From assembly GCA_965226235.1 (NCBI GenBank), contig OZ245335.1:1137660-1201659 (forward strand): DNA of 64,000 nt. The letters run 5' to 3'. The stretch is from Candidatus Oxydemutatoraceae bacterium. GTDB taxonomy: Bacteria > Pseudomonadota > Gammaproteobacteria > Poriferisulfidales > Oxydemutatoraceae. Each line of letters opens with the position of its first letter. Within the stretch, counting starts at the first letter, position 1. The notes beneath the pieces are model-generated. The model did not search any database, was not told where the DNA came from, and saw only the letters and a list, made by a program, of their open reading frames with translations. The position numbers were made by a program, and so were the translations under genes. Shown here one piece after another: positions 1 to 64,000 of the stretch.

Positions 1-3000
1 TGCCAAATCAAACGCCAGCGCGAACACACGCGGGACAATCTCCACACCCAGTGTCGCCGGTGCGACCGCCGCGCCCGCGCCGTCCACATCAAGTACCGAT
101 GCCTCCAGCACGCCATCCGTCGCGGTCGTCGCCGCTTCCAGCGTCACCACAGCCGCGGTGCTGCCTCGGGTGAACATCATCGGCTCCAACGCTACAACAT
201 CCACACCGCCGCCGCCGGCCGAGTCGGACGGAGCATACGTAAACGTCGCCGCGAACACATCATCCCCAATGAGTTCCGTAGCGCCCGTCAGCGTCAGCGT
301 CACCTGCGCCGTGGCACCCGCGACAACGGAAACCGATGCCAGGTCAAACGCCAACGTGAACGCACGCGGGACAATCTCCACACCCAGTGTCGCCGGTGCG
401 ACAGTCGCGCCGGCCACATCGGGCACCGACGCCGTCAGCACGCCATCCGTCGCGGTCGTCGCCGCTTCCAGCATCACCACAGCCGCGGTGCTACCCGCGG
501 TGAACATCACCAGCCCCAACGCCACAACCTCTACTCCGCCGCCGGCCGGGTCAGACGAGTCATATGCAAACGTGACCTCGACCGCCTCATCTTCCCCTAT
601 GAGTTCCGTATCGCCCGTCAGCGTCAACGTCACCTGCGTCGTGGCGCCCGCGACAACGGAAACCGATGCCAGATCAAACGCCAACGCCAACGTGAACGCC
701 CGCGGAACGATCTCTACCGCCAAGGTGGTGGAACCCACCCTCGTGTGTGCGACCGCCGTGCCGTCAGCCAGCAACAACACTTTGCCCGTAGCGACGACCA
801 TCCCCAGCGGTGGCACTGCGTCGAAGGGCGCCACAATGGTAAAGATCGTGCTCTCCTCATCCGCCGTCAGCGTCAGTTCAAGCGGAATGACTGTCGCCGT
901 CGTCGGCCGCAGCGTGACCTGTAGCGTCTCGCCCTCCCTCAGCAAACCCGCATTCTCCAGCACCACCTCCACCTCGGTCGCGCCGCCAGCCAGCACCCGT
1001 GCCGTGGTCGCAGGGACGAACGCCAGCCTGAACCGGCGCACGACAATCACCGGAATCTCTTGAGGATCAACTGTGGCGTTGACCAGACCGGCGGCCGCAT
1101 CGAAGATCGCCTCCAGTACCCCTGCGGTCGCGGTCGACGTCGCGCTCAGTATCGAGGCGACCTCGACGCTGGATGTGGGACTCGTTACGTCAAACACCAC
1201 CGGGGACAGCGTCACGCCGACACCATCGGTGTATGTCCAATCGACCGTCAGTGTCTCGCCCGCAAACAGACGCGACGCACCGAACGGCGTGTCGACCCCC
1301 GACAGGGTGGCGACGACCGGGATGCTTTCGCCCGCGATCACCTGCACGCCGGTGTTGATCTGCAGGCTCCACGCCTCCAGCGTGCCGATTTCACCACGAA
1401 GAAGATAGTCATCTACCGTCAGTGTCCACTCGCCCTGCGCGGGCGCCCCTACCAAAGCAGCCAGACCTGCATGATCCAGCGAGGTGTATGTCTCGAAGAG
1501 ATTCTCCGCAGAGCCGCCCGCCCGGTCATGCAACGCCACTGCCTCCCCCTCGGGAGAAACCAGAAAAACGCGCAGGTCTCCGATAAACGGGTGCAGGATC
1601 TCTACCTGCACCGTCAGCGATTCGATCGTGATTTCGTCCTCCACAGTGATGACGCTACGCACCGACTGCATACCCGTATCATCCGGGATCAGCTCGTTCG
1701 GGCGCACCGTCCGACTGAACTTCCCAGCCGCCGACGACAGCGACAACCGGAAGCGCCGCGGCGCGATCTCCACCGGTAGCGCTGCCGACGCGATCTCGGC
1801 GTTGACCGAAATGGCGCCCGCGACCACCGCCGTCAATGTCCCGCGCGTCGCGTTGAACAACGCGTCCAGCGTCACGCCGACGGGGGTGAGATCCGCGTCG
1901 AACGTCACCCTCTGCGTGGACAGCGCAACGCCGGTGCCGTCGTCATACGCCAGCACCACTTCCAGCTCCTCGCCCGCAAACACCCTCGGAATACCGAGCG
2001 GCGGCGTCCTGATCGCCGTCAGCGAAGCCACCAGCGACACGCTACCGCCCGCCAGCACCGGCGCGAATCCGTTGATCTCCAGGCTCCACGCCTCCAGCGT
2101 GCCGATATTTCCATCAGCATAGTCACCTACCGACAGTGTCCACACGCCCTGCGCGGGTGCCCCTACCAAAGCAGCCAGACCTGCATGATCCAGCGAGGTG
2201 TATGTTTCGAAGAGATTCTCCGCAGAGCCGCCCGCCTCGTCATGCAACGCCACCACCGCCCCCTTGGGAGAAACCAGAAAAACGCGCAGGTCTCCGATAA
2301 ACGAGTGCCGGATCTCTACCCGTACCGCCAGCGATTCGATCGTGATTTCGTCCCCCACAGTGATGGCGCTCTGCACCGACTGCCTAAACGTATCCTGGAT
2401 CGCCTCGTTCGGGCGCTCCGTCCGACTGAACTGGACGACCCCCGCCGGCGACAGCGATAGCCGGAAGCGCCGCGGCACGATCTCCACCCGCAGGGTGATT
2501 GGAACTACCCGCGTGTGCAAAACCTCTTTGTCGTTCGACTCCAACACCACCCGGCCAGCTAATAAGCCCCTCAGCTGCACCGTTCCTGGCAGCAGATCCG
2601 ATCTGTCCTCCATCGAGAAGGTGAAAACATCCCCCGGTTCTGCGTTCTGACCGCTCTGGACGCGACCATGGCGCAGCGGCGGCAGAAGATCAAACAAGAA
2701 TTTCTCGTCCCCCCCCAGCAACTCCGTATCCAGAAACTCCGGATTGTCCAGCACCCACATCACTGTCCTATCGCCGCCACTCAGAATCTGCACCGTCGTG
2801 ACCCCGCGACTGGTATTGTCCGGCGAGGTGGTGATCTCAAGCGGCGTGCCGTCCCGCGTGGCGAAGGAGATAGTAAACTCGCGCAACACCTGCACCGGCA
2901 ACGTCGCAGACGACGGGATCGTCGTGCGCAGCGTACTCGGCACCGTCTCTAGCAACTGCAACTGCAAATCGTCCCTCTGTACCGCAAGGGGAAGGAGCGC

Positions 3001-6000
3001 GGTCAGTTCCAGTTCCAGTTCCTGCGACATTTCTCCTGCACGGAAAGTTAACGTAGCCGGATCTATCTCCAGACCCAATTGCGCCCCAGCGCTTACAGAC
3101 ACATTGACCTGCTCGCCGTCGCGCAGGCTCTCGCCGGCAACGCCTTCCAGGGAGACCAACACCCGCGTCGAAGCACCGGTAACCCGCGGCGAAGCGCCGG
3201 CAACCCGCGTCGAAGCACTGGCAACCACCACCGCGGTAGACAGCCGCTCACCCTGCGGCGAACGGAACACCCACTTGAACTCACGCGCGCCGATGATGCT
3301 CACGGGCAACCCGGCGTCCATAAACTCCGCGCCCGCCAGACTCGCGGGAGACATCTCCACCGAGGCGACCAAAACCGTCGCCCCGGGCGACGTGTCCGCA
3401 GCAGCGCGCAGCACAACCACATGACTCGTAGCAGAGGCGTCGAACGACAGCTCGGTCGGCGACATCACGCTCACTGTGCTGGCATCGTCCAGACGCAATC
3501 TCACAAGCACCTCATCCCCTGCCGGCAGGTGCGACGCGTTGGTCAGCGACAGAACCACCGTCTCCGTCATGCCGGTCAGAATCCCGATCTGCGGCGGCTC
3601 GAACACCAAGCGAAACTCGTTCGGCAACACCTCGATCCTCAGCGCCGCCGGCGCGATCTCGGCGTTGACCGAAATGGCACCCGCGACCGCCGTCAATGTC
3701 CCGCGCGTCGCGTCCAACAACGCGTCCAACGTCACGTCGACGGCGGTGCGCCCGGCGGTGAACGTCACCATCTGCTCGGACAGCGCAACGCCGGTGCCGT
3801 CGTCATACGCCAGTACCACTTCCACCACTTCCGGCCCCACTCCCGCCAGCATCTCGTTCGCAAACAACTGCGGTGTCCCGAGCGGGGTTTCGACCGCCAC
3901 CAGCGAAGCCGTCACCGCCGCGCTACCGCCCGCAAGCACCCGCGCGAATCCGTTGATCTCCAGGCTCCACGCCTCCAGTGTGCCGGTCTCACCATCATTA
4001 TAGTCACCTACCGTCAGTGTCCACTCGCCCTGCGCGGGCACCCCTACCAAAGCAGCCAGACCTGCATGATCCAGCGAGGTGTATGTCTCGAAGAGATTCT
4101 CCGCAGAGCCGCTCATCCGGTCATGCAACGCCACCACTACCCCCTCGGGAGAAACCAGCAAAACGCGCAGGTCTCCGATATCCAAGTGACTGATCTCTAC
4201 CCGCACCTCCAGCGATTTGATCACCGTGGCCTCGGCCACGGTGATGGTGCTGCGCACCGACTGCATAGCCGTATTATCCGGGATCGCCTCGTTCGGGCGC
4301 TCCGTCCGACTGAACTGGACGACTCCCGCCGGCGACAGCGATAGCCGGAAGCGCCGCGGCACGAACTCCACCCGCAGGGAAACTGGAACTACCCGCGTGT
4401 GCAAAACCTCTTTGTAGTCCCCGTCCTCGTCCTTCGACACCACCTTGCCATCTATTAAGCCCAGCGTCACCATTTGTAGCGGCACATTCGAACGAAGGTC
4501 CGTCGAAAATCCGACTTTATCCCCCGGTTCCGGGGGATCACCGCTGCTGACGCGACCATTGGGCAGCGGCGGCAGAAGATCAAACAAGAACTTCTCGTCC
4601 CCCCCCAGCAACTCCAGATCGTCCAGCACCAGCACCAACTCACGAGAGCCGCCAACCAGAATTCGCAGCGTCGTGGCCCTGGGACCGGCATTGTCCGGCG
4701 GGGTGGTGATCTCAAGCGGCGCGCCGTCCCGTGTGGCAAAGGAGATAGTAAACTCGCGCAACACCCGCACCGGCAACGTCGCAGACGGCGGGATCGTCGT
4801 GCACAGCGTATCCGGCATCGTCCCTAGCAACTGCAACTGCAAATCGTCCCTCTGTACCGCAAGGGGAAGGAACGCGGCCAGTTCCAGTTCCAGTTCCTGC
4901 GACATTTCTCCTGCACGGAAAGTGAACTCAGCCGGCTCTATCTCCAGACCCGACTGCGCCCCAACGCTTACAGACACATCGACCTGCTCGGCGCCGAGCA
5001 GGCGCTTGCCGGCAACGCCTTCCAGGGAGACCAACACCCGCGTCAAAGCACCGGCAACCCGCGGCGACGAAGCGCCGGCAACCCGCGTCGAAGCACTGGC
5101 AACCACCACCGCGGCAGACAGCCGCTCACCCTGCGGCGAGCGGAACACCCACTCGAATTCACGCGCGCCGACGATGCACACGGGCAACTCGGCGTCCACA
5201 AATTCCGCGCCCGCCAGACTCGCGGGAGGCATCCCCACCGAGGCGACCAAAACCGTCACCCCGGGCGACGTGTCCGCAGCAACGCTCAGCACAACCACAT
5301 GACTCGTAGCAGAGGCGTCGAACGACAGTTCGGTCGGCGACATCACGCTCACCGTGCTGGCATCGTCCAGAAGCAATCCCACAAGCACCTCATCTCCTGC
5401 CGGCAGGCGCGACGCGTCGGTCAGCGACAGAACCACCGTCTCCTCCGTGCCGGTCAGAATCCCGACCCGCGGCGGCTCGAACACCAAGCGAAACTCGTTC
5501 GGAAACACCTCGATCCTCAGCGTCGCCGGTGCGACCGCCGCACCGGCCACATCGGGCAGCGACGCCGTCAGCACGCCACCCGTCGCGATCGTCGCCACTT
5601 CCAGCATCACCACAGCCGCGGTGCTACCTGCGGTGAACTCCACCGGCCCCGCAACCCGCACGCTGCCGGCCGGGTCAGACGAGTCATATGCAAACGTGAC
5701 CTCGACCGCTTCATCATCTCCTATGAGTCCCGTATCGCCCGTCAGCGTCAACGTCACCTGCGTCGTGGCGCCCGCGACAACGGAAACCGATGCCAGATCA
5801 AACGCCAACGCCAACGTGAACGTCTGCGGGACAATCTCCACCGCCAGTGTCGCCGGTGTGACCGTCGCACCGGCCGCCTCGGGCACCGATGCCGTCAGCA
5901 CGCCACCCGTCGCGGTCGTCGCCGCTTCCAGCATCACCACAGCCGCGGTGCTGCCCGCAGTGAACGTCACCGGCTCCAGAATCTGCACGCCGCCATCCGG

Positions 6001-9000
6001 GTCAGACGAGTCATATGCAAACGTGACCTCGACCGCCTCATCATCTCCTATGAGTCCCGTATCTCCCGTCAGCGTCAGCGTCACCTGCGTCGTGGCGCCC
6101 GCGACAACGGAAACCGATGCCAGATCAAACGCCAACGCCAACGCCCGCGGGACAATCTCCACCGCCAGTGTCGCCGAAACCACCCGCGTGTTCGCGACCG
6201 GTACATCTACATCGCCCGACAGTACCTCGCCCGAGGCGACCACCATCCCCAGCGGCGACACTGCGTCGAAAAGTGCCGCGATGGTGAGGGTCGCGCGCGG
6301 CGTAGTCGGCGTTAGCGTCAGTTCAAGCGGAATGACTGTCACCGTCGTCGGCTGCAACGAAACCAGCAACTGCTCGTCCTCCATCAGCACATCCGGGTTC
6401 TCCAGCACCACCACCACCTCGGTCGTGGCACCCGCAATCACCGACACCGTTGACGCATCGAATGCCAGTACGAACGCACGCGGGACGATCTCCACCGGCA
6501 CCACCGCAGGGTCGATTTCTGCGTTGACCAGACCGGCGGCCGCATCGAATGTCGCCTCCAGTACCCCTGCGGTCGCTTCCAGCGTCGCGCTCAGCGTCGA
6601 GGCAGCCTCAATGCTGGATGTGGGACTCGCTACGTCAAACACCACTGGGGACAGCGTCACGCCGACACCATCGGTGTATGTCCAATCGACCGTCAGTGTC
6701 TCGCCCGCAAACAGACGCGACGCACCGAACGGCGTGTTGACCCTCGACAGGGTGGCGACGACCGGGATGCTTTCGCCCGCGAGCACCTGCACGCCGGTGT
6801 TGATCTGCAGGCTCCACGCCTCCAGCGTGCCGATACCACCAGTCCTATAGTCACCTACCAACAGTTCCCACGTGCCCCGCGCGGGCGCCCCTACCAAAGC
6901 AGCCAGAGCTGCATGATCCAGCGAGGTGTATGTCTCGAAGAGATTCTCCCCAGAGCTGCCCGTCTCGTCATGCAACGCCATCGTCCCATCCTTGGGAGAA
7001 GTCAGAAAAACGCGCAGCTCTCCGATAAACGGGTGCCGGATCTCTACCCGTACCGCCAGCGATTCGATCGTGATTTCGTCCCTCACAGTGATGACGCTAC
7101 GCACCAACTGCGTACCCGTACCCGTACTATCCGGGATCGCCTCGTTCGGGCGCTCCGTCCGACTGAACTGATCGTCACCGGAGAGCGACAGGCGGAAGCG
7201 CCGCGGCGCGATCTCCACCGGTAGCGCTCCCGGCGCGATCTCGGCGTTGACCGAAATGGCGCCCACGACCACCGCCGTCAATGTCCCGCGCGTCGCGTCG
7301 AACAACGCGTCCAGCGTCACGCCGACGGTGGTGCTCTCCGCGTCGAACGTCACCATCTGCGTGGACAGCGCAACGCCGGTGCCGTCATACGCCAGCACCA
7401 CTTCCACCACGTCCGGCCCCACTCCCGCCAGCCCCTCGTTCGTAAACAACTGCGGCGTCCCGAGCGGGGTTTCGACCGCCACCAGCGAAGCCGTCACCGC
7501 CGCGCTACCGCCCGCCAGCACCCGCGCGACGAATCCGTTGATCTCCAGGCTCCACGCCTCCAGCGTGCCGCTATCACCAGAAACATTATCTACCAACAGT
7601 GCCCACTGGCCCTGCGCGGACTCCCCTACCAAAGCAGCCAGACCTGCATGATCCAGCGAGGTGTATGTCTCGAAGAGATTATCCGCAGTGCTGCCCGTCT
7701 GCCCGTGCAACAACACATCACCCGTTCCCCGGGGAGAGGCCAGAAGAACGCGCAGGTCTCCGATACGCGGGTGCCGGATCTTTACCCGCACCGCCAGCGA
7801 TTCGATCGTGATTTCGTCCCCCACAGTGATGAAGTTGTGCACCGACTGCGTAACCGTACCATCCGGGATCTCCTGGTTCGGGCGCTCCGTCCGACTGAAC
7901 CGATTGGAGGGCGACAGCGATAGCCGGAAGCGCCGCGGCACGATCTCCACCCGCAGGGAGACTGGAACTACCCGCGTGTGCAAAACCTGTTCGCCGTCCG
8001 ACTCCAACTCCACCCGGCCAGTTAAGCCCAGCGTCACCGTTCTTGGCCTCACATTCGATGCGCGGTCCATCGATAAGGTGATTACATCCCCCGGTTCCAA
8101 GCCCTGACCGCCGCTGACGTTACCATTGGGCAGCGTCGGCACAAGATTCAAAATGAACACCTCGCCCACCCCCAGCAACCCCGGATTATCCAGCACCAGC
8201 ACCAACGCACGAGAGCCGCCAATCAGAATCTGCACCGTCGTGGCCCTGCGACCGGCATTGTCCGGCTGGGTGATGATCTCAATCGGCGCGCCGTCCGGCG
8301 TGGCGAAGGAGAAAGTAAACTCGCGCAACACCTGCACCGGCACCACCGCAGGGTCTATTTCTGCGTTGACCAGACCGGCGGCTGCATCGGGTCTCGCCTC
8401 CAGCACCCCTACCCCTGTGGTCGCGTCCGGTGTCGCGCTCAGCATCGAGGCGACCTCGACGCTGGATGTGGGACTCGCTACTTGAAACACCACCGGGGGC
8501 AGCGTCACGCCGGCGCCATCGGTGTATGTCCAATCGGCCGTCAGCGTCTCGCCCGCAAACAGACGCGACGCACCGAACGGCGTGTCGACCCCCGACAGGG
8601 TGACGACGACCGGGATACTTTCGCCTGCGAGCACCTGCACGCCGGTGTTGATCTGCAGGTACCACGACTCCAGCGTGCCGGCGCTCTCAGTTGCAAAGTT
8701 ATCTGTCACCGTCAGCGACCAATCGCCCTGCGCGCTACCCCCGACCAAGGCCGCCAGACCCGCGTCGCCCACCGACATATATGCCCGGACGAGGTCGGGC
8801 CCAGTGTCCAAAGCGTTAGGCCTGTGCAGTGTCACCGTCGTTCCCCCGGGCGGTGTCAGCACAACCTCCAGCTCGCTCCTATCCGGGTGGCTGATCGCGA
8901 CCCCGACCACCAGCGATTCGATCGTGATGTCCTCCGTCACGGTGATGATACTGACCAGCGGCGCGAAATCCAGATCCGGAATAAAAGCATGGGGACGCGC

Positions 9001-12000
9001 CTCCCTTGCGATGCGCCGCGCGGGATCCGCCGGCGCGACCGACAGCGACAGCCGGAAGCGCCGCGGCACGATCTCCATCGGCAGCACCGCCGGCGCGACC
9101 TCGACGTTCACCGGAACGGCGCCCGCGACCACCGCCGTCAGCGTCCCCGGCGTCGCGTCGGGCGTCGCGTCCAGCGTCACGCTGACGGCGCTACTCTCCG
9201 CGTCGAACATCACCCTCTGCCTGGACAGCGCAACGCCGGTGCCGACATATATCAGCCCCACTGCCAGCGTCTCGCCCGCAAACAGCCGCGGCGTCCCGAG
9301 CGGGGTTTCGACCGCCGCCAGCGAAGCCGTCACCGCCGCGTTGCCGCCTGCCAGCACCCCCGGGAATTGGCTGATCTCCAGACTCCACGCCTCCAGCGTG
9401 CCGCTATCCTGACCAGAATAGTCACCTACCGTCAGTGTCCACTCGCCCTGCGCGGGCACCCCTACCAAAGCAGCCAGATCTGCATGATCCAGCGAGGTGT
9501 ATGTCTCGAAGATATTCTCCGCAGCGCCGCCCGTCTCCCCGTGCAACAGCACATCCGCTCCCCCGGGAGAGACCAGAGAAACGCGCAGGTCTCTGATAAA
9601 CGAGTGCCGGATCTCTACCCGCACCGCCAGCAATCCGATCGTGATTTCGTCCTCCACAGTGATGCTGCTGCGCACCGACTGCTCATCCGTATCATCCGGG
9701 ATCTCCTCGTTCGGGCGCTCCGTCCGACTGAAGGACCGATTGGAGAGCGACAGCCGGAAGTGCCGCGGCGCGATCTCCACCGACAAAGTGGTCGAAACCA
9801 CCCGCGTGTACGCAACCCGGCCTTCGCCCGGCACCACTCGGCCAGAGGCGAGCACCATCCCTTCCAGCGGATCCGCGTCGTGGCGCGCTTCGATGGTGAA
9901 GGTCGCGCGCGGCATAGCCGGCGTCAGCGTCAGTGTAGACGGAACGGCAACCACGATCTCCGCCGAGAGAGAGACCTCGACTACCTCATCCACCCTCAGC
10001 AATCCCGGATTGTCCAGCGCCACCACCACCTCGGTCGTGCCACCCGCCAGCACCCGCGCCGCGCCATCCGGCGTGGCAAAGGAGAGCGCCAGTTCGGAAA
10101 ACACCCGCACCGGCAATGTCGTCGACGACGGGATCGTTACGCTGTCCACCAATTCCGTCGGCATCGTCTGCGTCAGCTGTACCTGCAACTCGTCGATGTC
10201 GCCCTGATCCGCGTCAGGAAACGCGGTCAAAACAATCGCCTGCGGCGAGCCGCGCTGGATCGATGCCGTCTCCGGAGACACAGCCGACAGAACAGCACCC
10301 AGCGTTACGTCCACCTGCTCGCCTTCGAACAGCCGCTCTCCGGAAACACCTTCCAGGGAGACCAGCAACTGCGTCGATGCGCCTGCAACCACCACCGCGG
10401 TAGACAGCTGCTCACCCTGCGGCGAACGGAACACCCACTCGAACTCACGCATATCCAGCAAGTTCACCAGCAGCCTGGCACTCACGAACGAAGCGTGGAT
10501 GTCCGTGTCCACGGAGTCCACTGACGCGATCAGCGTCGCGCTACCCGTGCTGCTGCTATCCGGAACCATCAGCTCCACCCTCAGGCTCGTGCTGTCCCGG
10601 CCGAACGCCAGCGGTGGATGCATCAGCGTCAGCGATGGCGATAATCCTAGCGACATAGCCACGGCGAATACGGCATTGACATTGACCGACTCCGGCAACA
10701 GCGACGCGTCCGACAGCGTCAAAACAACTGCCTCCGTGCCGCCGACCAAGATCCCGATCATCCCCGGCGGCTCGAATGCCAAACGAAGCTCCCGCGGCAA
10801 AATCTCCACTATGGCCGGCTCCTGTTCGACATTCGCGTTCACCAAGGAGGGGGAGGGCAACCGGCCGGATTGCAGGACAGGGACCCTGGATGACGAATCC
10901 AACTCCACCGCCAGCACGATTTCGCGCTCGGTACTGCCCGCACGAAACTCCACTGTCCCCGGCAGCACCTCGATGCCTGCATCGGCGGGAAGATTATCCT
11001 GCAGATTCAATCGAAACACCTCGTCAGCAAACAGTTGCGGCCTCCCGAACCCGGTATCCACCCCCGACAACCGCACCCGCAACGGGGTCGAACCAGCCGC
11101 GAGCACGTACACCACCGAAACCGGGGCGCCGGTTTCGCTCAGAAGCGACACGCGGAAACTCCGCGGCATGATCTCCACCGCCAGGGCGGTCGAAACCACC
11201 CGCGTGTTCGCGACCGTTGTGCCGTCATCCCGTTGCACCTCGCCCGAGGCGACCACCATCCCTTCCGGCGGATCCGCGTCGTGGCGCGCCGTGACAGAGA
11301 AGGTCGCGCTCGACTGCACCGCAGTCAGCGTCAGCGGTGCAGACGGAGCGACTGTCACCGTCGCCGTCGTCGGCTGCAGCAAAACCTGCACTGTCTCGCC
11401 CGGAAACAGGGCTGCGGGATTGCGCAGGATCAGCCTCACCCCGGTCGTAGCACCCGCCAGCACATCCACACCAAAGGAGTCCACACCAAAGGAGTTCGAG
11501 AAGCCGGTGTACAGGGGCACCCCCGACGCCGTCTCCAGCCCCAGGAACAGCTCGCGCTCGAGAATCTCCACCCGCTGCGGCACCAGCTCCTCCAGATTCC
11601 GGTTCGGTGCTGTCAGACTACTGAAGAACAAGTTGCCGTCGCTCGCGCCCGGAAAAACCGACAGGGTAACTATCGTCCGGTCGCTTGTCTCCGTGAACAT
11701 CGCCTCCGACAGGGTCACCTCAGATGAGGCCACCCCAGATTCGTCCATGTAGCCAAAGGCGATCTCCAGCTGCTCGTCACTGGCCAGCCTTGGCACGGAC
11801 CCATCTACCCGGGTCAAAACCGCCTCCAACTCCCATTTCCCGGGCATGACTTGCAAGACGTTGCCCTGCTGCTGCGACGGCAGCAAGTCAAACTGCAGAG
11901 ACCATTCATTCACCGCGATTTCTTCTTCTTCACTGCCAGCCACCCTGCTCACAAACAGGGTCCATTGCCCTCGCGCCGAAAGCCCGGACACCGCCTCGGA

Positions 12001-12258
12001 AAACGTGCCGGAATCATCCGCTACCGCCACCGCCCCCAGGTCCAGGTGCACTGTCCCACCCATGATCTGCACCGGACTACTCTCAAACATTCGGCCGGTC
12101 GGATCCTCCAGCTGGAACTGCAAGTCGACCGGGGGGTTCCGGTGGGCGATCGACACGGTCAAATCCATCCGCTCGATCACGCCGTCCACCGGCACGATGA
12201 TGCTTGACTTGCTCGACTTGAAGCCGCTTCCCGACAACAGCCGGGTACGGATAGGCAT
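1..12258 (-). CDS. Giant repetitive surface/adhesin-like protein segment, open to the left window edge (at least 4086 codons): Ig-like units interleaved with about 8 P-domain-like modules
   Basis: The minus frame with codons on positions 3n+1..3n+3 starts at ATG 12258-12256, with an in-frame TGA at 12276-12274. The track lists no minus ORF of this phase between 1 and 12258, so the frame has no stop down to position 1 and the stop must lie left of the window. I translated about 12258-8640 directly. The rest rests on the missing-ORF argument and on spot translations. Recurrent sequence: PRRFRLSLS..RTERPNE.IPD.T.MQSVRS.ITV.DEITIESL.V.VEI.H..IGDLRV.LVSPEG..VALHD..GGSAENLFETYTSLDHAGLAALVG.PAQGEWTL.V.DY....GTLEAWSLEIN, which is the P-domain signature. 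Between copies are roughly 95-aa units of the form VEIVPR.F.L.F..V.AG.T.V.L.L. The ATG at 12258 sits inside a P-domain, so it is a frameshift artefact and not a true start. Confidence 0.8.
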   Translation of the reverse strand, partial: MPIRTRLLSGSGFKSSKSSIIVPVDGVIERMDLTVSIAHRNPPVDLQFQLEDPTGRMFESSPVQIMGGTVHLDLGAVAVADDSGTFSEAVSGLSARGQWTLFVSRVAGSEEEEIAVNEWSLQFDLLPSQQQGNVLQVMPGKWELEAVLTRVDGSVPRLASDEQLEIAFGYMDESGVASSEVTLSEAMFTETSDRTIVTLSVFPGASDGNLFFSSLTAPNRNLEELVPQRVEILERELFLGLETASGVPLYTGFSNSFGVDSFGVDVLAGATTGVRLILRNPAALFPGETVQVLLQPTTATVTVAPSAPLTLTAVQSSATFSVTARHDADPPEGMVVASGEVQRDDGTTVANTRVVSTALAVEIMPRSFRVSLLSETGAPVSVVYVLAAGSTPLRVRLSGVDTGFGRPQLFADEVFRLNLQDNLPADAGIEVLPGTVEFRAGSTEREIVLAVELDSSSRVPVLQSGRLPSPSLVNANVEQEPAIVEILPRELRLAFEPPGMIGILVGGTEAVVLTLSDASLLPESVNVNAVFAVAMSLGLSPSLTLMHPPLAFGRDSTSLRVELMVPDSSSTGSATLIASVDSVDTDIHASFVSARLLVNLLDMREFEWVFRSPQGEQLSTAVVVAGASTQLLVSLEGVSGERLFEGEQVDVTLGAVLSAVSPETASIQRGSPQAIVLTAFPDADQGDIDELQVQLTQTMPTELVDSVTIPSSTTLPVRVFSELALSFATPDGAARVLAGGTTEVVVALDNPGLLRVDEVVEVSLSAEIVVAVPSTLTLTPAMPRATFTIEARHDADPLEGMVLASGRVVPGEGRVAYTRVVSTTLSVEIAPRHFRLSLSNRSFSRTERPNEEIPDDTDEQSVRSSITVEDEITIGLLAVRVEIRHSFIRDLRVSLVSPGGADVLLHGETGGAAENIFETYTSLDHADLAALVGVPAQGEWTLTVGDYSGQDSGTLEAWSLEISQFPGVLAGGNAAVTASLAAVETPLGTPRLFAGETLAVGLIYVGTGVALSRQRVMFDAESSAVSVTLDATPDATPGTLTAVVAGAVPVNVEVAPAVLPMEIVPRRFRLSLSVAPADPARRIAREARPHAFIPDLDFAPLVSIITVTEDITIESLVVGVAISHPDRSELEVVLTPPGGTTVTLHRPNALDTGPDLVRAYMSVGDAGLAALVGGSAQGDWSLTVTDNFATESAGTLESWYLQINTGVQVLAGESIPVVVTLSGVDTPFGASRLFAGETLTADWTYTDGAGVTLPPVVFQVASPTSSVEVASMLSATPDATTGVGVLEARPDAAAGLVNAEIDPAVVPVQVLREFTFSFATPDGAPIEIITQPDNAGRRATTVQILIGGSRALVLVLDNPGLLGVGEVFILNLVPTLPNGNVSGGQGLEPGDVITLSMDRASNVRPRTVTLGLTGRVELESDGEQVLHTRVVPVSLRVEIVPRRFRLSLSPSNRFSRTERPNQEIPDGTVTQSVHNFITVGDEITIESLAVRVKIRHPRIGDLRVLLASPRGTGDVLLHGQTGSTADNLFETYTSLDHAGLAALVGESAQGQWALLVDNVSGDSGTLEAWSLEINGFVARVLAGGSAAVTASLVAVETPLGTPQLFTNEGLAGVGPDVVEVVLAYDGTGVALSTQMVTFDAESTTVGVTLDALFDATRGTLTAVVVGAISVNAEIAPGALPVEIAPRRFRLSLSGDDQFSRTERPNEAIPDSTGTGTQLVRSVITVRDEITIESLAVRVEIRHPFIGELRVFLTSPKDGTMALHDETGSSGENLFETYTSLDHAALAALVGAPARGTWELLVGDYRTGGIGTLEAWSLQINTGVQVLAGESIPVVATLSRVNTPFGASRLFAGETLTVDWTYTDGVGVTLSPVVFDVASPTSSIEAASTLSATLEATAGVLEATFDAAAGLVNAEIDPAVVPVEIVPRAFVLAFDASTVSVIAGATTEVVVVLENPDVLMEDEQLLVSLQPTTVTVIPLELTLTPTTPRATLTIAALFDAVSPLGMVVASGEVLSGDVDVPVANTRVVSATLAVEIVPRALALAFDLASVSVVAGATTQVTLTLTGDTGLIGDDEAVEVTFAYDSSDPDGGVQILEPVTFTAGSTAAVVMLEAATTATGGVLTASVPEAAGATVTPATLAVEIVPQTFTLALAFDLASVSVVAGATTQVTLTLTGDTGLIGDDEAVEVTFAYDSSDPAGSVRVAGPVEFTAGSTAAVVMLEVATIATGGVLTASLPDVAGAAVAPATLRIEVFPNEFRLVFEPPRVGILTGTEETVVLSLTDASRLPAGDEVLVGLLLDDASTVSVMSPTELSFDASATSHVVVLSVAADTSPGVTVLVASVGMPPASLAGAEFVDAELPVCIVGAREFEWVFRSPQGERLSAAVVVASASTRVAGASSPRVAGALTRVLVSLEGVAGKRLLGAEQVDVSVSVGAQSGLEIEPAEFTFRAGEMSQELELELAAFLPLAVQRDDLQLQLLGTMPDTLCTTIPPSATLPVRVLREFTISFATRDGAPLEITTPPDNAGPRATTLRILVGGSRELVLVLDDLELLGGDEKFLFDLLPPLPNGRVSSGDPPEPGDKVGFSTDLRSNVPLQMVTLGLIDGKVVSKDEDGDYKEVLHTRVVPVSLRVEFVPRRFRLSLSPAGVVQFSRTERPNEAIPDNTAMQSVRSTITVAEATVIKSLEVRVEISHLDIGDLRVLLVSPEGVVVALHDRMSGSAENLFETYTSLDHAGLAALVGVPAQGEWTLTVGDYNDGETGTLEAWSLEINGFARVLAGGSAAVTASLVAVETPLGTPQLFANEMLAGVGPEVVEVVLAYDDGTGVALSEQMVTFTAGRTAVDVTLDALLDATRGTLTAVAGAISVNAEIAPAALRIEVLPNEFRLVFEPPQIGILTGMTETVVLSLTNASHLPAGDEVLVRLRLDDASTVSVMSPTELSFDASATSHVVVLRAAADTSPGATVLVASVEMSPASLAGAEFMDAGLPVSIIGAREFKWVFRSPQGERLSTAVVVASASTRVAGASPRVTGASTRVLVSLEGVAGESLRDGEQVNVSVSAGAQLGLEIDPATLTFRAGEMSQELELELTALLPLAVQRDDLQLQLLETVPSTLRTTIPSSATLPVQVLREFTISFATRDGTPLEITTSPDNTSRGVTTVQILSGGDRTVMWVLDNPEFLDTELLGGDEKFLFDLLPPLRHGRVQSGQNAEPGDVFTFSMEDRSDLLPGTVQLRGLLAGRVVLESNDKEVLHTRVVPITLRVEIVPRRFRLSLSPAGVVQFSRTERPNEAIQDTFRQSVQSAITVGDEITIESLAVRVEIRHSFIGDLRVFLVSPKGAVVALHDEAGGSAENLFETYTSLDHAGLAALVGAPAQGVWTLSVGDYADGNIGTLEAWSLEINGFAPVLAGGSVSLVASLTAIRTPPLGIPRVFAGEELEVVLAYDDGTGVALSTQRVTFDADLTPVGVTLDALFNATRGTLTAVVAGAISVNAEIASAALPVEIAPRRFRLSLSSAAGKFSRTVRPNELIPDDTGMQSVRSVITVEDEITIESLTVQVEILHPFIGDLRVFLVSPEGEAVALHDRAGGSAENLFETYTSLDHAGLAALVGAPAQGEWTLTVDDYLLRGEIGTLEAWSLQINTGVQVIAGESIPVVATLSGVDTPFGASRLFAGETLTVDWTYTDGVGVTLSPVVFDVTSPTSSVEVASILSATSTATAGVLEAIFDAAAGLVNATVDPQEIPVIVVRRFRLAFVPATTARVLAGGATEVEVVLENAGLLREGETLQVTLRPTTATVIPLELTLTADEESTIFTIVAPFDAVPPLGMVVATGKVLLLADGTAVAHTRVGSTTLAVEIVPRAFTLALAFDLASVSVVAGATTQVTLTLTGDTELIGEDEAVEVTFAYDSSDPAGGGVEVVALGLVMFTAGSTAAVVMLEAATTATDGVLTASVPDVAGATVAPATLGVEIVPRAFTLAFDLASVSVVAGATAQVTLTLTGATELIGDDVFAATFTYAPSDSAGGGGVDVVALEPMMFTRGSTAAVVTLEAATTATDGVLEASVLDVDGAGAAVAPATLGVEIVPRVFALAFDLA
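1780..5540 (-). repeat. Tandem duplication of a ~1.88-kb (about 627-aa) multi-domain unit including one P-domain
   Basis: gaacaccaagcgaaactcgttcgg occurs at 3601 and 5479 (offset 1878). GTLEAW-encoding ends occur at 2086 and 3965 (offset 1879). Antisense ORFs 2744..3424 and 4445..5302 are paralogous. Confidence 0.75.
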
Positions 12259-13532
12259 TCTGAGCGAACGACTTCACCCCCAGCGACACCCGTAGCCGCA
12301 TCGGGGTGATGTCCACCGGCACGACCGGCGGCAACAGGCTGTCCGGTGCCACAAGATTCCCTGTCACCTCGCGCGCGCTCACAATCTGGAACCAGCCCTC
12401 AGCCACTTTCACCTCCGGCGGCGCGGAAATGGTAACCACCATGCTCGACGTCGTTGCGGCTCAAAATCAGCGTCGACGGGGGAAACAACCACTTGCGACG
12501 CTTCCAACTCAACCAACACAGACTGCGTCGCATCCAGCGTTGCAGCGTTTGTTAGTACCACGCGCACCTCGGTGGAGGCACCCGACTCCACCTCCACCCG
12601 GGTCGTCGCAAGCAACACTTCGCCGGCGAGCGTCTCGAGCGCGAGCAGCGGCAGGAATTCCACATCAATCCGCAGGGTCGCATCGTTGGCTTCGATGTCG
12701 GCTACCAGGCTGTCCTGCTCGAGGCTTGCACGCAGCGTCAGCCGCGACCCCGCCAGCGTAACCGGTACCGTCATCGTAACGGTCGACGAGCGCGCCTGAC
12801 CCGAGCCCTCCCGCGCGGCCAGCAACACCCCCATCCCCGCATTCCCGTCACTCTCGAGCATGATCCCCGTAACCGTGCTGCCATCCGCGTCCACCACCGT
12901 CAGGCGTATCCGCGGCGCGTCGTCCGGCACAAACCTCGAGTCGCCCTGTGCAGTCAGCGTCAATACCAGTTCTACCGTGGTCGACGCCGCGCCGGTGCGC
13001 ACTGCCAGGAAGCGGTTGCCTTCCGCATCCACCTGGCACATCCCCTTCCGTGGGAGGGTCGAGCGCCAGCGCGAATTGTCGCGGCAAGAGGTCAATCCGC
13101 AGGTCGTTGACCTTCACCCGGACGCAATCGCTCTCATCCGGCGCCAGCTCCGATGATCTGCACCGCGCGGACATCAAGTCGGAAGTGGATCCGGATCCTT
13201 GGTCACTATCGCGGTCAGAATAGTACTGCTGCGAAACCGCCTGCTCCCTGATTTCGCTGCTGACCACGACCGCAACCCGTGTCGTGAGCGCAACCGCATC
13301 AGAGCCCGCCGGCGCAGCCTCGAAGACCACTCGTGGTCGGACGTGACTCGACACCCGCTCGGTCTCCCGTCAATTCCAGACCCAGCTCCAGTTCATTCAA
13401 CCCCAGCGTTGACTCGACAGACCCAGCGGATGGGGACCCTCCAGGACGACGTCCACCATCAACTCACTGCCCAGCGTCAGCGTCGTCGCACGTCCGCCCC
13501 GCGATGGAGAAACGAGATGTTCATTTCGTGAA
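12259..13532 (-). pseudogene. Frameshift-riddled linker between the 1362-aa ORF and the 1..12258 frame (Ig-like and P-domain-like remnants)
   Basis: Track ORFs 13397..13651, 12848..13354, 12409..13095 and 12083..12442 are in different phases. Each has a stretch of plausible domain sequence, e.g. LTVVDADGSTVTGIMLESDG..TMTVPVTLAGSRLTLRASLEQD, or PPVVPVDITPMRLRVSLGVKSF. Each then runs into Arg/Pro/Trp-rich junk where the neighbouring phase picks up the sense. At least 4 phase changes occur in about 1.3 kb. Confidence 0.6.
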
Positions 13533-16500
13533 TCACTTCGATGAAACCCGAATCCGGGTGCAATGTCGCGCCCGCCGCCAGATTGTAAAGCCCTCGAACC
13601 CAATGTCGTGATCCGGGTTCGCCACCACCGACACCGGGCCACGCGGCGCATCGAGGGAGACGATCACCGGCACCGCGGCCCGCGTCGGGTCGCCGTCAAG
13701 CCCCATACCTGCCTCGAGACCCAGCTTCACGATCCGGAACTGCCTGAGGTCGGCCAGATCCATCTCCATCTCATCCGCAGCAAACGCGTTCGACGACAAC
13801 CACACACTCTGCAGGGGGTTGTCGGTCAGCACCACGGTTACGCTCTGCGTATCCGAATCGACGCGCGGTATGGTCGTTACGATGAACGTCGAGGCCTTCG
13901 TACCTGCCACCACCACCGGCGTCGTCGGCACAAAAATCACCTGCACCTGCGCCGCCCCTTCCGAATCGAACCGCACCGACAACGACTCGACGTCAACCTG
14001 CATCCGCGTCGATGCTGTGATCCGCGCCGTAACCACGCCGTCCTCCGCCGGTTCATCCAGCACCACCAGCACCTGCACCTGCGTGGTCTCGCCATCGAGC
14101 GACACGTCCAGGATGCCGTCGAACCGGTCGCCGTCGACGATCAGGTGCACATCTCCGGTCGCTTCAATCGACAATCTCGCCTCCTCGCCTGCCATCAGCC
14201 CCAGGCCCTGCGTGAGAGCATCGTGAAAAGTAAACACCAGCGGCGTCACTTCGCCTGCCGGAACCCTCCCCATCAGCGGGTCGCTGATCAGCGTCAGCGT
14301 GCGAATCACGACCAGTCTACGCGTCGACGGCTCCGGCTCCGCCAACCCAACGTCGCCCGCGTCGGGGACGCTTGCGCGCAGGACATAGTCAGCCGCCGTT
14401 GCCGTCGAGGCGACCGCCACAGCGACCGTGATCGTCGCCGTAGACCGATACATCTCGCCAAGCCCCATCGCCGTCCCTTCAAACTGCAACGTCTCGCTCC
14501 CGGAGAGCGAAAACGTCACGCTGTCTGTCGATCCATCGGGTGCCTCGGCCACCATCGTCAGATCCAGGAACTCTCCCGGCCGCAGGTCGGAAATCAACTC
14601 CACCTGCACCTGCGTGGTATCCCCGCGGACCAGCACCAGCGAGGTGTCCGCGTCCACGATGCGCAACTGTGGCACCGAACGTGGCGCAACGACCAGTGCG
14701 CGTGTCGACGACCCCGGCTCCGCCAACCCAACGTCGCCCGCGTCGGGGACGCTTGCGCGCAGGACATAGTCACCCGCCGTTGCCGTCGAGGCGACCGCCA
14801 CAGCGACCGTGACCGTCGTGAAAGACCGATGCTCCTCGCCAAAGCCGGTCGCCGTGCCTGTGAACCGCAACCCCCCGCCGTCAACCGGCGCAAACGTCAC
14901 GCCGACCATCGTCGACCCATCGCGCTCGGCCACCATCTGCAGTGTCAGGCTCTCCCCCGGCTGCAGGTCGGAAATCAGCTCCACCTGCACCTGCGTGGTA
15001 TCCCCGCGGACCAGCACCAGCGAGGTGTCCGCGTCCACGATGCGCAACTGTGGCACCGGACGCGAAACCAAGCGCACTTCCAGACTCCCGCGCACCTCCG
15101 AGATATGCAACGCCTCGTGACTGGCAGCGAGTGAGCGAAGCATCAACTGCAAGGTACTCGGCAAATCGACGACGCGGCTTGTGCTGCTTACAACCTGCAA
15201 ACTCACCGGCACCGCACCGCCACTGCCGTCGCCCACCAACTCGAGGGGGGCTCCCGGTGTGATTAGACTGCCGTCCTTCAGTAACTGAGCTCCGGTCGTG
15301 AAATCGGCGCGACTCAACTCCAGCACCTCGCCGAGGCCCAACACCCCACGCCCGGGGTCGAACGCCAACTGCACCGTCACCACCGTCGTATCGCCAGCGA
15401 CCAACTCCACCACGGGCGGAATAAACTCGAGCGCAAAGCCGCTGCGCGGCTCGATCACGAAAACCACCGTGGTTGGCACGAACACGCCGTCGAGCGTGCT
15501 TGCGTCGGGATCCGACCCGACCACCGCAACGATCACCGAGGTGGTCGCCGGCGCCGTTTGCGGAGGAATGCCGACCTGCACCGTCACGGCTTCGCCCGGC
15601 TCCAGCGCAATGCGCTCAACGAGCCCGCCGTCGGGAGAGATAAAGCCGACTTCGATGTCCGGATCCACCACCCCGGCGACCAACTGCAACGGCAGACGTT
15701 CGCCGGCGTTCAGCGGCTCGCCATCGACTGTATTCAGCGTTACCTCAAACCGGTGCGGCGTATCTATCCCCGGAATCACCGTCACCTCGTCCGGCGAAGC
15801 GGCCAGCACAAACCGCGGGCGCACAATCGACACAGCCAGCGGTCCGGCCGCCTGCGCCTCCACCAGTGTCGAAGCCACCACCTCCAGTAGTACTTCTCCC
15901 CGCGACAGCGGTGGCGTGCCGCGCGGCACCGACAACATCAGGGGCACCCGCTGATCTCTCTGCCTCAGCAGAAACTGCCTGCCGTCAAAATCGGCACCCA
16001 GGCCCGACACCGCAAGCGGAGTGGAAAAAACGAGCCGGACACCAATCTCTTCCTCGCTCAGCAAGCTACGCGGCGTAACCAACAGAACAACATCCTCGGG
16101 GGTGCTGCGACCCGCGACCAACGTAACCTCATCCGGATCGAACGCCACCTCCAGCTGCGGCAAAACGCGCAGCGGCAGCCTGCTCTCGCTACGAATCAAC
16201 TCCCGGTCAACGCCATCCACGCGCAATACCCCAAACGCATCAGCAACCGGGGATACTCCCTGGGCAACGGCTATCCGCACCGTGGTGGCATTGGCAAAAG
16301 AAGCCTCGGGCAATGAAGAAGCCTCGGGCAATGAAATCGGCGTGGTCTGCAGAAGCAACGACCTGCTTCGTTTGCCATTCTCATCCAGCAGGTCAAAGTA
16401 CCGGCTCAACTCCCCGGTGGCGTCCCCGGCAGCGTTCACATTCTCCACCCGCAAAGTCAGCCTGGTCTGCAACCCTTCGCGTAGCGGCGGGGCCAAGAAC

Positions 16501-17621
16501 AACAGAACCTCCTCCTGCTCGCCACGGCTCACGACCAACACCTTCAGCGTGTCGAGGGGCTTTGCGGCAGAGCGAAACTCCACTACCGAAGGCGGCGTAG
16601 TCACCTGCACGAACATCGCGATCAAGTCTCCGGCATCCGGACCAAACGGAGCGGGCGCCGGCATCAACTGGTCGAACATCCGGTTGAAATCCGCCAGGTC
16701 GCCGGCTTCAAAGTCTCGCGGAACACGGATCACCTCGACCGCCTCCAGGCCTGCCCGCGTTCCCGCCACCGTCGAAAACGGATCGACCACCAAACCGATC
16801 GGCGCGTCCGGGTGCGCGTGCACCGTAACCGGATACTGCGTGACGAACCCCCCGACGGCGTAGGAACCGAGCGTCGCCAGAACATAACCGGGACTATACG
16901 AGGACGTATACGAGGACGGGCGAGGCTCGCCGAGGTCGGTGACGGAAACCAGCGGAACGTTCCGATCCGTGAGCGTATCGAGATCGGAGAGAAATACCAC
17001 CACGCCCTGCGGCCCCCGATCGGGCAGGCCTTCCCGGCTCAACCACGGCCAGGTCGTCACCACCGCCGTCGCGCTACTGTCCTGCTGGACGAAAATCCGC
17101 TCGTAGTGATAAAACGCCGGCGGCTCCTCCAGGAGGTCGTTGACGAAAAACAACGTTACGTGGGTCGAGGCTGTGGTGCGCACGAGCTGCCTGTCCGCGT
17201 CCAGCACACCCACGCCGGTGCTCGCCTCAACGGTGGCGACCAGCCGGCCGTACTCCATGAAGGTGCTACCCAGATCCGGCGCTGCCGCCAGCAGCGTAAC
17301 CGGAACCCGCAGCGAATCTGCGCTCAGAGACACCGACTGCGTCTTGACGGCAACGTCACCGACCTCCAGCAGGTACAGACCGGTACTCTCTGTCGCCGGC
17401 AGCCGCACCTGTGCCAGCAATTCTTCGCCTTCCAGCAACGGCGGATTCGTGGTAATCCACAACTGCGTCGTGCTTCCCGCCATCATCCCCGCGCCCTCAA
17501 TATCGCCCGTGGGCTGGATCACCAGCCGCACGCCACGCAGCAACTGCACGTCGAGCCGTGCGTCAAAATGCACCTCGGCGTTGCCCGTCAGCACCGTCTG
17601 TGACGAGAACACGACCTGCAC
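13533..17621 (-). CDS. Repetitive Ig-like-domain surface protein segment (1362 aa); part of the colinear giant tract
   Basis: Track ORF. It has no signal peptide. It contains repeated V.V.P..F.L.F-type beta-sandwich units and a 127-aa tandem duplication (VPQLRIVDADTSLVLVRGDTTQVQVELISDL..). The last ~15 residues (WRRARHCTRIRVSSK) look like post-frameshift junk. Confidence 0.7.
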   Translation of the reverse strand: MQVVFSSQTVLTGNAEVHFDARLDVQLLRGVRLVIQPTGDIEGAGMMAGSTTQLWITTNPPLLEGEELLAQVRLPATESTGLYLLEVGDVAVKTQSVSLSADSLRVPVTLLAAAPDLGSTFMEYGRLVATVEASTGVGVLDADRQLVRTTASTHVTLFFVNDLLEEPPAFYHYERIFVQQDSSATAVVTTWPWLSREGLPDRGPQGVVVFLSDLDTLTDRNVPLVSVTDLGEPRPSSYTSSYSPGYVLATLGSYAVGGFVTQYPVTVHAHPDAPIGLVVDPFSTVAGTRAGLEAVEVIRVPRDFEAGDLADFNRMFDQLMPAPAPFGPDAGDLIAMFVQVTTPPSVVEFRSAAKPLDTLKVLVVSRGEQEEVLLFLAPPLREGLQTRLTLRVENVNAAGDATGELSRYFDLLDENGKRSRSLLLQTTPISLPEASSLPEASFANATTVRIAVAQGVSPVADAFGVLRVDGVDRELIRSESRLPLRVLPQLEVAFDPDEVTLVAGRSTPEDVVLLVTPRSLLSEEEIGVRLVFSTPLAVSGLGADFDGRQFLLRQRDQRVPLMLSVPRGTPPLSRGEVLLEVVASTLVEAQAAGPLAVSIVRPRFVLAASPDEVTVIPGIDTPHRFEVTLNTVDGEPLNAGERLPLQLVAGVVDPDIEVGFISPDGGLVERIALEPGEAVTVQVGIPPQTAPATTSVIVAVVGSDPDASTLDGVFVPTTVVFVIEPRSGFALEFIPPVVELVAGDTTVVTVQLAFDPGRGVLGLGEVLELSRADFTTGAQLLKDGSLITPGAPLELVGDGSGGAVPVSLQVVSSTSRVVDLPSTLQLMLRSLAASHEALHISEVRGSLEVRLVSRPVPQLRIVDADTSLVLVRGDTTQVQVELISDLQPGESLTLQMVAERDGSTMVGVTFAPVDGGGLRFTGTATGFGEEHRSFTTVTVAVAVASTATAGDYVLRASVPDAGDVGLAEPGSSTRALVVAPRSVPQLRIVDADTSLVLVRGDTTQVQVELISDLRPGEFLDLTMVAEAPDGSTDSVTFSLSGSETLQFEGTAMGLGEMYRSTATITVAVAVASTATAADYVLRASVPDAGDVGLAEPEPSTRRLVVIRTLTLISDPLMGRVPAGEVTPLVFTFHDALTQGLGLMAGEEARLSIEATGDVHLIVDGDRFDGILDVSLDGETTQVQVLVVLDEPAEDGVVTARITASTRMQVDVESLSVRFDSEGAAQVQVIFVPTTPVVVAGTKASTFIVTTIPRVDSDTQSVTVVLTDNPLQSVWLSSNAFAADEMEMDLADLRQFRIVKLGLEAGMGLDGDPTRAAVPVIVSLDAPRGPVSVVANPDHDIGFEGFTIWRRARHCTRIRVSSK
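14290..15110 (-). repeat. 381-bp (127-aa) coding tandem duplication with near-identical flanks and a diverged core
   Basis: ctccgccaacccaacgtcgcccgcgtcggggacgcttgcgcgcaggacatagtca occurs at 14337 and 14718 (offset 381). ctccacctgcacctgcgtggtatccccgcggaccagcaccagcgaggtgtccgcgtccacgatgcgcaactgtggcacc occurs at about 14600 and again about 381 bp downstream (about 14980). Confidence 0.85.
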
Positions 17622-20419
17622 CGCGCTTGAGCGCTCCGGAACGACTCCTTCGGCGACGCGTACCTCGATCGTCCCCGCGACACCGCGGCATCAAACGTGA
17701 GCGTGACCGGCGTCACCGAAACCGCCCCCGGAGGCGCGCCAAAGCACGCCGACGCTGTCCACTGCCTCAGCAAGCAACAACGGCCGATCCAGCGCGACCT
17801 GCACCGGCTGCGACGACAGACCCAGTAGCTTGCCGACCTCGCCGACCACCAGCTCAATCCGCGGAGGCATAAACCCGCGCCCGAATCTGACGCGGCACTA
17901 CCATCGACCCTCACCGTGCGCGAGACCAACTCCAGGTTGGCGCGATAGGCGTCCCGGGTTGGAGATGGCCACCTCCTGTGACCGTGCTCCTCCTCGCGCA
18001 ACAACTCGACCGCGATCTGCCCCATCGGCGGCACCCCGACCTCGGCCGACAACCTCACCGCGTCTATCCGCAACCGCGTATCCGGTAAACATCAGGGTCG
18101 TGAGTTGCTCGTCCGATGGCAGCCTGCGTCGTCCAACGACTCGGTCAACAACAGGCGCACGTGCAATTCCTCGCTCCGCAAGCACGATTGACTGGAGGTG
18201 TTATGTCGGCCTGCAACTCCACCGAAAACCTCGGTGCTGCCGCCGGCTTCAACGACCAGATTCCTCGACTACAACGGCCATTCCTGGCTTAAACACGATG
18301 TCAAATCGGGCGCGGCTCGACCGTAACCTCGCAGCGGTTCGTGCGGCACAACCTCCGCCGGCGTCGTAATGAACTGGGTGGAACCAGCGTCTCAAACCAA
18401 TAGGATGTCAGTGTCCACCGCATCCAGATTCGCAATGAACCTACGAACCCGTCTCCGGATCCTCGGGCCGAAATCAAGCCTGCCGTCGGACAGACTCGGG
18501 TGCAAGCCAGCCGTAGCGTCGAAATCGGTACGAAATCCCGCATTGTCTCGCGATCTGATACGTCTGGTACGCCGAAGCCGCAGACAGCTCCGAACCGACG
18601 TCCGAGAGTCCTACGCTTGAATGTCTGTGGTACTTCCCGCCGTTACCCGCACCACGGCAGAACACATCCAGGACTGAAAATCCGAAACGACGTTCACTTC
18701 CAGGGGGGTCGAGACAACGAGACTCGCATTATGAAACTCACTAGTCGGCCCCGGATCAATCTGCAACCGCCCGCGCAATGCCGCTCGTCCCACGCCGACA
18801 GTGGCAGTCACCACCTGCGTCGTGCCCCGGAATGCAACCATAATCGATCCATCCCCCGTCTCCGATATCCCCATCCCCAATGCAGACATGGTCACCCCTT
18901 CGGGGTCAGTATCATTTAACGCATCTGGCGTCAACGCTCCGTTATTCAACGCGTCCTCGTACCAATATCTGGCCAGAAGAAGCAACTCCTCGCCCGGGGC
19001 AAACCGATGTCCCTCCGGCGAAGTAAGCAGGATCCTCACCTCTGTGGTGCTTCCGGAGCTGTCGGCGCGCAGCGACACACGTTCGGGCTCGAAGCTGACC
19101 ACGAATTGCCGCTCGCCGATTCGCACCAACAAAGTCGCCGGGACAAACTGTGCATTCAATGCAGCGGCGCGCTCGTCCGAAACCGCCGCGTGGACGCTCG
19201 CCGCGAACTGCGGTGGAAGCGACAAACAGCCCCAACCCCGAAAAAGCCCCGCTCCGCGTCCAAGGAATACATTTGGTCGGCCGCATGGCCCAAGGAGGGG
19301 GTTACCAGAAACCACTCCACTACCAGGAGCGGCGGTTACATCGACCGTGGCTGCGTCGGGTGGCTTGGGCAACCCGACCCCATCCAGTGACCGCACCGCC
19401 ACCACGAACTGCTGCGTCGTGTTGGCAGTAATTACCGTCTCACCGATGCCATCGCCGTCCTCTGTGAGCGCAAAGAACAACTCGAACCGCGGACGCCTGA
19501 CCTCGACCGGCAGGCCCGGCCCCGCGACGATATCCAGACCGGTTGGTGTCTCTGATGTTCTCATGCCGCACCGTAACCCTCCACCACGCCAGAGACCGGC
19601 TGTGCATCCCGGTCTGCATACAGGTACACCGCCACGACAGGGGTCGACCCCGACAACTCTACTATCACCTGGGTGCTCCTCTCCCTGGCGAACGGGTCCA
19701 GGGCCGGGGCCTCCAGCGACAGCAACAGTCCACCAACCGATCCCGCAACCGAACTTGAATCCAGCGACAATGTCGCCACTTGGCTAAGCCCAACAAGCGG
19801 GGGATCCGTAGAGACCTGCACCGGGGGTCGACACGCACGCCGTATAGTCCACGCACCCGGAGATCACCGTAGCGTTCGAAGGAGCAAAAACCACCGTCGA
19901 TTGCGGCAACACCGTGATACCCAGGCGCCCTGGCTGTACAAGATCCACGTTGCTCGCCGTCCGACTTCCTCGCCACCAGGTTGCCCTGCTGATCCGCGCG
20001 CGACGCCAGGATACTCACCGTCGCCCGCGGCGAGTGTCACCGTAAACCTAACTTGTGCTCTGCGACACCGTCAGGCCTTCCACGCCTTCCGGGGTCAGCG
20101 ACAGCGTGATCGTCTGCGGCCGCCCGCGGGAGGATGTTCAGGGACACCTTTGCTTCCTTCTCACCATCCACGACCAGAACCAGATCGAGCGGATCAAACA
20201 CCACCGCTGTACGCAGACTGACGATCCTCACCAGTGGAACGAACCGCGGGTCGCGCTCAAATACGATCGGTGGCACCGGCGGCCTGAGGTTCGTCTCAAA
20301 GATCAACGGGGTAAAGTCGGACAAGTACACCACCGTGCCAATCTCGGCGTCTGCCGCGGCCCACACCTCGATCTTCTTCTCCGCCGACGCCGTGCTCGCC
20401 ACCCAGATCAACGCCCAGA
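17622..20419 (-). pseudogene. Degraded coding zone of the giant tract (multiple phase changes)
   Basis: Only short or medium minus ORFs in three phases are present: 20037..20423, 19561..19821, 18611..19564 and 17588..18073. Each contains beta-strand-rich sense stretches, e.g. ERQFVVSFEPERVSLRADSSGSTTEVRILLTSPEGHRFAPGEELLLL, mixed with junk. There are no plausible starts or signal peptides. Confidence 0.55.
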
Positions 20420-22510
20420 TCAAAGGACGCCATCGTCAACGAAGTCGCTCTCGCGACCCTCTTCCGAACAATGGCCGCTCACGTCGACGAATACCTTGCT
20501 GTCCACTCGCGTCACGCAAAAACACCCCTCATAATGCTGACAAAGCCGCGCGCGTGGATTGTCTCGTCGAGGATCCCGTCGGGGGGCTCCAGGATCCCCT
20601 CGGGCTCGATGCGCACCATCAACTGCGCCGCTTCCGCCCGCGCCCTGCTGAACATCCAGCGGCTGCGGCCGGAACACGATCACCGCACGACGCTCCGCCC
20701 GGATGCCCAGCCCGTCTCCTTCCAGCAACTCACCCAGGTTGACCGGTGCGCCCGCAAGGTCTACCCTCATCCGCAACTCAAGCGGCGCCGTCGCACAGAA
20801 GGTAACCGCCGCGGTCGATGCTGCTGCGGTAAAGACCACCGTGCTCGAACCCACGACGGACGGCGTGCTCGACGAGTTGTCCGGGTACCCCTTGCAAAAT
20901 GCCGGGTTGTTCATCTGGTCCGAGTCCGAGCCGACACTCACCCGCAACGAATCCGGGTCGACCGCAACCCGAGCTGCGTCGTCCGGCGTGTAGACCAGCC
21001 GCAACCCGACTTCGCTGTCTCCCGACAGGCCTTCCATGCGCAGACCCACCACGTGCGGAACCCCCACGGCGATCACCAGATTGCCATCTTTGATCGGCGA
21101 CGCGTCCGTGACCAGACGAAACTGCGCCGTATCGAACCGCAGGGCACCATTGTCCTGCACCGCGTCCGCTACGCTGATCGTCGGTTTCATCGTCGGCACC
21201 GCGGCAGTCACAGTGGACGCGATTACCCGCGCTTCAAGATAAAACACCTGGCGTGGCGAAGCGTCGAAATCTTCCGCCAACTCGACCGGTATCTCTATCA
21301 TCCGCCCGCCCAGCGGATCCGCCGCGTCGGTGTCGACAGACTCGATCTGCGGAAGCACGCCGCCGCCTGCAAAGGTAACCACGAAGTTGGTGCTCGCAAC
21401 CGGGGCCTTGCCCCCGATGAAGAGTTCCGTCGTGTAACGCAACTCAACCACCAGCCGCTCGGTGCTCGCCAGGCTACCGCCCTCAAGTGCCAGGTCGACC
21501 CGCACAACATCGTCTTCGCCAGACAGCGCTAGCCGCGGCGGCGTGAACACCAACTTGAACGAACGGAACACATTGATCGCAAGAGGCGCCGGTTCCACGA
21601 GGATGCTCACGCGGTTGCCGCTCAACGTGAAATCGACAAGCGTCGGAACTGCCTCCACGCCCGCGGAAAACGTGATCATGGTCTGGTCTTCGTCGCCGCT
21701 CAACCGCACCAATGCAGGAAACTCGATCTCGCTGTCCCTCCGCAGGCTCAGCAGCACGTTGACCCCCTGGTCGGCAAACAGGCGCGGGAAAGTCGTTATG
21801 CGCAAATTGGAGCTCCCGCCTGCGACCATGTCGATCACCTCCGGCGCGTACAGCAACCTGACAGTGCTCGCCTCCAGCACCCTCATGTCGAATGACGCGA
21901 CCGTCACCCCGCCATCTGTCGCCAACGGCACGCCCGCGCTATCCGTCAGCGTCGCCAACGGCCGGCCAGCCGCGTCGATCACCTCGACCAAAGTGCTACT
22001 GGCGACCACGCGCAGGGATGCCACTTCACCCGGCTCGATGCCCAGGATCGGAATCACCGTCTCGCTGGACATCCCGTCCAGCACGACACGGATCACCGTC
22101 GAAGCCGCCAGCGGCTCTTCTGCCAGAAACGCCGCCTTCACCGCCGCGTTGCCTGCTTGGTAACTTCCCGGAAATACTGCCGAACCTTCGATCCGCACTT
22201 CGATTTCGATCTCTTCGTTTTCGCGCAACATGGCACCGACCCGAAGATCCCGGGACTCCCCGGCGACCACGGTCGAAGGCGAGAGAATCTCGCCGGTCAC
22301 ATCTTTGCCCAACATGGCACCGGCTCGAAGATCCCGGGACCCCCCGGCGACCACGGTCGAAGGCGAGAGAATCTCGCCGGTCACATCGACATCGCCGAAC
22401 TCGACCTCCACCATCAGACCCCGTTTGACCAGCACCTCCAGCGTCGCACCTTCACAGTAATCGCGATCGACTTCATCGGACGGATCATTGAACGCGAAGC
22501 ACTCCCTCAC
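20420..22510 (-). CDS. Repetitive beta-sandwich surface protein segment (696 aa); part of the giant tract
   Basis: Track ORF. It starts at a GTG two codons after an in-frame TAA, inside sequence that continues the sense of ORF 22485..23309 in another phase. It contains a 28-aa exact-type tandem duplication (DVTGEILSPSTVVAG.SRDLR.GAML). The C-terminal ~80 aa look like post-frameshift junk. Confidence 0.65.
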   Translation of the reverse strand: MRECFAFNDPSDEVDRDYCEGATLEVLVKRGLMVEVEFGDVDVTGEILSPSTVVAGGSRDLRAGAMLGKDVTGEILSPSTVVAGESRDLRVGAMLRENEEIEIEVRIEGSAVFPGSYQAGNAAVKAAFLAEEPLAASTVIRVVLDGMSSETVIPILGIEPGEVASLRVVASSTLVEVIDAAGRPLATLTDSAGVPLATDGGVTVASFDMRVLEASTVRLLYAPEVIDMVAGGSSNLRITTFPRLFADQGVNVLLSLRRDSEIEFPALVRLSGDEDQTMITFSAGVEAVPTLVDFTLSGNRVSILVEPAPLAINVFRSFKLVFTPPRLALSGEDDVVRVDLALEGGSLASTERLVVELRYTTELFIGGKAPVASTNFVVTFAGGGVLPQIESVDTDAADPLGGRMIEIPVELAEDFDASPRQVFYLEARVIASTVTAAVPTMKPTISVADAVQDNGALRFDTAQFRLVTDASPIKDGNLVIAVGVPHVVGLRMEGLSGDSEVGLRLVYTPDDAARVAVDPDSLRVSVGSDSDQMNNPAFCKGYPDNSSSTPSVVGSSTVVFTAAASTAAVTFCATAPLELRMRVDLAGAPVNLGELLEGDGLGIRAERRAVIVFRPQPLDVQQGAGGSGAVDGAHRARGDPGAPRRDPRRDNPRARLCQHYEGCFCVTRVDSKVFVDVSGHCSEEGRESDFVDDGVL
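22227..22394 (-). repeat. 84-bp (28-aa) in-frame tandem duplication
   Basis: aacatggcacc...gagagaatctcgccggtcacatc occurs at 22227 and 22311. In the protein this is DVTGEILSPSTVVAGGSRDLRAGAMLGK / DVTGEILSPSTVVAGESRDLRVGAMLRE. Confidence 0.9.
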
Positions 22511-23914
22511 TACTTATCCCCGTATCACCCCGCGTAAGCACCTGGAAGCGGCCATAATCGAAATCGGTCGCCTCGGCATCTACCAAAACGCTCACGTCAA
22601 TGTGCCTTGCGTCAACGTCTATATCAGGCGCCGGGAACGGCGGGGCTTCCTCCGTCTCCAGCATCGCCATCACCGCATCAACAAGATTTCCCTTATCGTC
22701 CAGACTGCTCAGACGACCGCTCCCATCCGAACTAAAGATGATGTCCAGGCTCACATCTGCCAGCAGCCTCGCGATCAGGCTCACGTCGGCCATGCTGCTC
22801 CGGCTATCTTCGGCGATCTCATTGCCCGGCAGCAGAACCACCTGTTGCGGAGAAAACGCCAGCATCGGCCGGTAGGGTTCGACGATCACCAGCAACGATG
22901 TGGTCGGCTTCAGCACCGGTTCGCCACCGGTGCTTGTATCCATCACCGTGCTCCTTACAACCTCGATGGTGGCGTCGCCGGCACGCAGACCGAAGGTCCC
23001 GAGTAACGTTGTGGCCATGTCCGTCAGCTCCACCCGCGTCGAGATCAGGTCCAGGATCTTCACCGGAAGCAGAGGCGACACCTCCACCATCAGTTCCACC
23101 TCTGCCGTTATGCCGCTCAAAGACCCCCCTGCCAAGGGCAGCAGAACCAGTGCCGCCAGTTCCTCCGGATCGCACGAGACCTTGCACACCTCGGCAACGA
23201 CCCGGCTCGGCATGAACACCAACTGGAACATCCGCGGCGCAACCTCCACCTGCAGACTGAAGGGAGAAACAACTTCGGCGCCATCCCGGCACCTCCACTG
23301 CTTCCACACGCAGACGGCTGCTGGCCAGATCCGCTCCCGCGATCAGCGTAAGGCCAACTTCGGTACTACCCGCGCTAAACACCACCTGTTGCGTGGACAA
23401 CGCCAGGCCGGCCCCGTCGTAATCCAGCGTCGCCACCAGCGACTCGCCTGGCAACAACCGCGACGTTCCAAACGAGGTATCCACCCCCAGCAACAGCAAC
23501 GACAGCGACGTCGAACTGAGTGCAGACATCGGAATCGACCCAAGCTCGGACCCCGCCTGGCTGACCACTGCAAAACGGAACTGACGCCTTTCCACTTCGA
23601 CCGCCACCGACACCGGCAGAACCTCGGCGTTGATCACGGCGGCGGGATCGACCACCGCCGTCAGCACGCCATCCTCTGCAGCGGCCACCGCCGACAAGGT
23701 CACGGAAACCTCGGTGCTCTCCGCGTCGAATGTCCCCGGCGTCACGGACAACGCAACGCCGGTGCCGTCGTTATACGCCAGCGTCACCGCCAGCGTCTGT
23801 CCGCGCCCAGGGACGGAATCCCCAGCGAAGAGGCCATCCCCGCCAGTTGCACCCGCAACGAGGTCGAGCCCCCCGCCAGCAGGCTCACCACCGGAGCCGG
23901 GGCACCCGCCTCGC
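22511..23914 (-). pseudogene. Frameshifted junction zone between the Calx-beta ORF and the 696-aa ORF
   Basis: Sense sequence hops between track ORFs 23784..23975 (VSTTLSVEIALRRFRLVVLSEAGAP..), 22819..23991 (middle part GQTLAVTLAYNDGTGVALSVTPGTFDAESTEVSVTL..) and 22485..23309 (SLQVEVAPRMFQLVFMPSRVV..). At least 4 phase changes occur in 1.5 kb. Confidence 0.6.
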
Positions 23915-26900
23915 TCAGAACCACCAAGCGGAAGCGTCGCAGCGCGATCTCCACCGACAAAGTGGTCGAAACCACCCCGCGTGTACGCCAACCCGGTCTT
24001 CGCCAGACAGTACCTCGCCCGAGGCGACCACCATCCCCAGCGGCGGTACTGCGTCGTGGCGCGCTTCGATGGTGAAGGTCGCCTGCAGCATAGTCGACGT
24101 CAGCGTCAGTTCAAGCGGAATGACTGTCACCGTCGTCGGCTGCAACGAAACCAGCAACTGCTCGCCCTCCATCAGCACATCCGGGTTCTCCAGTACCACC
24201 ACCACCTCGGTCGTGCCGCCCGCCAGCACCCGCGCCGTGGTCGCAGGGACGAACGCCAGCGAAAACTGCCGCACCGCACTGACCAGAACCGATGCCGGCG
24301 TCAGCGAAGCGTTATAGTATTCATCATCCCCCGGCGACACTAAACTATCCGGCGGTAATGGTAATACCACCGCCGTCACCGTCGCGTTCGACTCCACTAT
24401 CGCGTCACCAACCGTCCGCACCGTCAGTCGCGTCATTGACTCATCCGCCAGAAACACCACTTCCTTCTCAAACGGCGCGGTGTCCTCAAGTACGCGATTG
24501 CGATCTTGCGGTTCGTCAATCTGCACCGTCACCGTCAGCTCTGAAGCCGTGTCGCCCGGCCGCGTCAACTCAAAGACAATCTCCTCGCCTTCGGCCACTC
24601 CCAGATTATCGGGATGCTCATCAGGATCGAGAGCGATCGTCACGAAGTCGTTGTCCACGATGGTGATAATCGCCTCGGGGAACCTCCCCACACCATCAAC
24701 ATCAGGCCTGCCCGGCAGGCTATTAATAATCGTAATTCGAGAGTCATTGCCTTGCTCCAAATCGAACAACAGAGTCTCGTCTCCTTCCATTTGCTCGTCC
24801 TCCTCGGCTTTGAGCACCCCCGAGAGGATAAGAAAACTCTGCCGCCAACGCCCCGCCACCTGCTTAAAGTCCGATCCCGAAATATCATCTCTAAAGCTCG
24901 TCTTAAGGCCGACATGAATTGGCACATCATTAAGCTCGACTGAGACGTCGTCTGCAGATACGGCGGATACAGATGCCTTCTCCAAGCTGTAGCCAGCAAT
25001 AAAAAGCTCAACATTGACAAAAGCGTCATGGGGACGCTCGTCGGCTTCAAGAATGACCTCCCAAGCACCCTGCGGGGGGCCGCCTTCACTGATGTGCACC
25101 TGCGTGGTCGCAACATAAGCCTGCATTGGGGGAATGTCGTCATCCAGCACCAGAACCGACGCCGACCCCGGCGACCTCACCACATAATATTCGGCCCCCC
25201 CCACCGCTACCGCCGCCGCTGCTACCGTCGCCGTCACCGTCGTGTGCTCCTCGAACTCAAGGTCTGAAAACGTCGTCACCGACAGTTGCGTCGTTGGCAT
25301 GTCCGGCAGAAACATCACAGCCTCGGTCGACCGGACGCTATCAGAAAGTATGTCGCCGCCGGCTTCGTCAATCCCCACCACCACCGTCAGCAGTGAAGCC
25401 AGGTCGCCCGTGCGCGTCAACTCAAAGACAATCTCATCGCCTTCGTCCACTTCCACCAGCCCGGAATCGCCGACAGCGCCCACTGCGGTGATCGTCACCA
25501 ACGCCGTGTCGAGGACCACAACCGACGCCGGCCTCGACGAAGCGTTATAGTATTCGTCATCCCCCGGCGACGCTGAATAATCCGGCGAAAATACCACCAC
25601 CGCCGTCACCGTCGTGTTCGACCCCACTATCGCGTCATCAACCGTCGGCACCGTCAGTTGCGCCGTTGACGCGCCCGCCAGAAACACCACAGTCTTCTCA
25701 AACGGCGCGGTCTCCTCAAGTACGAGATTGGCATCTTGCGGTTCGTCAATCGCCACCGTCACCGTCAGCTCTGAAGTCGTGTCGCCCGGGCGCGTCAACT
25801 CAAAGACAATCTCCTCGCCTTCGTCGACTTCCGGATTATTGGCAGCGATCGTCACGAAGTCGTTGTCCACGATGGTGATAATCGTGTCGGGGAACACCTC
25901 ATCACCATCAACATCAAGCCTGCCCGGTAAGCTATTAATAAGACTAATTCGAGGGTCACTATCGTTGTCTTGATAAAAATCAACCAACAGGGTCTCGTCT
26001 CCTTCCATTTGATCGTCATCCTTGACTATGAACTCATGACCCCCCTCGATCTCAACACTACGCCACTGCAAACCCCCATCCACCATCACCTGACTAAAGA
26101 ACTCTCCGTGAATATCCCTAAAGTCCCGCTCAGGAACGGAGGCAGGAATTTCATCATCATCACTACCACCAGGAATCAGGAATGAGACGTCGTCTGCGGA
26201 TGCGGCGGATACGGATTTCTTCTCCAAGAGATAGTTAGCTACAAAAAGCCGAATAGCAAGAATCCTGTTATGGGGACGCTCGTCGGCGTCAAGAATGGCA
26301 CGCCACTCATACTTCCCTCCATTTTCATTGATACGCACCTGCGTGGTCTCAGCATAAGCGCGCATTTCCGGAATGTCGTCATCCAGCACCAGAACCGACA
26401 TCGACCCCGGCGACCCCGCCGCATAATATCCAGACTCCCCCTCCGCTACCGCCGCCGGTAGTACCGTCGCCGTCACCCTGGTGTGCGGCTCGAACTCAAG
26501 GTCTGAAAACGTCGGCACCGTCAGCCGCGCCGTTGACATGTCCGGCAGAAACACCACAGCTTCGGTCGGCCGGACGCTATCAGAAAGTATGTCGCCGCCG
26601 GCTTCGTCAATCCCCACCGTCACCGTCAGCTCTGAAGTCGGGTCGCCCGTGTGCGTCAACTCAAAGACAATCTCATCGCCTTCGCCCACTTCCACCAGCC
26701 CGGAATCGCCGATAGTGCCCACTGCGGTGATGGTCACCAGCGCCGTGTCGTCGTCGAGGACCAGAAGCGATGCCGGCGTCAGCGAAGCGTTATAGTATTC
26801 GCCATCCCCCGGCAACACCAAACTATCCGGCGGTAATGGTAATACCACCGCTGTCACCGTCGCGTTCGACTCCGCTATCGCGTCACCAACCGTCGGCACC

Positions 26901-29900
26901 GTCAGTCGCGTCATTGACTCATCCGCCGGAAACACCACTTCCTTCGTAAACGGCGCGGTGTCTTCAAGTACGCGATTGGCATCTTGCGGTTCGTCAATCG
27001 CCACCGTCACCGTCAGCTCTGAAGTCAGGTCGCCCGGACGCGTCAACGCAAAGACAATCTCCTCGCCTTCGTCCACTTCCGGATTATCGGAAGCGATCGT
27101 CACGAAGTCGTTGTCCACGATGGTGATAATCGCCTCGGGGAACACCTTCCTACCGCTAATACTATCAATCTCGACTTCCGGTAAGCTATTAATAAGACTA
27201 ATTCGAGGGTCAATGCCGCTTTGCCTAAAATCGAGCAACAGAGTCTCGTCTCCTTCCATTTGATCGTCATCCTCGGCTATGAGCAAAAACCCGGAATCGG
27301 AGAAGCCGAGAGCCAAACGCCACTGCAAACGACCACCTACCGGCTTAAAGTCCGATCCCGAAATCCCCTCTTTAAAGATAGTCGTAGTGAAGGGCACCAA
27401 CGACTCCCCCCCCCTCTTGAGTGAGACGTCGTCTCCGGATGCGGCGGATACGGATTCCTTCTCCAATAAGATTTCATATATAAGCAATACAAATTGCTTA
27501 TCCACCAAATCGTTATGAGGACGCTCGTCGGCTTCAAAAATGACACTAAAACCCCTCTGCCCGGGGCCGCCTTCACTGATGCGCACCTGCGTGGTCACAA
27601 CATAAACCTGCATTTCCGGAATGTCGTCATCCCGTACCAGAACTGATGTCGACCCCGGCGACCTCACCACATAATGTCCGGGCTCCCCCAACACCGTATC
27701 CGGCGGTACTACCACCGCCGTCACCGCCGTGTGCGGCTCGAAATCCTCGTCATTAACCGTCGGCACCGCCAGTTGCGTCGTTGGCATGTCCGGCAGAAAC
27801 ATCACAGCCTCGGTCGACCGGACGCTATCAGAAAGTATGTCGCCGGCTTCGTCAATCCCCACCACCACCGTCAGCAGTGAAGACAGGTTGCCGCCCGTGC
27901 GCGTCAACTCAAAGACAAGCTCCCTACCTTCTATCACTTCCACCAGCCCGGAAGGGCCGACAGCGCCCACTGCGGTGATGCTCACCAACGCCGTGTCGTC
28001 GTCGAGGACCAGAAGCGACGCCGGCGTCGACGCAGCGTTATAGTATTCGCCACTCTCCAAACCCGTCGGTGGCGCTATCGACGGATCCGGCGGTAAGACC
28101 ACCGCCGTCACCGTCGTGTCCGGCTCCACTGTCGCGTCATTAGCCGTCCGCACCGTCAGTTGCGTCATTGAATCGCCCGCCAGGAATACCGCTTCCTGCG
28201 TAAACGGCGCGGTGTCCTCAAGTACGCGATTGGCATCTTGCGGTTCGCCAATCTGCACCGTCACCGTCAGTTGCGCCGTTGACTCGACCGCCGGGCGCGT
28301 CAGCACAAAGACAATCTCATTGCCTTCGGCCACTTCCGGATTATCGGGAGCGATCGTCACGAAGTCGTTGTCCACGATGGTGATAACCTCATGAACAGAC
28401 TTCATAGTAAAACCGAAACCTTCGTTTCCTGGATCATCGATGACATATTCCGGGCGGAGACCTCCGGCCCTTTCGATCACAAGCCCAAACGTCTCGTCTC
28501 CTTCCATTAGATCGTCATCGTTGATGGTGACCGGTATATACACGACCTTCCGGTAAACCCCGTCTTCGAGCAACTTAAATCCTGAATGGCCGGGAGTAAA
28601 CATATTACTGAACACTGGATAGTCTCCCGGGAAGTTTGCACTGTTGTTTTTGCTCGAAAATGAAATGAAAAAACCCTCAGGAGGCGGTGCCTCGGCATCC
28701 ATCACGATCCCGGCTTGATACACACCGTGTCCTTCACTGAGGCGCGTCTGCGTACTGGCAGTATAAATGCGCATTGCGGGGAAACCGTCATCCAGCACCC
28801 GAACCGATGCAGACCCCGGCGACCCCACCTCATAATACCCAGGCTCCCCCAACACCGTATCCGGCGGTGATACCACCGCCGTCACCATGGTGGGCTGTTC
28901 GTACGCATCGTCATCAACCGTCGGCACCGTCAGTTGCCTCGTTGACTCGCCCACCGGAAACACCACAGTCTTTATAGACGACGCGGTGTCCTCAAGTACG
29001 CGATTGGCATCTAGCGGTTCTTCAATCTCCACACCCACCGTCAGCGATGAAGCCAGGTTGCCCGCGCGCGTCAACTCAAAGACAATCTCATCGCCTTCGT
29101 CCACTTCCACCAGCCCGGAAGGGCCGACAGCGCCCACTGCGGTGATGGTCACTATCGTCGTGTCGTCGTCGAAGACCAGAAGCGACGCCGGCGTCGACGT
29201 AGCGTTATAGTATTCGCCACTCTCCAAACCCGTCGGTGGCGCTATCGACGGATCCGGCGGTAAGACCACCGCCGTCACCGTCGTGTCCGGCTCCACTGTC
29301 GCGTCATTAGCTGTCCGCACCGTCAGTTGCGTCATTGAATCGCCCGCCTGAAACACCGCTTCCTGCGTAAACGGCGCGGTGTCCTCAAGTACGCGATTGG
29401 CATCTTGCGGTTCGCCAATCGCCACCGTCACCGTCAGTTGCGCCGTTGACTCGACCGCCGGGCGCGTCAGCACAAAGATAATCTCCTCGCCTTCGGCCAC
29501 TTCCGGATTATCGGGGGCGATCGTCACGAAGTCGTTGTCCACGATGGTGATAACCTCATGAGCACCCTTCCCACTAAAATCGAAACGTCTGTGTCCTGGA
29601 TCATCAATGACAATTTCCGGGCGGAGACCCGGGGCTCTTTCGATCAGAAGCCCAAACGTCTCGTCTCCTTCCATTAGATCGTCATCGTTGATGGTGACCG
29701 GTGTATACACGACCTTCCGGTAAACCCCGTCGACCAACTCAAATCCTGAAGGGCCGGGATTAACCTGATTAGAGAGCGATGAATAGTCTTTCGGGTCTTC
29801 TGCCCCTTTTCTTCGGGACGAAAATGCAATGAAAAAACCCTCAGGAGGCGGCGCCTCGGCATCCATCACGATCCCGGCTTGATACACACCGTGTCCTTCA

Positions 29901-32900
29901 TTGAGGCGCGTCTGCGTACTGGCAGTATAAATGCGTATTTGGGGAAAACCGTCATCCAGCACCCGAACCGACGCAGACCCCGGCGACCTCACATAATAAT
30001 GTCCGGGCTCCCCCAACACCGTATCCGGCAGTGATACCCCCGCCGTCACCGCCGTGGGCTGCTCGTACGCATCGTCATTCATCGTCTGCACCGTCAGTTG
30101 CCTCGTTGACTCGCCCACCGGAAACACCACAGGCAGGGTAGACGGCGTAAGCGGCACGGTGTCCTCAAGTACGCGATTGGCATCTTGCGGTTCGTCAATC
30201 TCCACACCCACCGTCAGCGATGAAGCCAGGTTGCCCGTGCGCGTCAACTCAAAGACAATCTCATCGCCTTCGGTCACTTCCACCAGCAAAGAATCGCCGA
30301 CACCTGCGGTGATGGTCACCAGCGCCGTGTCGTCATCGAGGACCAGAACCGACGCCGGCGTCGACGCAGCGTTGTAATATTTGCCACTACTCGTTCTCTC
30401 CGGTGGTGTTTCCGGCGGATCCGGCGGTATTACCAGCGCCGTCACCGTCGACATTCCCTCGTCATTAGCCGTCGGCACCGTCAGTAACGCCGTTGCCATG
30501 CCCTCCGGAAACACCACAGTCTGCGTAAACGTAGACGGCGCGGTGCCGCCGACTTCGGTTTCGGTAATCACCGTCACCGGCAGTTCCGGAGCCAGGTCGC
30601 CCGCCGGGCGCGTCAACACAAAGTTGATGGGCGTGCCTTTTGCCACCACCCCCAGCGTCTCGGAACCGGTAGCGATCCTGATGTCGGGACCGGGAGCGAT
30701 CGTTACGAAGTCGTTGTCCTCGATGGTGAGCGTCACCCTGTCCCCAGGGCTAAGAATTCTGATTTGAGGGTGAAGATTGGCACTTCTCTCCAACCTCAAC
30801 AGTAGCGACTCCTCTCCTTCCATCAGGTCGATATCCTCATTCTCCTTCCTATCGATAGTGACGAGCGTCGAAGGTTCAACGACCTGCCGGTAAAAGAAGG
30901 TCACACCTTCGTCGCCGATCCTGCTAACCCGCTGAAATTCTGAATAGAATATCTCGACCACCTCATTTACCGGCTCAAAGTCTTCCAGGAACTGTGCGCT
31001 CCTCGACTCGCTGAAATATGCAAGACCAAAAGATAATAGCCTGCCATCCCTGTCATCGAAACTACGGGGACGCTCGTCGGATAGCGTCTCCGCAATGACC
31101 CGAAGCCTAAAACCGCTTCCTTCGCTGACGCTCACCTGGGTGCTGGCAGCATAAACGTTTATTCCGGGAACGTCGTTATCCCGCACCAGAACCGATGTCG
31201 ACCCCGGCGACCTCACCACATAATGTCCGGGCTCCCCCAACACCGTGCCCGGCGGTACTACCACCGCCGTCACCGTCGTGTGCGGCTCGAAATCCTCGTC
31301 ATTAACCGTCGGCACCGCCAGTTGCGCCGTTGGCATGTCCGGCAGAAACATCACCGCCTCGGTCGACCGGACGCTATCAGCAAGTATGTCGCCGCCGGCT
31401 TCGTCAATCCCCACCACCGCCGTTAGCGGTGAAGACAGGTTGCCCTCCGTGCGCGTCAACTCAAAGACAAGCTCCCTACCTTCTATCACTTCCACCAGCC
31501 CGGAAGGGCCGACAGCGCCCACTGCGGTGATGGTCACCAACGCCGTGTCGTCGTCGAGGACCACAACCGACGCCGGCGTCGACGCAGCGTTATAGTATTC
31601 GCCACTCTCCAAACCCGTCGGTGGCGCTATCGACGAATCCGGCGGTAAGACCACCGCCGTCACCGTCGTGTCCGGCTCCGCTATCGCGTCATTAGCCGTC
31701 GGCACCGTCAGTAGCGCCGTTGACGCGCCCGCCAGGAATACCGCTTCCTTCTCAAACGGCGCGGCCTCCTCAAGTACGCGATTGGCATCTTGCGGTTCGC
31801 CAATCTGTACCGTCACCGTCAGCGATGAAGCCAGGTCGCCCCCCGGGCGCGTCAGCACAAAGTTAATGGTCGTGCCTTCGGCCACCCCCAGCTTATCGGG
31901 AGCGATCGTCACGAAGTCGTTGTCCACGATGGTGATAACCTCATGAACAGACCCCATACTAAAATCGAAACCTTCGTTTCCTGGAGTATCGATGACAATT
32001 TCTGAGGGGAAAACCAAGCCCATTTCGATCAGAAGCCCAAGCCTCTCGTCTCCTTCCATTAGATCGTCATCGTTGATGGTGACCGGTATATACACGACCT
32101 TCCGGTAAAAGAAGGTCACACCTCCGTCGACGCTAACCCGCTGAAATCCTGAATGGCCGGGATTAAACGAAATAGTGAGCCTTGGAGAGTCTTCCGGGAT
32201 GCCTGCACCCCCGCTTCTGGTCGAAAATGAAATGAAAAAACCACGATCACTAGGCGGCGGTGCCTCGGCATCCATCACGATCCCAGCTTGATACACACCG
32301 TGTCCTTCATCAAGGCGCGTCTGCGTACTGGCAGTATAAATGCGCATTGCGGGAAAACCGTCATCCAGCACCCGAACCGACGCCGACCCCGGCGACCCCA
32401 CCTCATAATACCCAGGCTCCCCCAACACCGTATCCGGCGGTGATACCACCGCCGTCACCGTGGTGGGCTGCTGGTACGCATCGTCATTAACCGTCGGCAC
32501 CGTCAGTTGCCTCGTTGACTCGCCCACCGGAAACACCACAGTCTTTATAGACGACGCGGTGTCCTCAAGTACGCGATTGGCATCTTGCGGTTCGTCAATC
32601 TCCACACCCACCGTCAGCGATGAAGCCAGGTTGCCCGCGCGCGTCAACTCAAAGACAATCTCCTCGCCTTCGACCACTTCCACCAGCCTGGAATCGCCGA
32701 CAGCGCCCACTGCGATGATGGTCACTATCGTCGTGTCGTCGTCGAAGACCAGAAGCGACGCCGGCGTCGACGCAGCGTTATAGTATTCGCCACTCTCCAA
32801 ACCCGTCGGTGGCGCTATCGACGGATCCGGCGGTAAGACCACCGCCGTCACCGTCGTGTCCGGCTCCACTGTCGCGTCATTAGCCGTCCGCACCGTCAGT

Positions 32901-35900
32901 TGCGTCATTGAATCGCCCGCCAGGAATACCGCTTCCTGCGTAAACGGCGCGGTGTCCTCAAGTACGCGATTGGCATCTTGCGGTTCGCCAATCGCCACCG
33001 TCACCGTCAGTTGCGCCGTTGACTCGACCGCCGGGCGCGTCAGCACAAAGACAATCTCATTGCCTTCGGCCACCCCCAGCTTATCGGGAGCGAGATCGGG
33101 AGCGATCGTCACGAAGTCGTTGTCCACGATGGTGATAGCCTCATGAGCAGGGGAAGGGGAACCTTTGAAATTTCCTGGAGGATCAATGACATATTCCGGG
33201 CGGAGACCTCCGGCCCTTTCGATCACAAGCCCAAACGTCTCGTCTCCTTCCATTAGATCGTCATCGTCGATGGTGACCGGTATATACACGACCTTCCGGT
33301 AAACCCCGTCTTCGAGCAACTCAAATCCTGAAAGGCCGGGACTAAACATATTACTGATCGCTGGATAGTCTTCCGGGGAGTCTGCACTGTTGCCTTTGGT
33401 CGAAAATGAAATGGAAAACCCACGATCACTAGGAGGCGGTGCCTCGGCATCTATAACGATCCCGGCTTGATACACACCGTGTCCTTCATTGATGCTCGTC
33501 CGCGTACTGGCAGTATAAATGCGTATTGCGGGAAAACCGTCATCCAGCACCCGAACCGACGCAGACCCCGGCGACCTCACATAATAATGTCCAGGCTCCC
33601 CCAACACCGTATCCGGCGGTGATACCACCGCCGTCACCGCCGTGGGCTGCTCGTACGGATTGTCATTCACCGTCGGCACCGTCAGTTGCACCGCTGACTC
33701 GCCCGCCGGAAACACCACAGTCTTCTCAAACGGCGCGGTCTCCTCAAGTACGCGATTGGCATCTTGTGGTTCTTCAACCACCACCTTCACCGCCAGCTCT
33801 ACATCCGGGTCGCCCGTGCGCGTCAACTCAAAGACCATCTCATCGCCTTCGGTCACTTCCACCAGCAAAGAATCGCCGACACCTGCGGTGATGGTCACCA
33901 GCGCCGTGTCGTCATCGAGGACCAGAACCGACGCCGGCGTCGACGCAGCGTTGTAATATTTGCCACTACTCGTTCTCTCCGGTGGTGTTTCCGGCGGATC
34001 CGGCGGTATTACCAGCGCCGTCACCGTCAACATTCCCTCGTCATTAGCCGTCGGCACCGTCAGTTGCGCCGTTGCCATGCCCTCCGGAAACACCACAGTC
34101 TGCGTAAACGTAGACGGCGCGGTGCCGCCGACTTCGGTTTCGGTAATCACCGTCACCGGCAGTTCCGGAGCCAGGTCGCCCGCCGGGCGCGTCAACACAA
34201 AGTTGATGGGCGTGCCTTTTGCCACCACCCCCAGCGTCTCGGAACCGGTAGCGATCCTGATGCCGGGATCGGGAGCGATCGTCACGAAGTCGTTGTCCTC
34301 GATGGTGAGCGTCACCCTGTTCCCAGGGCTAAGAATTCTGATTTGAGGGTGAAGATTGGCACTTCTCTCCAACTTCAACAGTAGCGACTCCTCTCCTTCC
34401 ATTAGGTCGTCATCGATAGTGACGAGCGCCGGAAATTCAACGACCTGCCGGTAAAAGAAGGTCACACCTCCGTCGACGCTAACCCGCTGAAATTCTGAGA
34501 AGAATATATCGACCAGCTCATTTAGCGGCTCAAAGTCTTCCCGGAACCGTGCGCTCCCCGACTCGCTTGTATATGCAAGAGGAAAAGATAATAGCCTGCC
34601 ATCCCTGTCATCGAAACTACGGGGACGCTCGTCGTATCGCGTCTCCGCAATGACCCGAAGCCTAAAACCGCTTCCTTCGCTGACGCTCGCCTGCGTGCTG
34701 GCAGCATAAATGTCTATTCTGGGAACGTCATTATCCCGCACCAGAACCGATGTCGACCCCGGCGACCTCACCACATAATGTCCGGGCTCCCCCAACACCG
34801 TGCCCGGCGGTACTACCACCGCCGTCACCGTCGTGTGCGGCTCGAACTCATCGTCATTAACCGTCGGCACCGCCAGTTGCGTCGTTGGCATGCCCGGCAG
34901 AAACATCACCGCCTCGGTCGACCGGACGCTATCAGCAAGTATGTCGCCGCCGGCTTCGTCAATCCCCACCACCACCGTCAGCGGTGAAGACAGGTTGCCC
35001 TCCGTGCGCATCAACTCAAAGACAAGCTCCCCACCTTCTATCACTTCCACCAGCCCGGAAGGGCCGACAGCGCCCACTGCGGTGATGGTCACCAGCGCCG
35101 TGTCGTTGTCGCGGACCAGAACCGACGCCGGCGTCGACGCAGCGTTATAGTATTCGCCACTCTCCAAACCCGTCGGTGGCGCTATCGACGGATCCGGCGG
35201 TAATACCACCGCCGTCACCGTCGTGTCCGACTCCGCTATCGCGTCATTAGCCGTCGGCACCGTCAGTAGCGCCGTTGACGCGCCCGCCGGGAATACCGCT
35301 TCCTGCGTAAACGGCGCGGTGTCCTCAAGTACGCGATTGGTATCTTGCGGTTCGCCAATCTGCACCGTCACCGTCAGTTGCGCCGTTGACTCGACCGCCG
35401 GGCGCGTCAGCACAAAGACAATCTCCTCGCCTTCGGCCACTTCCGGCTTACCGGGAGCGATCGTCACGAAGTCGTTGTCCACGATGGTGATAACCTCATG
35501 AACAGACTTCATACTCGGACCGAAACCTCCGTTTCCTGGAGGATCAATGACATATTCCGGGCGGAGACCCGGGCCCCTTTCGATCAGAAGCCCAAACGTC
35601 TCGTCTCCTTCCATTAGATCGTCATCGTTGATGGTGACCGCTCTATACACGACCTTCCGGTAAACCCCGTCTTCGAGCAACTGAAATCCTGAATGGCCGG
35701 GATTAAACGTATTAAAGAACACTGGATAGTCTTCCGGGAATCCTGCCTCTTTTCTTCTGTCCGAAAATGCAATGTTAATACCACTAGCACTAGGCGGCGG
35801 TGCCTCGGCATCCATCACGATCCCGGCTTGATACACACCGTGTCCTTCATTGAGGCGCGTCTGCGTACTGGCAGTATAAATGCGCATTGCGGGAAAACCG

Positions 35901-38900
35901 TCATCCAGCACCCGAACCGATGCAGACCCCAGCAACCTCGCATAATAATGTCCGGGCTCCCCCAACACCGTATCCGGAGGTGATACCACCGCCGTCACCG
36001 TCGTGGGCTGCTCGTACGCTTCGTCATTCACCGTCGGCACCGTCAGTTGCCTCGTTGACTCGCCCGCCAGAAACACCACAGTCTTCTCAAACGGCGCGGT
36101 CTCCTCAAGTACGCGATTGTCATCTTGCGGTTCTTCAATCTCCACACCCACCGTCAGCGATGAAGCCGAGTCGCCCGTGCGCGTCAACTCAAAGACAATC
36201 TCATCGCCTTCGGTCACTTCCACCGGCAAAGAATCGCCGACACCTGCGGTGATGGTCACCAGCGCCGTGTCGTCATCAAGGACCAGAACCGACGCCGGCG
36301 TCGACGCAGCGTTGTAATATTTGCCACTACTCGTTCTCGTCGGTGGTGTTTCCGGCGGATCCGGCGGTATTACCACCGCCGTCACCGTCGACATTCCCTC
36401 GTCATTAATCGGTGGCACCGTCAGTTGCGCCATTGCCTCGCCCGCCGGAAACACCACCACATGCGTAAACGTAGACGACGGCGCGATGCCGTCGACTTCG
36501 GTAATCACCGTCACCGGCAGTTCCGGAGCCAGGTCGCCCGCCGGGCGCGTCAACACAAAGTTGATGGATGTGCCTTTTGCCACCACCCCCAGCGTCGTAT
36601 CGGGATCGGTAGCGACCCTCATGTCGGGACCGGTAGCGACCCTCATGCCGAGACCGGTAGCGATCGTTACGAAGTCGTTGTCCTCGATGGTGAGCGTCAC
36701 CCTGCGCCCAGGGCTAAGTCTTCTGATTTGAGGGTGAAGATTAGCACTTCTCTCCAACTTCAACAGTAGCGACTCCTCTCCTTCCATCAGGTCGATATCG
36801 ATACCCGCATCCCTATCGATAGTGACGAGCGCCGGAAATTCAACGACCTGCCGGTAAAAGAAGGTCACACCTCCGTCGACGATCTTGCTAACCCGCTGAA
36901 ATTCTGAAAAGAATATATCGACCACCTCATTTACCGGCTCAAAGTCTTCCCGGAACCGTGCGCTCCTCGACTCGCTTGAATATGCAAGACCAAAAGATAA
37001 TAGCCTGCCATCCCTGTCATCGAAACTACGGGGACGCTCGTCGGATAGCGTCTCCGCAATGACCCGAAGCCTAAAACTGCTTCCTTCGCTGACGCTCGCC
37101 TGCGTGCTGGCAGCATAAATGTCTATTCTGGGAACGTCGTTATCCCGCACCAGAACCGACACCGACCCCGGCGACCTCACCACATAATATCCGGGATCCT
37201 CCTTCGCCACCGCCGTCGCTACTACCACCGCCGTCACCGTCGTGTGCGGCTCGAAATCCTCGTCATTAACCGTCCGCACCGCCAGCTGCGCCGTTGGCAT
37301 GTCCGGCAGAAACACCACAGCTTCGGTCGACCGGACGCCAGCAGCAAGTATGTCGCCGCCGGCTTCGTCAATCCCCACCACCGCCGTCAGCGGTGAAGAC
37401 AGGTCGCCCGTGCGCGTCAACTCAAAGACAAGCTCCCTACCTTCTATCACTTCCACCAGCCCGGAAGGGCCGACAGCGCCCACTGCGGTGATGGTCACCA
37501 GTGCCGTGTCGTCGGCGAGGACCAGAAGCGACGCCGGCGTCGGCGCAGCGTTGTAATATTCGCTATCCCCCGGCGACACTGAACTATCCGGCGGTAATGG
37601 TAATACCACCGCCGTCACCGTCTTGTCCGATTCCACTATCGCGTCATCAACCGGCGGCACCGTCAGTTGCGCCATTGACGCGCCCGCCGGAAACACCACA
37701 GTCTCCATAGACGGCGCGGTGCCGCTGACTTCGGTAATTACCCTCACCGGTAGTTCTGAAGCCAGGTCGCCCGCCGGGCGCGTCAACACAAAGTTGATGG
37801 GCGTGCCTTTTGCCACCACCCCCAGCGTCGTATCGGGATCGATGGCGATCGTCATGTCGGGAGCGGGAGCGATCGTCACGAAGTCGTTATCCTCGATGGT
37901 GAGCTCCACCTCGGGGCTAAGAATCATGATTTGATCGGGAAGATTAAGAGTTTTCTCCAACTTCAACAGTAGCGACTCGTCTCCTTCCATCAAATCGTCA
38001 TCGATAGTGACGAGCGCCGTAGATTCAACGACCTGCCTGTAAAAGAAGGCCACACCTTCGTCGACGAGCTTGCTAACCCGCTGAAATTCTGAATAGAATA
38101 TCTCGACCACCTCATTTACCGGCTCAAAGTCTTGCTGGGACAGTGCGCTCCGCGACGTGCTTGAAAATGCAAGAGAAAAAGCACTGTCACTATCGAGATA
38201 ACGGGGACGCTCGTCGTATAGCGTCTCCGCAATGACCCGAAGCCTAAAACTGCTTCCTTCGCTGACGCTCGCCTGCATGCTGGCAACATAAACGTTTATT
38301 CCGGGAACGTCGTCATCCCGCACCAGAATTGACGCCGACCCCGGCGACCTCACCACATAATATCCGGGCTCCTCCGCCGCCACCGCCGCCGGTCGTACCA
38401 CCGCCGTCACCGTCGTGTACTCCTCGAACTCAAGGTCTGAAAACGTCGTCACCGCCAGTTGCACCGTTGACTGGCCCGCCGGAAACACCACCGTCTTCGT
38501 AAACGGCGCGTCCTCAAGTACGCGATTGGCATCTGGCGGTTCGGCAATCGCCACTGTCACCGTCAGCTCTATAGCCGGGTCGCCCGAGTGCGTCAACTCA
38601 AAGACAATCTCATCGCCTTCGTCCACTTCCACCAGCCCGGAATCGCCGACATCGCCCACTGCGGTGATGCTCACCAGCGTCGCTTCGTCGGCGAGGACCA
38701 GAACCGATGCCGGCGTCGAAGAAGCGTTATAATATTCGTCATCCCCCGGCAACGCTGAATAATCCGGCGAAAATACCACCATCGCCGTCACCATCGCGTT
38801 CGACTCCACTGTCTCGTCATCAACCGTCGGCACCGTCAGTCGCGCCATTGGCTCGCCCGCCAGAAACATCACAGTCTTCTCAAACGGCGCGGTCTCCTCA

Positions 38901-41900
38901 AGTACGAGATCGGCATCTTGCGGTTCGTCAATCTGCACCGTCACCGTCAGTTGCGCCGTTGACGTGCCCGCCGGGCGCGTCAACTCAAAGACAATCTCCT
39001 CGCCTTCGGCCACTTCCGGATTATCGGGATGCTCATCAGGATCGGGAGCGATCGTCACGAAGTCGTTGTCCACGATGGTGATAATCGCCTCGGGGAACAC
39101 CTCCTCATCATTAACATCACGTCTGGCCGGTAGGCTACTAAGCGTAATTCGAGAGTCCTCGTTTTGCTCCAAATCGAGCAACAGAGTCTCGTCTCCTTCC
39201 ATTTGCTCGTCCTCCTCGGCTTTGAGCCTCTGCCCCGAGAGGATAAAAAAACTATGCCGCCAACGCCCTGCCACCTGCTCAAAGTCCGATCCCGAAATAT
39301 TCCTCTGAAGGCTCGATTGAGTGAAGAACCGGAATGACGCATTACCAGACTCGAGTGAGACATCGTCTGCGGATGCGGCGGATACGGATGCGTTCTCCAA
39401 GCGGTAGCCAAATACAAACCTAAAAATACTAGCAAGAGCTTCATGGGGACGCTCGTCGGCTTCAAGAATGAGCTCCCAAGCACCCTGCGGGGGGCCGCCT
39501 TCACTGATGCGCACCTGCGTGGTCGCAACATAAGCTTGCATTTCCGGAATGTCGTCATCCAGCACCAGAACTGATGCCGACCTCGGCGAACTCGGCACAT
39601 AATATCCGGGCTCCCCCTCCGCCACCGCCGCCGGTGGTACCGTCGCCGTCACCGTCGTGTGCGGCTCGAACTCAAGGTCTGAAATCGTCCTCACCGCCAG
39701 TTGCGTCGTTGACACGCCCGCCGGAAACACTACAAACCTGCCACTAATAATAACCACGTCGCCGCCTAATTCGTCAATCTCCACGAACACCCCACTCAGC
39801 GATGAAGCCAGATCGCCCGTGCGCGTCAATTCAAAGACAATCTCATCGCCTTCGTCCACTTCCACCAGCGAAGAATCGCCGACAGTACCCACTGCGGTGA
39901 TCGTCACCCGCATCGTTTCGTCGTCGAAGACCATAACCGCCGCCGGCGTCGAAGCAGCGTTATAGTATTCGTCATCCCCCGGCGACACTGAACTATCCGG
40001 CGGTAATGGTAATACCACCGCCGTCACCGTCGTGTCCGACTTCGTTATCGCGTCATCAGCCGTCCGCACCGTCAGTTGCGCCGTTGACTTGCCGGTCGGA
40101 AACACCACAGTCTTCTCAAACGGCACGGTGTCATCAAGTACGCGATTGGCATCTGGCCGTTCGTCAATCGCCACCGTCACCGTCAGCTCTGAAGCCGTGT
40201 CGCCCGGACGCGTCAACTCAAAGACAATCTCCTCGCCTTCGTCCACTTCCGGATTATTGGAAGCGATCGTCACGAAGTCGTTGTCCACGATGGTGATAAT
40301 CGCGATGGGGAACACCTGCTGACCATTAACATTAGGCCTGGACGGCACGCTACGAATGATTTCAATTCGACGATCAAGGTTGCTGCCTGGAGCCAACTCT
40401 GCCAACAGAGTCTCGTCTCCTTCCATTTCCGTGTCATCCCTGACTTCGAGCCGATAGAAATCGGCAAAAGCACTATGCCGCCAATGCCCCTCCACCTGCT
40501 TAAAGTCCAATCCCGAAGCATTAACTCGAAAGCTACTTTTAGAGGGGAACGCAATTGACTGGCTACCTCCAGCCTTGAGTAAGACATCACCGCCTTGGGA
40601 TGCGGCGGATACCGATGCCCTATCCAAGCGGTAGCCATAGCTAAAAAGAGCACTAATATTAACGTCAGCGGTATGGGGACGCTCGTCGGTTTCAAGAATA
40701 ATCTCAACACGCCTATACGGGGGGTCGCCTTCACTGATACGCACCTGTGTGGTCGCAGGATAAACGCGTGTTTCCGGAATGTCGTTATCCCGCACCAGAA
40801 TTGACGCCGTGCTCGGTGACCCCGCCACATACTCCACCCCCTGTAATACCGTCGCCGTCACCATCGTGTGCGGCTCGAACCCCCTGTCGGCAACCGTGTC
40901 CACCCTCAGTTGCGTCGTTGACTCGTCCGCCAGAAATATCACAGTCTTCGTAGACGGCGCGGTGTCATCAAGTACGCGATTGGCATCTGGCGGTTCTTCA
41001 ACCGCCACACCCACAGTCAGCGATGAAGCCAGGTCGCCCATGCGCATCAACTCAAAGACAATCTGACGGCCTTCGTCCACAGCGGACACTGCGGGGGTGA
41101 TGGTCACCAGCGCCGCCTCGTCGTCGCGGACCAGAACCGACGCCGGCGTCGGCGAAGCGTTATAGTATTCGTCATCCCCCGGCAACACTGAACTATCCGG
41201 CGGTAGTGGTAATACCACCGCCGTCACCATCGCGTTCGACTCCGCTATCGCGTCATCAGCCGTCGGCACCCTCAGTTGCGTCGTTGGCTCGCCCGCCAGA
41301 AACATCACGGTCTTCGTAAACGGCGCGGTGTCCTCAAGTACGCGATTGGCACCTTGCGGTTCGTCAATCTGCACCGTCACCGTCAGCTCTGAAGTCGTGT
41401 CGCCCGGGCGCGTCAACTCAAAGACAATCTCCTCGCCTTCGTCCACTTCCGGATTATTGGAAGCGATCGTCACGAAGTCGTTGTCCACGATGGTGATAAT
41501 CACATCGGGGGACACCTCATCACCAAAAACATCAAGCCTGGCCGGTAATAAGCTATTAATAATACTAATTCGAGAGTCAACGCCTGCTGGCTCCAAATCT
41601 AAAAACAGAATCTCGTCTCCTTCCATTTGCTCGTCCTCCCCGGCTGTGAAATCCACCACCGAGAGATGCCACTGCCAAACCCCCTCCACCTGCTTAAAGT
41701 TCGATCCCTCAATAGGTTGACGATACTCCCGAGGCGCATCCGTATCAACACTCCTAAGAAGAACACCAAGAAGATTGACTCTGATGTCGCCTCCAGATGC
41801 GTTCTCATCGTGGCGGGCTAGGATAAAAATCCTAGCGGAAATCGCCCGGAGATGGGGACGCTCGTCGGCTTCAAGAATGATCGGCCAAGCCCCGGCCTCT

Positions 41901-43306
41901 CCTTCAGTGATGCTCACTTGCGTGGTGCTGCCGCGAACACGTATCCGGGGAATGTCGTCATCCAGCACCAGAACTGATGTCGACCCCGGCGACTTCAGCA
42001 CATAATATCTGGACTCCCCCTCCCCCAGCGCCAGCGCCAGCGCCGCTACCGTCGCCGTCACCGTCGTGTGCTCCTCGAACTCAAAGTCTGAAAACGTCGT
42101 CACCGCCAGTTGTGTCGTTGACACGCCCGCCGGAAACACCACAGTCTTCGTCGACGGCGCGTCCTCAAGTATGCGATTGGCATCTTGCGGTTCTTCAACC
42201 TCCGCAATCACCGTCAGCGTTGAAGACAGGTCGCCCGTGCGCGTCAACTCAAAGACAATCTCATCGCCTTCGATCACTTCCACCAGCCCGGAATCGCCGA
42301 CAGCACCCACTGCGGTGATGCTCACCGGCGTCGTGTCGTCGTCATCGAGGACCACAACCGATGCCGGCCTCGACGAAGCGTTATAGTATTCGTCATCCCC
42401 CGGCGACGCTGAATAATCCGGCGAAAATACCACCATCGCCATCACCGTCGCGTTCGACTCCACTATCGCGTCATCAACCGTCGGCACCCTCAGTTGCGTC
42501 GTTGACTCATCCGCCGGGAACATCACAGTCTTCTCAAACGGCGCGGTGATCCCAAATACGCTATTGGCATCTTGCGGTTCGTCAATCTGCACCGTCACCG
42601 TCAGCGATGAAGCCGTGTCGCCCGGGCGCGTCAACTCAAAGACAATCTCCTCGCCTTCGTCGACTTCCGGATTATCGGGATGCTCATCAGGATCGAGAGC
42701 GATCGTCACGAAGTCGTTGTCCACGATGGTGATAATCGTGTCGGGGGTCGTCACATCCCCACCATCAAGTATGACAGCCGATAAGCTACTAATAATGCTA
42801 ATTCGAGGGTCACTCTCGTTGTCTTGATAAAAATCAACCAACAGGGTCTCGTCTCCTTCCATTTGATCGTCATCCTTGACTATGAACTCATGACCCCCCT
42901 GGATAAAACCACGCCACTGCAAACCCCCACCCACCATCACCTGACTAAAGAACTCTCCGTGAATACCCTTAAGGTCCTTCTCAGGAATGGAGGCAGGAAC
43001 TTCATCATCAACATTACCACCAGGAACCAGGAATGAGACGTCGTCTGCGGATGCGGCGGATACGGATTTCTTCTCCAAGAGATAGTTAGCTACAAAAAGA
43101 CGAATCTCAAGCACCCTGTTATGGGGACGCTCGTCGGCTTCAAGAATGGCACGCCATACTATACTTCCCTCCATTTTCATTGATACGCACCTGCGTGGTC
43201 TCAGCATAAGCGCGCATTTCCGGAATGTCGTCATCCAGCACCAGAACCGACGCCGAGCTCGGCGACCCCACCGCATAATATCCGGGACCTCCCTCCGTTC
43301 CCGCAT
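23915..43306 (-). CDS. Giant Calx-beta-like repeat protein segment (6463 aa), about 16 triads of Calx-beta-like domains
   Basis: Track ORF. It shows a ~390-400-aa periodic triad. The first domain ends ..DD.MEGDETL(L/F).L....ITIVDNDFVTIA. The second reads PEV.EGEEIVFELTRPGD....LTVTV.I.EPQDANRVLEDTAPF.K.VVF.AG.ST.QLTVPT.DDA..E.N.TVTAVV. The third reads VEV.EGDEIVFELTRTGDL.S.LTV.V.IDEAGGDIL.DSVRSTEAV.FLPDM.T.QL.V.T..D.EFEPHT.VTA. These match the Calx-beta pattern (E.G..v.f.v.R.G......v....t........f..g...k...V...DD...E..E.F.v.L). The first ~55 residues of the listed ORF are out-of-sense overlap with ORF 43140..47378. Confidence 0.85.
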   Translation of the reverse strand: MRERREVPDIMRWGRRARRRFWCWMTTFRKCALMLRPRRCVSMKMEGSIVWRAILEADERPHNRVLEIRLFVANYLLEKKSVSAASADDVSFLVPGGNVDDEVPASIPEKDLKGIHGEFFSQVMVGGGLQWRGFIQGGHEFIVKDDDQMEGDETLLVDFYQDNESDPRISIISSLSAVILDGGDVTTPDTIITIVDNDFVTIALDPDEHPDNPEVDEGEEIVFELTRPGDTASSLTVTVQIDEPQDANSVFGITAPFEKTVMFPADESTTQLRVPTVDDAIVESNATVMAMVVFSPDYSASPGDDEYYNASSRPASVVVLDDDDTTPVSITAVGAVGDSGLVEVIEGDEIVFELTRTGDLSSTLTVIAEVEEPQDANRILEDAPSTKTVVFPAGVSTTQLAVTTFSDFEFEEHTTVTATVAALALALGEGESRYYVLKSPGSTSVLVLDDDIPRIRVRGSTTQVSITEGEAGAWPIILEADERPHLRAISARIFILARHDENASGGDIRVNLLGVLLRSVDTDAPREYRQPIEGSNFKQVEGVWQWHLSVVDFTAGEDEQMEGDEILFLDLEPAGVDSRISIINSLLPARLDVFGDEVSPDVIITIVDNDFVTIASNNPEVDEGEEIVFELTRPGDTTSELTVTVQIDEPQGANRVLEDTAPFTKTVMFLAGEPTTQLRVPTADDAIAESNAMVTAVVLPLPPDSSVLPGDDEYYNASPTPASVLVRDDEAALVTITPAVSAVDEGRQIVFELMRMGDLASSLTVGVAVEEPPDANRVLDDTAPSTKTVIFLADESTTQLRVDTVADRGFEPHTMVTATVLQGVEYVAGSPSTASILVRDNDIPETRVYPATTQVRISEGDPPYRRVEIILETDERPHTADVNISALFSYGYRLDRASVSAASQGGDVLLKAGGSQSIAFPSKSSFRVNASGLDFKQVEGHWRHSAFADFYRLEVRDDTEMEGDETLLAELAPGSNLDRRIEIIRSVPSRPNVNGQQVFPIAIITIVDNDFVTIASNNPEVDEGEEIVFELTRPGDTASELTVTVAIDERPDANRVLDDTVPFEKTVVFPTGKSTAQLTVRTADDAITKSDTTVTAVVLPLPPDSSVSPGDDEYYNAASTPAAVMVFDDETMRVTITAVGTVGDSSLVEVDEGDEIVFELTRTGDLASSLSGVFVEIDELGGDVVIISGRFVVFPAGVSTTQLAVRTISDLEFEPHTTVTATVPPAAVAEGEPGYYVPSSPRSASVLVLDDDIPEMQAYVATTQVRISEGGPPQGAWELILEADERPHEALASIFRFVFGYRLENASVSAASADDVSLESGNASFRFFTQSSLQRNISGSDFEQVAGRWRHSFFILSGQRLKAEEDEQMEGDETLLLDLEQNEDSRITLSSLPARRDVNDEEVFPEAIITIVDNDFVTIAPDPDEHPDNPEVAEGEEIVFELTRPAGTSTAQLTVTVQIDEPQDADLVLEETAPFEKTVMFLAGEPMARLTVPTVDDETVESNAMVTAMVVFSPDYSALPGDDEYYNASSTPASVLVLADEATLVSITAVGDVGDSGLVEVDEGDEIVFELTHSGDPAIELTVTVAIAEPPDANRVLEDAPFTKTVVFPAGQSTVQLAVTTFSDLEFEEYTTVTAVVRPAAVAAEEPGYYVVRSPGSASILVRDDDVPGINVYVASMQASVSEGSSFRLRVIAETLYDERPRYLDSDSAFSLAFSSTSRSALSQQDFEPVNEVVEIFYSEFQRVSKLVDEGVAFFYRQVVESTALVTIDDDLMEGDESLLLKLEKTLNLPDQIMILSPEVELTIEDNDFVTIAPAPDMTIAIDPDTTLGVVAKGTPINFVLTRPAGDLASELPVRVITEVSGTAPSMETVVFPAGASMAQLTVPPVDDAIVESDKTVTAVVLPLPPDSSVSPGDSEYYNAAPTPASLLVLADDTALVTITAVGAVGPSGLVEVIEGRELVFELTRTGDLSSPLTAVVGIDEAGGDILAAGVRSTEAVVFLPDMPTAQLAVRTVNDEDFEPHTTVTAVVVATAVAKEDPGYYVVRSPGSVSVLVRDNDVPRIDIYAASTQASVSEGSSFRLRVIAETLSDERPRSFDDRDGRLLSFGLAYSSESRSARFREDFEPVNEVVDIFFSEFQRVSKIVDGGVTFFYRQVVEFPALVTIDRDAGIDIDLMEGEESLLLKLERSANLHPQIRRLSPGRRVTLTIEDNDFVTIATGLGMRVATGPDMRVATDPDTTLGVVAKGTSINFVLTRPAGDLAPELPVTVITEVDGIAPSSTFTHVVVFPAGEAMAQLTVPPINDEGMSTVTAVVIPPDPPETPPTRTSSGKYYNAASTPASVLVLDDDTALVTITAGVGDSLPVEVTEGDEIVFELTRTGDSASSLTVGVEIEEPQDDNRVLEETAPFEKTVVFLAGESTRQLTVPTVNDEAYEQPTTVTAVVSPPDTVLGEPGHYYARLLGSASVRVLDDGFPAMRIYTASTQTRLNEGHGVYQAGIVMDAEAPPPSASGINIAFSDRRKEAGFPEDYPVFFNTFNPGHSGFQLLEDGVYRKVVYRAVTINDDDLMEGDETFGLLIERGPGLRPEYVIDPPGNGGFGPSMKSVHEVITIVDNDFVTIAPGKPEVAEGEEIVFVLTRPAVESTAQLTVTVQIGEPQDTNRVLEDTAPFTQEAVFPAGASTALLTVPTANDAIAESDTTVTAVVLPPDPSIAPPTGLESGEYYNAASTPASVLVRDNDTALVTITAVGAVGPSGLVEVIEGGELVFELMRTEGNLSSPLTVVVGIDEAGGDILADSVRSTEAVMFLPGMPTTQLAVPTVNDDEFEPHTTVTAVVVPPGTVLGEPGHYVVRSPGSTSVLVRDNDVPRIDIYAASTQASVSEGSGFRLRVIAETRYDERPRSFDDRDGRLLSFPLAYTSESGSARFREDFEPLNELVDIFFSEFQRVSVDGGVTFFYRQVVEFPALVTIDDDLMEGEESLLLKLERSANLHPQIRILSPGNRVTLTIEDNDFVTIAPDPGIRIATGSETLGVVAKGTPINFVLTRPAGDLAPELPVTVITETEVGGTAPSTFTQTVVFPEGMATAQLTVPTANDEGMLTVTALVIPPDPPETPPERTSSGKYYNAASTPASVLVLDDDTALVTITAGVGDSLLVEVTEGDEMVFELTRTGDPDVELAVKVVVEEPQDANRVLEETAPFEKTVVFPAGESAVQLTVPTVNDNPYEQPTAVTAVVSPPDTVLGEPGHYYVRSPGSASVRVLDDGFPAIRIYTASTRTSINEGHGVYQAGIVIDAEAPPPSDRGFSISFSTKGNSADSPEDYPAISNMFSPGLSGFELLEDGVYRKVVYIPVTIDDDDLMEGDETFGLVIERAGGLRPEYVIDPPGNFKGSPSPAHEAITIVDNDFVTIAPDLAPDKLGVAEGNEIVFVLTRPAVESTAQLTVTVAIGEPQDANRVLEDTAPFTQEAVFLAGDSMTQLTVRTANDATVEPDTTVTAVVLPPDPSIAPPTGLESGEYYNAASTPASLLVFDDDTTIVTIIAVGAVGDSRLVEVVEGEEIVFELTRAGNLASSLTVGVEIDEPQDANRVLEDTASSIKTVVFPVGESTRQLTVPTVNDDAYQQPTTVTAVVSPPDTVLGEPGYYEVGSPGSASVRVLDDGFPAMRIYTASTQTRLDEGHGVYQAGIVMDAEAPPPSDRGFFISFSTRSGGAGIPEDSPRLTISFNPGHSGFQRVSVDGGVTFFYRKVVYIPVTINDDDLMEGDERLGLLIEMGLVFPSEIVIDTPGNEGFDFSMGSVHEVITIVDNDFVTIAPDKLGVAEGTTINFVLTRPGGDLASSLTVTVQIGEPQDANRVLEEAAPFEKEAVFLAGASTALLTVPTANDAIAEPDTTVTAVVLPPDSSIAPPTGLESGEYYNAASTPASVVVLDDDTALVTITAVGAVGPSGLVEVIEGRELVFELTRTEGNLSSPLTAVVGIDEAGGDILADSVRSTEAVMFLPDMPTAQLAVPTVNDEDFEPHTTVTAVVVPPGTVLGEPGHYVVRSPGSTSVLVRDNDVPGINVYAASTQVSVSEGSGFRLRVIAETLSDERPRSFDDRDGRLLSFGLAYFSESRSAQFLEDFEPVNEVVEIFYSEFQRVSRIGDEGVTFFYRQVVEPSTLVTIDRKENEDIDLMEGEESLLLRLERSANLHPQIRILSPGDRVTLTIEDNDFVTIAPGPDIRIATGSETLGVVAKGTPINFVLTRPAGDLAPELPVTVITETEVGGTAPSTFTQTVVFPEGMATALLTVPTANDEGMSTVTALVIPPDPPETPPERTSSGKYYNAASTPASVLVLDDDTALVTITAGVGDSLLVEVTEGDEIVFELTRTGNLASSLTVGVEIDEPQDANRVLEDTVPLTPSTLPVVFPVGESTRQLTVQTMNDDAYEQPTAVTAGVSLPDTVLGEPGHYYVRSPGSASVRVLDDGFPQIRIYTASTQTRLNEGHGVYQAGIVMDAEAPPPEGFFIAFSSRRKGAEDPKDYSSLSNQVNPGPSGFELVDGVYRKVVYTPVTINDDDLMEGDETFGLLIERAPGLRPEIVIDDPGHRRFDFSGKGAHEVITIVDNDFVTIAPDNPEVAEGEEIIFVLTRPAVESTAQLTVTVAIGEPQDANRVLEDTAPFTQEAVFQAGDSMTQLTVRTANDATVEPDTTVTAVVLPPDPSIAPPTGLESGEYYNATSTPASLLVFDDDTTIVTITAVGAVGPSGLVEVDEGDEIVFELTRAGNLASSLTVGVEIEEPLDANRVLEDTASSIKTVVFPVGESTRQLTVPTVDDDAYEQPTMVTAVVSPPDTVLGEPGYYEVGSPGSASVRVLDDGFPAMRIYTASTQTRLSEGHGVYQAGIVMDAEAPPPEGFFISFSSKNNSANFPGDYPVFSNMFTPGHSGFKLLEDGVYRKVVYIPVTINDDDLMEGDETFGLVIERAGGLRPEYVIDDPGNEGFGFTMKSVHEVITIVDNDFVTIAPDNPEVAEGNEIVFVLTRPAVESTAQLTVTVQIGEPQDANRVLEDTAPFTQEAVFLAGDSMTQLTVRTANDATVEPDTTVTAVVLPPDPSIAPPTGLESGEYYNAASTPASLLVLDDDTALVSITAVGAVGPSGLVEVIEGRELVFELTRTGGNLSSLLTVVVGIDEAGDILSDSVRSTEAVMFLPDMPTTQLAVPTVNDEDFEPHTAVTAVVVPPDTVLGEPGHYVVRSPGSTSVLVRDDDIPEMQVYVVTTQVRISEGGPGQRGFSVIFEADERPHNDLVDKQFVLLIYEILLEKESVSAASGDDVSLKRGGESLVPFTTTIFKEGISGSDFKPVGGRLQWRLALGFSDSGFLLIAEDDDQMEGDETLLLDFRQSGIDPRISLINSLPEVEIDSISGRKVFPEAIITIVDNDFVTIASDNPEVDEGEEIVFALTRPGDLTSELTVTVAIDEPQDANRVLEDTAPFTKEVVFPADESMTRLTVPTVGDAIAESNATVTAVVLPLPPDSLVLPGDGEYYNASLTPASLLVLDDDTALVTITAVGTIGDSGLVEVGEGDEIVFELTHTGDPTSELTVTVGIDEAGGDILSDSVRPTEAVVFLPDMSTARLTVPTFSDLEFEPHTRVTATVLPAAVAEGESGYYAAGSPGSMSVLVLDDDIPEMRAYAETTQVRINENGGKYEWRAILDADERPHNRILAIRLFVANYLLEKKSVSAASADDVSFLIPGGSDDDEIPASVPERDFRDIHGEFFSQVMVDGGLQWRSVEIEGGHEFIVKDDDQMEGDETLLVDFYQDNDSDPRISLINSLPGRLDVDGDEVFPDTIITIVDNDFVTIAANNPEVDEGEEIVFELTRPGDTTSELTVTVAIDEPQDANLVLEETAPFEKTVVFLAGASTAQLTVPTVDDAIVGSNTTVTAVVVFSPDYSASPGDDEYYNASSRPASVVVLDTALVTITAVGAVGDSGLVEVDEGDEIVFELTRTGDLASLLTVVVGIDEAGGDILSDSVRSTEAVMFLPDMPTTQLSVTTFSDLEFEEHTTVTATVAAAAVAVGGAEYYVVRSPGSASVLVLDDDIPPMQAYVATTQVHISEGGPPQGAWEVILEADERPHDAFVNVELFIAGYSLEKASVSAVSADDVSVELNDVPIHVGLKTSFRDDISGSDFKQVAGRWRQSFLILSGVLKAEEDEQMEGDETLLFDLEQGNDSRITIINSLPGRPDVDGVGRFPEAIITIVDNDFVTIALDPDEHPDNLGVAEGEEIVFELTRPGDTASELTVTVQIDEPQDRNRVLEDTAPFEKEVVFLADESMTRLTVRTVGDAIVESNATVTAVVLPLPPDSLVSPGDDEYYNASLTPASVLVSAVRQFSLAFVPATTARVLAGGTTEVVVVLENPDVLMEGEQLLVSLQPTTVTVIPLELTLTSTMLQATFTIEARHDAVPPLGMVVASGEVLSGEDRVGVHAGWFRPLCRWRSRCDASAWWF

Positions 43307-44870
43307 CCGCCGGTAGTACCGTCGCCGTCACCGTGGTGTGCTCCTCGAACTCATTGTCGGCAATCGTGGACACCCTTAGTTGCTGCCTTAAGTCGCCCGC
43401 CGGAAACAACGATGTCATTTCTGTCTGATTGCCATCTCCCGCTTCTTCAACCAACACCGTCACCGGCAGTTCTGAAGTCGGGTCGCCCGTGCGCGTCAAC
43501 TCAAAGACAATCTCCCCGCCTTCGCTCACTTCCACCAGCCCGGAATCGCCGACAGCACCCACTGCGGTGATCGTCACCAGCGTCACCAGCGGCGTGTCGT
43601 CGTCATTGAGGACCACAACCGATGCCGGCCTCGACGAAGCGTTATAGTATTCCTCATCCCCCGGCGACGCTGAATAATCCGGCGAAAATACCACCATCGC
43701 CGTCACCGTCGTGTTCGACCCCACTATCGCGTCATCAACCGTCGGCACCCTCAGTTGCGTCGTTGACTCATCCGCCGGGAACATCACAGTCTTCTCAAAC
43801 GGCGCGGTGATCCCAAATACGCTATTGGCATCTTGCGGTTCTTCAATCTGCACCGTCACCGTCAGCGATGAAGCCGTGTCGCCCGGGCGCGTCAACTCAA
43901 AGACAATCTCCTCGCCTTCGTCGACTTCCGGATTATTGGCAGCGATCTTCACGAAGTCGTTGTCCACGATGGTGATAATCGTGTCGGGGAACACCTCATC
44001 ACCATCAACATCAAGCCTGCCCGGTAAGCTATTAATAAGACTAACTCGAGGGTCACTACTGTTGTCTTGATGAAAATCAACCAACAGGGTCTCGTCTCCT
44101 TCCATTTGATCGTCATCCTCGGCCCTGAGCGCAGCAAACGAGTTGATAGGATCACGCCACTGCCCACTCCCCATCACCTGACTAAATTCCAATCCATGAA
44201 TATCCCTTCGAACGCCCGCAGGACCGGAGATAGAAGCTCCAAAATCACCACCAGGAAACTGGCGTGAGACGTCGTCTGCGGATGCGGCGGATACGGATTC
44301 CTTCTCCAAGAGATAGCGAATGCTAAAAATATCAATAGCAATCTGCTGCCTGTGAGCAAACGGCCTGTTATGGGGACGCTCGTCGGCTTCAAGAATGGCA
44401 CGCCACAGATACAGCTCTCCACCTTCACGGATACGCACCTGCGTGGTCGCAGCATAAACGCGCATTTCCGGAATATCGTCATCCAGCACCAGAACCGACG
44501 CCAACCCCGGCGACCCCGCCGCATAATACCCAGACTCCCCCTCCGCTACCTCCGCCGGTGCTAGCAACGCCGTCACCACCGTGTCCTCCTCGAACTCAAG
44601 GTCTGAAAACGTCAGCACCGCCAGTTGTGTCATTGACACGCCCGCCGGAAACACCACAGTCTTCTCAAACGGCGCGGTGTCATCAAGTACGCGATCGGCA
44701 TCTCGCGGTTCGTCAATCTCCACCGTCACCGTCAGCGGTGAAGTCAGATCGCCCGTGCGCGTCAACTCAAAGACAATCTCATCGTCTTCGTCCACTTCCA
44801 CCAGCGAAGAATCGCCGACAGCGCCCACTGCGGTGATCGTCACCAGCGTCGTGTCACCGCCGCCGCCGCC
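24290..44870 (-). repeat. Coding tandem array of about 17 Calx-beta-like triads (unit ~1.16-1.22 kb)
   Basis: First-domain starts fall at about 25110, 26350, 27610, 28770, 29930, 31150, 32340, 33520, 34700, 35880, 37100, 38300, 39540, 40760, 41940, 43210 and 44470. There are three first-domain types: c (..TTQVRI.EGG......ILEADERPH..), a (IYTASTQTRL.EGHGVYQAGIVMDAEAPPP) and b (I.(I/V)YAASTQ.SVSEGS.FRLRVIAET..DERPR). The N-to-C order is c5-(a/b)9-c3. The motif gtcacgaagtcgttgtccacgatggtgat (ITIVDNDFVT) recurs once per triad. Confidence 0.85.
27600..38330 (-). repeat. a/b-type triad block containing a ~3.55-kb super-repeat (a-a-b read left to right on the plus strand; b-a-a in protein N-to-C order) in two full, highly similar copies
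   Basis: Antisense marker ORFs recur at 27674 / 31223 / 34778 (offsets 3549 and 3555) and at 30381 / 33960 (offset 3579). The latter pair share about 95% of 128 translated residues. Confidence 0.8.
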
Positions 44871-47378
44871 ATCACTTTGAGTGGCGAACGCGCCGGTGCT
44901 GTAGGCGAAAGCGTTTGCCGTCTGGTCCGCATCATTCATGCCGCCATCGCTGAACTCCACCAGCACGCAGCGGTGATCCGGACCAAGCCCCTCGTCCGCC
45001 AAATACCAAGCGTACTTCCTGTCGGACTCCGGCATCATTGGCTGTCGCGAGGCCGAAGGCGCAGGACACGGCTTCGGCGCGCTGTAGATCCTGTTCCTGT
45101 CGTCTATCCGGAAGGGAGCCCAATCCCATTCTCCGTCCGGCTGTTGCTGGTGCACGTAATAGTAATAGCGCGAGCCGCCCACCCTGATAGCATCGGCAAG
45201 CTCGATCAACACCGAAGCCGTCCCACCATTGAGCGCACCGCTACCGCCTTGCCTGGCGCTGAAAACCTGTCCGGACTGAAGATCGCGCGTGGGTGCACCG
45301 CCAGCGAAAGTGATCACGAAATCGAACACCCCGGCCACAATCCCTCGCAATTCAGGAAACAGCTCCGGATCCGCAAACAACCGGGTGCTTGAATCGCCAA
45401 GCGCGGCAAAAGGACCGGCCAGGAGGCGACCATCGCCACCACCATTCACCCGCGTCACAGTGGAAATCGTGCCATCAGCCAATTTCGTCACCACCTGATC
45501 CCCATCGGCACTGTCGTAGTAAACCGTATCGACGCCAAACAGCTTGAATCTCCTCGTTTCCGTCACCGTGAAAGTCGTACCGTCATCCGGATCCACCACC
45601 TCGGTAGAGGTCGACGCCACGATCTCGAAGATGAACGAACTCGTGGGCGGATACGGTAATTCCGTCTCGGAAGACTTGCCGAGAGTCTCGATCACCACGT
45701 GGTCGGTACTGGCATTGATTTGCACCGCGCGCGCAAAACTTGCCGACCCAAGCAGTGCAAAAGAGCGGGTTTCCGTGTTGTAGCTGTAGATGACCACATC
45801 GAAATAGCCACCGAAATCAATGCGCTTCGGCTCGCTCTTGAGAAACGGACCATTGTTGTCTTCGTTCTCCGCAAGCACAGGCAACGGTCCGTCCTGCGGC
45901 ACCAAGCTTATACGGTCGTTGCCCAGAGAGTACAGGCCGTGGCTCGAAATCAGACCCCTGACGTGGCTGTCAACCAGCAGTTCGACACCGTCACGAAACG
46001 CAACGCCGTTGAGTTCGGTTATCTGTACATCGTTGGTTATCCGTGTGTCGATGAACCGCGTAATATCCGTAATATCCACGGTATATCCAGGATCGGCGAA
46101 AGTAATCTCGACACCGGCGAAAGTAATCTCACTTCCTACTACGACAAAATCTCCACTGATATCTTGTTCTGTATCGACGCCACCGACATCAAGCGGCACA
46201 ACGACTTCCGTCGTATCCCTGTCATACAGCCAGGAGTTGGTGACAAATCCGACCGGTGGCGCTATGTAGATCAGCCGGGGGTCGCCCAACTGGATCAAAT
46301 CACCTTCGGAGTCTTTCGCCACATTGCCATCGTCATCGAGACCCACCCAGTACAGCACGCTCCTGTAGGGAGGTAGCGCTATCCGCGAGTCTTCCGCCAG
46401 TCGCTGCAGGATATTGCAGACCCCTGGCGCTGGCGTCTCCGTCGATACCACCGAATTGGCAGCCAGATGCACCACGCAAGCGCCGAGCGAGCGGCTGAAG
46501 CCGCTCCTCAGCAATGCGGCGGCGTCTATCGCGGTTTCGGCACCGATGCCCGGAACCAGGATATAAACGGGAAGGTCGGTGCCTGTAGTCGCAATCGCTC
46601 CGGGCGCAAGATTCTCGACGGCGTTAATGAAGTCATCCGCGATGGCGCCATCCTCATCAATGGCCGGAACAGGCTCAAAGGCAGGTTCGATCACAACCTC
46701 CAGCGTCACCGGACCTACGGTACCCACCTCCATGTTGCTCGACATCACCACGCCCGTTGCCGTTACCGTCACAACCCCAGACTCCTCGGCCACATCCGCA
46801 TGGATCGTCAACATCGCGCGTGAATCCGTCTCCGTCAGCGTCACTTCCGACTCGTCGACCGTCACCGTCTCCGCCGTCAGCGTCACCACCACGCTATCGC
46901 CATCAAGCAAATCGGCATTGCTCAACACCAGCTCAACCTCGGTCATCCCGCCCGCCAGCACCCGCGCCGTGGTCGCAGGGACGAACGCCAGCCTGAACCG
47001 GCGTATGGGCTGCACGGGCTGCACCGGCACCAACGCAGGGTCGATTTCTGCGTTGAGCAGCGCCGCACCGAATGTCGCCTCCAGCACCCCTGCGGTCGCG
47101 GCCGATGTCGCGCTCAGCGTCGAGGCGGCCTCGACGCTGGATGTGGGACTCGTTACGTCAAACACCACTGGGGACAGCGTCACGCCGACACCATCGGTGT
47201 ATGTCCAATCGACCGTCAGTGTCTCGCCCGCAAACAGACGCGACGCACCGAACGGCGTGTCGACCCCCGACAGGGTCACGACGACCGGGATGCTTTCGCC
47301 CGCGATCACCTGCACGCCGGTGTTGATCTCCAGGCTACCACGCCTCCAGCGTGCCAACGTTTCGACCAGAAAATCCAC
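43140..47378 (-). CDS. Giant-protein segment (1412 aa): Ig-like units, a ~610-aa non-repetitive region, then the first Calx-beta-like triads
   Basis: Track ORF. The N-terminal MDFLVETLARWRRGSLEINTGVQVIAG is the tail of a P-domain (GTLEAWSLEIN), so the ORF begins mid-domain. The C-terminus ..IPEMRAYAETTQVRINENGGKYSMACHS* breaks off where intact paralogs continue ..NENGGKYEWRAILDADERPHN. Confidence 0.8.
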   Translation of the reverse strand: MDFLVETLARWRRGSLEINTGVQVIAGESIPVVVTLSGVDTPFGASRLFAGETLTVDWTYTDGVGVTLSPVVFDVTSPTSSVEAASTLSATSAATAGVLEATFGAALLNAEIDPALVPVQPVQPIRRFRLAFVPATTARVLAGGMTEVELVLSNADLLDGDSVVVTLTAETVTVDESEVTLTETDSRAMLTIHADVAEESGVVTVTATGVVMSSNMEVGTVGPVTLEVVIEPAFEPVPAIDEDGAIADDFINAVENLAPGAIATTGTDLPVYILVPGIGAETAIDAAALLRSGFSRSLGACVVHLAANSVVSTETPAPGVCNILQRLAEDSRIALPPYRSVLYWVGLDDDGNVAKDSEGDLIQLGDPRLIYIAPPVGFVTNSWLYDRDTTEVVVPLDVGGVDTEQDISGDFVVVGSEITFAGVEITFADPGYTVDITDITRFIDTRITNDVQITELNGVAFRDGVELLVDSHVRGLISSHGLYSLGNDRISLVPQDGPLPVLAENEDNNGPFLKSEPKRIDFGGYFDVVIYSYNTETRSFALLGSASFARAVQINASTDHVVIETLGKSSETELPYPPTSSFIFEIVASTSTEVVDPDDGTTFTVTETRRFKLFGVDTVYYDSADGDQVVTKLADGTISTVTRVNGGGDGRLLAGPFAALGDSSTRLFADPELFPELRGIVAGVFDFVITFAGGAPTRDLQSGQVFSARQGGSGALNGGTASVLIELADAIRVGGSRYYYYVHQQQPDGEWDWAPFRIDDRNRIYSAPKPCPAPSASRQPMMPESDRKYAWYLADEGLGPDHRCVLVEFSDGGMNDADQTANAFAYSTGAFATQSDGGGGGDTTLVTITAVGAVGDSSLVEVDEDDEIVFELTRTGDLTSPLTVTVEIDEPRDADRVLDDTAPFEKTVVFPAGVSMTQLAVLTFSDLEFEEDTVVTALLAPAEVAEGESGYYAAGSPGLASVLVLDDDIPEMRVYAATTQVRIREGGELYLWRAILEADERPHNRPFAHRQQIAIDIFSIRYLLEKESVSAASADDVSRQFPGGDFGASISGPAGVRRDIHGLEFSQVMGSGQWRDPINSFAALRAEDDDQMEGDETLLVDFHQDNSSDPRVSLINSLPGRLDVDGDEVFPDTIITIVDNDFVKIAANNPEVDEGEEIVFELTRPGDTASSLTVTVQIEEPQDANSVFGITAPFEKTVMFPADESTTQLRVPTVDDAIVGSNTTVTAMVVFSPDYSASPGDEEYYNASSRPASVVVLNDDDTPLVTLVTITAVGAVGDSGLVEVSEGGEIVFELTRTGDPTSELPVTVLVEEAGDGNQTEMTSLFPAGDLRQQLRVSTIADNEFEEHTTVTATVLPADAGTEGGPGYYAVGSPSSASVLVLDDDIPEMRAYAETTQVRINENGGKYSMACHS

Positions 47379-47592
47379 CTACCCGTCAGTACCCACTCGC
47401 CCTGCCGGGTGTCGGCCTACCAAAGTCGGCCAGACCTGCATGATCGCAGCGAGGTGTATGTTTTCTCGAAGAGATTGCTCTGGTCAGTGCAACAACCCGC
47501 CGTCATTCAACGCCACCACCGTCCCCTCGGGAGGCACCAGCACAACGCGCAGGTCTCGCTGATATTCGGGTGCCGGATCTCTACCTGCACCG
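47379..47592 (-). pseudogene. Decayed P-domain copy at the junction of the 2267-aa and 1412-aa ORFs
   Basis: The plus strand at 47327-47760 aligns base-for-base with the intact copy at 1361-1790. It carries several small insertions, e.g. ggctaccacgcc vs ggctccacgcc, gtatgttttctcgaag vs gtatgtctcgaag, and gatcgcagcgagg vs gatccagcgagg. The P-domain sense therefore jumps phase at least 4 times in about 300 bp. Confidence 0.7.
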
Positions 47593-50500
47593 TCAGCGAT
47601 TCGATCGTGATTTCGTCCGGGCACAGTGATGACACTGCGCACCGACTGACTGCCCATCCGGGATCAGCGCCACCGGTCTACTCGCCCCGACGAACGGCGC
47701 GTCGCCAAACGGCGCGCCCGACAGCGACAGGCGGAAGCGCCGCGGCGCGATCTCCACCGGTAGCGCTGCCGGTGCGATCTCGGCGTTGACCGAAATGGCG
47801 CCCGCTGCGACCGCCGTCAATGTCCCGCGCGTCGCGGAGAGCAGCGCCGTCAGCTCCACGCCGACGGTGGTGCGCTCCGCGTCGAATATCACCATCTGCT
47901 CGGACAGCGCAACGCCGGTGCCATCGTCATACGCCAGCGCCACTTCCAGCGTCTCGTTCGCAAACAACTGCGGCGTCCCGAGCGGGGTTTCGACCGCCAC
48001 CAGCGAAGCCGTCACCGCCGCGCTGCCGCCTGCAAGCACCGGCGCGAATCCGTTGATCTCCAGACTCCACGCCTCCAGCGTGCCGGTGTCACCAGAAACA
48101 TAGTCACCTACCGACAGTGTCCACTCGCCCTGCGCGGGCGCCCCTACCAAAGCAGCCAGACCTGCATGATCCAGCGAGGTGTATGTCTCGAAGAGATTCT
48201 CCGCAGAGCCGCTCACAAAGTCATGCAACACCACCACCGCCCCCTCGGGAGAAACCAGCAAAACGTTCAGGTCTCCGATATCCAAGTGACTGATCTCTAC
48301 CCGCACCGCCAGCGATTCAATCGTGATTTCGTCCCCCACATTGATGAAGCTGTGCACCGACTGCATACCCGTATTATCCGGGATCAACTCGTTCGGGCGC
48401 TCCGTCCGACTGAACTTCCCAGCCGCCGGCGACAGCGATAGCCGGAAGCGCCGCGGCACGAACTCCACCCGCAGGGAGACTGGAACTACCCGCGTGTGCA
48501 AAACCTGTTCGCCGTCCGACTCCAACTCCACCCGGCCAGTTAAGCCCAGCGTCACCGTTTGTAGCGGCACATCCGAGTTGACGTCCGTCGAAAATGTGAC
48601 TACATCCCCCACTTCCGTGCGTTGACCGCTGCTGACGCGACCATTGGGCAGCGGCGGCACAAGATTCAAAATGAACTCCTCGCCCATCCCCAGCAACTCC
48701 GGATTGTCCAGCACCAGCCGCACCGAATTAGAGCCGCCAACCAGAATCTGCACCGTCGGGGTGATGATCTCAAGCGGCGCGCCGTCCAGTGTGGTGAAGG
48801 AGAAAGTAAACTCGCGCAACACCTGCACCGGCGCCGGGTTGATCGTAACGTCCAGCTCCACCGGACCTACGGTAGCCACATCCGCGTCAGCCAACTTCAC
48901 CGCGCCCGTCGCCGTTATCTTCCCAACCTCAAGCGTCTCGCCCGCAGCCGCCCTGATCGTCAACGTCTCGCTTGGCTCATCCGCCGTCAGCGTCACCGAC
49001 ACGACATCGTCACTGACCCCCACCGTATCCGTCCCGACGACCGTCACCGTCTCCGTCGTAAGCGTCACCACCACGCGATCGGCATACACTCCGTCAAGCG
49101 ACTCGGCATTGGTCAACACCAGCTCAACCTCGGTCATCCCGCCCGCCAGAACCGACGCCGCCGCAAGCGGATCGTCCTCCGCCGTCAAGAACGACAACGA
49201 CACAATGTCGTTGTCGATGATCCGAATCTTATGCGTAGCCTGAGCCATACTCACCCACCGAATCCGGTCGTCAGAACCGATTTTCCTGATAAATAACCTG
49301 AAAGTCTCTTCCCCTTCCGCTATCGCGTCGTCGATTATCGTGACCGGCGGCGCTGGAACCACCTTGCTCCACACATCCCTGTCTTCCTCGAAAATAAAAC
49401 CCGCGTAGCTAATACTTACTTCGGTACTGAACGCAACAAAGTCGGCGGATTGCATGGCGTTGTCCTCGCTTTCCAGACGAGTGAAATACCTCAGCGAAAA
49501 GTGATCCTGCACATGCCCGTCTACCCGAATCTCATCGTGCGGAGGCTCGTCTCCCAGGGTCTCCACTGAAATTTCCACCGTGTCGTATTCGTCCCCCTCA
49601 TCGACCTCTCCCGTCAATGACACGAACCTGAAACGTATGGCGGGGATATCGTTGTCCAGCACCTGCACCGACGCCGACAGCGGCAGAACCGGACCATACT
49701 CCTCGCCCGGCAGCGGCAGCACCGTCGCCATTACCGTCGTACGCAATGGCTCCCACACAGTATCGTCGTTCACCGCCAACTGTAACGTCGCCGTCATGGA
49801 ATTCGCCTCGAATACCGCCGAAGCCCTGTACGGCGCATCCTCGACCAGCACCCGGTTACCGTCCCGCGGCTCATCGACACTCACCCGAACCGTCAACGGC
49901 GAAGACAGGTCGTCGCTCTGACGCGTCAATGTGAAAACAATCCCCAGGGCATCGTCCTCGTTCACCTCCGGCGCAGCGGCTTCGATCAACACGCCCGTCA
50001 CCACCCGCACCGGCAAAGCCGCCGACTGTTCCACCATCACGCGCGGCAATGGCATCTCCTCTGTCTGCAACCTTAACTCGCCCGACATCGCGTCGGCATC
50101 TGCCATCAGCGTAATTACCGGCGATAAATCGTCCGACATCACCACCAGTGTCAAGGACGATACCGTCATCCCCGCCGGAGCGGTTAACTCCGCCATCACT
50201 TCTTCGCCAGCCGCCAAGCTCTCGCCTCGGACGCCCTCCAGAGATACCAGCACCCGCGCCGGCCCCCCCGCCCCTATTAGCACCTCCGACAACTCGACCC
50301 TCGTCTCCGCCGAACGGAAAACCCACATAAACTCACGACTGTCGATCACGTTTACAGCCAACTCGCCGTTCACAAAATCCACGCCCAAGAGATTCGTCGG
50401 TGAACTCGTCACAACGGCGCTCAGTGTTGTCGCTCCGAGGTCCCCCGCCAAAGCCTCCAATTCCACCTCGTGGCTCGGGGTCAATGCGGAGAACTCCAGC

Positions 50501-53500
50501 GTCTCCATAGACACCAGCCTCACCGTGCTGTCATCCGCCAGGCTCAACTCGACTACAACGCGCTCTGCCGGCAGTAGCAGTGACGCACCGGTCAAAGACA
50601 AGTTCACCGTCTCCGTCGTCCCCGCCAGCATCCCGATCTCCGGCGGTGTGAACTCCAGGCGAAATTCCTGCGGCAAAACCTCGATCGCCAACGACGTCGG
50701 CTCGACCATCGCTTTCGCCAAACCACTGCCGGTCAGCTCCAGCACACCCCGCGTCGCGGTCGGCAATGCCGTCACCGTCGCTACGCTCGCGGGGCTGTCC
50801 ACGCTCAACGATACCGGCAACAGGCTCACGCCCACCCCATCCTTGTAAACAAAATGTACCTGCAATGTCTCGCCCGCGAACAACCGCCCTGTACCCAGCG
50901 GCGTATCCACGCCCGAAACGCGCACCCTCACCTCGGTCGTGCTGCCCGCGACCACTCGTCCGGATCCATGAACCGACAAGCGAAAACTCCGCGGCACGAC
51001 CTCCACCGCCAGAGAAGCCGAAGCCACCTGTGCATCCGCAACCATGGAACCGTCCAACAACACCTCACCCGACGCCTCCACCTCCTCCAGCAACGGCCCC
51101 GCTTCAGTCCCCGCCGCGATGGTCACCACCATACTCGATGCCCTCCGCGTCAGCGTCAGTTCCGGCTCAACGGTGGTCCCCGTCGTCGCCGACAGCGTGA
51201 GCCGCACCACCTCGTTCATCCTCAAATCTTCGGGGTTTTGCAACGCCACTGCGACCCTGGTCTCGCCGCCAGCCAGTACCTGTGCGACCTCGAGCGCCCC
51301 GCCTCCCGGCGTCTTGAACTCCAGCGTGAGAAGCCGTCGCATGATGATCCTCACATCCAGTGGCACAATTTCAACCACCTCTTTCGGCGACCTGTCGGGT
51401 GGCACGAACGCAAGCAGCACTCCATCGGTCGCTTGCGCGGACGCCGTCAGCGTCACATCGACCTCGGTGCTTCCCTCCATGAACACAAACGGCTCCACCG
51501 TGACCTCTCCCTCGCCGCTGTAGCCGAAGAGATTGATATTCAACGTCTCGCGTGCGGACAATGTCGGGGCACCCAACGGCGTCTTTACCCCCACCAGGCG
51601 CGCCGTAATCGCCGTCGAAATACCCGCCACCACCCGCGCCTGCCGCGGCGCCCGCAGCCCGAAACCGATGCCCCATGCCTCCAGCCTGCCTGTCTGCAGT
51701 GGGTAATAGTCACCTACCTCCAGCTTCCACTCGCCCTGCGAGCCTGCCCCAATCAGCGAACTCAGGCTATCCCCCCGCGTCGTGTAAACCTCCCTCATAT
51801 AATCGCGGAAGAATTCTGATTCTTCTTCTGGTGATGGTCGTGGACTCCGCTCATGAAGTATCACCCTCGTCAAGTCCGGCGCAGTCAGCGCAATACGCAG
51901 ATTCCCCTGGGCTGGGTGCATGATCGATACCATCACCCATGCCGACTCGATCGTGCTGTCCTCCACCACGTTGAGCACGCTGTGCACCGATAGATCCCCC
52001 GTATTGTCCGGAATTGCCACGGGCGAGTCGAGAAACCGCGTGTAGGTAGCCCCCGGGTCGCTCGACGTCTCACCCAGCTCCAGCCGGAACCGCCGTGGCA
52101 CGATCTCCACCGCCAGGGAAGCCGAAACCGCCCCCGCATCCATAACCACGGAACCGCTCGACAACACTTCTCCCGACGCCTCCACCTCCCCCAGCAACGG
52201 CCCAGATTCAGTCCCCGCCGCGATGCTCACCACCGCACTCGATGTCATCTGCGTCAGCGTCGGTCCAGGCACATCGGTGGTTACCCCCCCCATCGCCGAC
52301 AGCGTGACTTGCACCTCCTCGCCCGGCAGCAACTGTCCTGGATTTTGCAACGCCACCGCAACCCTGGTCGTCCCGCCAGCCAGCACCCGTGCCTCTGGCA
52401 GCATCCCACCTTCCGGCGTCTTGAACTCCAGCGTGAGAAGCCGAAGCTGCCGCATGAGCCTCACCTCCAGCGGCACAATTTCAACCACCGCTTTCAGCAG
52501 CCTGGCGGGTGGCACGAACGCAAGCAGCACTCCATCGGTCGCTTGCGCGGACGCCGTCAGCGTCACATCGACCTCGGTGCTTCCCTCCGTGAACTCGAAC
52601 GGCTCCACCGTGACCCCCTCCTCGCCGCTGTAGCCGAATACATCGACCGACAATGTCTCACCCGCGGACAGCACCGGGGCACCCAACGGCGTCTTTACCC
52701 CCACCAGGCGCGCCGTAATCTCCGTCGAAATACTCCGCACCACCGTCTGCCGCGGCGCCCGCAGCCCGAAACCGATGCCCCATGTATCCAGCCTGCCTGT
52801 CCCTCTGGCGTAATAGTCACCTACCTCCAGCTTCCACTCGCCCTGCGAGCCTGCCCCAACCAGCGAACTCAGGCTATCCCCCCGCGTCGTGTAAACCTCC
52901 CTTATATTATCGCGGGAGAAGTCTGAAGCTGATTGATGTTGATGTGCACGAAGTAACATCCTCGTCTCATCCGGCCTAGTCAGCGCAATACGCAGCTGCC
53001 CCCGGGATGGGTGCGTGATAGATACCATCACCCATGCCGACTCGATCGTGCTGTCCTCCTCCACGTTGATCATGCTGTGCACCGATAGATCCTTCGTATT
53101 GTCCGGAATTGCCACGGACGAGTTGAAAAACCGCATGTAGGTAGCCCCCGGGTCGCTCGACGTCTCACCCAGCTCCAGCCGGAACCGCCGTGGCACGATC
53201 TCCACCGCCAGGGAAGCCGAAACCACAGGCACATCCGCAACCATGGGATCGTCCGACAACACTTCTCCCGACGCCTCCACCTCCCCCAGCCGCGGCCCAA
53301 ATCCAGTCCCCGCCGCGATGCTCACCACCGTACTCGGCACATCCTCCGTCAGCGTCAGCGTCAGTCCAGGCACATCGGTGGTTACCACCATCGCCGACAG
53401 CGTGACCTGCACCTCCTCGCCCGGCAGCAACTGTTCGGGCTTTTGCAACGCCACCGCAACCCTGGTCGAGCCGCCAGCCAGCACCCGAGCGGCCTCGAGC

Positions 53501-54396
53501 GCCCTGCCTTCCGACGTCTTGAACACCAGCGTGAGAAGCCGCTGCACGATCCTCACCTCAAGCGGCACAACTTCAACCACCGCGTTCGGTAGCGCGAGGG
53601 GTGACACGAATGCGGATAGCACTCCATCGGTCGCTTGCACGGACACCGTCAGCGTCACATCGACCTCGGTGCTTCTCTCCGTGAACTCGAACGGCTCCGC
53701 CATAACCCCCTCGCCGCTGTAGCCGAATACATCGACCGACAATGTCTCACCCGCGGACAGCACCGGGTGACCCAACGGCGTCTCTATCCCCACCAGGCGC
53801 GCCGGCGCCGCTGTCGGAATACCCGCCACCGCCTGCACCTGCCGCGGTCCGAACCCGATGCCCCACGCGTCCAGACTGCCTATATCGTCAAGTGCATAGT
53901 CACCAACGGTCAGCACCCACTCGCCCCGCGATCCCGCTACATCCAGGTGATCCTGCAACGTATAAATCGTCCTTATACCATCGTAGCTTCCATCTTCCAT
54001 ATTATGAAGAGACACTCTCGTCTCATCCGGCGCAATCAACCCAACAATCAGATCGCTCGGCTCTGGGTGCGTGATCGATACCATCACCCATGCCGAATCG
54101 ATCGTGCTGTCCTCCACCACGTTGATCGTGCTACGCACCGATTGAGTACGCGTATTGTCCGGAATTGCCACGCCCGGGCTGAAAAGCCGCGTGTAGGTAA
54201 CCCCCGGGTCGCTTGACGCCTCACCCAGCTCCAGCCGGAACCGCCGTGGCACGACCTCCACCGCCAGAGAAGTCGAAGCCACCCGTGTATCCGCAACCAT
54301 GGAACCGCCCGACAACACCTCGCCTGACGCCTCCACCTTCCCCAGCTGCGGCCCAACTCCAGTCCTCGCCGCGATGCTCACCACCGTACTCGGCAT
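47593..54396 (-). CDS. Giant-protein segment (2267 aa): four ~355-aa Ig-Ig-P-domain modules, further Ig-like units, two Calx-beta-like domains, and one more P-domain
   Basis: Track ORF. The repeated block is VPRRFRLELGE.SSDPG.TY.RF..S.VAIPDNT...SV.S..NV.EDSTI.SAWVMVSI.HP....L...L..PD.TR..L...Y......L.G..S.GEW.L.VGDY.....G.L.AWGIGFG. Calx-like sequence (..ALGIVFTLTRQSDDLSSPLTVRVSVDEPRDGNRVL.., ..IIDDAIAEGEETFRLFI..IRIIDNDIVSLSF) lies at about 49.2-50.0 kb. The ORF starts mid-repeat (MPSTVVSIAA..) and ends in junk inside a P-domain (IPDGQSVGAQCHHCARTKSRSNR*). Confidence 0.8.
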   Translation of the reverse strand: MPSTVVSIAARTGVGPQLGKVEASGEVLSGGSMVADTRVASTSLAVEVVPRRFRLELGEASSDPGVTYTRLFSPGVAIPDNTRTQSVRSTINVVEDSTIDSAWVMVSITHPEPSDLIVGLIAPDETRVSLHNMEDGSYDGIRTIYTLQDHLDVAGSRGEWVLTVGDYALDDIGSLDAWGIGFGPRQVQAVAGIPTAAPARLVGIETPLGHPVLSAGETLSVDVFGYSGEGVMAEPFEFTERSTEVDVTLTVSVQATDGVLSAFVSPLALPNAVVEVVPLEVRIVQRLLTLVFKTSEGRALEAARVLAGGSTRVAVALQKPEQLLPGEEVQVTLSAMVVTTDVPGLTLTLTEDVPSTVVSIAAGTGFGPRLGEVEASGEVLSDDPMVADVPVVSASLAVEIVPRRFRLELGETSSDPGATYMRFFNSSVAIPDNTKDLSVHSMINVEEDSTIESAWVMVSITHPSRGQLRIALTRPDETRMLLRAHQHQSASDFSRDNIREVYTTRGDSLSSLVGAGSQGEWKLEVGDYYARGTGRLDTWGIGFGLRAPRQTVVRSISTEITARLVGVKTPLGAPVLSAGETLSVDVFGYSGEEGVTVEPFEFTEGSTEVDVTLTASAQATDGVLLAFVPPARLLKAVVEIVPLEVRLMRQLRLLTLEFKTPEGGMLPEARVLAGGTTRVAVALQNPGQLLPGEEVQVTLSAMGGVTTDVPGPTLTQMTSSAVVSIAAGTESGPLLGEVEASGEVLSSGSVVMDAGAVSASLAVEIVPRRFRLELGETSSDPGATYTRFLDSPVAIPDNTGDLSVHSVLNVVEDSTIESAWVMVSIMHPAQGNLRIALTAPDLTRVILHERSPRPSPEEESEFFRDYMREVYTTRGDSLSSLIGAGSQGEWKLEVGDYYPLQTGRLEAWGIGFGLRAPRQARVVAGISTAITARLVGVKTPLGAPTLSARETLNINLFGYSGEGEVTVEPFVFMEGSTEVDVTLTASAQATDGVLLAFVPPDRSPKEVVEIVPLDVRIIMRRLLTLEFKTPGGGALEVAQVLAGGETRVAVALQNPEDLRMNEVVRLTLSATTGTTVEPELTLTRRASSMVVTIAAGTEAGPLLEEVEASGEVLLDGSMVADAQVASASLAVEVVPRSFRLSVHGSGRVVAGSTTEVRVRVSGVDTPLGTGRLFAGETLQVHFVYKDGVGVSLLPVSLSVDSPASVATVTALPTATRGVLELTGSGLAKAMVEPTSLAIEVLPQEFRLEFTPPEIGMLAGTTETVNLSLTGASLLLPAERVVVELSLADDSTVRLVSMETLEFSALTPSHEVELEALAGDLGATTLSAVVTSSPTNLLGVDFVNGELAVNVIDSREFMWVFRSAETRVELSEVLIGAGGPARVLVSLEGVRGESLAAGEEVMAELTAPAGMTVSSLTLVVMSDDLSPVITLMADADAMSGELRLQTEEMPLPRVMVEQSAALPVRVVTGVLIEAAAPEVNEDDALGIVFTLTRQSDDLSSPLTVRVSVDEPRDGNRVLVEDAPYRASAVFEANSMTATLQLAVNDDTVWEPLRTTVMATVLPLPGEEYGPVLPLSASVQVLDNDIPAIRFRFVSLTGEVDEGDEYDTVEISVETLGDEPPHDEIRVDGHVQDHFSLRYFTRLESEDNAMQSADFVAFSTEVSISYAGFIFEEDRDVWSKVVPAPPVTIIDDAIAEGEETFRLFIRKIGSDDRIRWVSMAQATHKIRIIDNDIVSLSFLTAEDDPLAAASVLAGGMTEVELVLTNAESLDGVYADRVVVTLTTETVTVVGTDTVGVSDDVVSVTLTADEPSETLTIRAAAGETLEVGKITATGAVKLADADVATVGPVELDVTINPAPVQVLREFTFSFTTLDGAPLEIITPTVQILVGGSNSVRLVLDNPELLGMGEEFILNLVPPLPNGRVSSGQRTEVGDVVTFSTDVNSDVPLQTVTLGLTGRVELESDGEQVLHTRVVPVSLRVEFVPRRFRLSLSPAAGKFSRTERPNELIPDNTGMQSVHSFINVGDEITIESLAVRVEISHLDIGDLNVLLVSPEGAVVVLHDFVSGSAENLFETYTSLDHAGLAALVGAPAQGEWTLSVGDYVSGDTGTLEAWSLEINGFAPVLAGGSAAVTASLVAVETPLGTPQLFANETLEVALAYDDGTGVALSEQMVIFDAERTTVGVELTALLSATRGTLTAVAAGAISVNAEIAPAALPVEIAPRRFRLSLSGAPFGDAPFVGASRPVALIPDGQSVGAQCHHCARTKSRSNR

Positions 54397-54404
54397 CTCC
54401 TCCG

Positions 54405-56678
54405 TCAGAACGTCAGCGTCGGTCCAGGCACATCGGTGGTTACCACCATCGCCGACAGCGTGACCTGCACCTCCTCGCCCCGCAGCAACTGTCCTGGATT
54501 TTGCAACGCCACCGCAACCCTGGTCGAGCCGCCAGCCAGCACCCGAGCGGCCTCGAGCGCCCTGCCTTCCGACGTCTTGAACACCAGCGTGAGAAACCGC
54601 CGCATGATCCTCACCTCAAGCGGCAAAACTTCAACCACCGCGTTCGGTAGCGCGAAGGGTGACACGAACGCGGATAGCACTCCATCGGTCGCTTGCGCGG
54701 ACGCCGTCAGCGTCACATCGATCTCGGTGCTTCCCTCCGTGAACTCGAACGGCTCCGCCATAACCCCCTCGCCGCTGTAGCCGAATACATCGACCGACAA
54801 TGTCTCACCCGCGGACAGCACCGGGTGACCCAACGGCGTCGCTATCCCCGCCAGGCGCGCCGGCACCGCTGTCGGAATACCCGGCACCGCCTGCACCTGC
54901 CGCGGTCCGAACCCGATGCCCCACGCGTCCAGACTGCCTGTATCTAGATTTAAATAGTCACCAATGGTCAGCACCCAAATGCCCTCCGAGTTTTTCCCAA
55001 CCAGTGGACTCAGGCGATCCTGCAACGTATAAATCATCCTTATACCATCGGAGCTTCCACCTTCCTTACCATGAAGAAACACTCTCGTCTCATCCGCATC
55101 CGGCGCAATCAACTCAACAATCAGATCGCTCGGCTCTGTGTGCGTGATCGATACCATCACCCATGCCGACTCGATCGTGCTGTCCTCCTCCACGTTGATC
55201 GTGCTGCGCACCGATTGAGTATTCGTACCGTCCGGAATTGCCACGCCCGGGCTGAAAAGCCGCGTGTAGGTAACCCCCGGGTCGCTTGACGCCTCACCCA
55301 GCTCCAGCCGGAACCGCCGTGGCACGACCTCCACCGCCAGAGAAGTCGAAACCACCCGTGTATCCGCAACCATGGAACCGCCCGACAACACCTCGCCTGA
55401 CGCCTCCACCTTCCCCAGCCGCGACCTCGCTTGAGTCCCCGCCGCGATGCTCACCACCGCAGTCGACATCTCCATTGTCAGCAATGGCGGCTGATCGGTG
55501 GTTACCATCATCGCCGACAGCGTGACCCGCACCGCTTCGCCCGACAGCAACTGTCCAGGATTTTGCAACGCCACCGCAACCCTGGTCGAGCCGCCAGCCA
55601 GCACCCGAGCGGCCTCGAGCGCCCTGCCTTCCAGCGTCTCGAACCGTAGCCAAAACTCGCGCATCACCCGAACCGGCAACACCGCTTCCACCACGCGCGT
55701 GTCCTCCACTATCTCGCCACCCATCATCACTTTACCCGATGCCGTGAGCATGCCGCCCGCGCCGCCTGACGCGCCGATTACCACCCGCTCGCTCGACGAC
55801 ATCACCACCCGCTCGCTCGACGACATCGCCGCCGTCAACACGAACATAACCTGCTCGATGCTCACCCCCGCCTGCTCGATGCTCACCCCCGTCGCCTCCA
55901 GCGTCACCGATACCTCCTCGCTGGACAGCAGCAATTCCGGGCGGGCAAGCATCACCGACACCTCGGTCGTGCCGCCCGCCAGCACCCGTACCTCTTCCAA
56001 TGCTTCGCCTTCCGGCGTCGCAAACCGTAGCCCAAATTCGCGCATGATCCGCAACCGCAACTCGGCGGTTATAAACTCAACATTGAGCACCCCATGGTCG
56101 TCCGGCACCGACGCGCGCAACGCGGTGCCACTCACCTCGACATCCGTCGAAACCTTCAGCTCCACCACGTGACTCGGGGTAACCGAGCTGAACTCCAGCG
56201 ATGCCGGCGTCACCAGCGTGGCCGGATGCATCGGAAGCAACACCACTGGCACCACGGCGTCTGCCGGCAACAGCGACGCATCCGGCAGCGTCAACCTCAC
56301 CGTCACCTCCGCCGGCACTTCCGCGCCTACCGAGACCTTGATCTCCGGCGGCACAAACGCCAGCGGAAACGACCGCGCCTCGATGCGCACCCCCAGCGGC
56401 GCCGGAGGAAACTCAACCGTCGCGTTCATCGGCGAGGCGAATGGCACGAGCGCGAGCAACACTCCTTTGGTCGCTTCCGCAGACGCCGTCAGCGTCACAT
56501 CGACCTTGGTGCTTCCCATCGGGAACCTGACTGACTCCACCTCGACCCCCACACCGCTGTATCCGAATCTGCCGACCGACCAGCTCTCGTGCTCGAACCA
56601 TATCGGGTCACCCAACGGCGTCGGTATCCCCACCAGACGCGCCGTAACCACCGTGGAAGCGTCAGCCAGCACTCGCAC
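54405..56678 (-). CDS. Giant-protein segment (757 aa): Ig-like units plus one P-domain-like module
   Basis: Track ORF. It begins inside a module (MRVLADASTVVTARLVGIPTPLG) and ends ..VVTTDVPGPTLTF*. The paralog there continues ..VVTTDVPGLTLTLTEDVPSTVV. Confidence 0.75.
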   Translation of the reverse strand: MRVLADASTVVTARLVGIPTPLGDPIWFEHESWSVGRFGYSGVGVEVESVRFPMGSTKVDVTLTASAEATKGVLLALVPFASPMNATVEFPPAPLGVRIEARSFPLAFVPPEIKVSVGAEVPAEVTVRLTLPDASLLPADAVVPVVLLPMHPATLVTPASLEFSSVTPSHVVELKVSTDVEVSGTALRASVPDDHGVLNVEFITAELRLRIMREFGLRFATPEGEALEEVRVLAGGTTEVSVMLARPELLLSSEEVSVTLEATGVSIEQAGVSIEQVMFVLTAAMSSSERVVMSSSERVVIGASGGAGGMLTASGKVMMGGEIVEDTRVVEAVLPVRVMREFWLRFETLEGRALEAARVLAGGSTRVAVALQNPGQLLSGEAVRVTLSAMMVTTDQPPLLTMEMSTAVVSIAAGTQARSRLGKVEASGEVLSGGSMVADTRVVSTSLAVEVVPRRFRLELGEASSDPGVTYTRLFSPGVAIPDGTNTQSVRSTINVEEDSTIESAWVMVSITHTEPSDLIVELIAPDADETRVFLHGKEGGSSDGIRMIYTLQDRLSPLVGKNSEGIWVLTIGDYLNLDTGSLDAWGIGFGPRQVQAVPGIPTAVPARLAGIATPLGHPVLSAGETLSVDVFGYSGEGVMAEPFEFTEGSTEIDVTLTASAQATDGVLSAFVSPFALPNAVVEVLPLEVRIMRRFLTLVFKTSEGRALEAARVLAGGSTRVAVALQNPGQLLRGEEVQVTLSAMVVTTDVPGPTLTF

Positions 56679-57003
56679 ATGACGCGGCGCCCGTGAGTTG
56701 AACCCGATGCCCCATGCATCCAGCCTGCCTGGACCGGCAGATGAACCAGAGTTATTAATTATCAGTGTCCAGGTGCCCCGTGTGCTTCTCCCAATCGCAC
56801 CACCCAGACCCGCATTAGTCTCCTCTGCGCCGCGCTGTAAACCTTCCGTATATCACTGCTGGATCCGCCGCTCGAATCAATAAACCTATTATTCCCGCCC
56901 CCCTCCAGCGTAACACTTACCCCCCCCGGGGTTAGGGTTCCGACCGATACCATCAGCCATACCGAATCGATCCGGATGTCCCTCTCCACATTGATCGAGC
57001 TCA
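56679..57003 (-). pseudogene. Divergent, frameshifted P-domain copy between the 686-aa and 757-aa ORFs
   Basis: Track ORF 56762..57007 carries the P-domain core in a third phase (SSINVERDIRIDSVWLMVSVG..). Downstream sense (..GRLDAWGIGFNSRAPRHVRVLADAS) is in the phase of ORF 54405..56678. The zone contains a C8G4 homopolymer pair at 56920-56931. Confidence 0.6.
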
Positions 57004-59064
57004 TCACCTCCTGCCGGCGCCCGCCGCAAGTTCCAGACCCGGGCTGCGAAACTCGTAGATACCCGTCCCCGGGTCGCTCGACACCTCGCCCAGCTCCAGC
57101 CGGAACCGTCGTGGCACGACCGCCAGCGCCAGGGAAGTCGGAACCACCCGCGTACCCGCAACCATGGAACCGCCCGACAACACCATGCCCGACGCCTCCA
57201 CATTCCTCCGAGGCGACTCCACATCAACCGCCGCCGCTATGCTCACCGCCATACTCGATGCCATCTGCGTCAGCGTCGGTCCAGGCACATCGGTGGTGAC
57301 TCCCATCCCCGACAGCGTGACCCGCACCGCCTCGCCAGGCATCAAATCTTCGGGGTCCTGCAACGCCACCGCGACCCTGGTCGCGCCCCCCGCCAGTACC
57401 CGTGCCTCTGCCAGCGCCTCACCTTCCAGCGTCTCGAACCGCAGCCCAACCTCGCGCGTGATCCGCAACTGTAACTCGGCGTCGTCCGCAAACACAGCAT
57501 CGGGCACCCCATGGTCCGTCGCCACCGACGCGCGCAACGCGATGTCACTCACCCCGGCGTCCGTCAAAACCCTCACCTCCACCACGTAACTCGGGGTAGC
57601 CGAGCTGAACTCCAGCGACGTCGGCGTCAGCAGTTCCAGCCTGGAGGGATGCAACGGAGACAACGTCACCGGCACCACGGCGTCCTCCGGCAACAGCGAC
57701 GCATCCGGCAGCGTCAACGTCACCGACGTCTCCACCGGCACCTCCGCGCCCACCAGGATCTCGATCTCCGGCGGCATGAACGCCAGCGAGAACAACCGCC
57801 CCATGATCCTCACCCCCAGCGGCACAGCTTCAACCACCGTGATCGGGGAGGGTGGCACGAACGCGAATAGCACTATACCGGTCGCGGTCGTTTGCACGGA
57901 CACCGTCAGCGTCACATCGACCTCGGTGTTTCCCCCCGTGAACTCGAATGGCTCCGCCACGACCCCCCCACCGCTGTATCCAAACTCGCTGACCGACAAT
58001 CTCTCGCCTACGGACAATATCGAGTCACCCAACGGCGTCGATATCCCCACCAGGCGCGCCGTAACCACCGTCGTAGCACCCGCCAATACCTGCACCTGCC
58101 GCGGCGCCTGCTGCCCGAAACCGATACCCCACGCATCCAGCTGGCCAACACCATCACCAGATCTATTGTCACCGACGGTCAGCTCCCAAATGCCCTCCGA
58201 GTTTTTCCCAACCAGTGGACCCAGGCGATCCTGCAACGTATAAATCGCCCTTATATTCCTGAACCTTCTATTTTCCCTATTATGAAGAAACACTTTCGTC
58301 CCATCCGGCGCAATCAACTCAACACGCAGATACCTCAGGTTTGGGTGCGTGATCGATACCATCACCCATACCGAGTTGATCGTGCTGTCCTCCACCACGT
58401 TGATCGTGCTACGCACCGATTGAGTAGCCGTACCGTCCGGAATTGCCACGCCCGGGCTGAAAAACCGCGTGTAGGTAGCCCCCGGGTCGCTCGACGCCTC
58501 ACCCAGCTCCAGCCGGAACCGCCGTGGCACGACCTCCACCGCCAGGGAAGCCGAAACCACCTGTGCACCTATAACCGGAGAACCGTCTTCTACCGACAAC
58601 ACCACGCCCGACGCCTCCACCTCCCCTAACCGCGCCCCTACATCATCCAGCGCCGCTATGCTCACCACCGCACTCGATGTCATCTGCGTCAGCGTCAGTT
58701 CCGGCTGAACGGTGGTCCCCGTCGTCGCCGACAGCGTGACCCGCACCTCGTTGTTCATCTCCAATCTTTCGGGGTTTTGCAACGCCACCGCGACCTTGGC
58801 CGTACCGCCCCCCAGCACCTGTGCCGTACCGATCGGGATGCCTTCCAGCGTCCTGAACTCCAGTATCACCGGTTCGGGAAGAGACTGCGCCTGCCCGGCA
58901 CAGGAGAACAGCGTCAGGAAAACAAGCGCGCCAAGCCCCCCGCCGAACGCACCCGGCCTGCTTCTGCCAGCAACGCGCCAAAATGTCGGCGGCACACGAC
59001 CGAACCACGTGCGCCGATCGCTTATCGTTGATGCTTCGGTTGGCAAAATAGTGCGCTTTTCCAA
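57004..59064 (-). CDS. N-terminal segment of the giant secreted protein (686 aa listed): signal peptide, Ig-like units, one P-domain
   Basis: The track ORF begins at TTG (59064-59062), and there is no ATG in the first 60 codons. GTG at 58995-58993 is an alternative start. Residues ..RVAGRSRPGAFGGGLGALVFLTLFSCAGQA/QS look like a Sec signal peptide, with a basic n-region, a hydrophobic core and a small-residue cleavage site. The ORF is followed by noncoding sequence on its 5' side. Its C-terminus breaks inside a P-domain lead-in (RRFRLELGEVSSDPGTGIYEFRSPG..). Confidence 0.75.
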   Translation of the reverse strand: MEKRTILPTEASTISDRRTWFGRVPPTFWRVAGRSRPGAFGGGLGALVFLTLFSCAGQAQSLPEPVILEFRTLEGIPIGTAQVLGGGTAKVAVALQNPERLEMNNEVRVTLSATTGTTVQPELTLTQMTSSAVVSIAALDDVGARLGEVEASGVVLSVEDGSPVIGAQVVSASLAVEVVPRRFRLELGEASSDPGATYTRFFSPGVAIPDGTATQSVRSTINVVEDSTINSVWVMVSITHPNLRYLRVELIAPDGTKVFLHNRENRRFRNIRAIYTLQDRLGPLVGKNSEGIWELTVGDNRSGDGVGQLDAWGIGFGQQAPRQVQVLAGATTVVTARLVGISTPLGDSILSVGERLSVSEFGYSGGGVVAEPFEFTGGNTEVDVTLTVSVQTTATGIVLFAFVPPSPITVVEAVPLGVRIMGRLFSLAFMPPEIEILVGAEVPVETSVTLTLPDASLLPEDAVVPVTLSPLHPSRLELLTPTSLEFSSATPSYVVEVRVLTDAGVSDIALRASVATDHGVPDAVFADDAELQLRITREVGLRFETLEGEALAEARVLAGGATRVAVALQDPEDLMPGEAVRVTLSGMGVTTDVPGPTLTQMASSMAVSIAAAVDVESPRRNVEASGMVLSGGSMVAGTRVVPTSLALAVVPRRFRLELGEVSSDPGTGIYEFRSPGLELAAGAGRR
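58888..58995 (-). other. Predicted Sec-type signal peptide coding region of the giant protein
   Basis: Translation (V/M)PPTFWRVAGRSRPGAFGGGLGALVFLTLFSCAGQA, then QSLPEP. This is by-eye n/h/c region recognition only. Confidence 0.5.
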
Positions 59065-59188
59065 GAGAATAGCTTGCGTACCAGCAAAATGAATCCGTTG
59101 CGTTAGTACCCACGCTCAGTGTAGATCATACTACCAAAGTTTGTATGGGTTTGTATGCATCCACCACACAAGGACAGATCAGGCAGAT

Positions 59189-59345
59189 TGGTCCGCCCCG
59201 GACTCATCGGAGACAGTTTTATGTGGGTCATGCGGCTTGCGATGACTCAGGGTTTTGATAATACATTAACTCATACTCAACTGGTGGTACGTCTCCGATT
59301 GGCTGCAGTAGTCGGCGTTTGTTAAACCAGTCCACCCAGGTTAGC
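59189..59345 (-). mobile_element. Remnant of the right end of an IS3-family insertion sequence (transposase C-terminal tail plus terminal inverted repeat)
   Basis: Minus-strand translation of 59341-59231 gives LTWVDWFNKRRLLQPIGDVPPVEYELMYYQNPESSQAA, with the stop at 59230-59228. This matches the conserved tail of IS3-family OrfB (rve/DDE) transposases (W.DW.N..R....IG..PP.E.E). The sequence at 59189-59220, TGGTCCGCCCCGGACTCATCGGAGACAGTTTT, starts 5'-TG like IS3-type terminal repeats. No catalytic core is present, because the hemH stop is at 59363. Confidence 0.55.
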
Positions 59346-59362
59346 CCCCCCTGCTGCCGGTT

Positions 59363-60370
59363 TCAGCGCAAGGCGGCCTGCGTAAGTTGTGCCAGACACT
59401 TGATGTGCCCGGCGCTGGCGTTGAGTGAAGGAATACGATGAAACCGCCTGCCGCCGGCTTCCAGGAAAAAATCCCGGTTTTGCATGCCGATCTCCTCGAT
59501 GGTTTCCAGACAGTCTGCGGCAAAGCCAGGACAGAACACATCCACGGACCGAATGCCTTGTCGCGCCAGCAAACGCAGGCTCTCGTCGGTATAGGGCTTA
59601 AGCCATTCGGCAAAACCGAAGCGTGATTGAAATGTAATCAGCCATTCACCCCACTCGAGGCCCAGTTCCTGCGCGATCAACCGCGCGGTCGTGTAACACT
59701 GGGACCGATACGGGTCGCCCATCTCTATATTTCTCTTCGGCAGACCGTGGAAGGAAAACAGTAGTTTCTCACCGCTTCCATGTTCGGAACGTGATTCGAC
59801 AATCCTCTCGGCGCAGGCTTTTATATACAAGCCGTCATCATGGTAACCATTGAGCAGGCGCAATTCCGGAACGTATCTTTGCTTGCCCAGTGCCCGGGCA
59901 AGGGCATCGAAGGTGGCGGCCGTCGTCGCTGCAGAATACTGGGGATAAGCAGGGATCACCACCAGACGTGTTACACCGGATCCGCATAGTTTTTCCAGAG
60001 CCGTAGCAATCGACGGCTGCCCGTAACACATCGCCATCTCCACCTGGATCGAAATCAGGCCATGCTGCTTGAGCACTTGATCGAGCGCCTGTTGCTGTCG
60101 GCGGGTATAAACCAGCAAGGGCGAGCCTTCGGGCAACCATATACTGCGATAAGCAGCAACAATGCGCCGGGGGCGGAAGGGCAATACCACGCCGTACAAT
60201 ATCGGCAACCACACCAGGCGAGGTATTTCGATCACTCTTGGATCAGACAAAAACTCCTGCAGATAGCTTCTGATCGCCTTTGCCGTCGGCGCTTGCGGAG
60301 TACCAAGATTGACCAGCAACACGCCGTCACGAGTGCCGGCAGACAAACCACGCCGCTTGCTCATTGCCAT
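59363..60370 (-). CDS. hemH: Ferrochelatase
   Basis: The translation from the internal ATG at 60370 is MAMSKRRGLSAGTRDGVLLVNLGTPQAPTAKAIRSYLQEFLSDPRVIEIPRLVWLPILYGVVLPFRPRR..., followed by FSFHGLP and a C-terminal FCPGFAADCLETIEEI. These are classic ferrochelatase motifs. The longer listed ORF (to 60697) overlaps the upstream gene and is junk-like. Confidence 0.9.
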   Translation of the reverse strand: MAMSKRRGLSAGTRDGVLLVNLGTPQAPTAKAIRSYLQEFLSDPRVIEIPRLVWLPILYGVVLPFRPRRIVAAYRSIWLPEGSPLLVYTRRQQQALDQVLKQHGLISIQVEMAMCYGQPSIATALEKLCGSGVTRLVVIPAYPQYSAATTAATFDALARALGKQRYVPELRLLNGYHDDGLYIKACAERIVESRSEHGSGEKLLFSFHGLPKRNIEMGDPYRSQCYTTARLIAQELGLEWGEWLITFQSRFGFAEWLKPYTDESLRLLARQGIRSVDVFCPGFAADCLETIEEIGMQNRDFFLEAGGRRFHRIPSLNASAGHIKCLAQLTQAALR

Positions 60371-60392
60371 GGTCTCCCAGGCATGTGCACCC

Positions 60393-60980
60393 TCACTGTC
60401 TTCGGCGCAAGGGGCTGTTTCGCGGGAAATGCGTACGCAGGAACTCCATCTGATCAGCCAGGATACTGCGCGCCTGCAGGTATACATACTCGGCGTGCGT
60501 CGGCGTAAAGGGAATAGCAAGCAATTGCATGCCGGCTTGCTCTGGCGTACACCCTGCTTTTGCGTTGTTACAGCTTCTGCACGCGGTGACGACGTTTCTC
60601 CAGACATCCTCCCCACCGATGCTGAACGGAACAACGTGATCACGTGACAGGTAGCGCTGATGAAAATGTCCGCCGCAGTACATGCACAGAAAAGCATCCC
60701 GTTTGAACAGTGCCAGATTGTTCAGAGGTGGCGTATAGCCTTTGTGCAGGACAGGGTTGTTGCCATAGGTCGCGATAATCGAGTTGACTTCAATCACGCT
60801 TTGCCTGCCACTCAACGCATTGATGCCGCCACGGACCTTGTAGTTGATACTGCCGCAGGTGTAAGCGACCTGTTCGGTGTAATAAAACCTGACGGCGTCC
60901 TGGTATCCAAGCCATTCAAGCGGCATGCTGGAAGCATCGGTCCTTAAAATCCACCGGCCAAGAACCTCAACGGAGACCAT
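60393..60980 (-). CDS. HNH-family endonuclease domain protein
   Basis: HNH/zinc-ribbon motif C.YCGG.F....LSRDHVVPFS.GGEDVWRNVVTACRSCNNAKAG. The listed ORF starts at TTG 61016, and ATG at 60980 (MVSVEVLGRW..) is the more likely start. The stop lies 22 nt before the hemH ATG, so the two are probably co-transcribed. Confidence 0.8.
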   Translation of the reverse strand: MVSVEVLGRWILRTDASSMPLEWLGYQDAVRFYYTEQVAYTCGSINYKVRGGINALSGRQSVIEVNSIIATYGNNPVLHKGYTPPLNNLALFKRDAFLCMYCGGHFHQRYLSRDHVVPFSIGGEDVWRNVVTACRSCNNAKAGCTPEQAGMQLLAIPFTPTHAEYVYLQARSILADQMEFLRTHFPRNSPLRRRQ

Positions 60981-61283
60981 AGTAGTTACCAACCTTGAAT
61001 AGTCACAGTAAAACAAGCATGAATTCTCGAAATACTACCTGAAAAATCGCTCAAAATCTCTTGTCCTCCCGGAAAGTAACCTGATATCACTACAAAATGA
61101 TGACGAACATCATCCTATGGTCACTGCTGATTCGCCTTGTTCATGCTCGCCAGATACGACCAACAAAAATTTTCCGCCCGATACAGTGCCGATCACCCCT
61201 GAGGCAGCGGAGTAGTTTATTCACAACTGCGGTAAAACGCCCATTTCCCCACACAACTCTTTGATGTGCCTTTCCCAACTAGC

Positions 61284-61338
61284 TTGTTTAATAAATAACT
61301 ATATGATTTAAGTATATTTTTATAAAGAACAAAATTTG
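61284..61338. other. Sharply AT-rich tract (about 87% A+T over 55 bp) in the 528-bp hemH-operon/bioC intergenic region; function unknown
   Basis: Direct reading: ttgtttaataaataactatatgatttaagtatatttttataaagaacaaaatttg has 7 G/C in 55 nt, in an otherwise GC-rich window. Confidence 0.3.
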
Positions 61339-61405
61339 TCCACTGCAGAGAGAAACTTAGGTGGCAACTGGAAAAAGCAATGTTGATGACAAATAAACCA
61401 CAGAG

Positions 61406-61414
61406 TTATCCACA
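61406..61414 (+). promoter_or_regulatory. Perfect DnaA-box consensus motif TTATCCACA (function untested)
   Basis: This is an exact 9/9 match to TTATNCACA. Nearby near-matches are TTGTCCACT at 61336-61344, TTGTCCACC (minus strand) at 61521-61529 and TTGTCCACA (minus strand) at 61561-61569. Confidence 0.3.
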
Positions 61415-61543
61415 GGAAATGTGGGAATCTCCGACCACTGGTCGTGTGTTTCATACCGCTGATCGGGTTTGGGACCCGATCTCGCGACCCGCGCCGAGGG
61501 CGGCGCAGTATCTGCCCCGCGGTGGACAATCATACCGGTACGA

Positions 61544-62332
61544 TCACCGGGTGGGATGGCTGTGGACAAAACTTATGACATAACTCGCCGGTATCTTGCC
61601 CGCTACGGCATAACGAGCCCCATAACCGGCTTTCATTTTCCCGAGCCGTGACGCGGTCGTGAGACCGACCTGGCGACCGCGACGAAATCCGCTTACGCCA
61701 GTTTTCTTCAGCAGTTTCAACAGGGAATCGACACTGTCATAAAGCACGACCTCAACCTGCGTCCGACAACTGACAACGGTCAAACCCGCAGATTCGAACG
61801 CACGACGCAACTGAGACTCGGTCGAAAACTCCAAGGTATGTGGAAAGACATCCACCCCGGACCAACTATTGCACAACTCGCGCAGGGTCCCGGCAGTATA
61901 AACCGTAGCCAGCAACGTCCCCCCTCGGGTCATCACGCGATTGATCTCCATCAAGGTGGTGCCCAGGTCGCTACTCCACTGTAACGTCGAACTGGAGCAA
62001 ACCAGGTCAAAAGTCGATGACGAAAACGGCAACGCTTCAATATCGCCGCAGACATGCTCCGAACCACGCGACCTGCGCCGGGCAATCTTCAGCATCGCGT
62101 GGGAAAAATCGAGACCAATGACGCGGCTACCCGGGAAAGCGCGCACCAGGGTCACTGTCCCAAACCCGCTCCCTGCCCCGGCGTCGAGCACCTGAGCCGG
62201 TAAACACGGCAATCGCTCGGCATACGCCATCAGACGATTGGCAACCGCCTGCTGAAGATCGGCGTGGGCGTCGTAATACTCTGCCGCAGCGTCAAACAAA
62301 CGGCGAACGACGGATTTGTCAGTCACGCCCAT
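61544..62332 (-). CDS. bioC: Malonyl-ACP O-methyltransferase (biotin synthesis)
   Basis: From ATG 62332 the translation is MGVTDKSVVRRLFDAAAEYYDAHADLQQAVANRL...VLDAGAGSGFGT...GDIEALPF.SSTFDLV.SSSTLQWSSDL. It is colinear with E. coli BioC (..FGRAAAHYEQHADLQ..VLDAGCGPG..GDIESLPL..FDL..SNLAVQW). The start overlaps the bioH stop by 14 nt. Confidence 0.9.
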   Translation of the reverse strand: MGVTDKSVVRRLFDAAAEYYDAHADLQQAVANRLMAYAERLPCLPAQVLDAGAGSGFGTVTLVRAFPGSRVIGLDFSHAMLKIARRRSRGSEHVCGDIEALPFSSSTFDLVCSSSTLQWSSDLGTTLMEINRVMTRGGTLLATVYTAGTLRELCNSWSGVDVFPHTLEFSTESQLRRAFESAGLTVVSCRTQVEVVLYDSVDSLLKLLKKTGVSGFRRGRQVGLTTASRLGKMKAGYGARYAVAGKIPASYVISFVHSHPTR

Positions 62333-63107
62333 GTTGGCATCGGTCCATGAAGCTGCCCAGCGCTTCGAGAAACTCCTCTGGGTGTGATAGAAACGGCGCG
62401 TGGCCGGCACCGGCAACTTCAACACAACTGCCGCAGGGTATGATCCGGCTACTGTCCCGGACGCTTGCGGCACTGACAATCATGTCTTTTTCCCCCACAA
62501 CAAACAGCGCAGGCTTTTTGAAGCCCCGCATCGCCTCACGAACGTCGGCGACCTGCAACAGCTTCAGCCCGGCCTGGAGTTGTTTTTTGTCCCATTCCAT
62601 CATCGCGAGCGACCTCAAAACGCCACGCGCGGATGCCTGCCGTTCGCTGCCAAGCAGCTGTTGCTCGATGAGTTGCCGGAAGACTTGTTCGGGAGCCACC
62701 GAAAACAAGGACCGAACAGCCCTGAAGAGCGCACGGTTGACGCCATGCGGCCAATCCTTGGTCGCCAGGTAGCAACAACTCATACCGACGACAACCAGCG
62801 CGCGAAGCCGATCTGCGGCCGCCTGTGCCGCCAGTTGCGCCAACAGCCCTCCGAGCGACCACCCAACCCACACCGCCCCCTCGGGCGCGAGCTCCAGCAG
62901 ATGGGCCAGCAACCGATCCGGGTCTTCAAAGGAATACGATGATCGCAGACTGCCGCCGTGCCCGGGCAGATCAACCCTGGTCAAGCGAAAGCGGCTTTCA
63001 AGCTGCATGGCGAGACCGTCCCAACAGCGGCTGTTCATCATCCAGCCGTGTAACAGGAACAAATCGCGCCCCGACCCCGTTTGCTCGACATACAACGGCC
63101 TGGTCAT
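62319..63107 (-). CDS. bioH: Pimeloyl-ACP methyl ester carboxylesterase (alpha/beta hydrolase)
   Basis: LFLLHGW..N...W..L...L...F.L..VDLPGHG.S, nucleophile elbow GWSLGG, and C-terminal AGHAPFLSHPEEF are all as in BioH. I prefer ATG 63107 (MTRPLYVEQ..). The listed ORF extends to 63164, which would leave only 18 bp before the divergent plsY. Confidence 0.85.
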   Translation of the reverse strand: MTRPLYVEQTGSGRDLFLLHGWMMNSRCWDGLAMQLESRFRLTRVDLPGHGGSLRSSYSFEDPDRLLAHLLELAPEGAVWVGWSLGGLLAQLAAQAAADRLRALVVVGMSCCYLATKDWPHGVNRALFRAVRSLFSVAPEQVFRQLIEQQLLGSERQASARGVLRSLAMMEWDKKQLQAGLKLLQVADVREAMRGFKKPALFVVGEKDMIVSAASVRDSSRIIPCGSCVEVAGAGHAPFLSHPEEFLEALGSFMDRCQHGRD

Positions 63108-63185
63108 GGTGGCGGGGTCGTATTGTCCTGGCTCGAAGTTTGACTGAATCTCAATCCGATACACTCAAAAGTATAATACAGCGTG

Positions 63186-63755
63186 ATGGACTACCTGATC
63201 GGAGCGGCTTTTATAGCCGCTGCTTACCTCGCGGGCTCGGTGTCGTTCGCCGTTGTCACCTGCGCCCTGCTGAAGCAACCGGATCCCCGAAGCCGTGGGT
63301 CCGGGAACCCTGGCGCGACCAATGTCCTGCGCGAAATCGGCAAATGGCCCGGGGTATTGACGCTTGGTGGCGACATCGGCAAAGCGGTCATTCCCATGCT
63401 GTTGTTACGCTCGTTGGGGGGCACGGAAACAACGGTTGCCCTGGTTGGTGCCGCGGCGTTCATCGGACACGTCTATCCGCTGTTCCACGGCTTCAAGGGA
63501 GGCAAAGGAGTAGCCACCTTTCTCGGCATCCTGATGGTGTTGCAATGGCAACTTGCGCTGGTCTGGTTGTCCTCCTGGTTGATCGTGCTGGCGTTGTTCA
63601 GATACGTCTCGTTAGCGAGCATGATCGCCACCGCGGCAGCCGCCGCGTACGCATGGAACGCGGTGCAGAACCGGCAAACGGTCATTCTGATCCTGACGAT
63701 GGCAATCCTGATTCTGACCAGGCATCGCAGCAATGTCCGTAGCCTGCTGAGATAA
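63186..63755 (+). CDS. plsY: Glycerol-3-phosphate acyltransferase PlsY
   Basis: MDYLIGAAFIAAAYLAGSVSF....PDPRS.GSGNPGATNVLR..GK......L..D..KA..P......FIGH.YP.F.GFKGG KGVAT is the PlsY signature. The listed ORF begins one codon earlier, at GTG 63183. TATAAT at 63172-63177 lies immediately upstream. Confidence 0.9.
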   Translation: MDYLIGAAFIAAAYLAGSVSFAVVTCALLKQPDPRSRGSGNPGATNVLREIGKWPGVLTLGGDIGKAVIPMLLLRSLGGTETTVALVGAAAFIGHVYPLFHGFKGGKGVATFLGILMVLQWQLALVWLSSWLIVLALFRYVSLASMIATAAAAAYAWNAVQNRQTVILILTMAILILTRHRSNVRSLLR

Positions 63756-63790
63756 ACCCCGGTCGTGGTGTGCGCCAGTCGGATTCGACC

Positions 63791-64000
63791 TCATCGATCG
63801 CCATCAATTTTCTGCAGGGTTTCCAGATTCCAACGCGGGCGTACCTGCGGCCAGCGATCGGCGCACTGCCCGGACTGCAGGCGCAACAAACCCGCGTGGG
63901 CAATCATCACGCCATTGTCGCCACATAAGTGCAGCGGCGGACAAAATAATACAAAGCCGTGCCGTCGCGCAAGCACCGCCAGGAGAGCCCGCAAGCGGCG
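63791..64000 (-). CDS. tsaD: tRNA N6-adenosine threonylcarbamoyltransferase, 3' end only (5' part beyond the right edge)
   Basis: The C-terminal translation ..FCPPLHLCGDNGVMIAHAGLLRLQSGQ.....QVRPRWNLETL matches the TsaD/Gcp tail (..RPEFCTDNGAMIAYAG......G......V.PRWPL). Confidence 0.85.
   Translation of the reverse strand, partial: RRLRALLAVLARRHGFVLFCPPLHLCGDNGVMIAHAGLLRLQSGQCADRWPQVRPRWNLETLQKIDGDR

Follow-up and report, generated by a model that had tools for sequence, protein, structure and literature searches.

The minus strand of the window, the 64,000-nt stretch of DNA analyzed here, holds one colinear coding tract from position 59064 down to position 1, which we interpret as probably a single gene of ~60.7 kb for a secreted fiber of ~150 domains, cut in the assembly by ~39 defects whose dense patches are most likely technical (Table 1). 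The codon-usage trace stays on the minus strand across every frame hop, confirming the tract from 59.0 kb to position 1 proposed in a preliminary description of this DNA. The ORF coordinates given there were reproduced (13533, 20420, 22485, 23915, 43140, 47378/47593, 54396/54405, and 56678/57004), and the section 59064–23915, put at about 11,700 codons, was counted at 11,717. The largest left-hand ORF was indeed missing from the ORF list, because its frame runs off the left window edge and the lister omits open-ended frames; an in-frame stop in 1..12258, which had been named as speaking against one tract, was not found on recomputation. Together with 1658 nt further left, taken from the 97%-identical relative contig L008, the 59,064 nt inside the window bring the tract to ~60.7 kb and ~20,240 codons, or a product of roughly 2 MDa. 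A preprint by West-Roberts et al. calls proteins of at least 10,000 aa large and those of at least 30,000 aa giant, and cites a Chlorobi protein of 36,805 aa. The exceptional size claimed earlier thus stands as large, but it is neither unprecedented nor a record; the architecture and the tail are the new elements.

Table 1. Positions of tract features, frame breaks, and the upstream flank in the window.
Feature	Position	Strand	Basis or remark
IS3-family transposase C-terminus remnant (presumed)	59230..59338	-	DNA translation WVDWFNKRRLLQPIGDVPPVEYELMYY, with a motif we assign to IS3-family transposases; immediately upstream of gene
Gene start and signal peptide	58888..59064	-	Translation, DNA, conservation in relatives
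N-terminal array	46677..58887	-	In-window HMM censuses, Pfam PF01483, AF2 model and Foldseek
N-terminal P-domains	58383, ~57.0–56.7 kb, 55178, 54105, 53049, 51954, 48324, 47608–47327	-	HMM census
Lone Calx-beta domain in N-terminal array	49668–49255	-	HMM census
Unassigned beta-rich stretch, ~727 codons	44496..46676	-	Between Ig/P array and Calx array
Calx-beta array	24236..44495	-	HMM census, alignment A1, AF2, Foldseek
Orphan middle, ~3,900 codons	12274..24235	-	Sequence searches, HMM census, frame trace
C-terminal array	1..12273	-	Single stop-free frame of 4091 codons; HMM censuses
Window-specific 1-nt deletion, GGCGG[C]GAGG	57004..57013	-	Versus L001; makes stop at 57004
Break (-1) in divergent P-domain	56764..56853	-	Same place in window and relative L001
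Window-specific 2-nt insertion (TT, coding strand) in Ig-like module	54405..54410	-	TGA stop immediately after
Dense patch in P-domain	47330..47650	-	Versus L001 and paralogs; HMM, frame trace
Window-specific 1-nt insertion in Calx domain	43140..43160	-	Extra T at 43160 (+ strand); stop at 43140
Densest patch	17681..20637	-	Over 3 kb, ~20 frame changes inferred, plus 2 in-frame stops
Dense patch	12240..13581	-	7 inferred frame changes; between orphan region and C-terminal array

No catalytic domain was found among the ~150 beta-sandwich domains of the tract, which form four blocks: Ig-like modules with P-domains, triple Calx-beta super-repeats, an orphan middle that contains Ig-like copies, and a second block of Ig-like modules with P-domains. 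In all, these comprise ~56 Ig-like modules, 16 P-domains, 18 super-repeats, and ~12 kb of orphan middle, with a very acidic composition (D+E 14%, K+R 6%). The N-terminal array has ~25 Ig-like modules of ~103 aa, eight P-domains, and one lone Calx-beta domain, and the C-terminal array has ~26 Ig-like modules and eight P-domains, ending in the window with the start of tandem 110-aa modules (330-nt period at 1–691). An AF2 model and Foldseek confirmed the P-domain fold by matches to the P-domains of furin, Kex2, and Aeromonas ASP. The beta-rich stretch that follows the N-terminal array had neither a Pfam match nor a PDB sequence match, and shares ORF 47378–43140 with both adjoining arrays.

The Calx-beta array holds 17 super-repeats of ~390–415 aa, each with three Calx-beta-like beta-sandwich domains and the invariant acidic motifs VLVLDDD, LMEGDE, and ITIVDNDF. 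The Pfam Calx-beta threshold is passed by the first domain of each super-repeat alone (32–36 bits vs. 27), so that the ~50 Calx-beta-like domains described earlier hold as a count of beta-sandwich domains but not as Pfam matches. The other two are predicted to be Calx-beta-like from an AF2 model (pLDDT 76) and fold matches, the modeled super-repeat resembling the tandem Calx-beta CBD12 of NCX1/CALX (top Foldseek matches, E 4e-11, ~285 columns). The orphan middle had no detectable homologs among 1.84 billion representatives (best E 2e-6); it contains divergent Ig-like copies at 24235, 23823, 21835, 19360, 16127, and 12597, a 381-nt tandem duplication at 14308–15062, and three of the four dense frame-break patches.

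The tract begins with a TTG start codon at 59064 (alternative GTG at 58994) and a signal peptide, ..RVAGRSRPGAFGGGLGALVFLTLFSCAGQA|QS, including a conserved Cys that may mark a lipobox; both calls were made by inspection. This signal peptide is conserved in the relative contig L001 and, from residue 9, 40% identical to that of P0007, an intact 749-aa homolog on a 38x contig. At the other end, L008 is 97.06% identical to window 1..12273 and colinear over 11.7 kb, and its frame continues beyond the left window edge to end ..VRVRVRVFLEGPLQ-stop; this end consists of 110-aa modules in tandem and then a conserved tail of 13 residues, hRhRxRVFLEGPLQ-COOH. For the tract, the tail and the final 550 codons are thus inferred from L008 and not read in this genome. 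The preliminary description had proposed extending the contig to the left to find the stop and a C-terminal secretion signal; in L008 the frame stops after the RVFLEGPLQ tail, which may be such a signal. P0007 ends in RVLLEGPLQ-stop, and given that its signal peptide and its tail are both matched, the tract has exactly one head and one tail of this family. The tail occurs in the same register at the extreme C-terminus of L008, P0007, and seven long ORFs from three Ca. Porisulfidus MAGs, the latter encoding huge repeat proteins with other repeat types, and it is in neither Pfam nor NCBIfam. Synonymous codons and stop codons vary in the tail-encoding DNA, and the DNA downstream is unrelated, which indicates conservation at the peptide level; no conserved neighbor was found downstream of the tail genes.

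A Viterbi frame trace over the tract gave 35 frame changes and four in-frame stops, far more breaks than had been listed before, and these split Ig-like, P, or Calx HMM matches, in line with the earlier observation that ORF boundaries fall within domains; two of the 16 P-domains are cut (~57.0–56.7 kb; 47.6–47.3 kb). Four breaks are isolated (57013, 56852, 54408, and 43150), and the others lie in four dense patches (47.64–47.38, 24.0–22.5, 20.64–17.68, and 13.58–12.24 kb), a clustering that leaves a 19.2-kb clean stretch with P about 1.5e-5 under a uniform rate. The patch at 47330..47650 has ~20 small indels, mostly extra window bases, along with two frame changes and two in-frame stops. Within the densest patch, the text between breaks remains protein-like, and no family matches were found there on either strand. 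It was only loosely true that no gap exceeds ~330 bp: the interval 18611–18092 holds several stop codons (18608–18610, which ends the ORF, 18394, and 18271; the frame-0 stretch 18268–18092 ends at ~18089), and the frame trace counts only two in-frame stops there as it shifts around 18614 and 18122.

In L001, 95.8% identical and colinear over 12.4 kb (window 59345–46984), a 5761-codon ORF passes through the window breaks at 57010, 54410, and 47.3–47.6 kb. Conversely, L008 is broken seven times at sites where the window is intact. The two relatives that break the window's own gene are labeled 2x and 4x in coverage, and a more distant broken relative 3x. Insertion-rich patches occur in the 2x L008 at places where the window frame is unbroken, and they resemble the window's own patch at 47.5 kb relative to L001 and paralogs; the most likely origin of the four dense patches is therefore local consensus error in long-read metagenome assembly. 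HiFi errors usually occur in homopolymers, and the three isolated window-specific indels (57010, 54410, and 43160) fall outside them; together with the ~56.8-kb break, which recurs in two independent assemblies and is near the N-terminus, these may be genuine. The insertion at 54410 was seen against a paralog at 93.6% identity and is not in L001, and that at 43160 was seen in a paralog alignment at 90% identity; an Ig-like and a Calx HMM match, respectively, are split there. Inspection of the 90-nt overlap at 56764..56853 showed neither a slippery heptamer nor a long homopolymer. If these four breaks are genuine, the copy of this strain would be freshly inactivated or population-heterogeneous, and a real 56.8-kb break would leave the downstream 19,000 codons without a signal peptide.

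It is therefore possible, if distinctly less probable than an assembly-broken gene, that a single giant gene has recently decayed, with real breaks and the full protein no longer made, gene loss being typical of host-restricted symbionts. The break common to L001, the isolated private indels, the stops between 18611 and 18092 within otherwise protein-like text, and IS remnants on the flanks of the locus are all consistent with such decay, as is the window contig itself, whose length of 2.1 Mb suggests decent coverage. However, real decay should spread evenly, whereas stretches of 19.2 and 12.2 kb are clean and ~22 defects crowd into 3 kb (P about 1e-5). Moreover, the assemblies each contain private breaks at sites that are unbroken in the other, and among the relatives of this gene the contig of lowest coverage (2x) has the densest.

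Substitution patterns bear on the same question. Among 15 repeats in alignment A1, median dS was 0.36 and median dN 0.40, and dN/dS was at least 1 both between strains and between repeats. While relaxed selection would also be expected to produce such values, differences by codon position were 187:214:109 (chi-square P 2.5e-8), so that changes at third positions are about half as frequent as at first and second positions, which neutral decay would not produce; pooled dN/dS was 1.57 (P 2e-5 against 1), likewise speaking against neutral decay. Furthermore, no stop interrupts the 6470-codon, 19.4-kb Calx frame from 43327 to 23915, though its repeats differ by up to ~40% in DNA, indicating that the gene has stayed translatable for a long time. 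Outside recombination tracts, the two strains differ by a baseline of only ~0.3%, and a downstream frame that has remained intact since they split is thus weak evidence for current function. The gene evolves through duplication of modules and recombination within the gene, and its amino acids turn over fast.

It seems unlikely that the tract is instead an operon of independent large genes, such as one for a ~770-aa signal-peptide protein ending at 56762 with separate giants after it. The stop at 56762 is common to the window and L001, P0007 offers a stand-alone homolog of similar size in another genome, and L001, L002, and L008 are likewise annotated as strings of ORFs. Against this, ORFs extend 28–210 nt into the next open frame and their ends cut through domains, the boundaries vary among assemblies, and the tail of P0007 has its counterpart at the far end of the tract and not at the 56762 stop. 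Inspection of N-terminal translations found a signal peptide at no downstream ORF start, as the preliminary description had held.

It is very improbable that the tract owes its length and order to concatenation or mis-joining of repeats from one or several smaller paralogous genes: the tract does contain repeats 85–97% identical over hundreds of bases, its G+C falls to 57% in the Calx block, a paralogous locus (P0016) lies elsewhere on the same contig, and L001 has another internal order, but the transitions between arrays sit within the continuous ORFs 47378–43140 and 43327–23915, joining both Calx block ends to Ig-like modules and arguing against a chimeric join, the block has a GC3 (0.65) that flanking housekeeping genes also span, its repeat units are all distinct (amino-acid identities of 40–87% to the unit in the first row of alignment A1, taken as reference) and hence placeable by long reads, and two independent relative contigs are colinear with the tract at its two ends. 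In L001 the N-terminal array gives way to further P/Ig modules, with no Calx array, and either module content is polymorphic or one of these two assemblies is wrong.

The reading of one ancestral gene, now interrupted, is thus upheld by the L001 read-through, breaks inside domains, continuous ORFs at the transitions, and the P0007 head and tail. The protein of this single gene would be exported through Sec, possibly with a lipid anchor at the conserved Cys, and would form a long extracellular fiber stiffened by Ca2+, which the acidic Calx-beta motifs would bind from sea water. We infer a role as an adhesin or surface coat of a sulfur-oxidizer-like gammaproteobacterial sponge symbiont, in which the P-domains and the orphan middle would be candidate ligand-binding parts and the tail a sorting or docking tag. 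The bacterium is probably a sponge symbiont: its hemH shares 71% identity with the hemH of a Ca. Oxydemutatoraceae MAG, and Oxydemutator and Porisulfidus have been described as sponge symbionts (PMC11685487, PMC12988363). Unlike LapA/SiiE-type adhesins, from which the preliminary description had rightly set it apart, the tract lacks RTX repeats and has an N-terminal signal peptide; the examined flanks contained no T1SS genes, and neither a secretion nor an anchoring partner was identified.

Long ORFs on the plus strand were considered and rejected as shadow ORFs without family matches. Upstream of the gene, the transposase remnant coincides with the edge of synteny with L001, whose alignment begins at 59345, within an rve_3 gene.

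The giant adhesin-like tract is fragmented in the window's assembly, and an intact small family member together with close relatives indicates, on sequence comparison, that its pieces belong to one gene. A listing of stop-free frames bore out every ORF coordinate in the preliminary description, which had also noted that the left-hand frame was missing from the ORF list; the sole cause was its open end. In addition to the stretches listed in the table below, two further short stop-free stretches lie near 13 kb on the minus strand. A log-odds trace of codon usage, with the three longest frames as training set, followed the minus strand across all frame hops, and the long plus-strand ORFs, which had no family matches, are shadow ORFs of the kind usual in G+C-rich coding DNA. 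With its end placed 1658 nt to the left of window position 1 from a relative's contig, ctg396616_2x_l (L008), the giant gene totals 60,722 nt, about 3% of the 2.1-Mb genome; its conceptual length is ~20,240 codons, and the longest unbroken frame in the window's assembly is 6470 codons.

Stop-free stretches of the giant gene and genes of the right flank (window positions; strand and frame as listed)
Feature	Position	Strand, frame	Length or remark
Stop-free stretch	59115-57004	minus, f1	703 codons
Stop-free stretch	57223-56762	minus, f0	153 codons
Stop-free stretch	56852-54405	minus, f2	815 codons
Stop-free stretch	54615-47593	minus, f1	2340 codons
Stop-free stretch	47378-43140	minus, f2	1412 codons
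Stop-free stretch	43327-23915	minus, f0	6470 codons
Stop-free stretch	24099-22819	minus, f1	426 codons
Stop-free stretch	23342-22485	minus, f2	285 codons
Stop-free stretch	22513-20420	minus, f0	697 codons
Stop-free stretch	19783-18611	minus, f0	390 codons
Stop-free stretch	17690-13533	minus, f2	1385 codons
Stop-free stretch	12273-1	minus, f1	4091 codons, open at window edge
Ferrochelatase (hemH)	59363-60370		right flank
HNH endonuclease, stand-alone ORF	60393-61016	minus	207 aa, between hemH and bioC-like gene
bioC-like methyltransferase			right flank
bioH-like hydrolase			right flank
plsY			right flank

The earlier reading of the tract as a single gene holds on four grounds: indels inside domains, the frames of relatives, domain joins within ORFs, and the head and tail of an intact homologue. 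Relative to a neighbouring repeat of 93.6% identity, two bases are inserted at window 54409-54410, with a TGA stop directly after them, and relative to a 90%-identical repeat one base is inserted at 43160; matches of single-domain HMMs are split across frames at 54.4, 43.2, 47.5 and 56.8 kb. Another contig of a relative, ctg444256_4x_l (ENA; loci L001 and L009), shares 95.8% identity with window 59345-46984 and has ORFs of 249, 492 and 5761 aa there, the longest of which spans the window's defects at 57010 and 54410 and the patch at 47.3-47.65 kb. Against this contig, the window is one base short at 57010 and has two bases extra at 54410, and nearly all remaining indel clusters sum to multiples of three. 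In the opposite direction, L008, with 97.06% identity to window 11635-1, is split into eight ORFs over a stretch that stays in one frame in the window. The joins between domain blocks lie inside continuous ORFs: the ORF at 47378-43140 holds Ig-like modules and the first Calx domain of the array, and that at 43327-23915 has an Ig-like module at its end, which replaces the last Calx domain. Finally, P0007, an intact 749-aa homologue from another genome (on a 2.43-Mb contig labelled 38x), has an N-terminus (..SRPGALAAGLVALAFLTLFPCAGYAQS..) with 40% identity to that of the tract over 448 residues, and a C-terminus (..LRLHMRVLLEGPLQ-stop) that aligns end to end with the end of the tract in L008 (..VRVRVRVFLEGPLQ-stop). 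The tract thus has just one head and one tail, those of a family whose small member is one gene.

A foreign or chimeric origin of the Calx block, suspected from its lower G+C, was rejected on account of the in-frame junctions and ordinary GC3, and plus-strand ORFs or an insert as the source of the messy region at 17.7-20.6 kb were dismissed, with no family match on either strand. In an all-vs-all blastp of the minus-strand ORF fragments the frames were indistinguishable, with DNA repeats matching in every frame, and hydrophobicity was no guide to additional signal or transmembrane segments, as V/A/L-rich beta-strands scored as high as the signal peptide.

A Viterbi trace placed 35 frame changes and 4 in-frame stops in the tract. 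Four breaks are isolated and the others fall in four patches, where defects occur about every 150 nt, leaving defect-free stretches of 19.2 kb and 12.2 kb; random placement gives a clean stretch of 19.2 kb with P ~1.5e-5. A technical origin would account for the dense patches: L008, labelled 2x, has ~35 extra bases within 1.1 kb (window 10991-9917) where the window's frame is intact, and the window's own patch at 47.65-47.33 kb also has many extra bases relative to both L001 and paralogues. The contig names fit metaMDBG output. MAGs of this style derive from sponge projects that used PacBio HiFi reads and metaMDBG (PMC12988363), and the window's sample may have been processed likewise. That some breaks are real is plausible as well, given three isolated, window-private indels outside homopolymers and a -1 break at 56853-56764 that is common to the window and L001 and lies inside a divergent P-domain, with no visible recoding signal. 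The divergence of the two strains is only ~0.3% outside recombination tracts, and therefore a shared recent mutation at this site is plausible. For the same reason, intact downstream frames say little about present function, and the argument that a frame kept open since the strain split must be translated carries little weight. Programmed frameshifting at the shared break was rejected upon inspection of the 90-nt overlap, which had neither an X XXY YYZ heptamer nor a long homopolymer.

The Pfam search proposed in the preliminary description detected P-domains and Calx-beta domains in the tract segments. Pfam P-domain matches (proprotein-convertase type) were numerous in 1-12273 and 47593-59115, where PF01483 exceeded the gathering threshold (424 bits over seven stretches in 1-12273, and 204 bits in 47593-54615), and Calx-beta matches covered 23915-47378, while no Pfam match was found in 12.3-23.3 kb. 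A census with HMMs built from window copies, run against all three minus frames, counted 16 P-domains, two of them split across frames (at ~57.0-56.7 kb and 47.6-47.3 kb), and 18 Calx-beta domains of one type, one at 49.7 kb and 17 from 44495 to 25156 at a spacing of 1.16-1.25 kb. The same census found ~56 copies of an Ig-like module of ~103 aa, 25 of which lie in 58.8-46.7 kb and 26 in 12.6-0 kb. Weaker copies occur at 24235, 23823, 21835, 19360 and 16127, in the middle region without assigned domains (the orphan middle), which thus belongs to the same protein. In total, the tract has about 150 beta-sandwich domains, and the conceptual protein is acidic (D+E 14.2%, K+R 6.3%) and poor in cysteine (0.3% Cys).

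Each Calx super-repeat of 390-415 aa comprises three beta-sandwich domains with invariant acidic motifs, of which only the first passes the Pfam threshold, the other two falling below it. Scores for PF03160 were 91 and 112 bits for the two array halves and 32.5-35.7 for single super-repeats against a cut-off of 27. The AF2 model of the super-repeat is all-beta (pLDDT 76), and its best PDB matches in Foldseek were CBD12 of NCX1 and CALX (E 4e-11 to 1e-9, ~285 aligned columns). The model of an [Ig-like]-[P] unit, also with pLDDT 76, matches the P-domains of an Aeromonas serine protease, furin and Kex2. Pfam, NCBIfam and regex searches of the tract segments turned up neither a catalytic nor an RTX, beta-barrel or known anchor domain, NCBIfam had no family for any segment, and sequence searches of the PDB with the three regions lacking an assignment were empty. 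For the orphan middle (12 kb), a word-indexed protein search gave no matches and an exhaustive HMMER search of 1.84 billion representative proteins gave two marginal ones, the better with E 2e-6 over 50 residues; this region is essentially without relatives among these proteins. Two recent tandem duplications lie within it, one at 22226-22387 (84 nt x 1.9 copies, 96% identity) and one at 14308-15062 (381 nt x 2.0 copies, 84% identity), and module birth thus seems to be ongoing in the orphan middle too.

Comparison of window 1-11635 and 47700-59064 with L008 and L001 gave differences of 187:214:109 at codon positions 1, 2 and 3 (chi-square P 2.5e-8) and a pooled dN/dS of 1.57 (binomial P 2e-5 against 1). 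The differences are clustered, with 126 of the 209 in the L008 comparison located within 9-11 kb, and this clustering, together with the excess at positions 1 and 2, suggests intragenic gene conversion and diversifying selection. Paralogous repeats have dN/dS of ~1-2, and the aligned Calx super-repeats have a median dS of 0.36 and dN of 0.40. Given that the frame holding these repeats runs for 19.4 kb without a stop despite their divergence, the sequence has been kept open for translation. Most residues thus appear to have been free, or even driven, to change while the frame stayed open, a pattern that points to a diversifying surface protein and not to a long-dead pseudogene. Colinearity of L009 (1-20484) with the window is lost at window 46984, beyond which L009 consists of P/Ig modules with just 85-90% identity to the C-terminal array of the window and lacks a Calx array; this reflects either a ~35-kb structural polymorphism in module content or a mis-assembly in one of the two. 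Fast amino-acid turnover and module polymorphism between near-identical strains would fit host- or phage-driven diversification.

The giant gene represents a new architecture within the known class of giant bacterial surface proteins. By analogy, it would work like the giant Ca2+-dependent adhesins, yet its features set it apart from the RTX/T1SS group. Similar to LapA, SiiE, BapA and the 1.5-MDa Marinomonas MpIBP, the tract encodes a megadalton, acidic, repetitive rod of beta-sandwich domains with presumed Ca2+ stiffening and a separate stretch without repeats as a possible site of ligand-binding parts, and MpIBP repeats (4p99, 5irb) were among the weaker Foldseek matches of the Calx super-repeat. 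However, the RTX nonapeptide GGxGxDxUx gave one chance match in ~19,000 residues of tract segments and none in the last 335 residues from L008 by regex, and Pfam and NCBIfam returned nothing of the kind; T1SS genes (ABC, MFP, TolC) were absent from ~5-7 kb of flank on either side, the left read from L008 and the right from the window. While RTX/T1SS adhesins have no cleavable N-terminal Sec signal, the tract begins with a signal peptide, with a basic n-region, hydrophobic core and AxA-like site by inspection, that is conserved in L001 and P0007. Its repeats are P-domains, Calx-beta domains and an unclassified Ig-like module instead of the BIg domains of RTX adhesins, and its C-terminal end is different.

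In databases, the P-domain relatives that do not belong to this family are peptidases (S8, M4, M6 and M28) that have just one such domain, whereas no peptidase domain of any kind was found in the tract segments with Pfam and NCBIfam, and the P-domains recur as [Ig-like]-[P] units along the fibre, unlike in furin/Kex2-type convertases. We know of no characterised protein built in this way. Likewise, no description of the combination of 16 peptidase-less P-domains, 18 Calx triplets and an orphan core was found among characterised adhesins. With NCX/CALX CBD12, the tract shares the tandem Calx-beta fold and matching acidic motifs, but it is bacterial and has 18 triplets, and the likeness found to Calx-beta proteins is at the domain level. 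As for type V secretion (autotransporter, two-partner, intimin/invasin), Pfam and NCBIfam gave no beta-barrel translocator or TPS domain in the N-terminal 703 aa, in the window's C-terminal 1200 aa or in the last 335 aa from L008, and the genes of the flanks include none.

In size, the tract compares with the large and giant proteins (10,000-37,000 aa) of Chlorobium chlorochromatii ('Chlorochromatium aggregatum') and of the survey by West-Roberts et al. (bioRxiv 10.1101/2023.11.21.568195), which are also repeat-rich, of adhesion type, encoded by partner-attached bacteria and often fragmented in metagenome assemblies. In contrast to the tract, however, the surveyed proteins carry haemagglutinin, RTX, toxin or peptidase domains, and those of Omnitrophota contain numerous transmembrane regions as well as SecA-like domains; the tract yielded none of these. 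That survey distinguished 'large' (10,000 aa or more) from 'giant' (30,000 aa or more) proteins (West-Roberts et al., 2023), and the conceptual ~20,240 codons, if made as one polypeptide, would fall in the 'large', not the 'giant', class. A size of ~20,000 residues is thus not a record by current standards.

The conserved C-terminal tail is an unexpected and testable lead. Because the last residues of L008 and P0007 agree, we scanned 185,579 GTDB species genomes at the DNA level for R-V-[FL]-L-E-G-P-L-Q-stop and obtained seven matches, all in three Ca. Porisulfidus MAGs (L012-L018) and none in species genomes outside this genus. The pattern carries ~38 bits by estimate, for which a few chance matches are expected across all genomes, but not seven within one genus that are all in frame and terminate long ORFs. 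All seven ORFs run off their loci, two of them unbroken over at least 3330 and at least 3356 aa, and these ORFs carry other repeat types, either GLUG, PKD and Big domains or cadherin-like ones. The tail (consensus h-R-h-R-x-R-V-F-L-E-G-P-L-Q-COOH; L008:13380-13421 and L003:12208-12250) is therefore borne by three kinds of protein: the giant gene, as seen in L008, the 749-aa homologue and the seven long Porisulfidus ORFs. Its codons vary at every position between loci, as does the stop codon, and the downstream DNA is unrelated, which indicates that conservation acts on the peptide and not on a mobile DNA end. The suspicion that the tail was an IS end or other DNA element abutting truncated genes, raised by an IS5-like neighbour in L008, was discarded given this codon variation, the unrelated DNA that follows and the position of the tail after a complete module. 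No Pfam or NCBIfam model matches the tail, no conserved downstream neighbour of the tail-bearing genes was found beyond orthologous loci, and the tail alignment found nothing in JGI metagenomes; the N-terminal piece and the head alignment found no related loci in GTDB genomes or JGI metagenomes.

In several respects the tail resembles sorting tags such as PEP-CTERM, GlyGly-CTERM, LPXTG and T9SS signals: it is short, conserved, independent of protein family and located at the extreme C-terminus, and it occurs on several large surface-type proteins per genome, which, as far as their N-termini are known, begin with a signal peptide. A signal peptide of the type ..SRPGA..GL.AL.FLTLF[SP]CAG.AQS is present in the window, L001 and P0007, and the Porisulfidus tail loci stop short of the protein N-termini. 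The tail differs from these tags in its length of only ~13 residues, its stretch of alternating Arg and hydrophobic residues, its ..EGPLQ end and the lack of a following transmembrane helix or basic cluster. Sortase, exosortase or rhombosortase architecture is absent, with the protein ending in ..RVRVRVFLEGPLQ-stop, nothing after the motif, and no NCBIfam match.

Both Porisulfidus and Oxydemutator have been reported to live in symbiosis with sponges (PMC12988363, PMC11685487). The features found in the tract are one head and one tail, no enzyme domain, acidic Calx motifs, long-term frame maintenance and rapid diversification. In the mechanism that we propose, the giant protein would be exported by Sec, possibly lipidated at a conserved Cys (LTLF[SP]C), and would assemble into a Ca2+-stiffened fibre hundreds of nanometres long that adheres to host or neighbour surfaces via its P-domains and/or the orphan middle, while the tail would provide surface sorting or docking. 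The conserved Cys is located where the signal peptide ends (LTLF[SP]C|AG; window 58900-58912, minus strand), at the same position in L001 and P0007, and may belong to the lipobox of a lipoprotein, for which Phe at -2 and Ser/Pro at -1 would be unusual. A tentative idea, to which we give rather low odds, is that the tail represents an undescribed sorting or docking signal that takes Sec-exported giant repeat proteins with unrelated domains to the surface of sponge-symbiont Gammaproteobacteria, with the giant protein of 20,000 residues as its largest cargo. Sponge aggregation factors are described as Calx-beta-rich, Ca2+-dependent adhesion molecules (PMC5400394, PMC11670116), and it is a weaker, speculative extension that the 54 Calx-beta-like domains might engage this system of the host.

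For annotation, these results imply that a gene occupying ~3% of a genome can be effectively invisible, shredded into ORFs with assembly-dependent boundaries, and that close relatives together with a small intact family member offer a way to show that such pieces form one gene. The tail, shared by different huge adhesin-like proteins of two sponge-symbiont lineages and missing from Pfam and NCBIfam, is directly testable and could point to an unrecognised surface-display route. If so, this route would bear on the attachment of symbionts to their sponge hosts, or on their recognition by them.

In the right flank, the window's hemH has 71% identity to hemH of a Ca. Oxydemutatoraceae MAG whose locus has no giant gene, and the hemH ORF has a long N-terminal extension, with which the open frame of the HNH ORF overlaps. 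A remnant of the C-terminus of an IS3-family transposase (59230-59338, minus strand; WVDWFNKRRLLQPIGDVPPVEYELMYY) separates hemH from the giant gene. In L001, this remnant follows transposase genes and has quite different neighbours, and the locus has thus probably moved or been rearranged. On the other side, an IS5-like transposase in two ORFs (DDE_Tnp_1, DUF772; L008:13662-14991, minus strand) is located 240 nt past the giant gene stop, followed by genes for M48 peptidase, L31, HemN, Ham1 and RNase PH. Outside the window, the same 2,108,672-nt contig has an 808-aa ORF (P0016) with the same Ig-like and P-domain modules and at most 72% identity to any window segment, and the genome thus has two or more loci of this family. 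In a more distant relative, ORFs with P-domains form a comparable tract with ~40% amino-acid identity (L002:1-22907; ENA ERZ25071132, ctg814896_3x_l, 134 kb); it extends over at least 23 kb of the locus, is likewise fragmented, at 3x coverage, and is flanked by ORFs of 4003 and 4063 aa that run off the two ends.

Follow-up and report, generated by a model that had tools for sequence, protein, structure and literature searches.

Antigenic variation by segmental gene conversion is known from Neisseria pilE/pilS, Borrelia vlsE, Treponema tprK and Anaplasma msp2, systems in which silent donor cassettes feed one expression site at high frequency. Uncultured marine and symbiotic bacteria commonly encode giant repeat proteins stiffened by Ca2+, the repeats of which tend to be regarded as inert spacers. 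A further point of reference is provided by the sponge aggregation factors, whose polymorphic Calx-beta arrays have been implicated in allorecognition (PMC5400394). In addition, the maintenance by selection of differences between the units of tandem arrays, against gene conversion, has been treated theoretically (PMC9252282). Here we analyzed a window of 64,000 nucleotides from a Candidatus Oxydemutatoraceae bacterium (GCA_965226235.1 OZ245335.1:1137660-1201659), in which a stretch of approximately 36 residues, referred to below as the cassette, takes a different version in each of five near-identical domains.

A giant repeat gene carries five a-type domains

The window comes from an uncultured gammaproteobacterium whose nearest relatives are metagenome-assembled genomes, at least one of them reported from a sponge metagenome; judging by these relatives, the bacterium may itself be sponge-associated. 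A giant ORF (23915..43306, minus strand) encodes 6463 aa in 16 super-repeats of ~400 aa each, all of which end in DNDFVTIA and consist of one "first" Calx-beta-like domain (of the a, b or c type) with two more domains after it. From D1 to D16, the first domains are of types c c c c b b a b a a b a a c c c. Every super-repeat has, within its conserved G-L-V-E codons, one Chi octamer of the E. coli type; since it sits in conserved codons of the repeat, its periodicity follows from the repeat itself. The upstream part of the gene (43140..47378, minus strand) encodes a non-repeat part of ~950 aa followed by more repeats, a 17th unit among them, and a 1-nt insertion near 43157 creates a frameshift between this ORF and the main one. 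The 17 first domains counted in the preliminary description thus comprise 16 in the main ORF and one in the frameshift-joined ORF. If real, the frameshifts of the window copy would make selection on the protein doubtful in this strain. A Sec-type signal peptide was found on a related contig.

Searching the GTDB representative genomes with the a-type domain returned no relative, and exact DNA patterns had no match in JGI metagenomes or representative genomes. The matches of a word-indexed protein search were confined to fragments from one ENA assembly. Exact look-ups of ferrochelatase and P0007 and an Rfam scan of the window gave no match, and NCBIfam yielded nothing further.

The a-type copies are all in frame and share one ORF, on the minus strand. 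With cassette bounds taken from a codon alignment (after APPP through SGF), domain D7 (35456..35896) has its cassette core at 35684-35791 (SASGINIAFSDRRKEAGFPEDYPVFFNTFNPGHSGF) and a second variable stretch at 35495-35578. The corresponding positions are 33323-33430 and 33140-33217 in D9 (33101..33535), and 32144-32251 and 31940-32023 in D10 (31901..32356). In D12 (29516..29947) they are 29741-29842 and 29555-29638, and in D13 (28349..28783), 28577-28678 and 28388-28471. The string GACCTTCCGGTAAA occurs exactly five times (28544, 29711, 32096, 33290 and 35651), as does GAAAATG[AC]AATG (28656, 29820, 32223, 33402 and 35763). Three copies contain an exact match to a 43-nt framework string quoted earlier and a fourth contains a near-exact one, and the b-type block quoted with this string was found at 32109 (D10) and 34455 (D8). 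The alignment coordinates of the five variable stretches agree with those first given.

Variability is concentrated in the cassette and in a second stretch

Mean pairwise nucleotide identity was 0.746 in the cassette, compared with 0.939 over the 35 codons upstream, 0.965 over the 28 codons downstream and 0.979 in the C-terminal frame of the a-type domains. The initial picture of variable cassettes in near-identical frameworks was therefore borne out (0.75 versus 0.94-0.98), and variable amino-acid columns showed the same concentration, with 24/39 in the cassette versus 14/76 elsewhere in the domain (Fisher P = 6e-6). So far, twelve different cassettes have been recognized, all on one shared framework. 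The second variable stretch, ER(A/G)..LRPE..GN..F....(S/A)VHE, lies in the F-G loop ~40 codons downstream of the cassette and equals it in variability (identity 0.727; 19/28 columns variable).

The cassettes are also AT-richer, as had been remarked, with a GC content of 0.44-0.51 against 0.574 for the gene, and this holds at third codon positions (GC3 of 0.39 versus 0.65). A mere by-product of amino-acid composition was considered as the cause and rejected, given that GC3 is low too. Selection alone does not explain the difference in GC3.

The cassette is a hairpin at one edge of a Calx-beta-like fold

An AlphaFold2 model of the D13 a-type domain (pLDDT 80.9, pTM 0.76; pLDDT 65-73 in some loops of the variable stretches) showed a seven-strand beta-sandwich fold like that of CBD1 in NCX1 and CALX. 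By Foldseek, the best matches of the model were NCX1 CBD1 and CALX CBD1 (TM-score 0.64-0.83, probability 1.00), and all 32 of the 32 best matches were Calx-beta domains, with E-values down to 5e-8. Against Pfam PF03160, the a-type domain alone scored 20.8 bits, i.e., below the gathering cut-off of 27, with a match confined to residues 81-106 in the E-F part; the neighbouring domain in the same super-repeat passed with 44.6 bits.

The cassette comprises the B-C loop, strand C, the C-D loop, strand D and the D-E loop, with an invariant Asp inside. What had been proposed to be one surface loop is therefore a C-D hairpin with two beta strands and three loops, and the F-G stretch is variable too. 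In the Calx-beta fold this hairpin is one edge of the beta sandwich, and the variable residues probably point outward.

Among the residues that do not vary between any of the types a, b and c are E17, D54, E94, E97, D138 and D140. The E-F loop DDD..E..E and the C-terminal D-x-D of the a-type domain align to NCX1 and, as read from the sequence, the putative Ca2+-ligand acidic residues of the C-terminal tip are all represented (A-B loop Glu, D of D-Y, DDD..E..E, D-x-D). The a-type domain may well bind Ca2+. In CBD1, D421 of the SDY motif is a ligand (numbering of 2DPK), and the invariant Asp of the a-type domain lies in the matching C-D loop. A manual reading (PGDY) and the HMM alignment to NCX1 (HSGF) disagree on the counterpart of SDY; PGDY was kept, since it agrees with the invariant D54 and with the order of strands in the prediction. 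The equivalence of D54 and D421, made by manual alignment, is a tentative one, and the placement of the cassette at the D-Y region is consistent with the fold match and the invariant Asp.

The cassette carries a signature of diversifying selection

Nei-Gojobori counts on six close a-type copies, which are few and non-independent paralogs and for which codon bias and recombination were ignored, gave a pN of 0.264 and a pS of 0.080 for the cassette, i.e., a ratio of 3.3 (bootstrap P < 0.0005; bootstrap 95 % interval of pN-pS 0.11-0.25). The adjoining N-frame had a pN of 0.045 and a pS of 0.092. Synonymous divergence is thus alike in and out of the patch, and nonsynonymous divergence is raised inside only. 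The matching pS values indicate that the cassettes are not old and not simply under relaxed constraint. On the same grounds, we rejected cassettes as older segments that had escaped homogenization.

By codon position, variable sites numbered 18/18/7 of 36 in the cassette versus 4/3/8 of 35 in the frame, and 7/8 four-fold third positions in the cassette were invariant. Between D7 of the window and its counterpart on the related contig L003, ~16 cassette codons differ, all nonsynonymously, and in a short-read variant of the D13 cassette nine of the nine listed nucleotide changes are nonsynonymous. Over the whole gene, pN/pS between assemblies was 1.4-1.7, the comparison contigs having 3-13x long-read coverage and indel errors; as this exceeds 1, the selection signal belongs in part to the gene at large.

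The same values bear on neutral relaxation, according to which an unconstrained hairpin and F-G loop, once diverged, escape homogenizing conversion and drift. Such escape should lift pS as well, yet the cassette value of 0.080 equals the 0.092 of the framework, and a pN/pS of 3.3 lies above the neutral ceiling of 1. The F-G stretch would suit neutral relaxation better, with a pN/pS of 1.4 that is not significantly above 1, as would the low-confidence loops within the variable stretches and the low cassette GC3, which would fit AT-biased mutation under weak constraint. However, the buried-type positions I40, F42, A49, D54 and F69 within the cassette are invariant, and each differing cassette codon between orthologous D7 copies alters an amino acid. 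We therefore consider neutral relaxation unlikely, and the diversifying selection initially suggested is supported by a pN/pS of 3.3 at a pS equal to that of the framework.

Repeats exchange short tracts and cassettes turn over between strains

A 45-nt b-type block in D10 (..FQRVSVDGGVTFFYR..; 32102..32146, minus strand) is identical to a tract in the b-type domain D8 (34448..34492, minus strand), the only b-type copy with this variant of the block. D10 is without the block both on the contig L001 and in X2 short-read unitigs. D10 is thus an a/b chimera, as first described, and it received the block as the tract of a short gene conversion. Among SNPs between assemblies, 137/170 and 227/274 (81-83 %) had an allele present in another repeat, compared with 31-57 % under the nulls, and 0/500 null replicates reached the observed share. 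A runs test of concordant sites gave a global P < 0.01 in 6 of 10 pairs, and Rm was 21 per unit and 4 in the cassette. Taken together, the D8-to-D10 tract, the paralogous SNP alleles and the runs test argue for gene conversion between repeats.

Cassette exchange was seen in the positional ortholog of D7 on L003, whose flanks are 97-100 % and whose cassette is 57-87 % identical to window D7. The cassette is 86 % identical to that of window D10 and 74 % to that of window D7, the framework is 98 % identical to D7, and 13/16 variant codons are also found in other copies, at the corresponding column. The ortholog therefore has a D10-like cassette in D7-like flanks.

Between the window and L001, the D12 and D13 cassettes are identical and those of D7 and D9 are 1 nt apart. 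This independent long-read contig contains D9, D10, D12 and D13 with 0-1 nt differences, and short-read unitigs from two public runs match the D13, D12 and D10 cassettes exactly. A highly repetitive gene with frameshifts in the window might suggest collapsed or chimeric repeats in the long-read assembly, but the exact unitigs refute such an artefact for D10, D12 and D13, and on the independent contig both the cassettes and their order are the same; the support for D7 and D9 comes from the window and L001. We find an assembly artefact scarcely credible.

The agreement with L001 also bears on programmed high-frequency shuffling, in which the expressed repeats would serve as a mutual donor library and variants would arise within a clonal population, as in pilE/pilS, vlsE and tprK. 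The cassettes are mosaic at codon scale and have conserved flanks on both sides, comparison of strains revealed a short conversion tract, and the same sample has unitigs with several more cassette variants. In that sample, however, strains, other gene copies and clonal variants are indistinguishable, so the additional unitigs may stem from other strains or gene copies. Every copy is in frame with no silent donor loci, and a search for G4 motifs and inverted repeats flanking the cassette found neither. With four of five cassettes 0-1 nt apart between two assemblies, a programmed high-frequency system is not shown, and we hold it to be quite unlikely.

Targeted hypermutation by a diversity-generating retroelement (DGR), or a similar mutator elsewhere in the genome, would account for changes concentrated at first and second codon positions, near absence of silent change and sharp boundaries. 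A blastn search with a cassette and its flanks found only the five in-gene copies in the window, and the four related loci (L001-L004) have in-gene copies only, with no sixth, template-like copy in either. There was no match to the RVT (reverse transcriptase) family among the ~30 ORFs scanned with Pfam, a scan that took in the neighbourhood of the gene and, there, part of the small ORFs. Variation is not confined to adenines, in that three four-fold third-position adenines are invariant (codons GCA, CCA, TCA, GGA) and many variable sites have no adenine in any copy. With cassettes stable between the window and L001 as well, this mechanism is largely refuted and highly improbable.

Discussion

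The best explanation, to which we give a probability of roughly 0.65, is that the repeats evolve in concert and that diversifying selection on one domain edge works against this. Short-tract non-reciprocal recombination between repeats would keep the frameworks 94-98 % identical and would also wipe out neutral (synonymous) differences within the hairpin. Selection would favour copies that differ at the hairpin, and amino-acid differences there would persist and be reshuffled among repeats and strains, those of the F-G loop less clearly so. The outcome would be an array in which each a-type domain displays its own version of one patch, surrounding an invariant Asp that may be the counterpart of the Ca2+-ligand Asp in the D-Y motif. 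A dedicated mutator or recombinase would be unnecessary. Of the interpretation offered in the preliminary description, gene conversion, diversifying selection, cassette exchange and the D-Y placement were upheld; the single loop was not, nor was an intragenic variation system in the sense of a dedicated or high-frequency mechanism.

The locus combines localized variability, nonsynonymous excess, single conversion events and cassette turnover at an orthologous position between strains. The selecting agent could be a ligand, host recognition, a phage or a predator. A very unlikely but more specific idea is that the a-type array acts as a self-contained recognition "barcode", with expressed repeats as mutual donors, no silent cassettes and strain-specific hairpin combinations serving bacterium-host recognition; were the host a sponge, its polymorphic Calx-beta aggregation factors could themselves be the target.

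Some of the repeats of this protein have a patch, bounded to a few codons, in which selection for diverse amino acids has left a strong signature and which differs between repeats and strains, and this hints at where the giant protein touches something specific. The patch is also a small testable target, as one scaffold is available with five to twelve naturally occurring versions of the 36-residue hairpin. In addition, the gene offers a clean natural case of gene conversion versus diversifying selection in a single ORF, including one tract with exact donor and recipient.

Comparison with known systems

The a-type array shares with pilE/pilS-type systems short variable segments in conserved flanks and mosaics produced by short non-reciprocal transfers. 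It differs in that all copies are in frame, the cassettes are largely stable and a cis-acting initiator was not detected at the cassette; rather than a silent donor feeding a single expression site, the one identified donor, D8, is itself an in-frame repeat. DGR targets and the cassettes have in common localized hypervariability, sharp boundaries and variable positions that nearly all change the amino acid. Unlike DGR targets, the cassettes have no template repeat or reverse transcriptase in the regions searched, their changes are not adenine-specific, and the a-type fold is neither C-type lectin nor Ig.

The beta-sandwich fold is shared with Calx-beta (PF03160) and with CBD1 of NCX1 and CALX (PDB 2DPK, 3E9T, 3EAD), relative to which the a-type domain is extended by ~9 residues behind strand D and has a long insertion in the F-G region. 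Exchanger Calx-beta domains, unlike the a-type array, are not tandem paralogs with a hypervariable hairpin, and two distant Calx-beta arrays that we inspected (P0012, P0013) have uniform repeats with no cassette. Like this protein, the sponge aggregation factors are large and extracellular, with Calx-beta repeats and local hotspots rich in nonsynonymous variants; however, they are animal genes with allelic variation and possibly RNA editing, and the homology traced here is that of the domain fold.

A close parallel is concerted evolution with divergence maintained by selection. Here as there, frameworks are homogenized and tracts are mosaic, conversion tracts can be recognized between repeats, and pS is equal throughout with a nonsynonymous excess in the patch only. 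The tandem-array case concerns separate genes, whereas the units here are domains of one polypeptide.

A giant Calx-beta repeat gene

The variable cassettes lie within a minus-strand ORF of 6463 aa (23915..43306), which consists of 16 super-repeats of approximately 400 aa each with an invariant end string, (I/L)T I(V/E) DNDFVTIA. The domain preceding DNDFVTIA, here called the first domain, belongs to one of three types, which follow one another from D1 to D16 as c c c c b b a b a a b a a c c c. In Pfam, Calx-beta was matched by the second and third domains of the super-repeat (44.6 bits), and a-type first domains gave a sub-threshold Calx-beta match (20.8 bits) restricted to the E-F region. 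The gene extends beyond this ORF, as a further one at 43140..47378 encodes about 950 non-repeat residues and then more of these repeats, with a 17th first domain among them. Judged by the related contig L003 and by D15, a paralogous unit, a single additional base near 43157 splits the gene into these two ORFs. This base, located within 43140-43306, reflects an assembly error or else a frameshift particular to the strain.

Relatives of the gene were found in one ENA metagenome assembly only. A 97-kb contig, L001, is collinear with 38781..18311 of the window, with approximately 0.5 % of sites differing within the Calx-beta array, and L003 is 95.3 % identical to 41649..34093. In the L003 protein (P0002), a Sec-type signal peptide leads straight into repeats homologous to those which, in the window, come after the ~950 non-repeat residues; two transposase genes (DDE_Tnp_1; rve/HTH) lie just upstream of its start, the whole locus occupying 6613-10900 of L003.

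Downstream of the array, a chain of minus-strand ORFs at 12409-23991 carries a different repeat type (..PRQFRLAFVPATTARVLAGG..), and a single 9344-aa ORF was called across the matching part of a related contig. Compared with L001, 300 nt of this region can hold as many as 56 mismatches and 36 gap positions, far above the ~0.5 % of the array. Upstream, at 47593-59064 on the minus strand, are three large ORFs of 2267, 757 and 686 aa with four, one and one proprotein-convertase P-domains, respectively, and no further Pfam match. At 1-12400, long ORFs occur on the plus strand only, without any match in Pfam or NCBIfam; the coding strand there is uncertain because the GC skew remains just as negative as where coding is on the minus strand.

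The ferrochelatase encoded at 59363..60697 shares 61-70 % identity with its counterparts in MAGs that bear the label Candidatus Oxydemutatoraceae (Gammaproteobacteria, Chromatiales) and 53 % with that of Ca. Porisulfidus, a name used in a report on a sponge metagenome (PMC12988363). This makes the organism an uncultured gammaproteobacterium, for which a sponge host is plausible.

Variable cassettes in near-identical frameworks

The preliminary description, made from the sequence at 28540-35800, placed one hypervariable cassette between two boundary motifs in each a-type domain (D7, D9, D10, D12, D13), and this was borne out: each a-type domain held one copy of each motif, making five occurrences in all. 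When the five units were aligned by codon and read in 30-nt windows, identity dropped sharply from 93-99 % in the flanks to 51-76 % between them. Mean pairwise nucleotide identity was 0.939 in the upstream frame, 0.746 in the cassette, 0.965 in the middle frame, 0.727 in a second variable stretch and 0.979 in the C-terminal frame. Variable amino-acid columns numbered 24/39 in the cassette and 19/28 in the second stretch, compared with 14/76 elsewhere (Fisher P 6e-6 for each comparison).

The second stretch (28388-28471, 29555-29638, 31940-32023, 33140-33217 and 35495-35578; motif ER..LRPE..GN..F....VHE) corresponds to the long F-G connection of the predicted strands. It too is mosaic between strains, and its pN/pS of 1.4 was not significant.

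The cassettes are also AT-rich, as had been noted by eye, with a GC content of 0.44-0.51 compared with 0.574 for the gene. GC3 was 0.39 in the cassettes (e.g., 28577-28678) and 0.42 in the second stretch, compared with 0.65 for the ORF, so that amino-acid composition alone does not explain the AT-richness. Less GC-biased conversion, or AT-biased mutation in fast-evolving segments, is a possible cause. An assembly artefact was rejected, given that the D13, D12 and D10 cassettes were recovered as exact unitigs (short-read assembled sequences) in two public runs and that the cassettes recur in unchanged order in the independent contig L001.

Gene conversion and cassette exchange

Several tests upheld the proposal that gene conversion homogenises the scaffolds. 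A GENECONV-like runs test gave a global P < 0.01 for six of the ten a-type pairs, and Hudson-Kaplan Rm was 21 per 1.2-kb unit, with four inside the cassette. Among single-base differences, 137/170 between the window and L001 and 227/274 between the window and L003 matched an allele that another repeat unit carries in the homologous column. The corresponding null expectations were 31 % (random position and base) and 50-57 % (same positions, random base), and the observed values were attained in none of 500 replicates.

Between the window and L001, the D12 and D13 cassettes were identical and those of D7 and D9 differed by 1 nt each. The exception was D10, which reads QRVSVDGGVTFFY in the window and KLLEDGVY in L001. 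This copy, at 32.1 kb, had been described as carrying a b-type block, and the block was indeed present in D10 and D8 only: the 45 nt of D10 are identical to those of D8, 2.3 kb upstream, in a variant unique to D8 among b-type copies. A unitig of the public short-read run X2 continues like L001 at this point. D10 thus received this short tract from D8 by a recent conversion in the lineage of the window.

Comparison across strains likewise bore out cassette exchange. At the D7 position of L003, the flanks were 97-100 % identical to the window and the cassette only 57-87 %, with all differing cassette codons nonsynonymous. This cassette was 86 % identical to that of window D10 and 74 % to that of window D7, and 13 of its 16 variant codons were found in the same column of some other copy; cassette history is therefore uncoupled from position and framework. 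Additional cassettes came from two further related contigs (L002, L004), a related protein (P0007) and an X2 unitig, the last differing from D13 by nine changes, all nonsynonymous, bringing the distinct cassettes on one framework to twelve.

An E. coli-type Chi octamer, which this organism's RecBCD may or may not recognise, occurs on the coding strand (GCTGGTGG) once per super-repeat in G-L-V-E codons, i.e., as CCACCAGC on the plus strand at 25453, 26692, 27940, 29107, 30280, 31492, 32680, 33859, 35047 and onwards. Its periodicity is explained by that of the repeat itself.

Probable diversifying selection on the cassette

By Nei-Gojobori counts on six close a-type copies, the cassette had a pN of 0.264 and a pS of 0.080, a ratio of 3.3 (codon-bootstrap interval of pN-pS 0.11-0.25; 0/2000 replicates <= 0), whereas the adjoining N-terminal frame had a pN of 0.045 and a pS of 0.092. 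Variable sites at the three codon positions numbered 18/18/7 of 36 in the cassette and 4/3/8 of 35 in the frame, and all but one of the eight four-fold third positions of the cassette were invariant. As cassette pS does not exceed that of the scaffold, the possibility that the cassettes are older, unhomogenised segments was rejected. The ratio of 3.3 also exceeds what relaxed constraint allows, and the diversifying selection suggested earlier is most probably at work.

A weaker version was found at the same place in b-type domains (pN 0.17-0.19, pS 0.06-0.07), and c-type domains are diverged throughout, with pN and pS both about 0.3. Over the whole gene, pN/pS between the window and L001, L003 and L004 was 1.4-1.7 (1490-4940 codons), so that the cassette stands at the far end of a gene-wide trend. 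Differences between assemblies were clustered in all domain types, beyond the a-type cassettes.

Position of the cassette in the predicted fold

An AlphaFold2 model of D13, built from an alignment of 15 first domains, had a pLDDT of 80.9 and a pTM of 0.76, and its 32 best PDB matches were all Calx-beta domains, headed by NCX1 CBD1 (2DPK) and CALX CBD1. The model thus agreed with the Calx-beta fold that had been proposed, but not with the placement of the variation on one loop. Mapped onto the predicted strands, the cassette extends from the B-C loop (APPP-EG) through strand C (residues 40-46), the C-D loop (47-58, the part of lowest confidence) and strand D (59-62) to the D-E loop as far as SGF. 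Columns I40, F42, A49, D54, S67 and F69 were invariant in nine distinct copies, and adjoining positions took 3-7 states each, a pattern expected if core-facing residues are kept and outward-facing ones vary.

Columns invariant across all three types include E17, D54, E94, E97, D138 and D140, which we take to correspond to the NCX1 CBD1 Ca2+ ligands E385, D421, E451, E454, D498 and D500. Profile alignment to NCX1 confirmed the E-F and C-terminal parts of this set. The putative equivalence of D54 and D421 rests on a manual alignment, HMM alignment placing SDY opposite HSGF instead. Two b-type domains, D6 (36659-37135) and D11 (30695-31171), have a 6-residue insertion within the Ca2+-loop motif, which reads DRDAGIDIDLMEGEE and DRKENEDIDLMEGEE there, compared with DDDLMEGEE in D5 and D8.

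Concerted evolution and comparison with known systems

The original observation thus stands, as does its main interpretation, the mechanism being concerted evolution opposed by diversifying selection. Gene conversion homogenises the scaffolds, selection most probably keeps one domain edge diverse, and cassettes are exchanged whole or in part. A DGR target was rejected: no sixth, template-like copy of the cassette was found, the ORFs scanned contained no reverse transcriptase, and adenines at silent cassette sites were invariant. The term "variation system", used in the preliminary description, exceeds the evidence. The array is not demonstrably a programmed system of this kind, since it lacks silent donors, a search for a G4 motif or an inverted repeat found none, and most cassettes have changed little if at all between the window and L001.

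In two distant Calx-beta arrays that we inspected, the repeats were uniform, and we did not come across a description of such concerted evolution set in a Calx-beta hairpin of a giant repeat protein. Sponge aggregation factors are polymorphic (PMC5400394), and in this the cassette array resembles them; as a clue to the selecting agent, the likeness may serve as a lead only.
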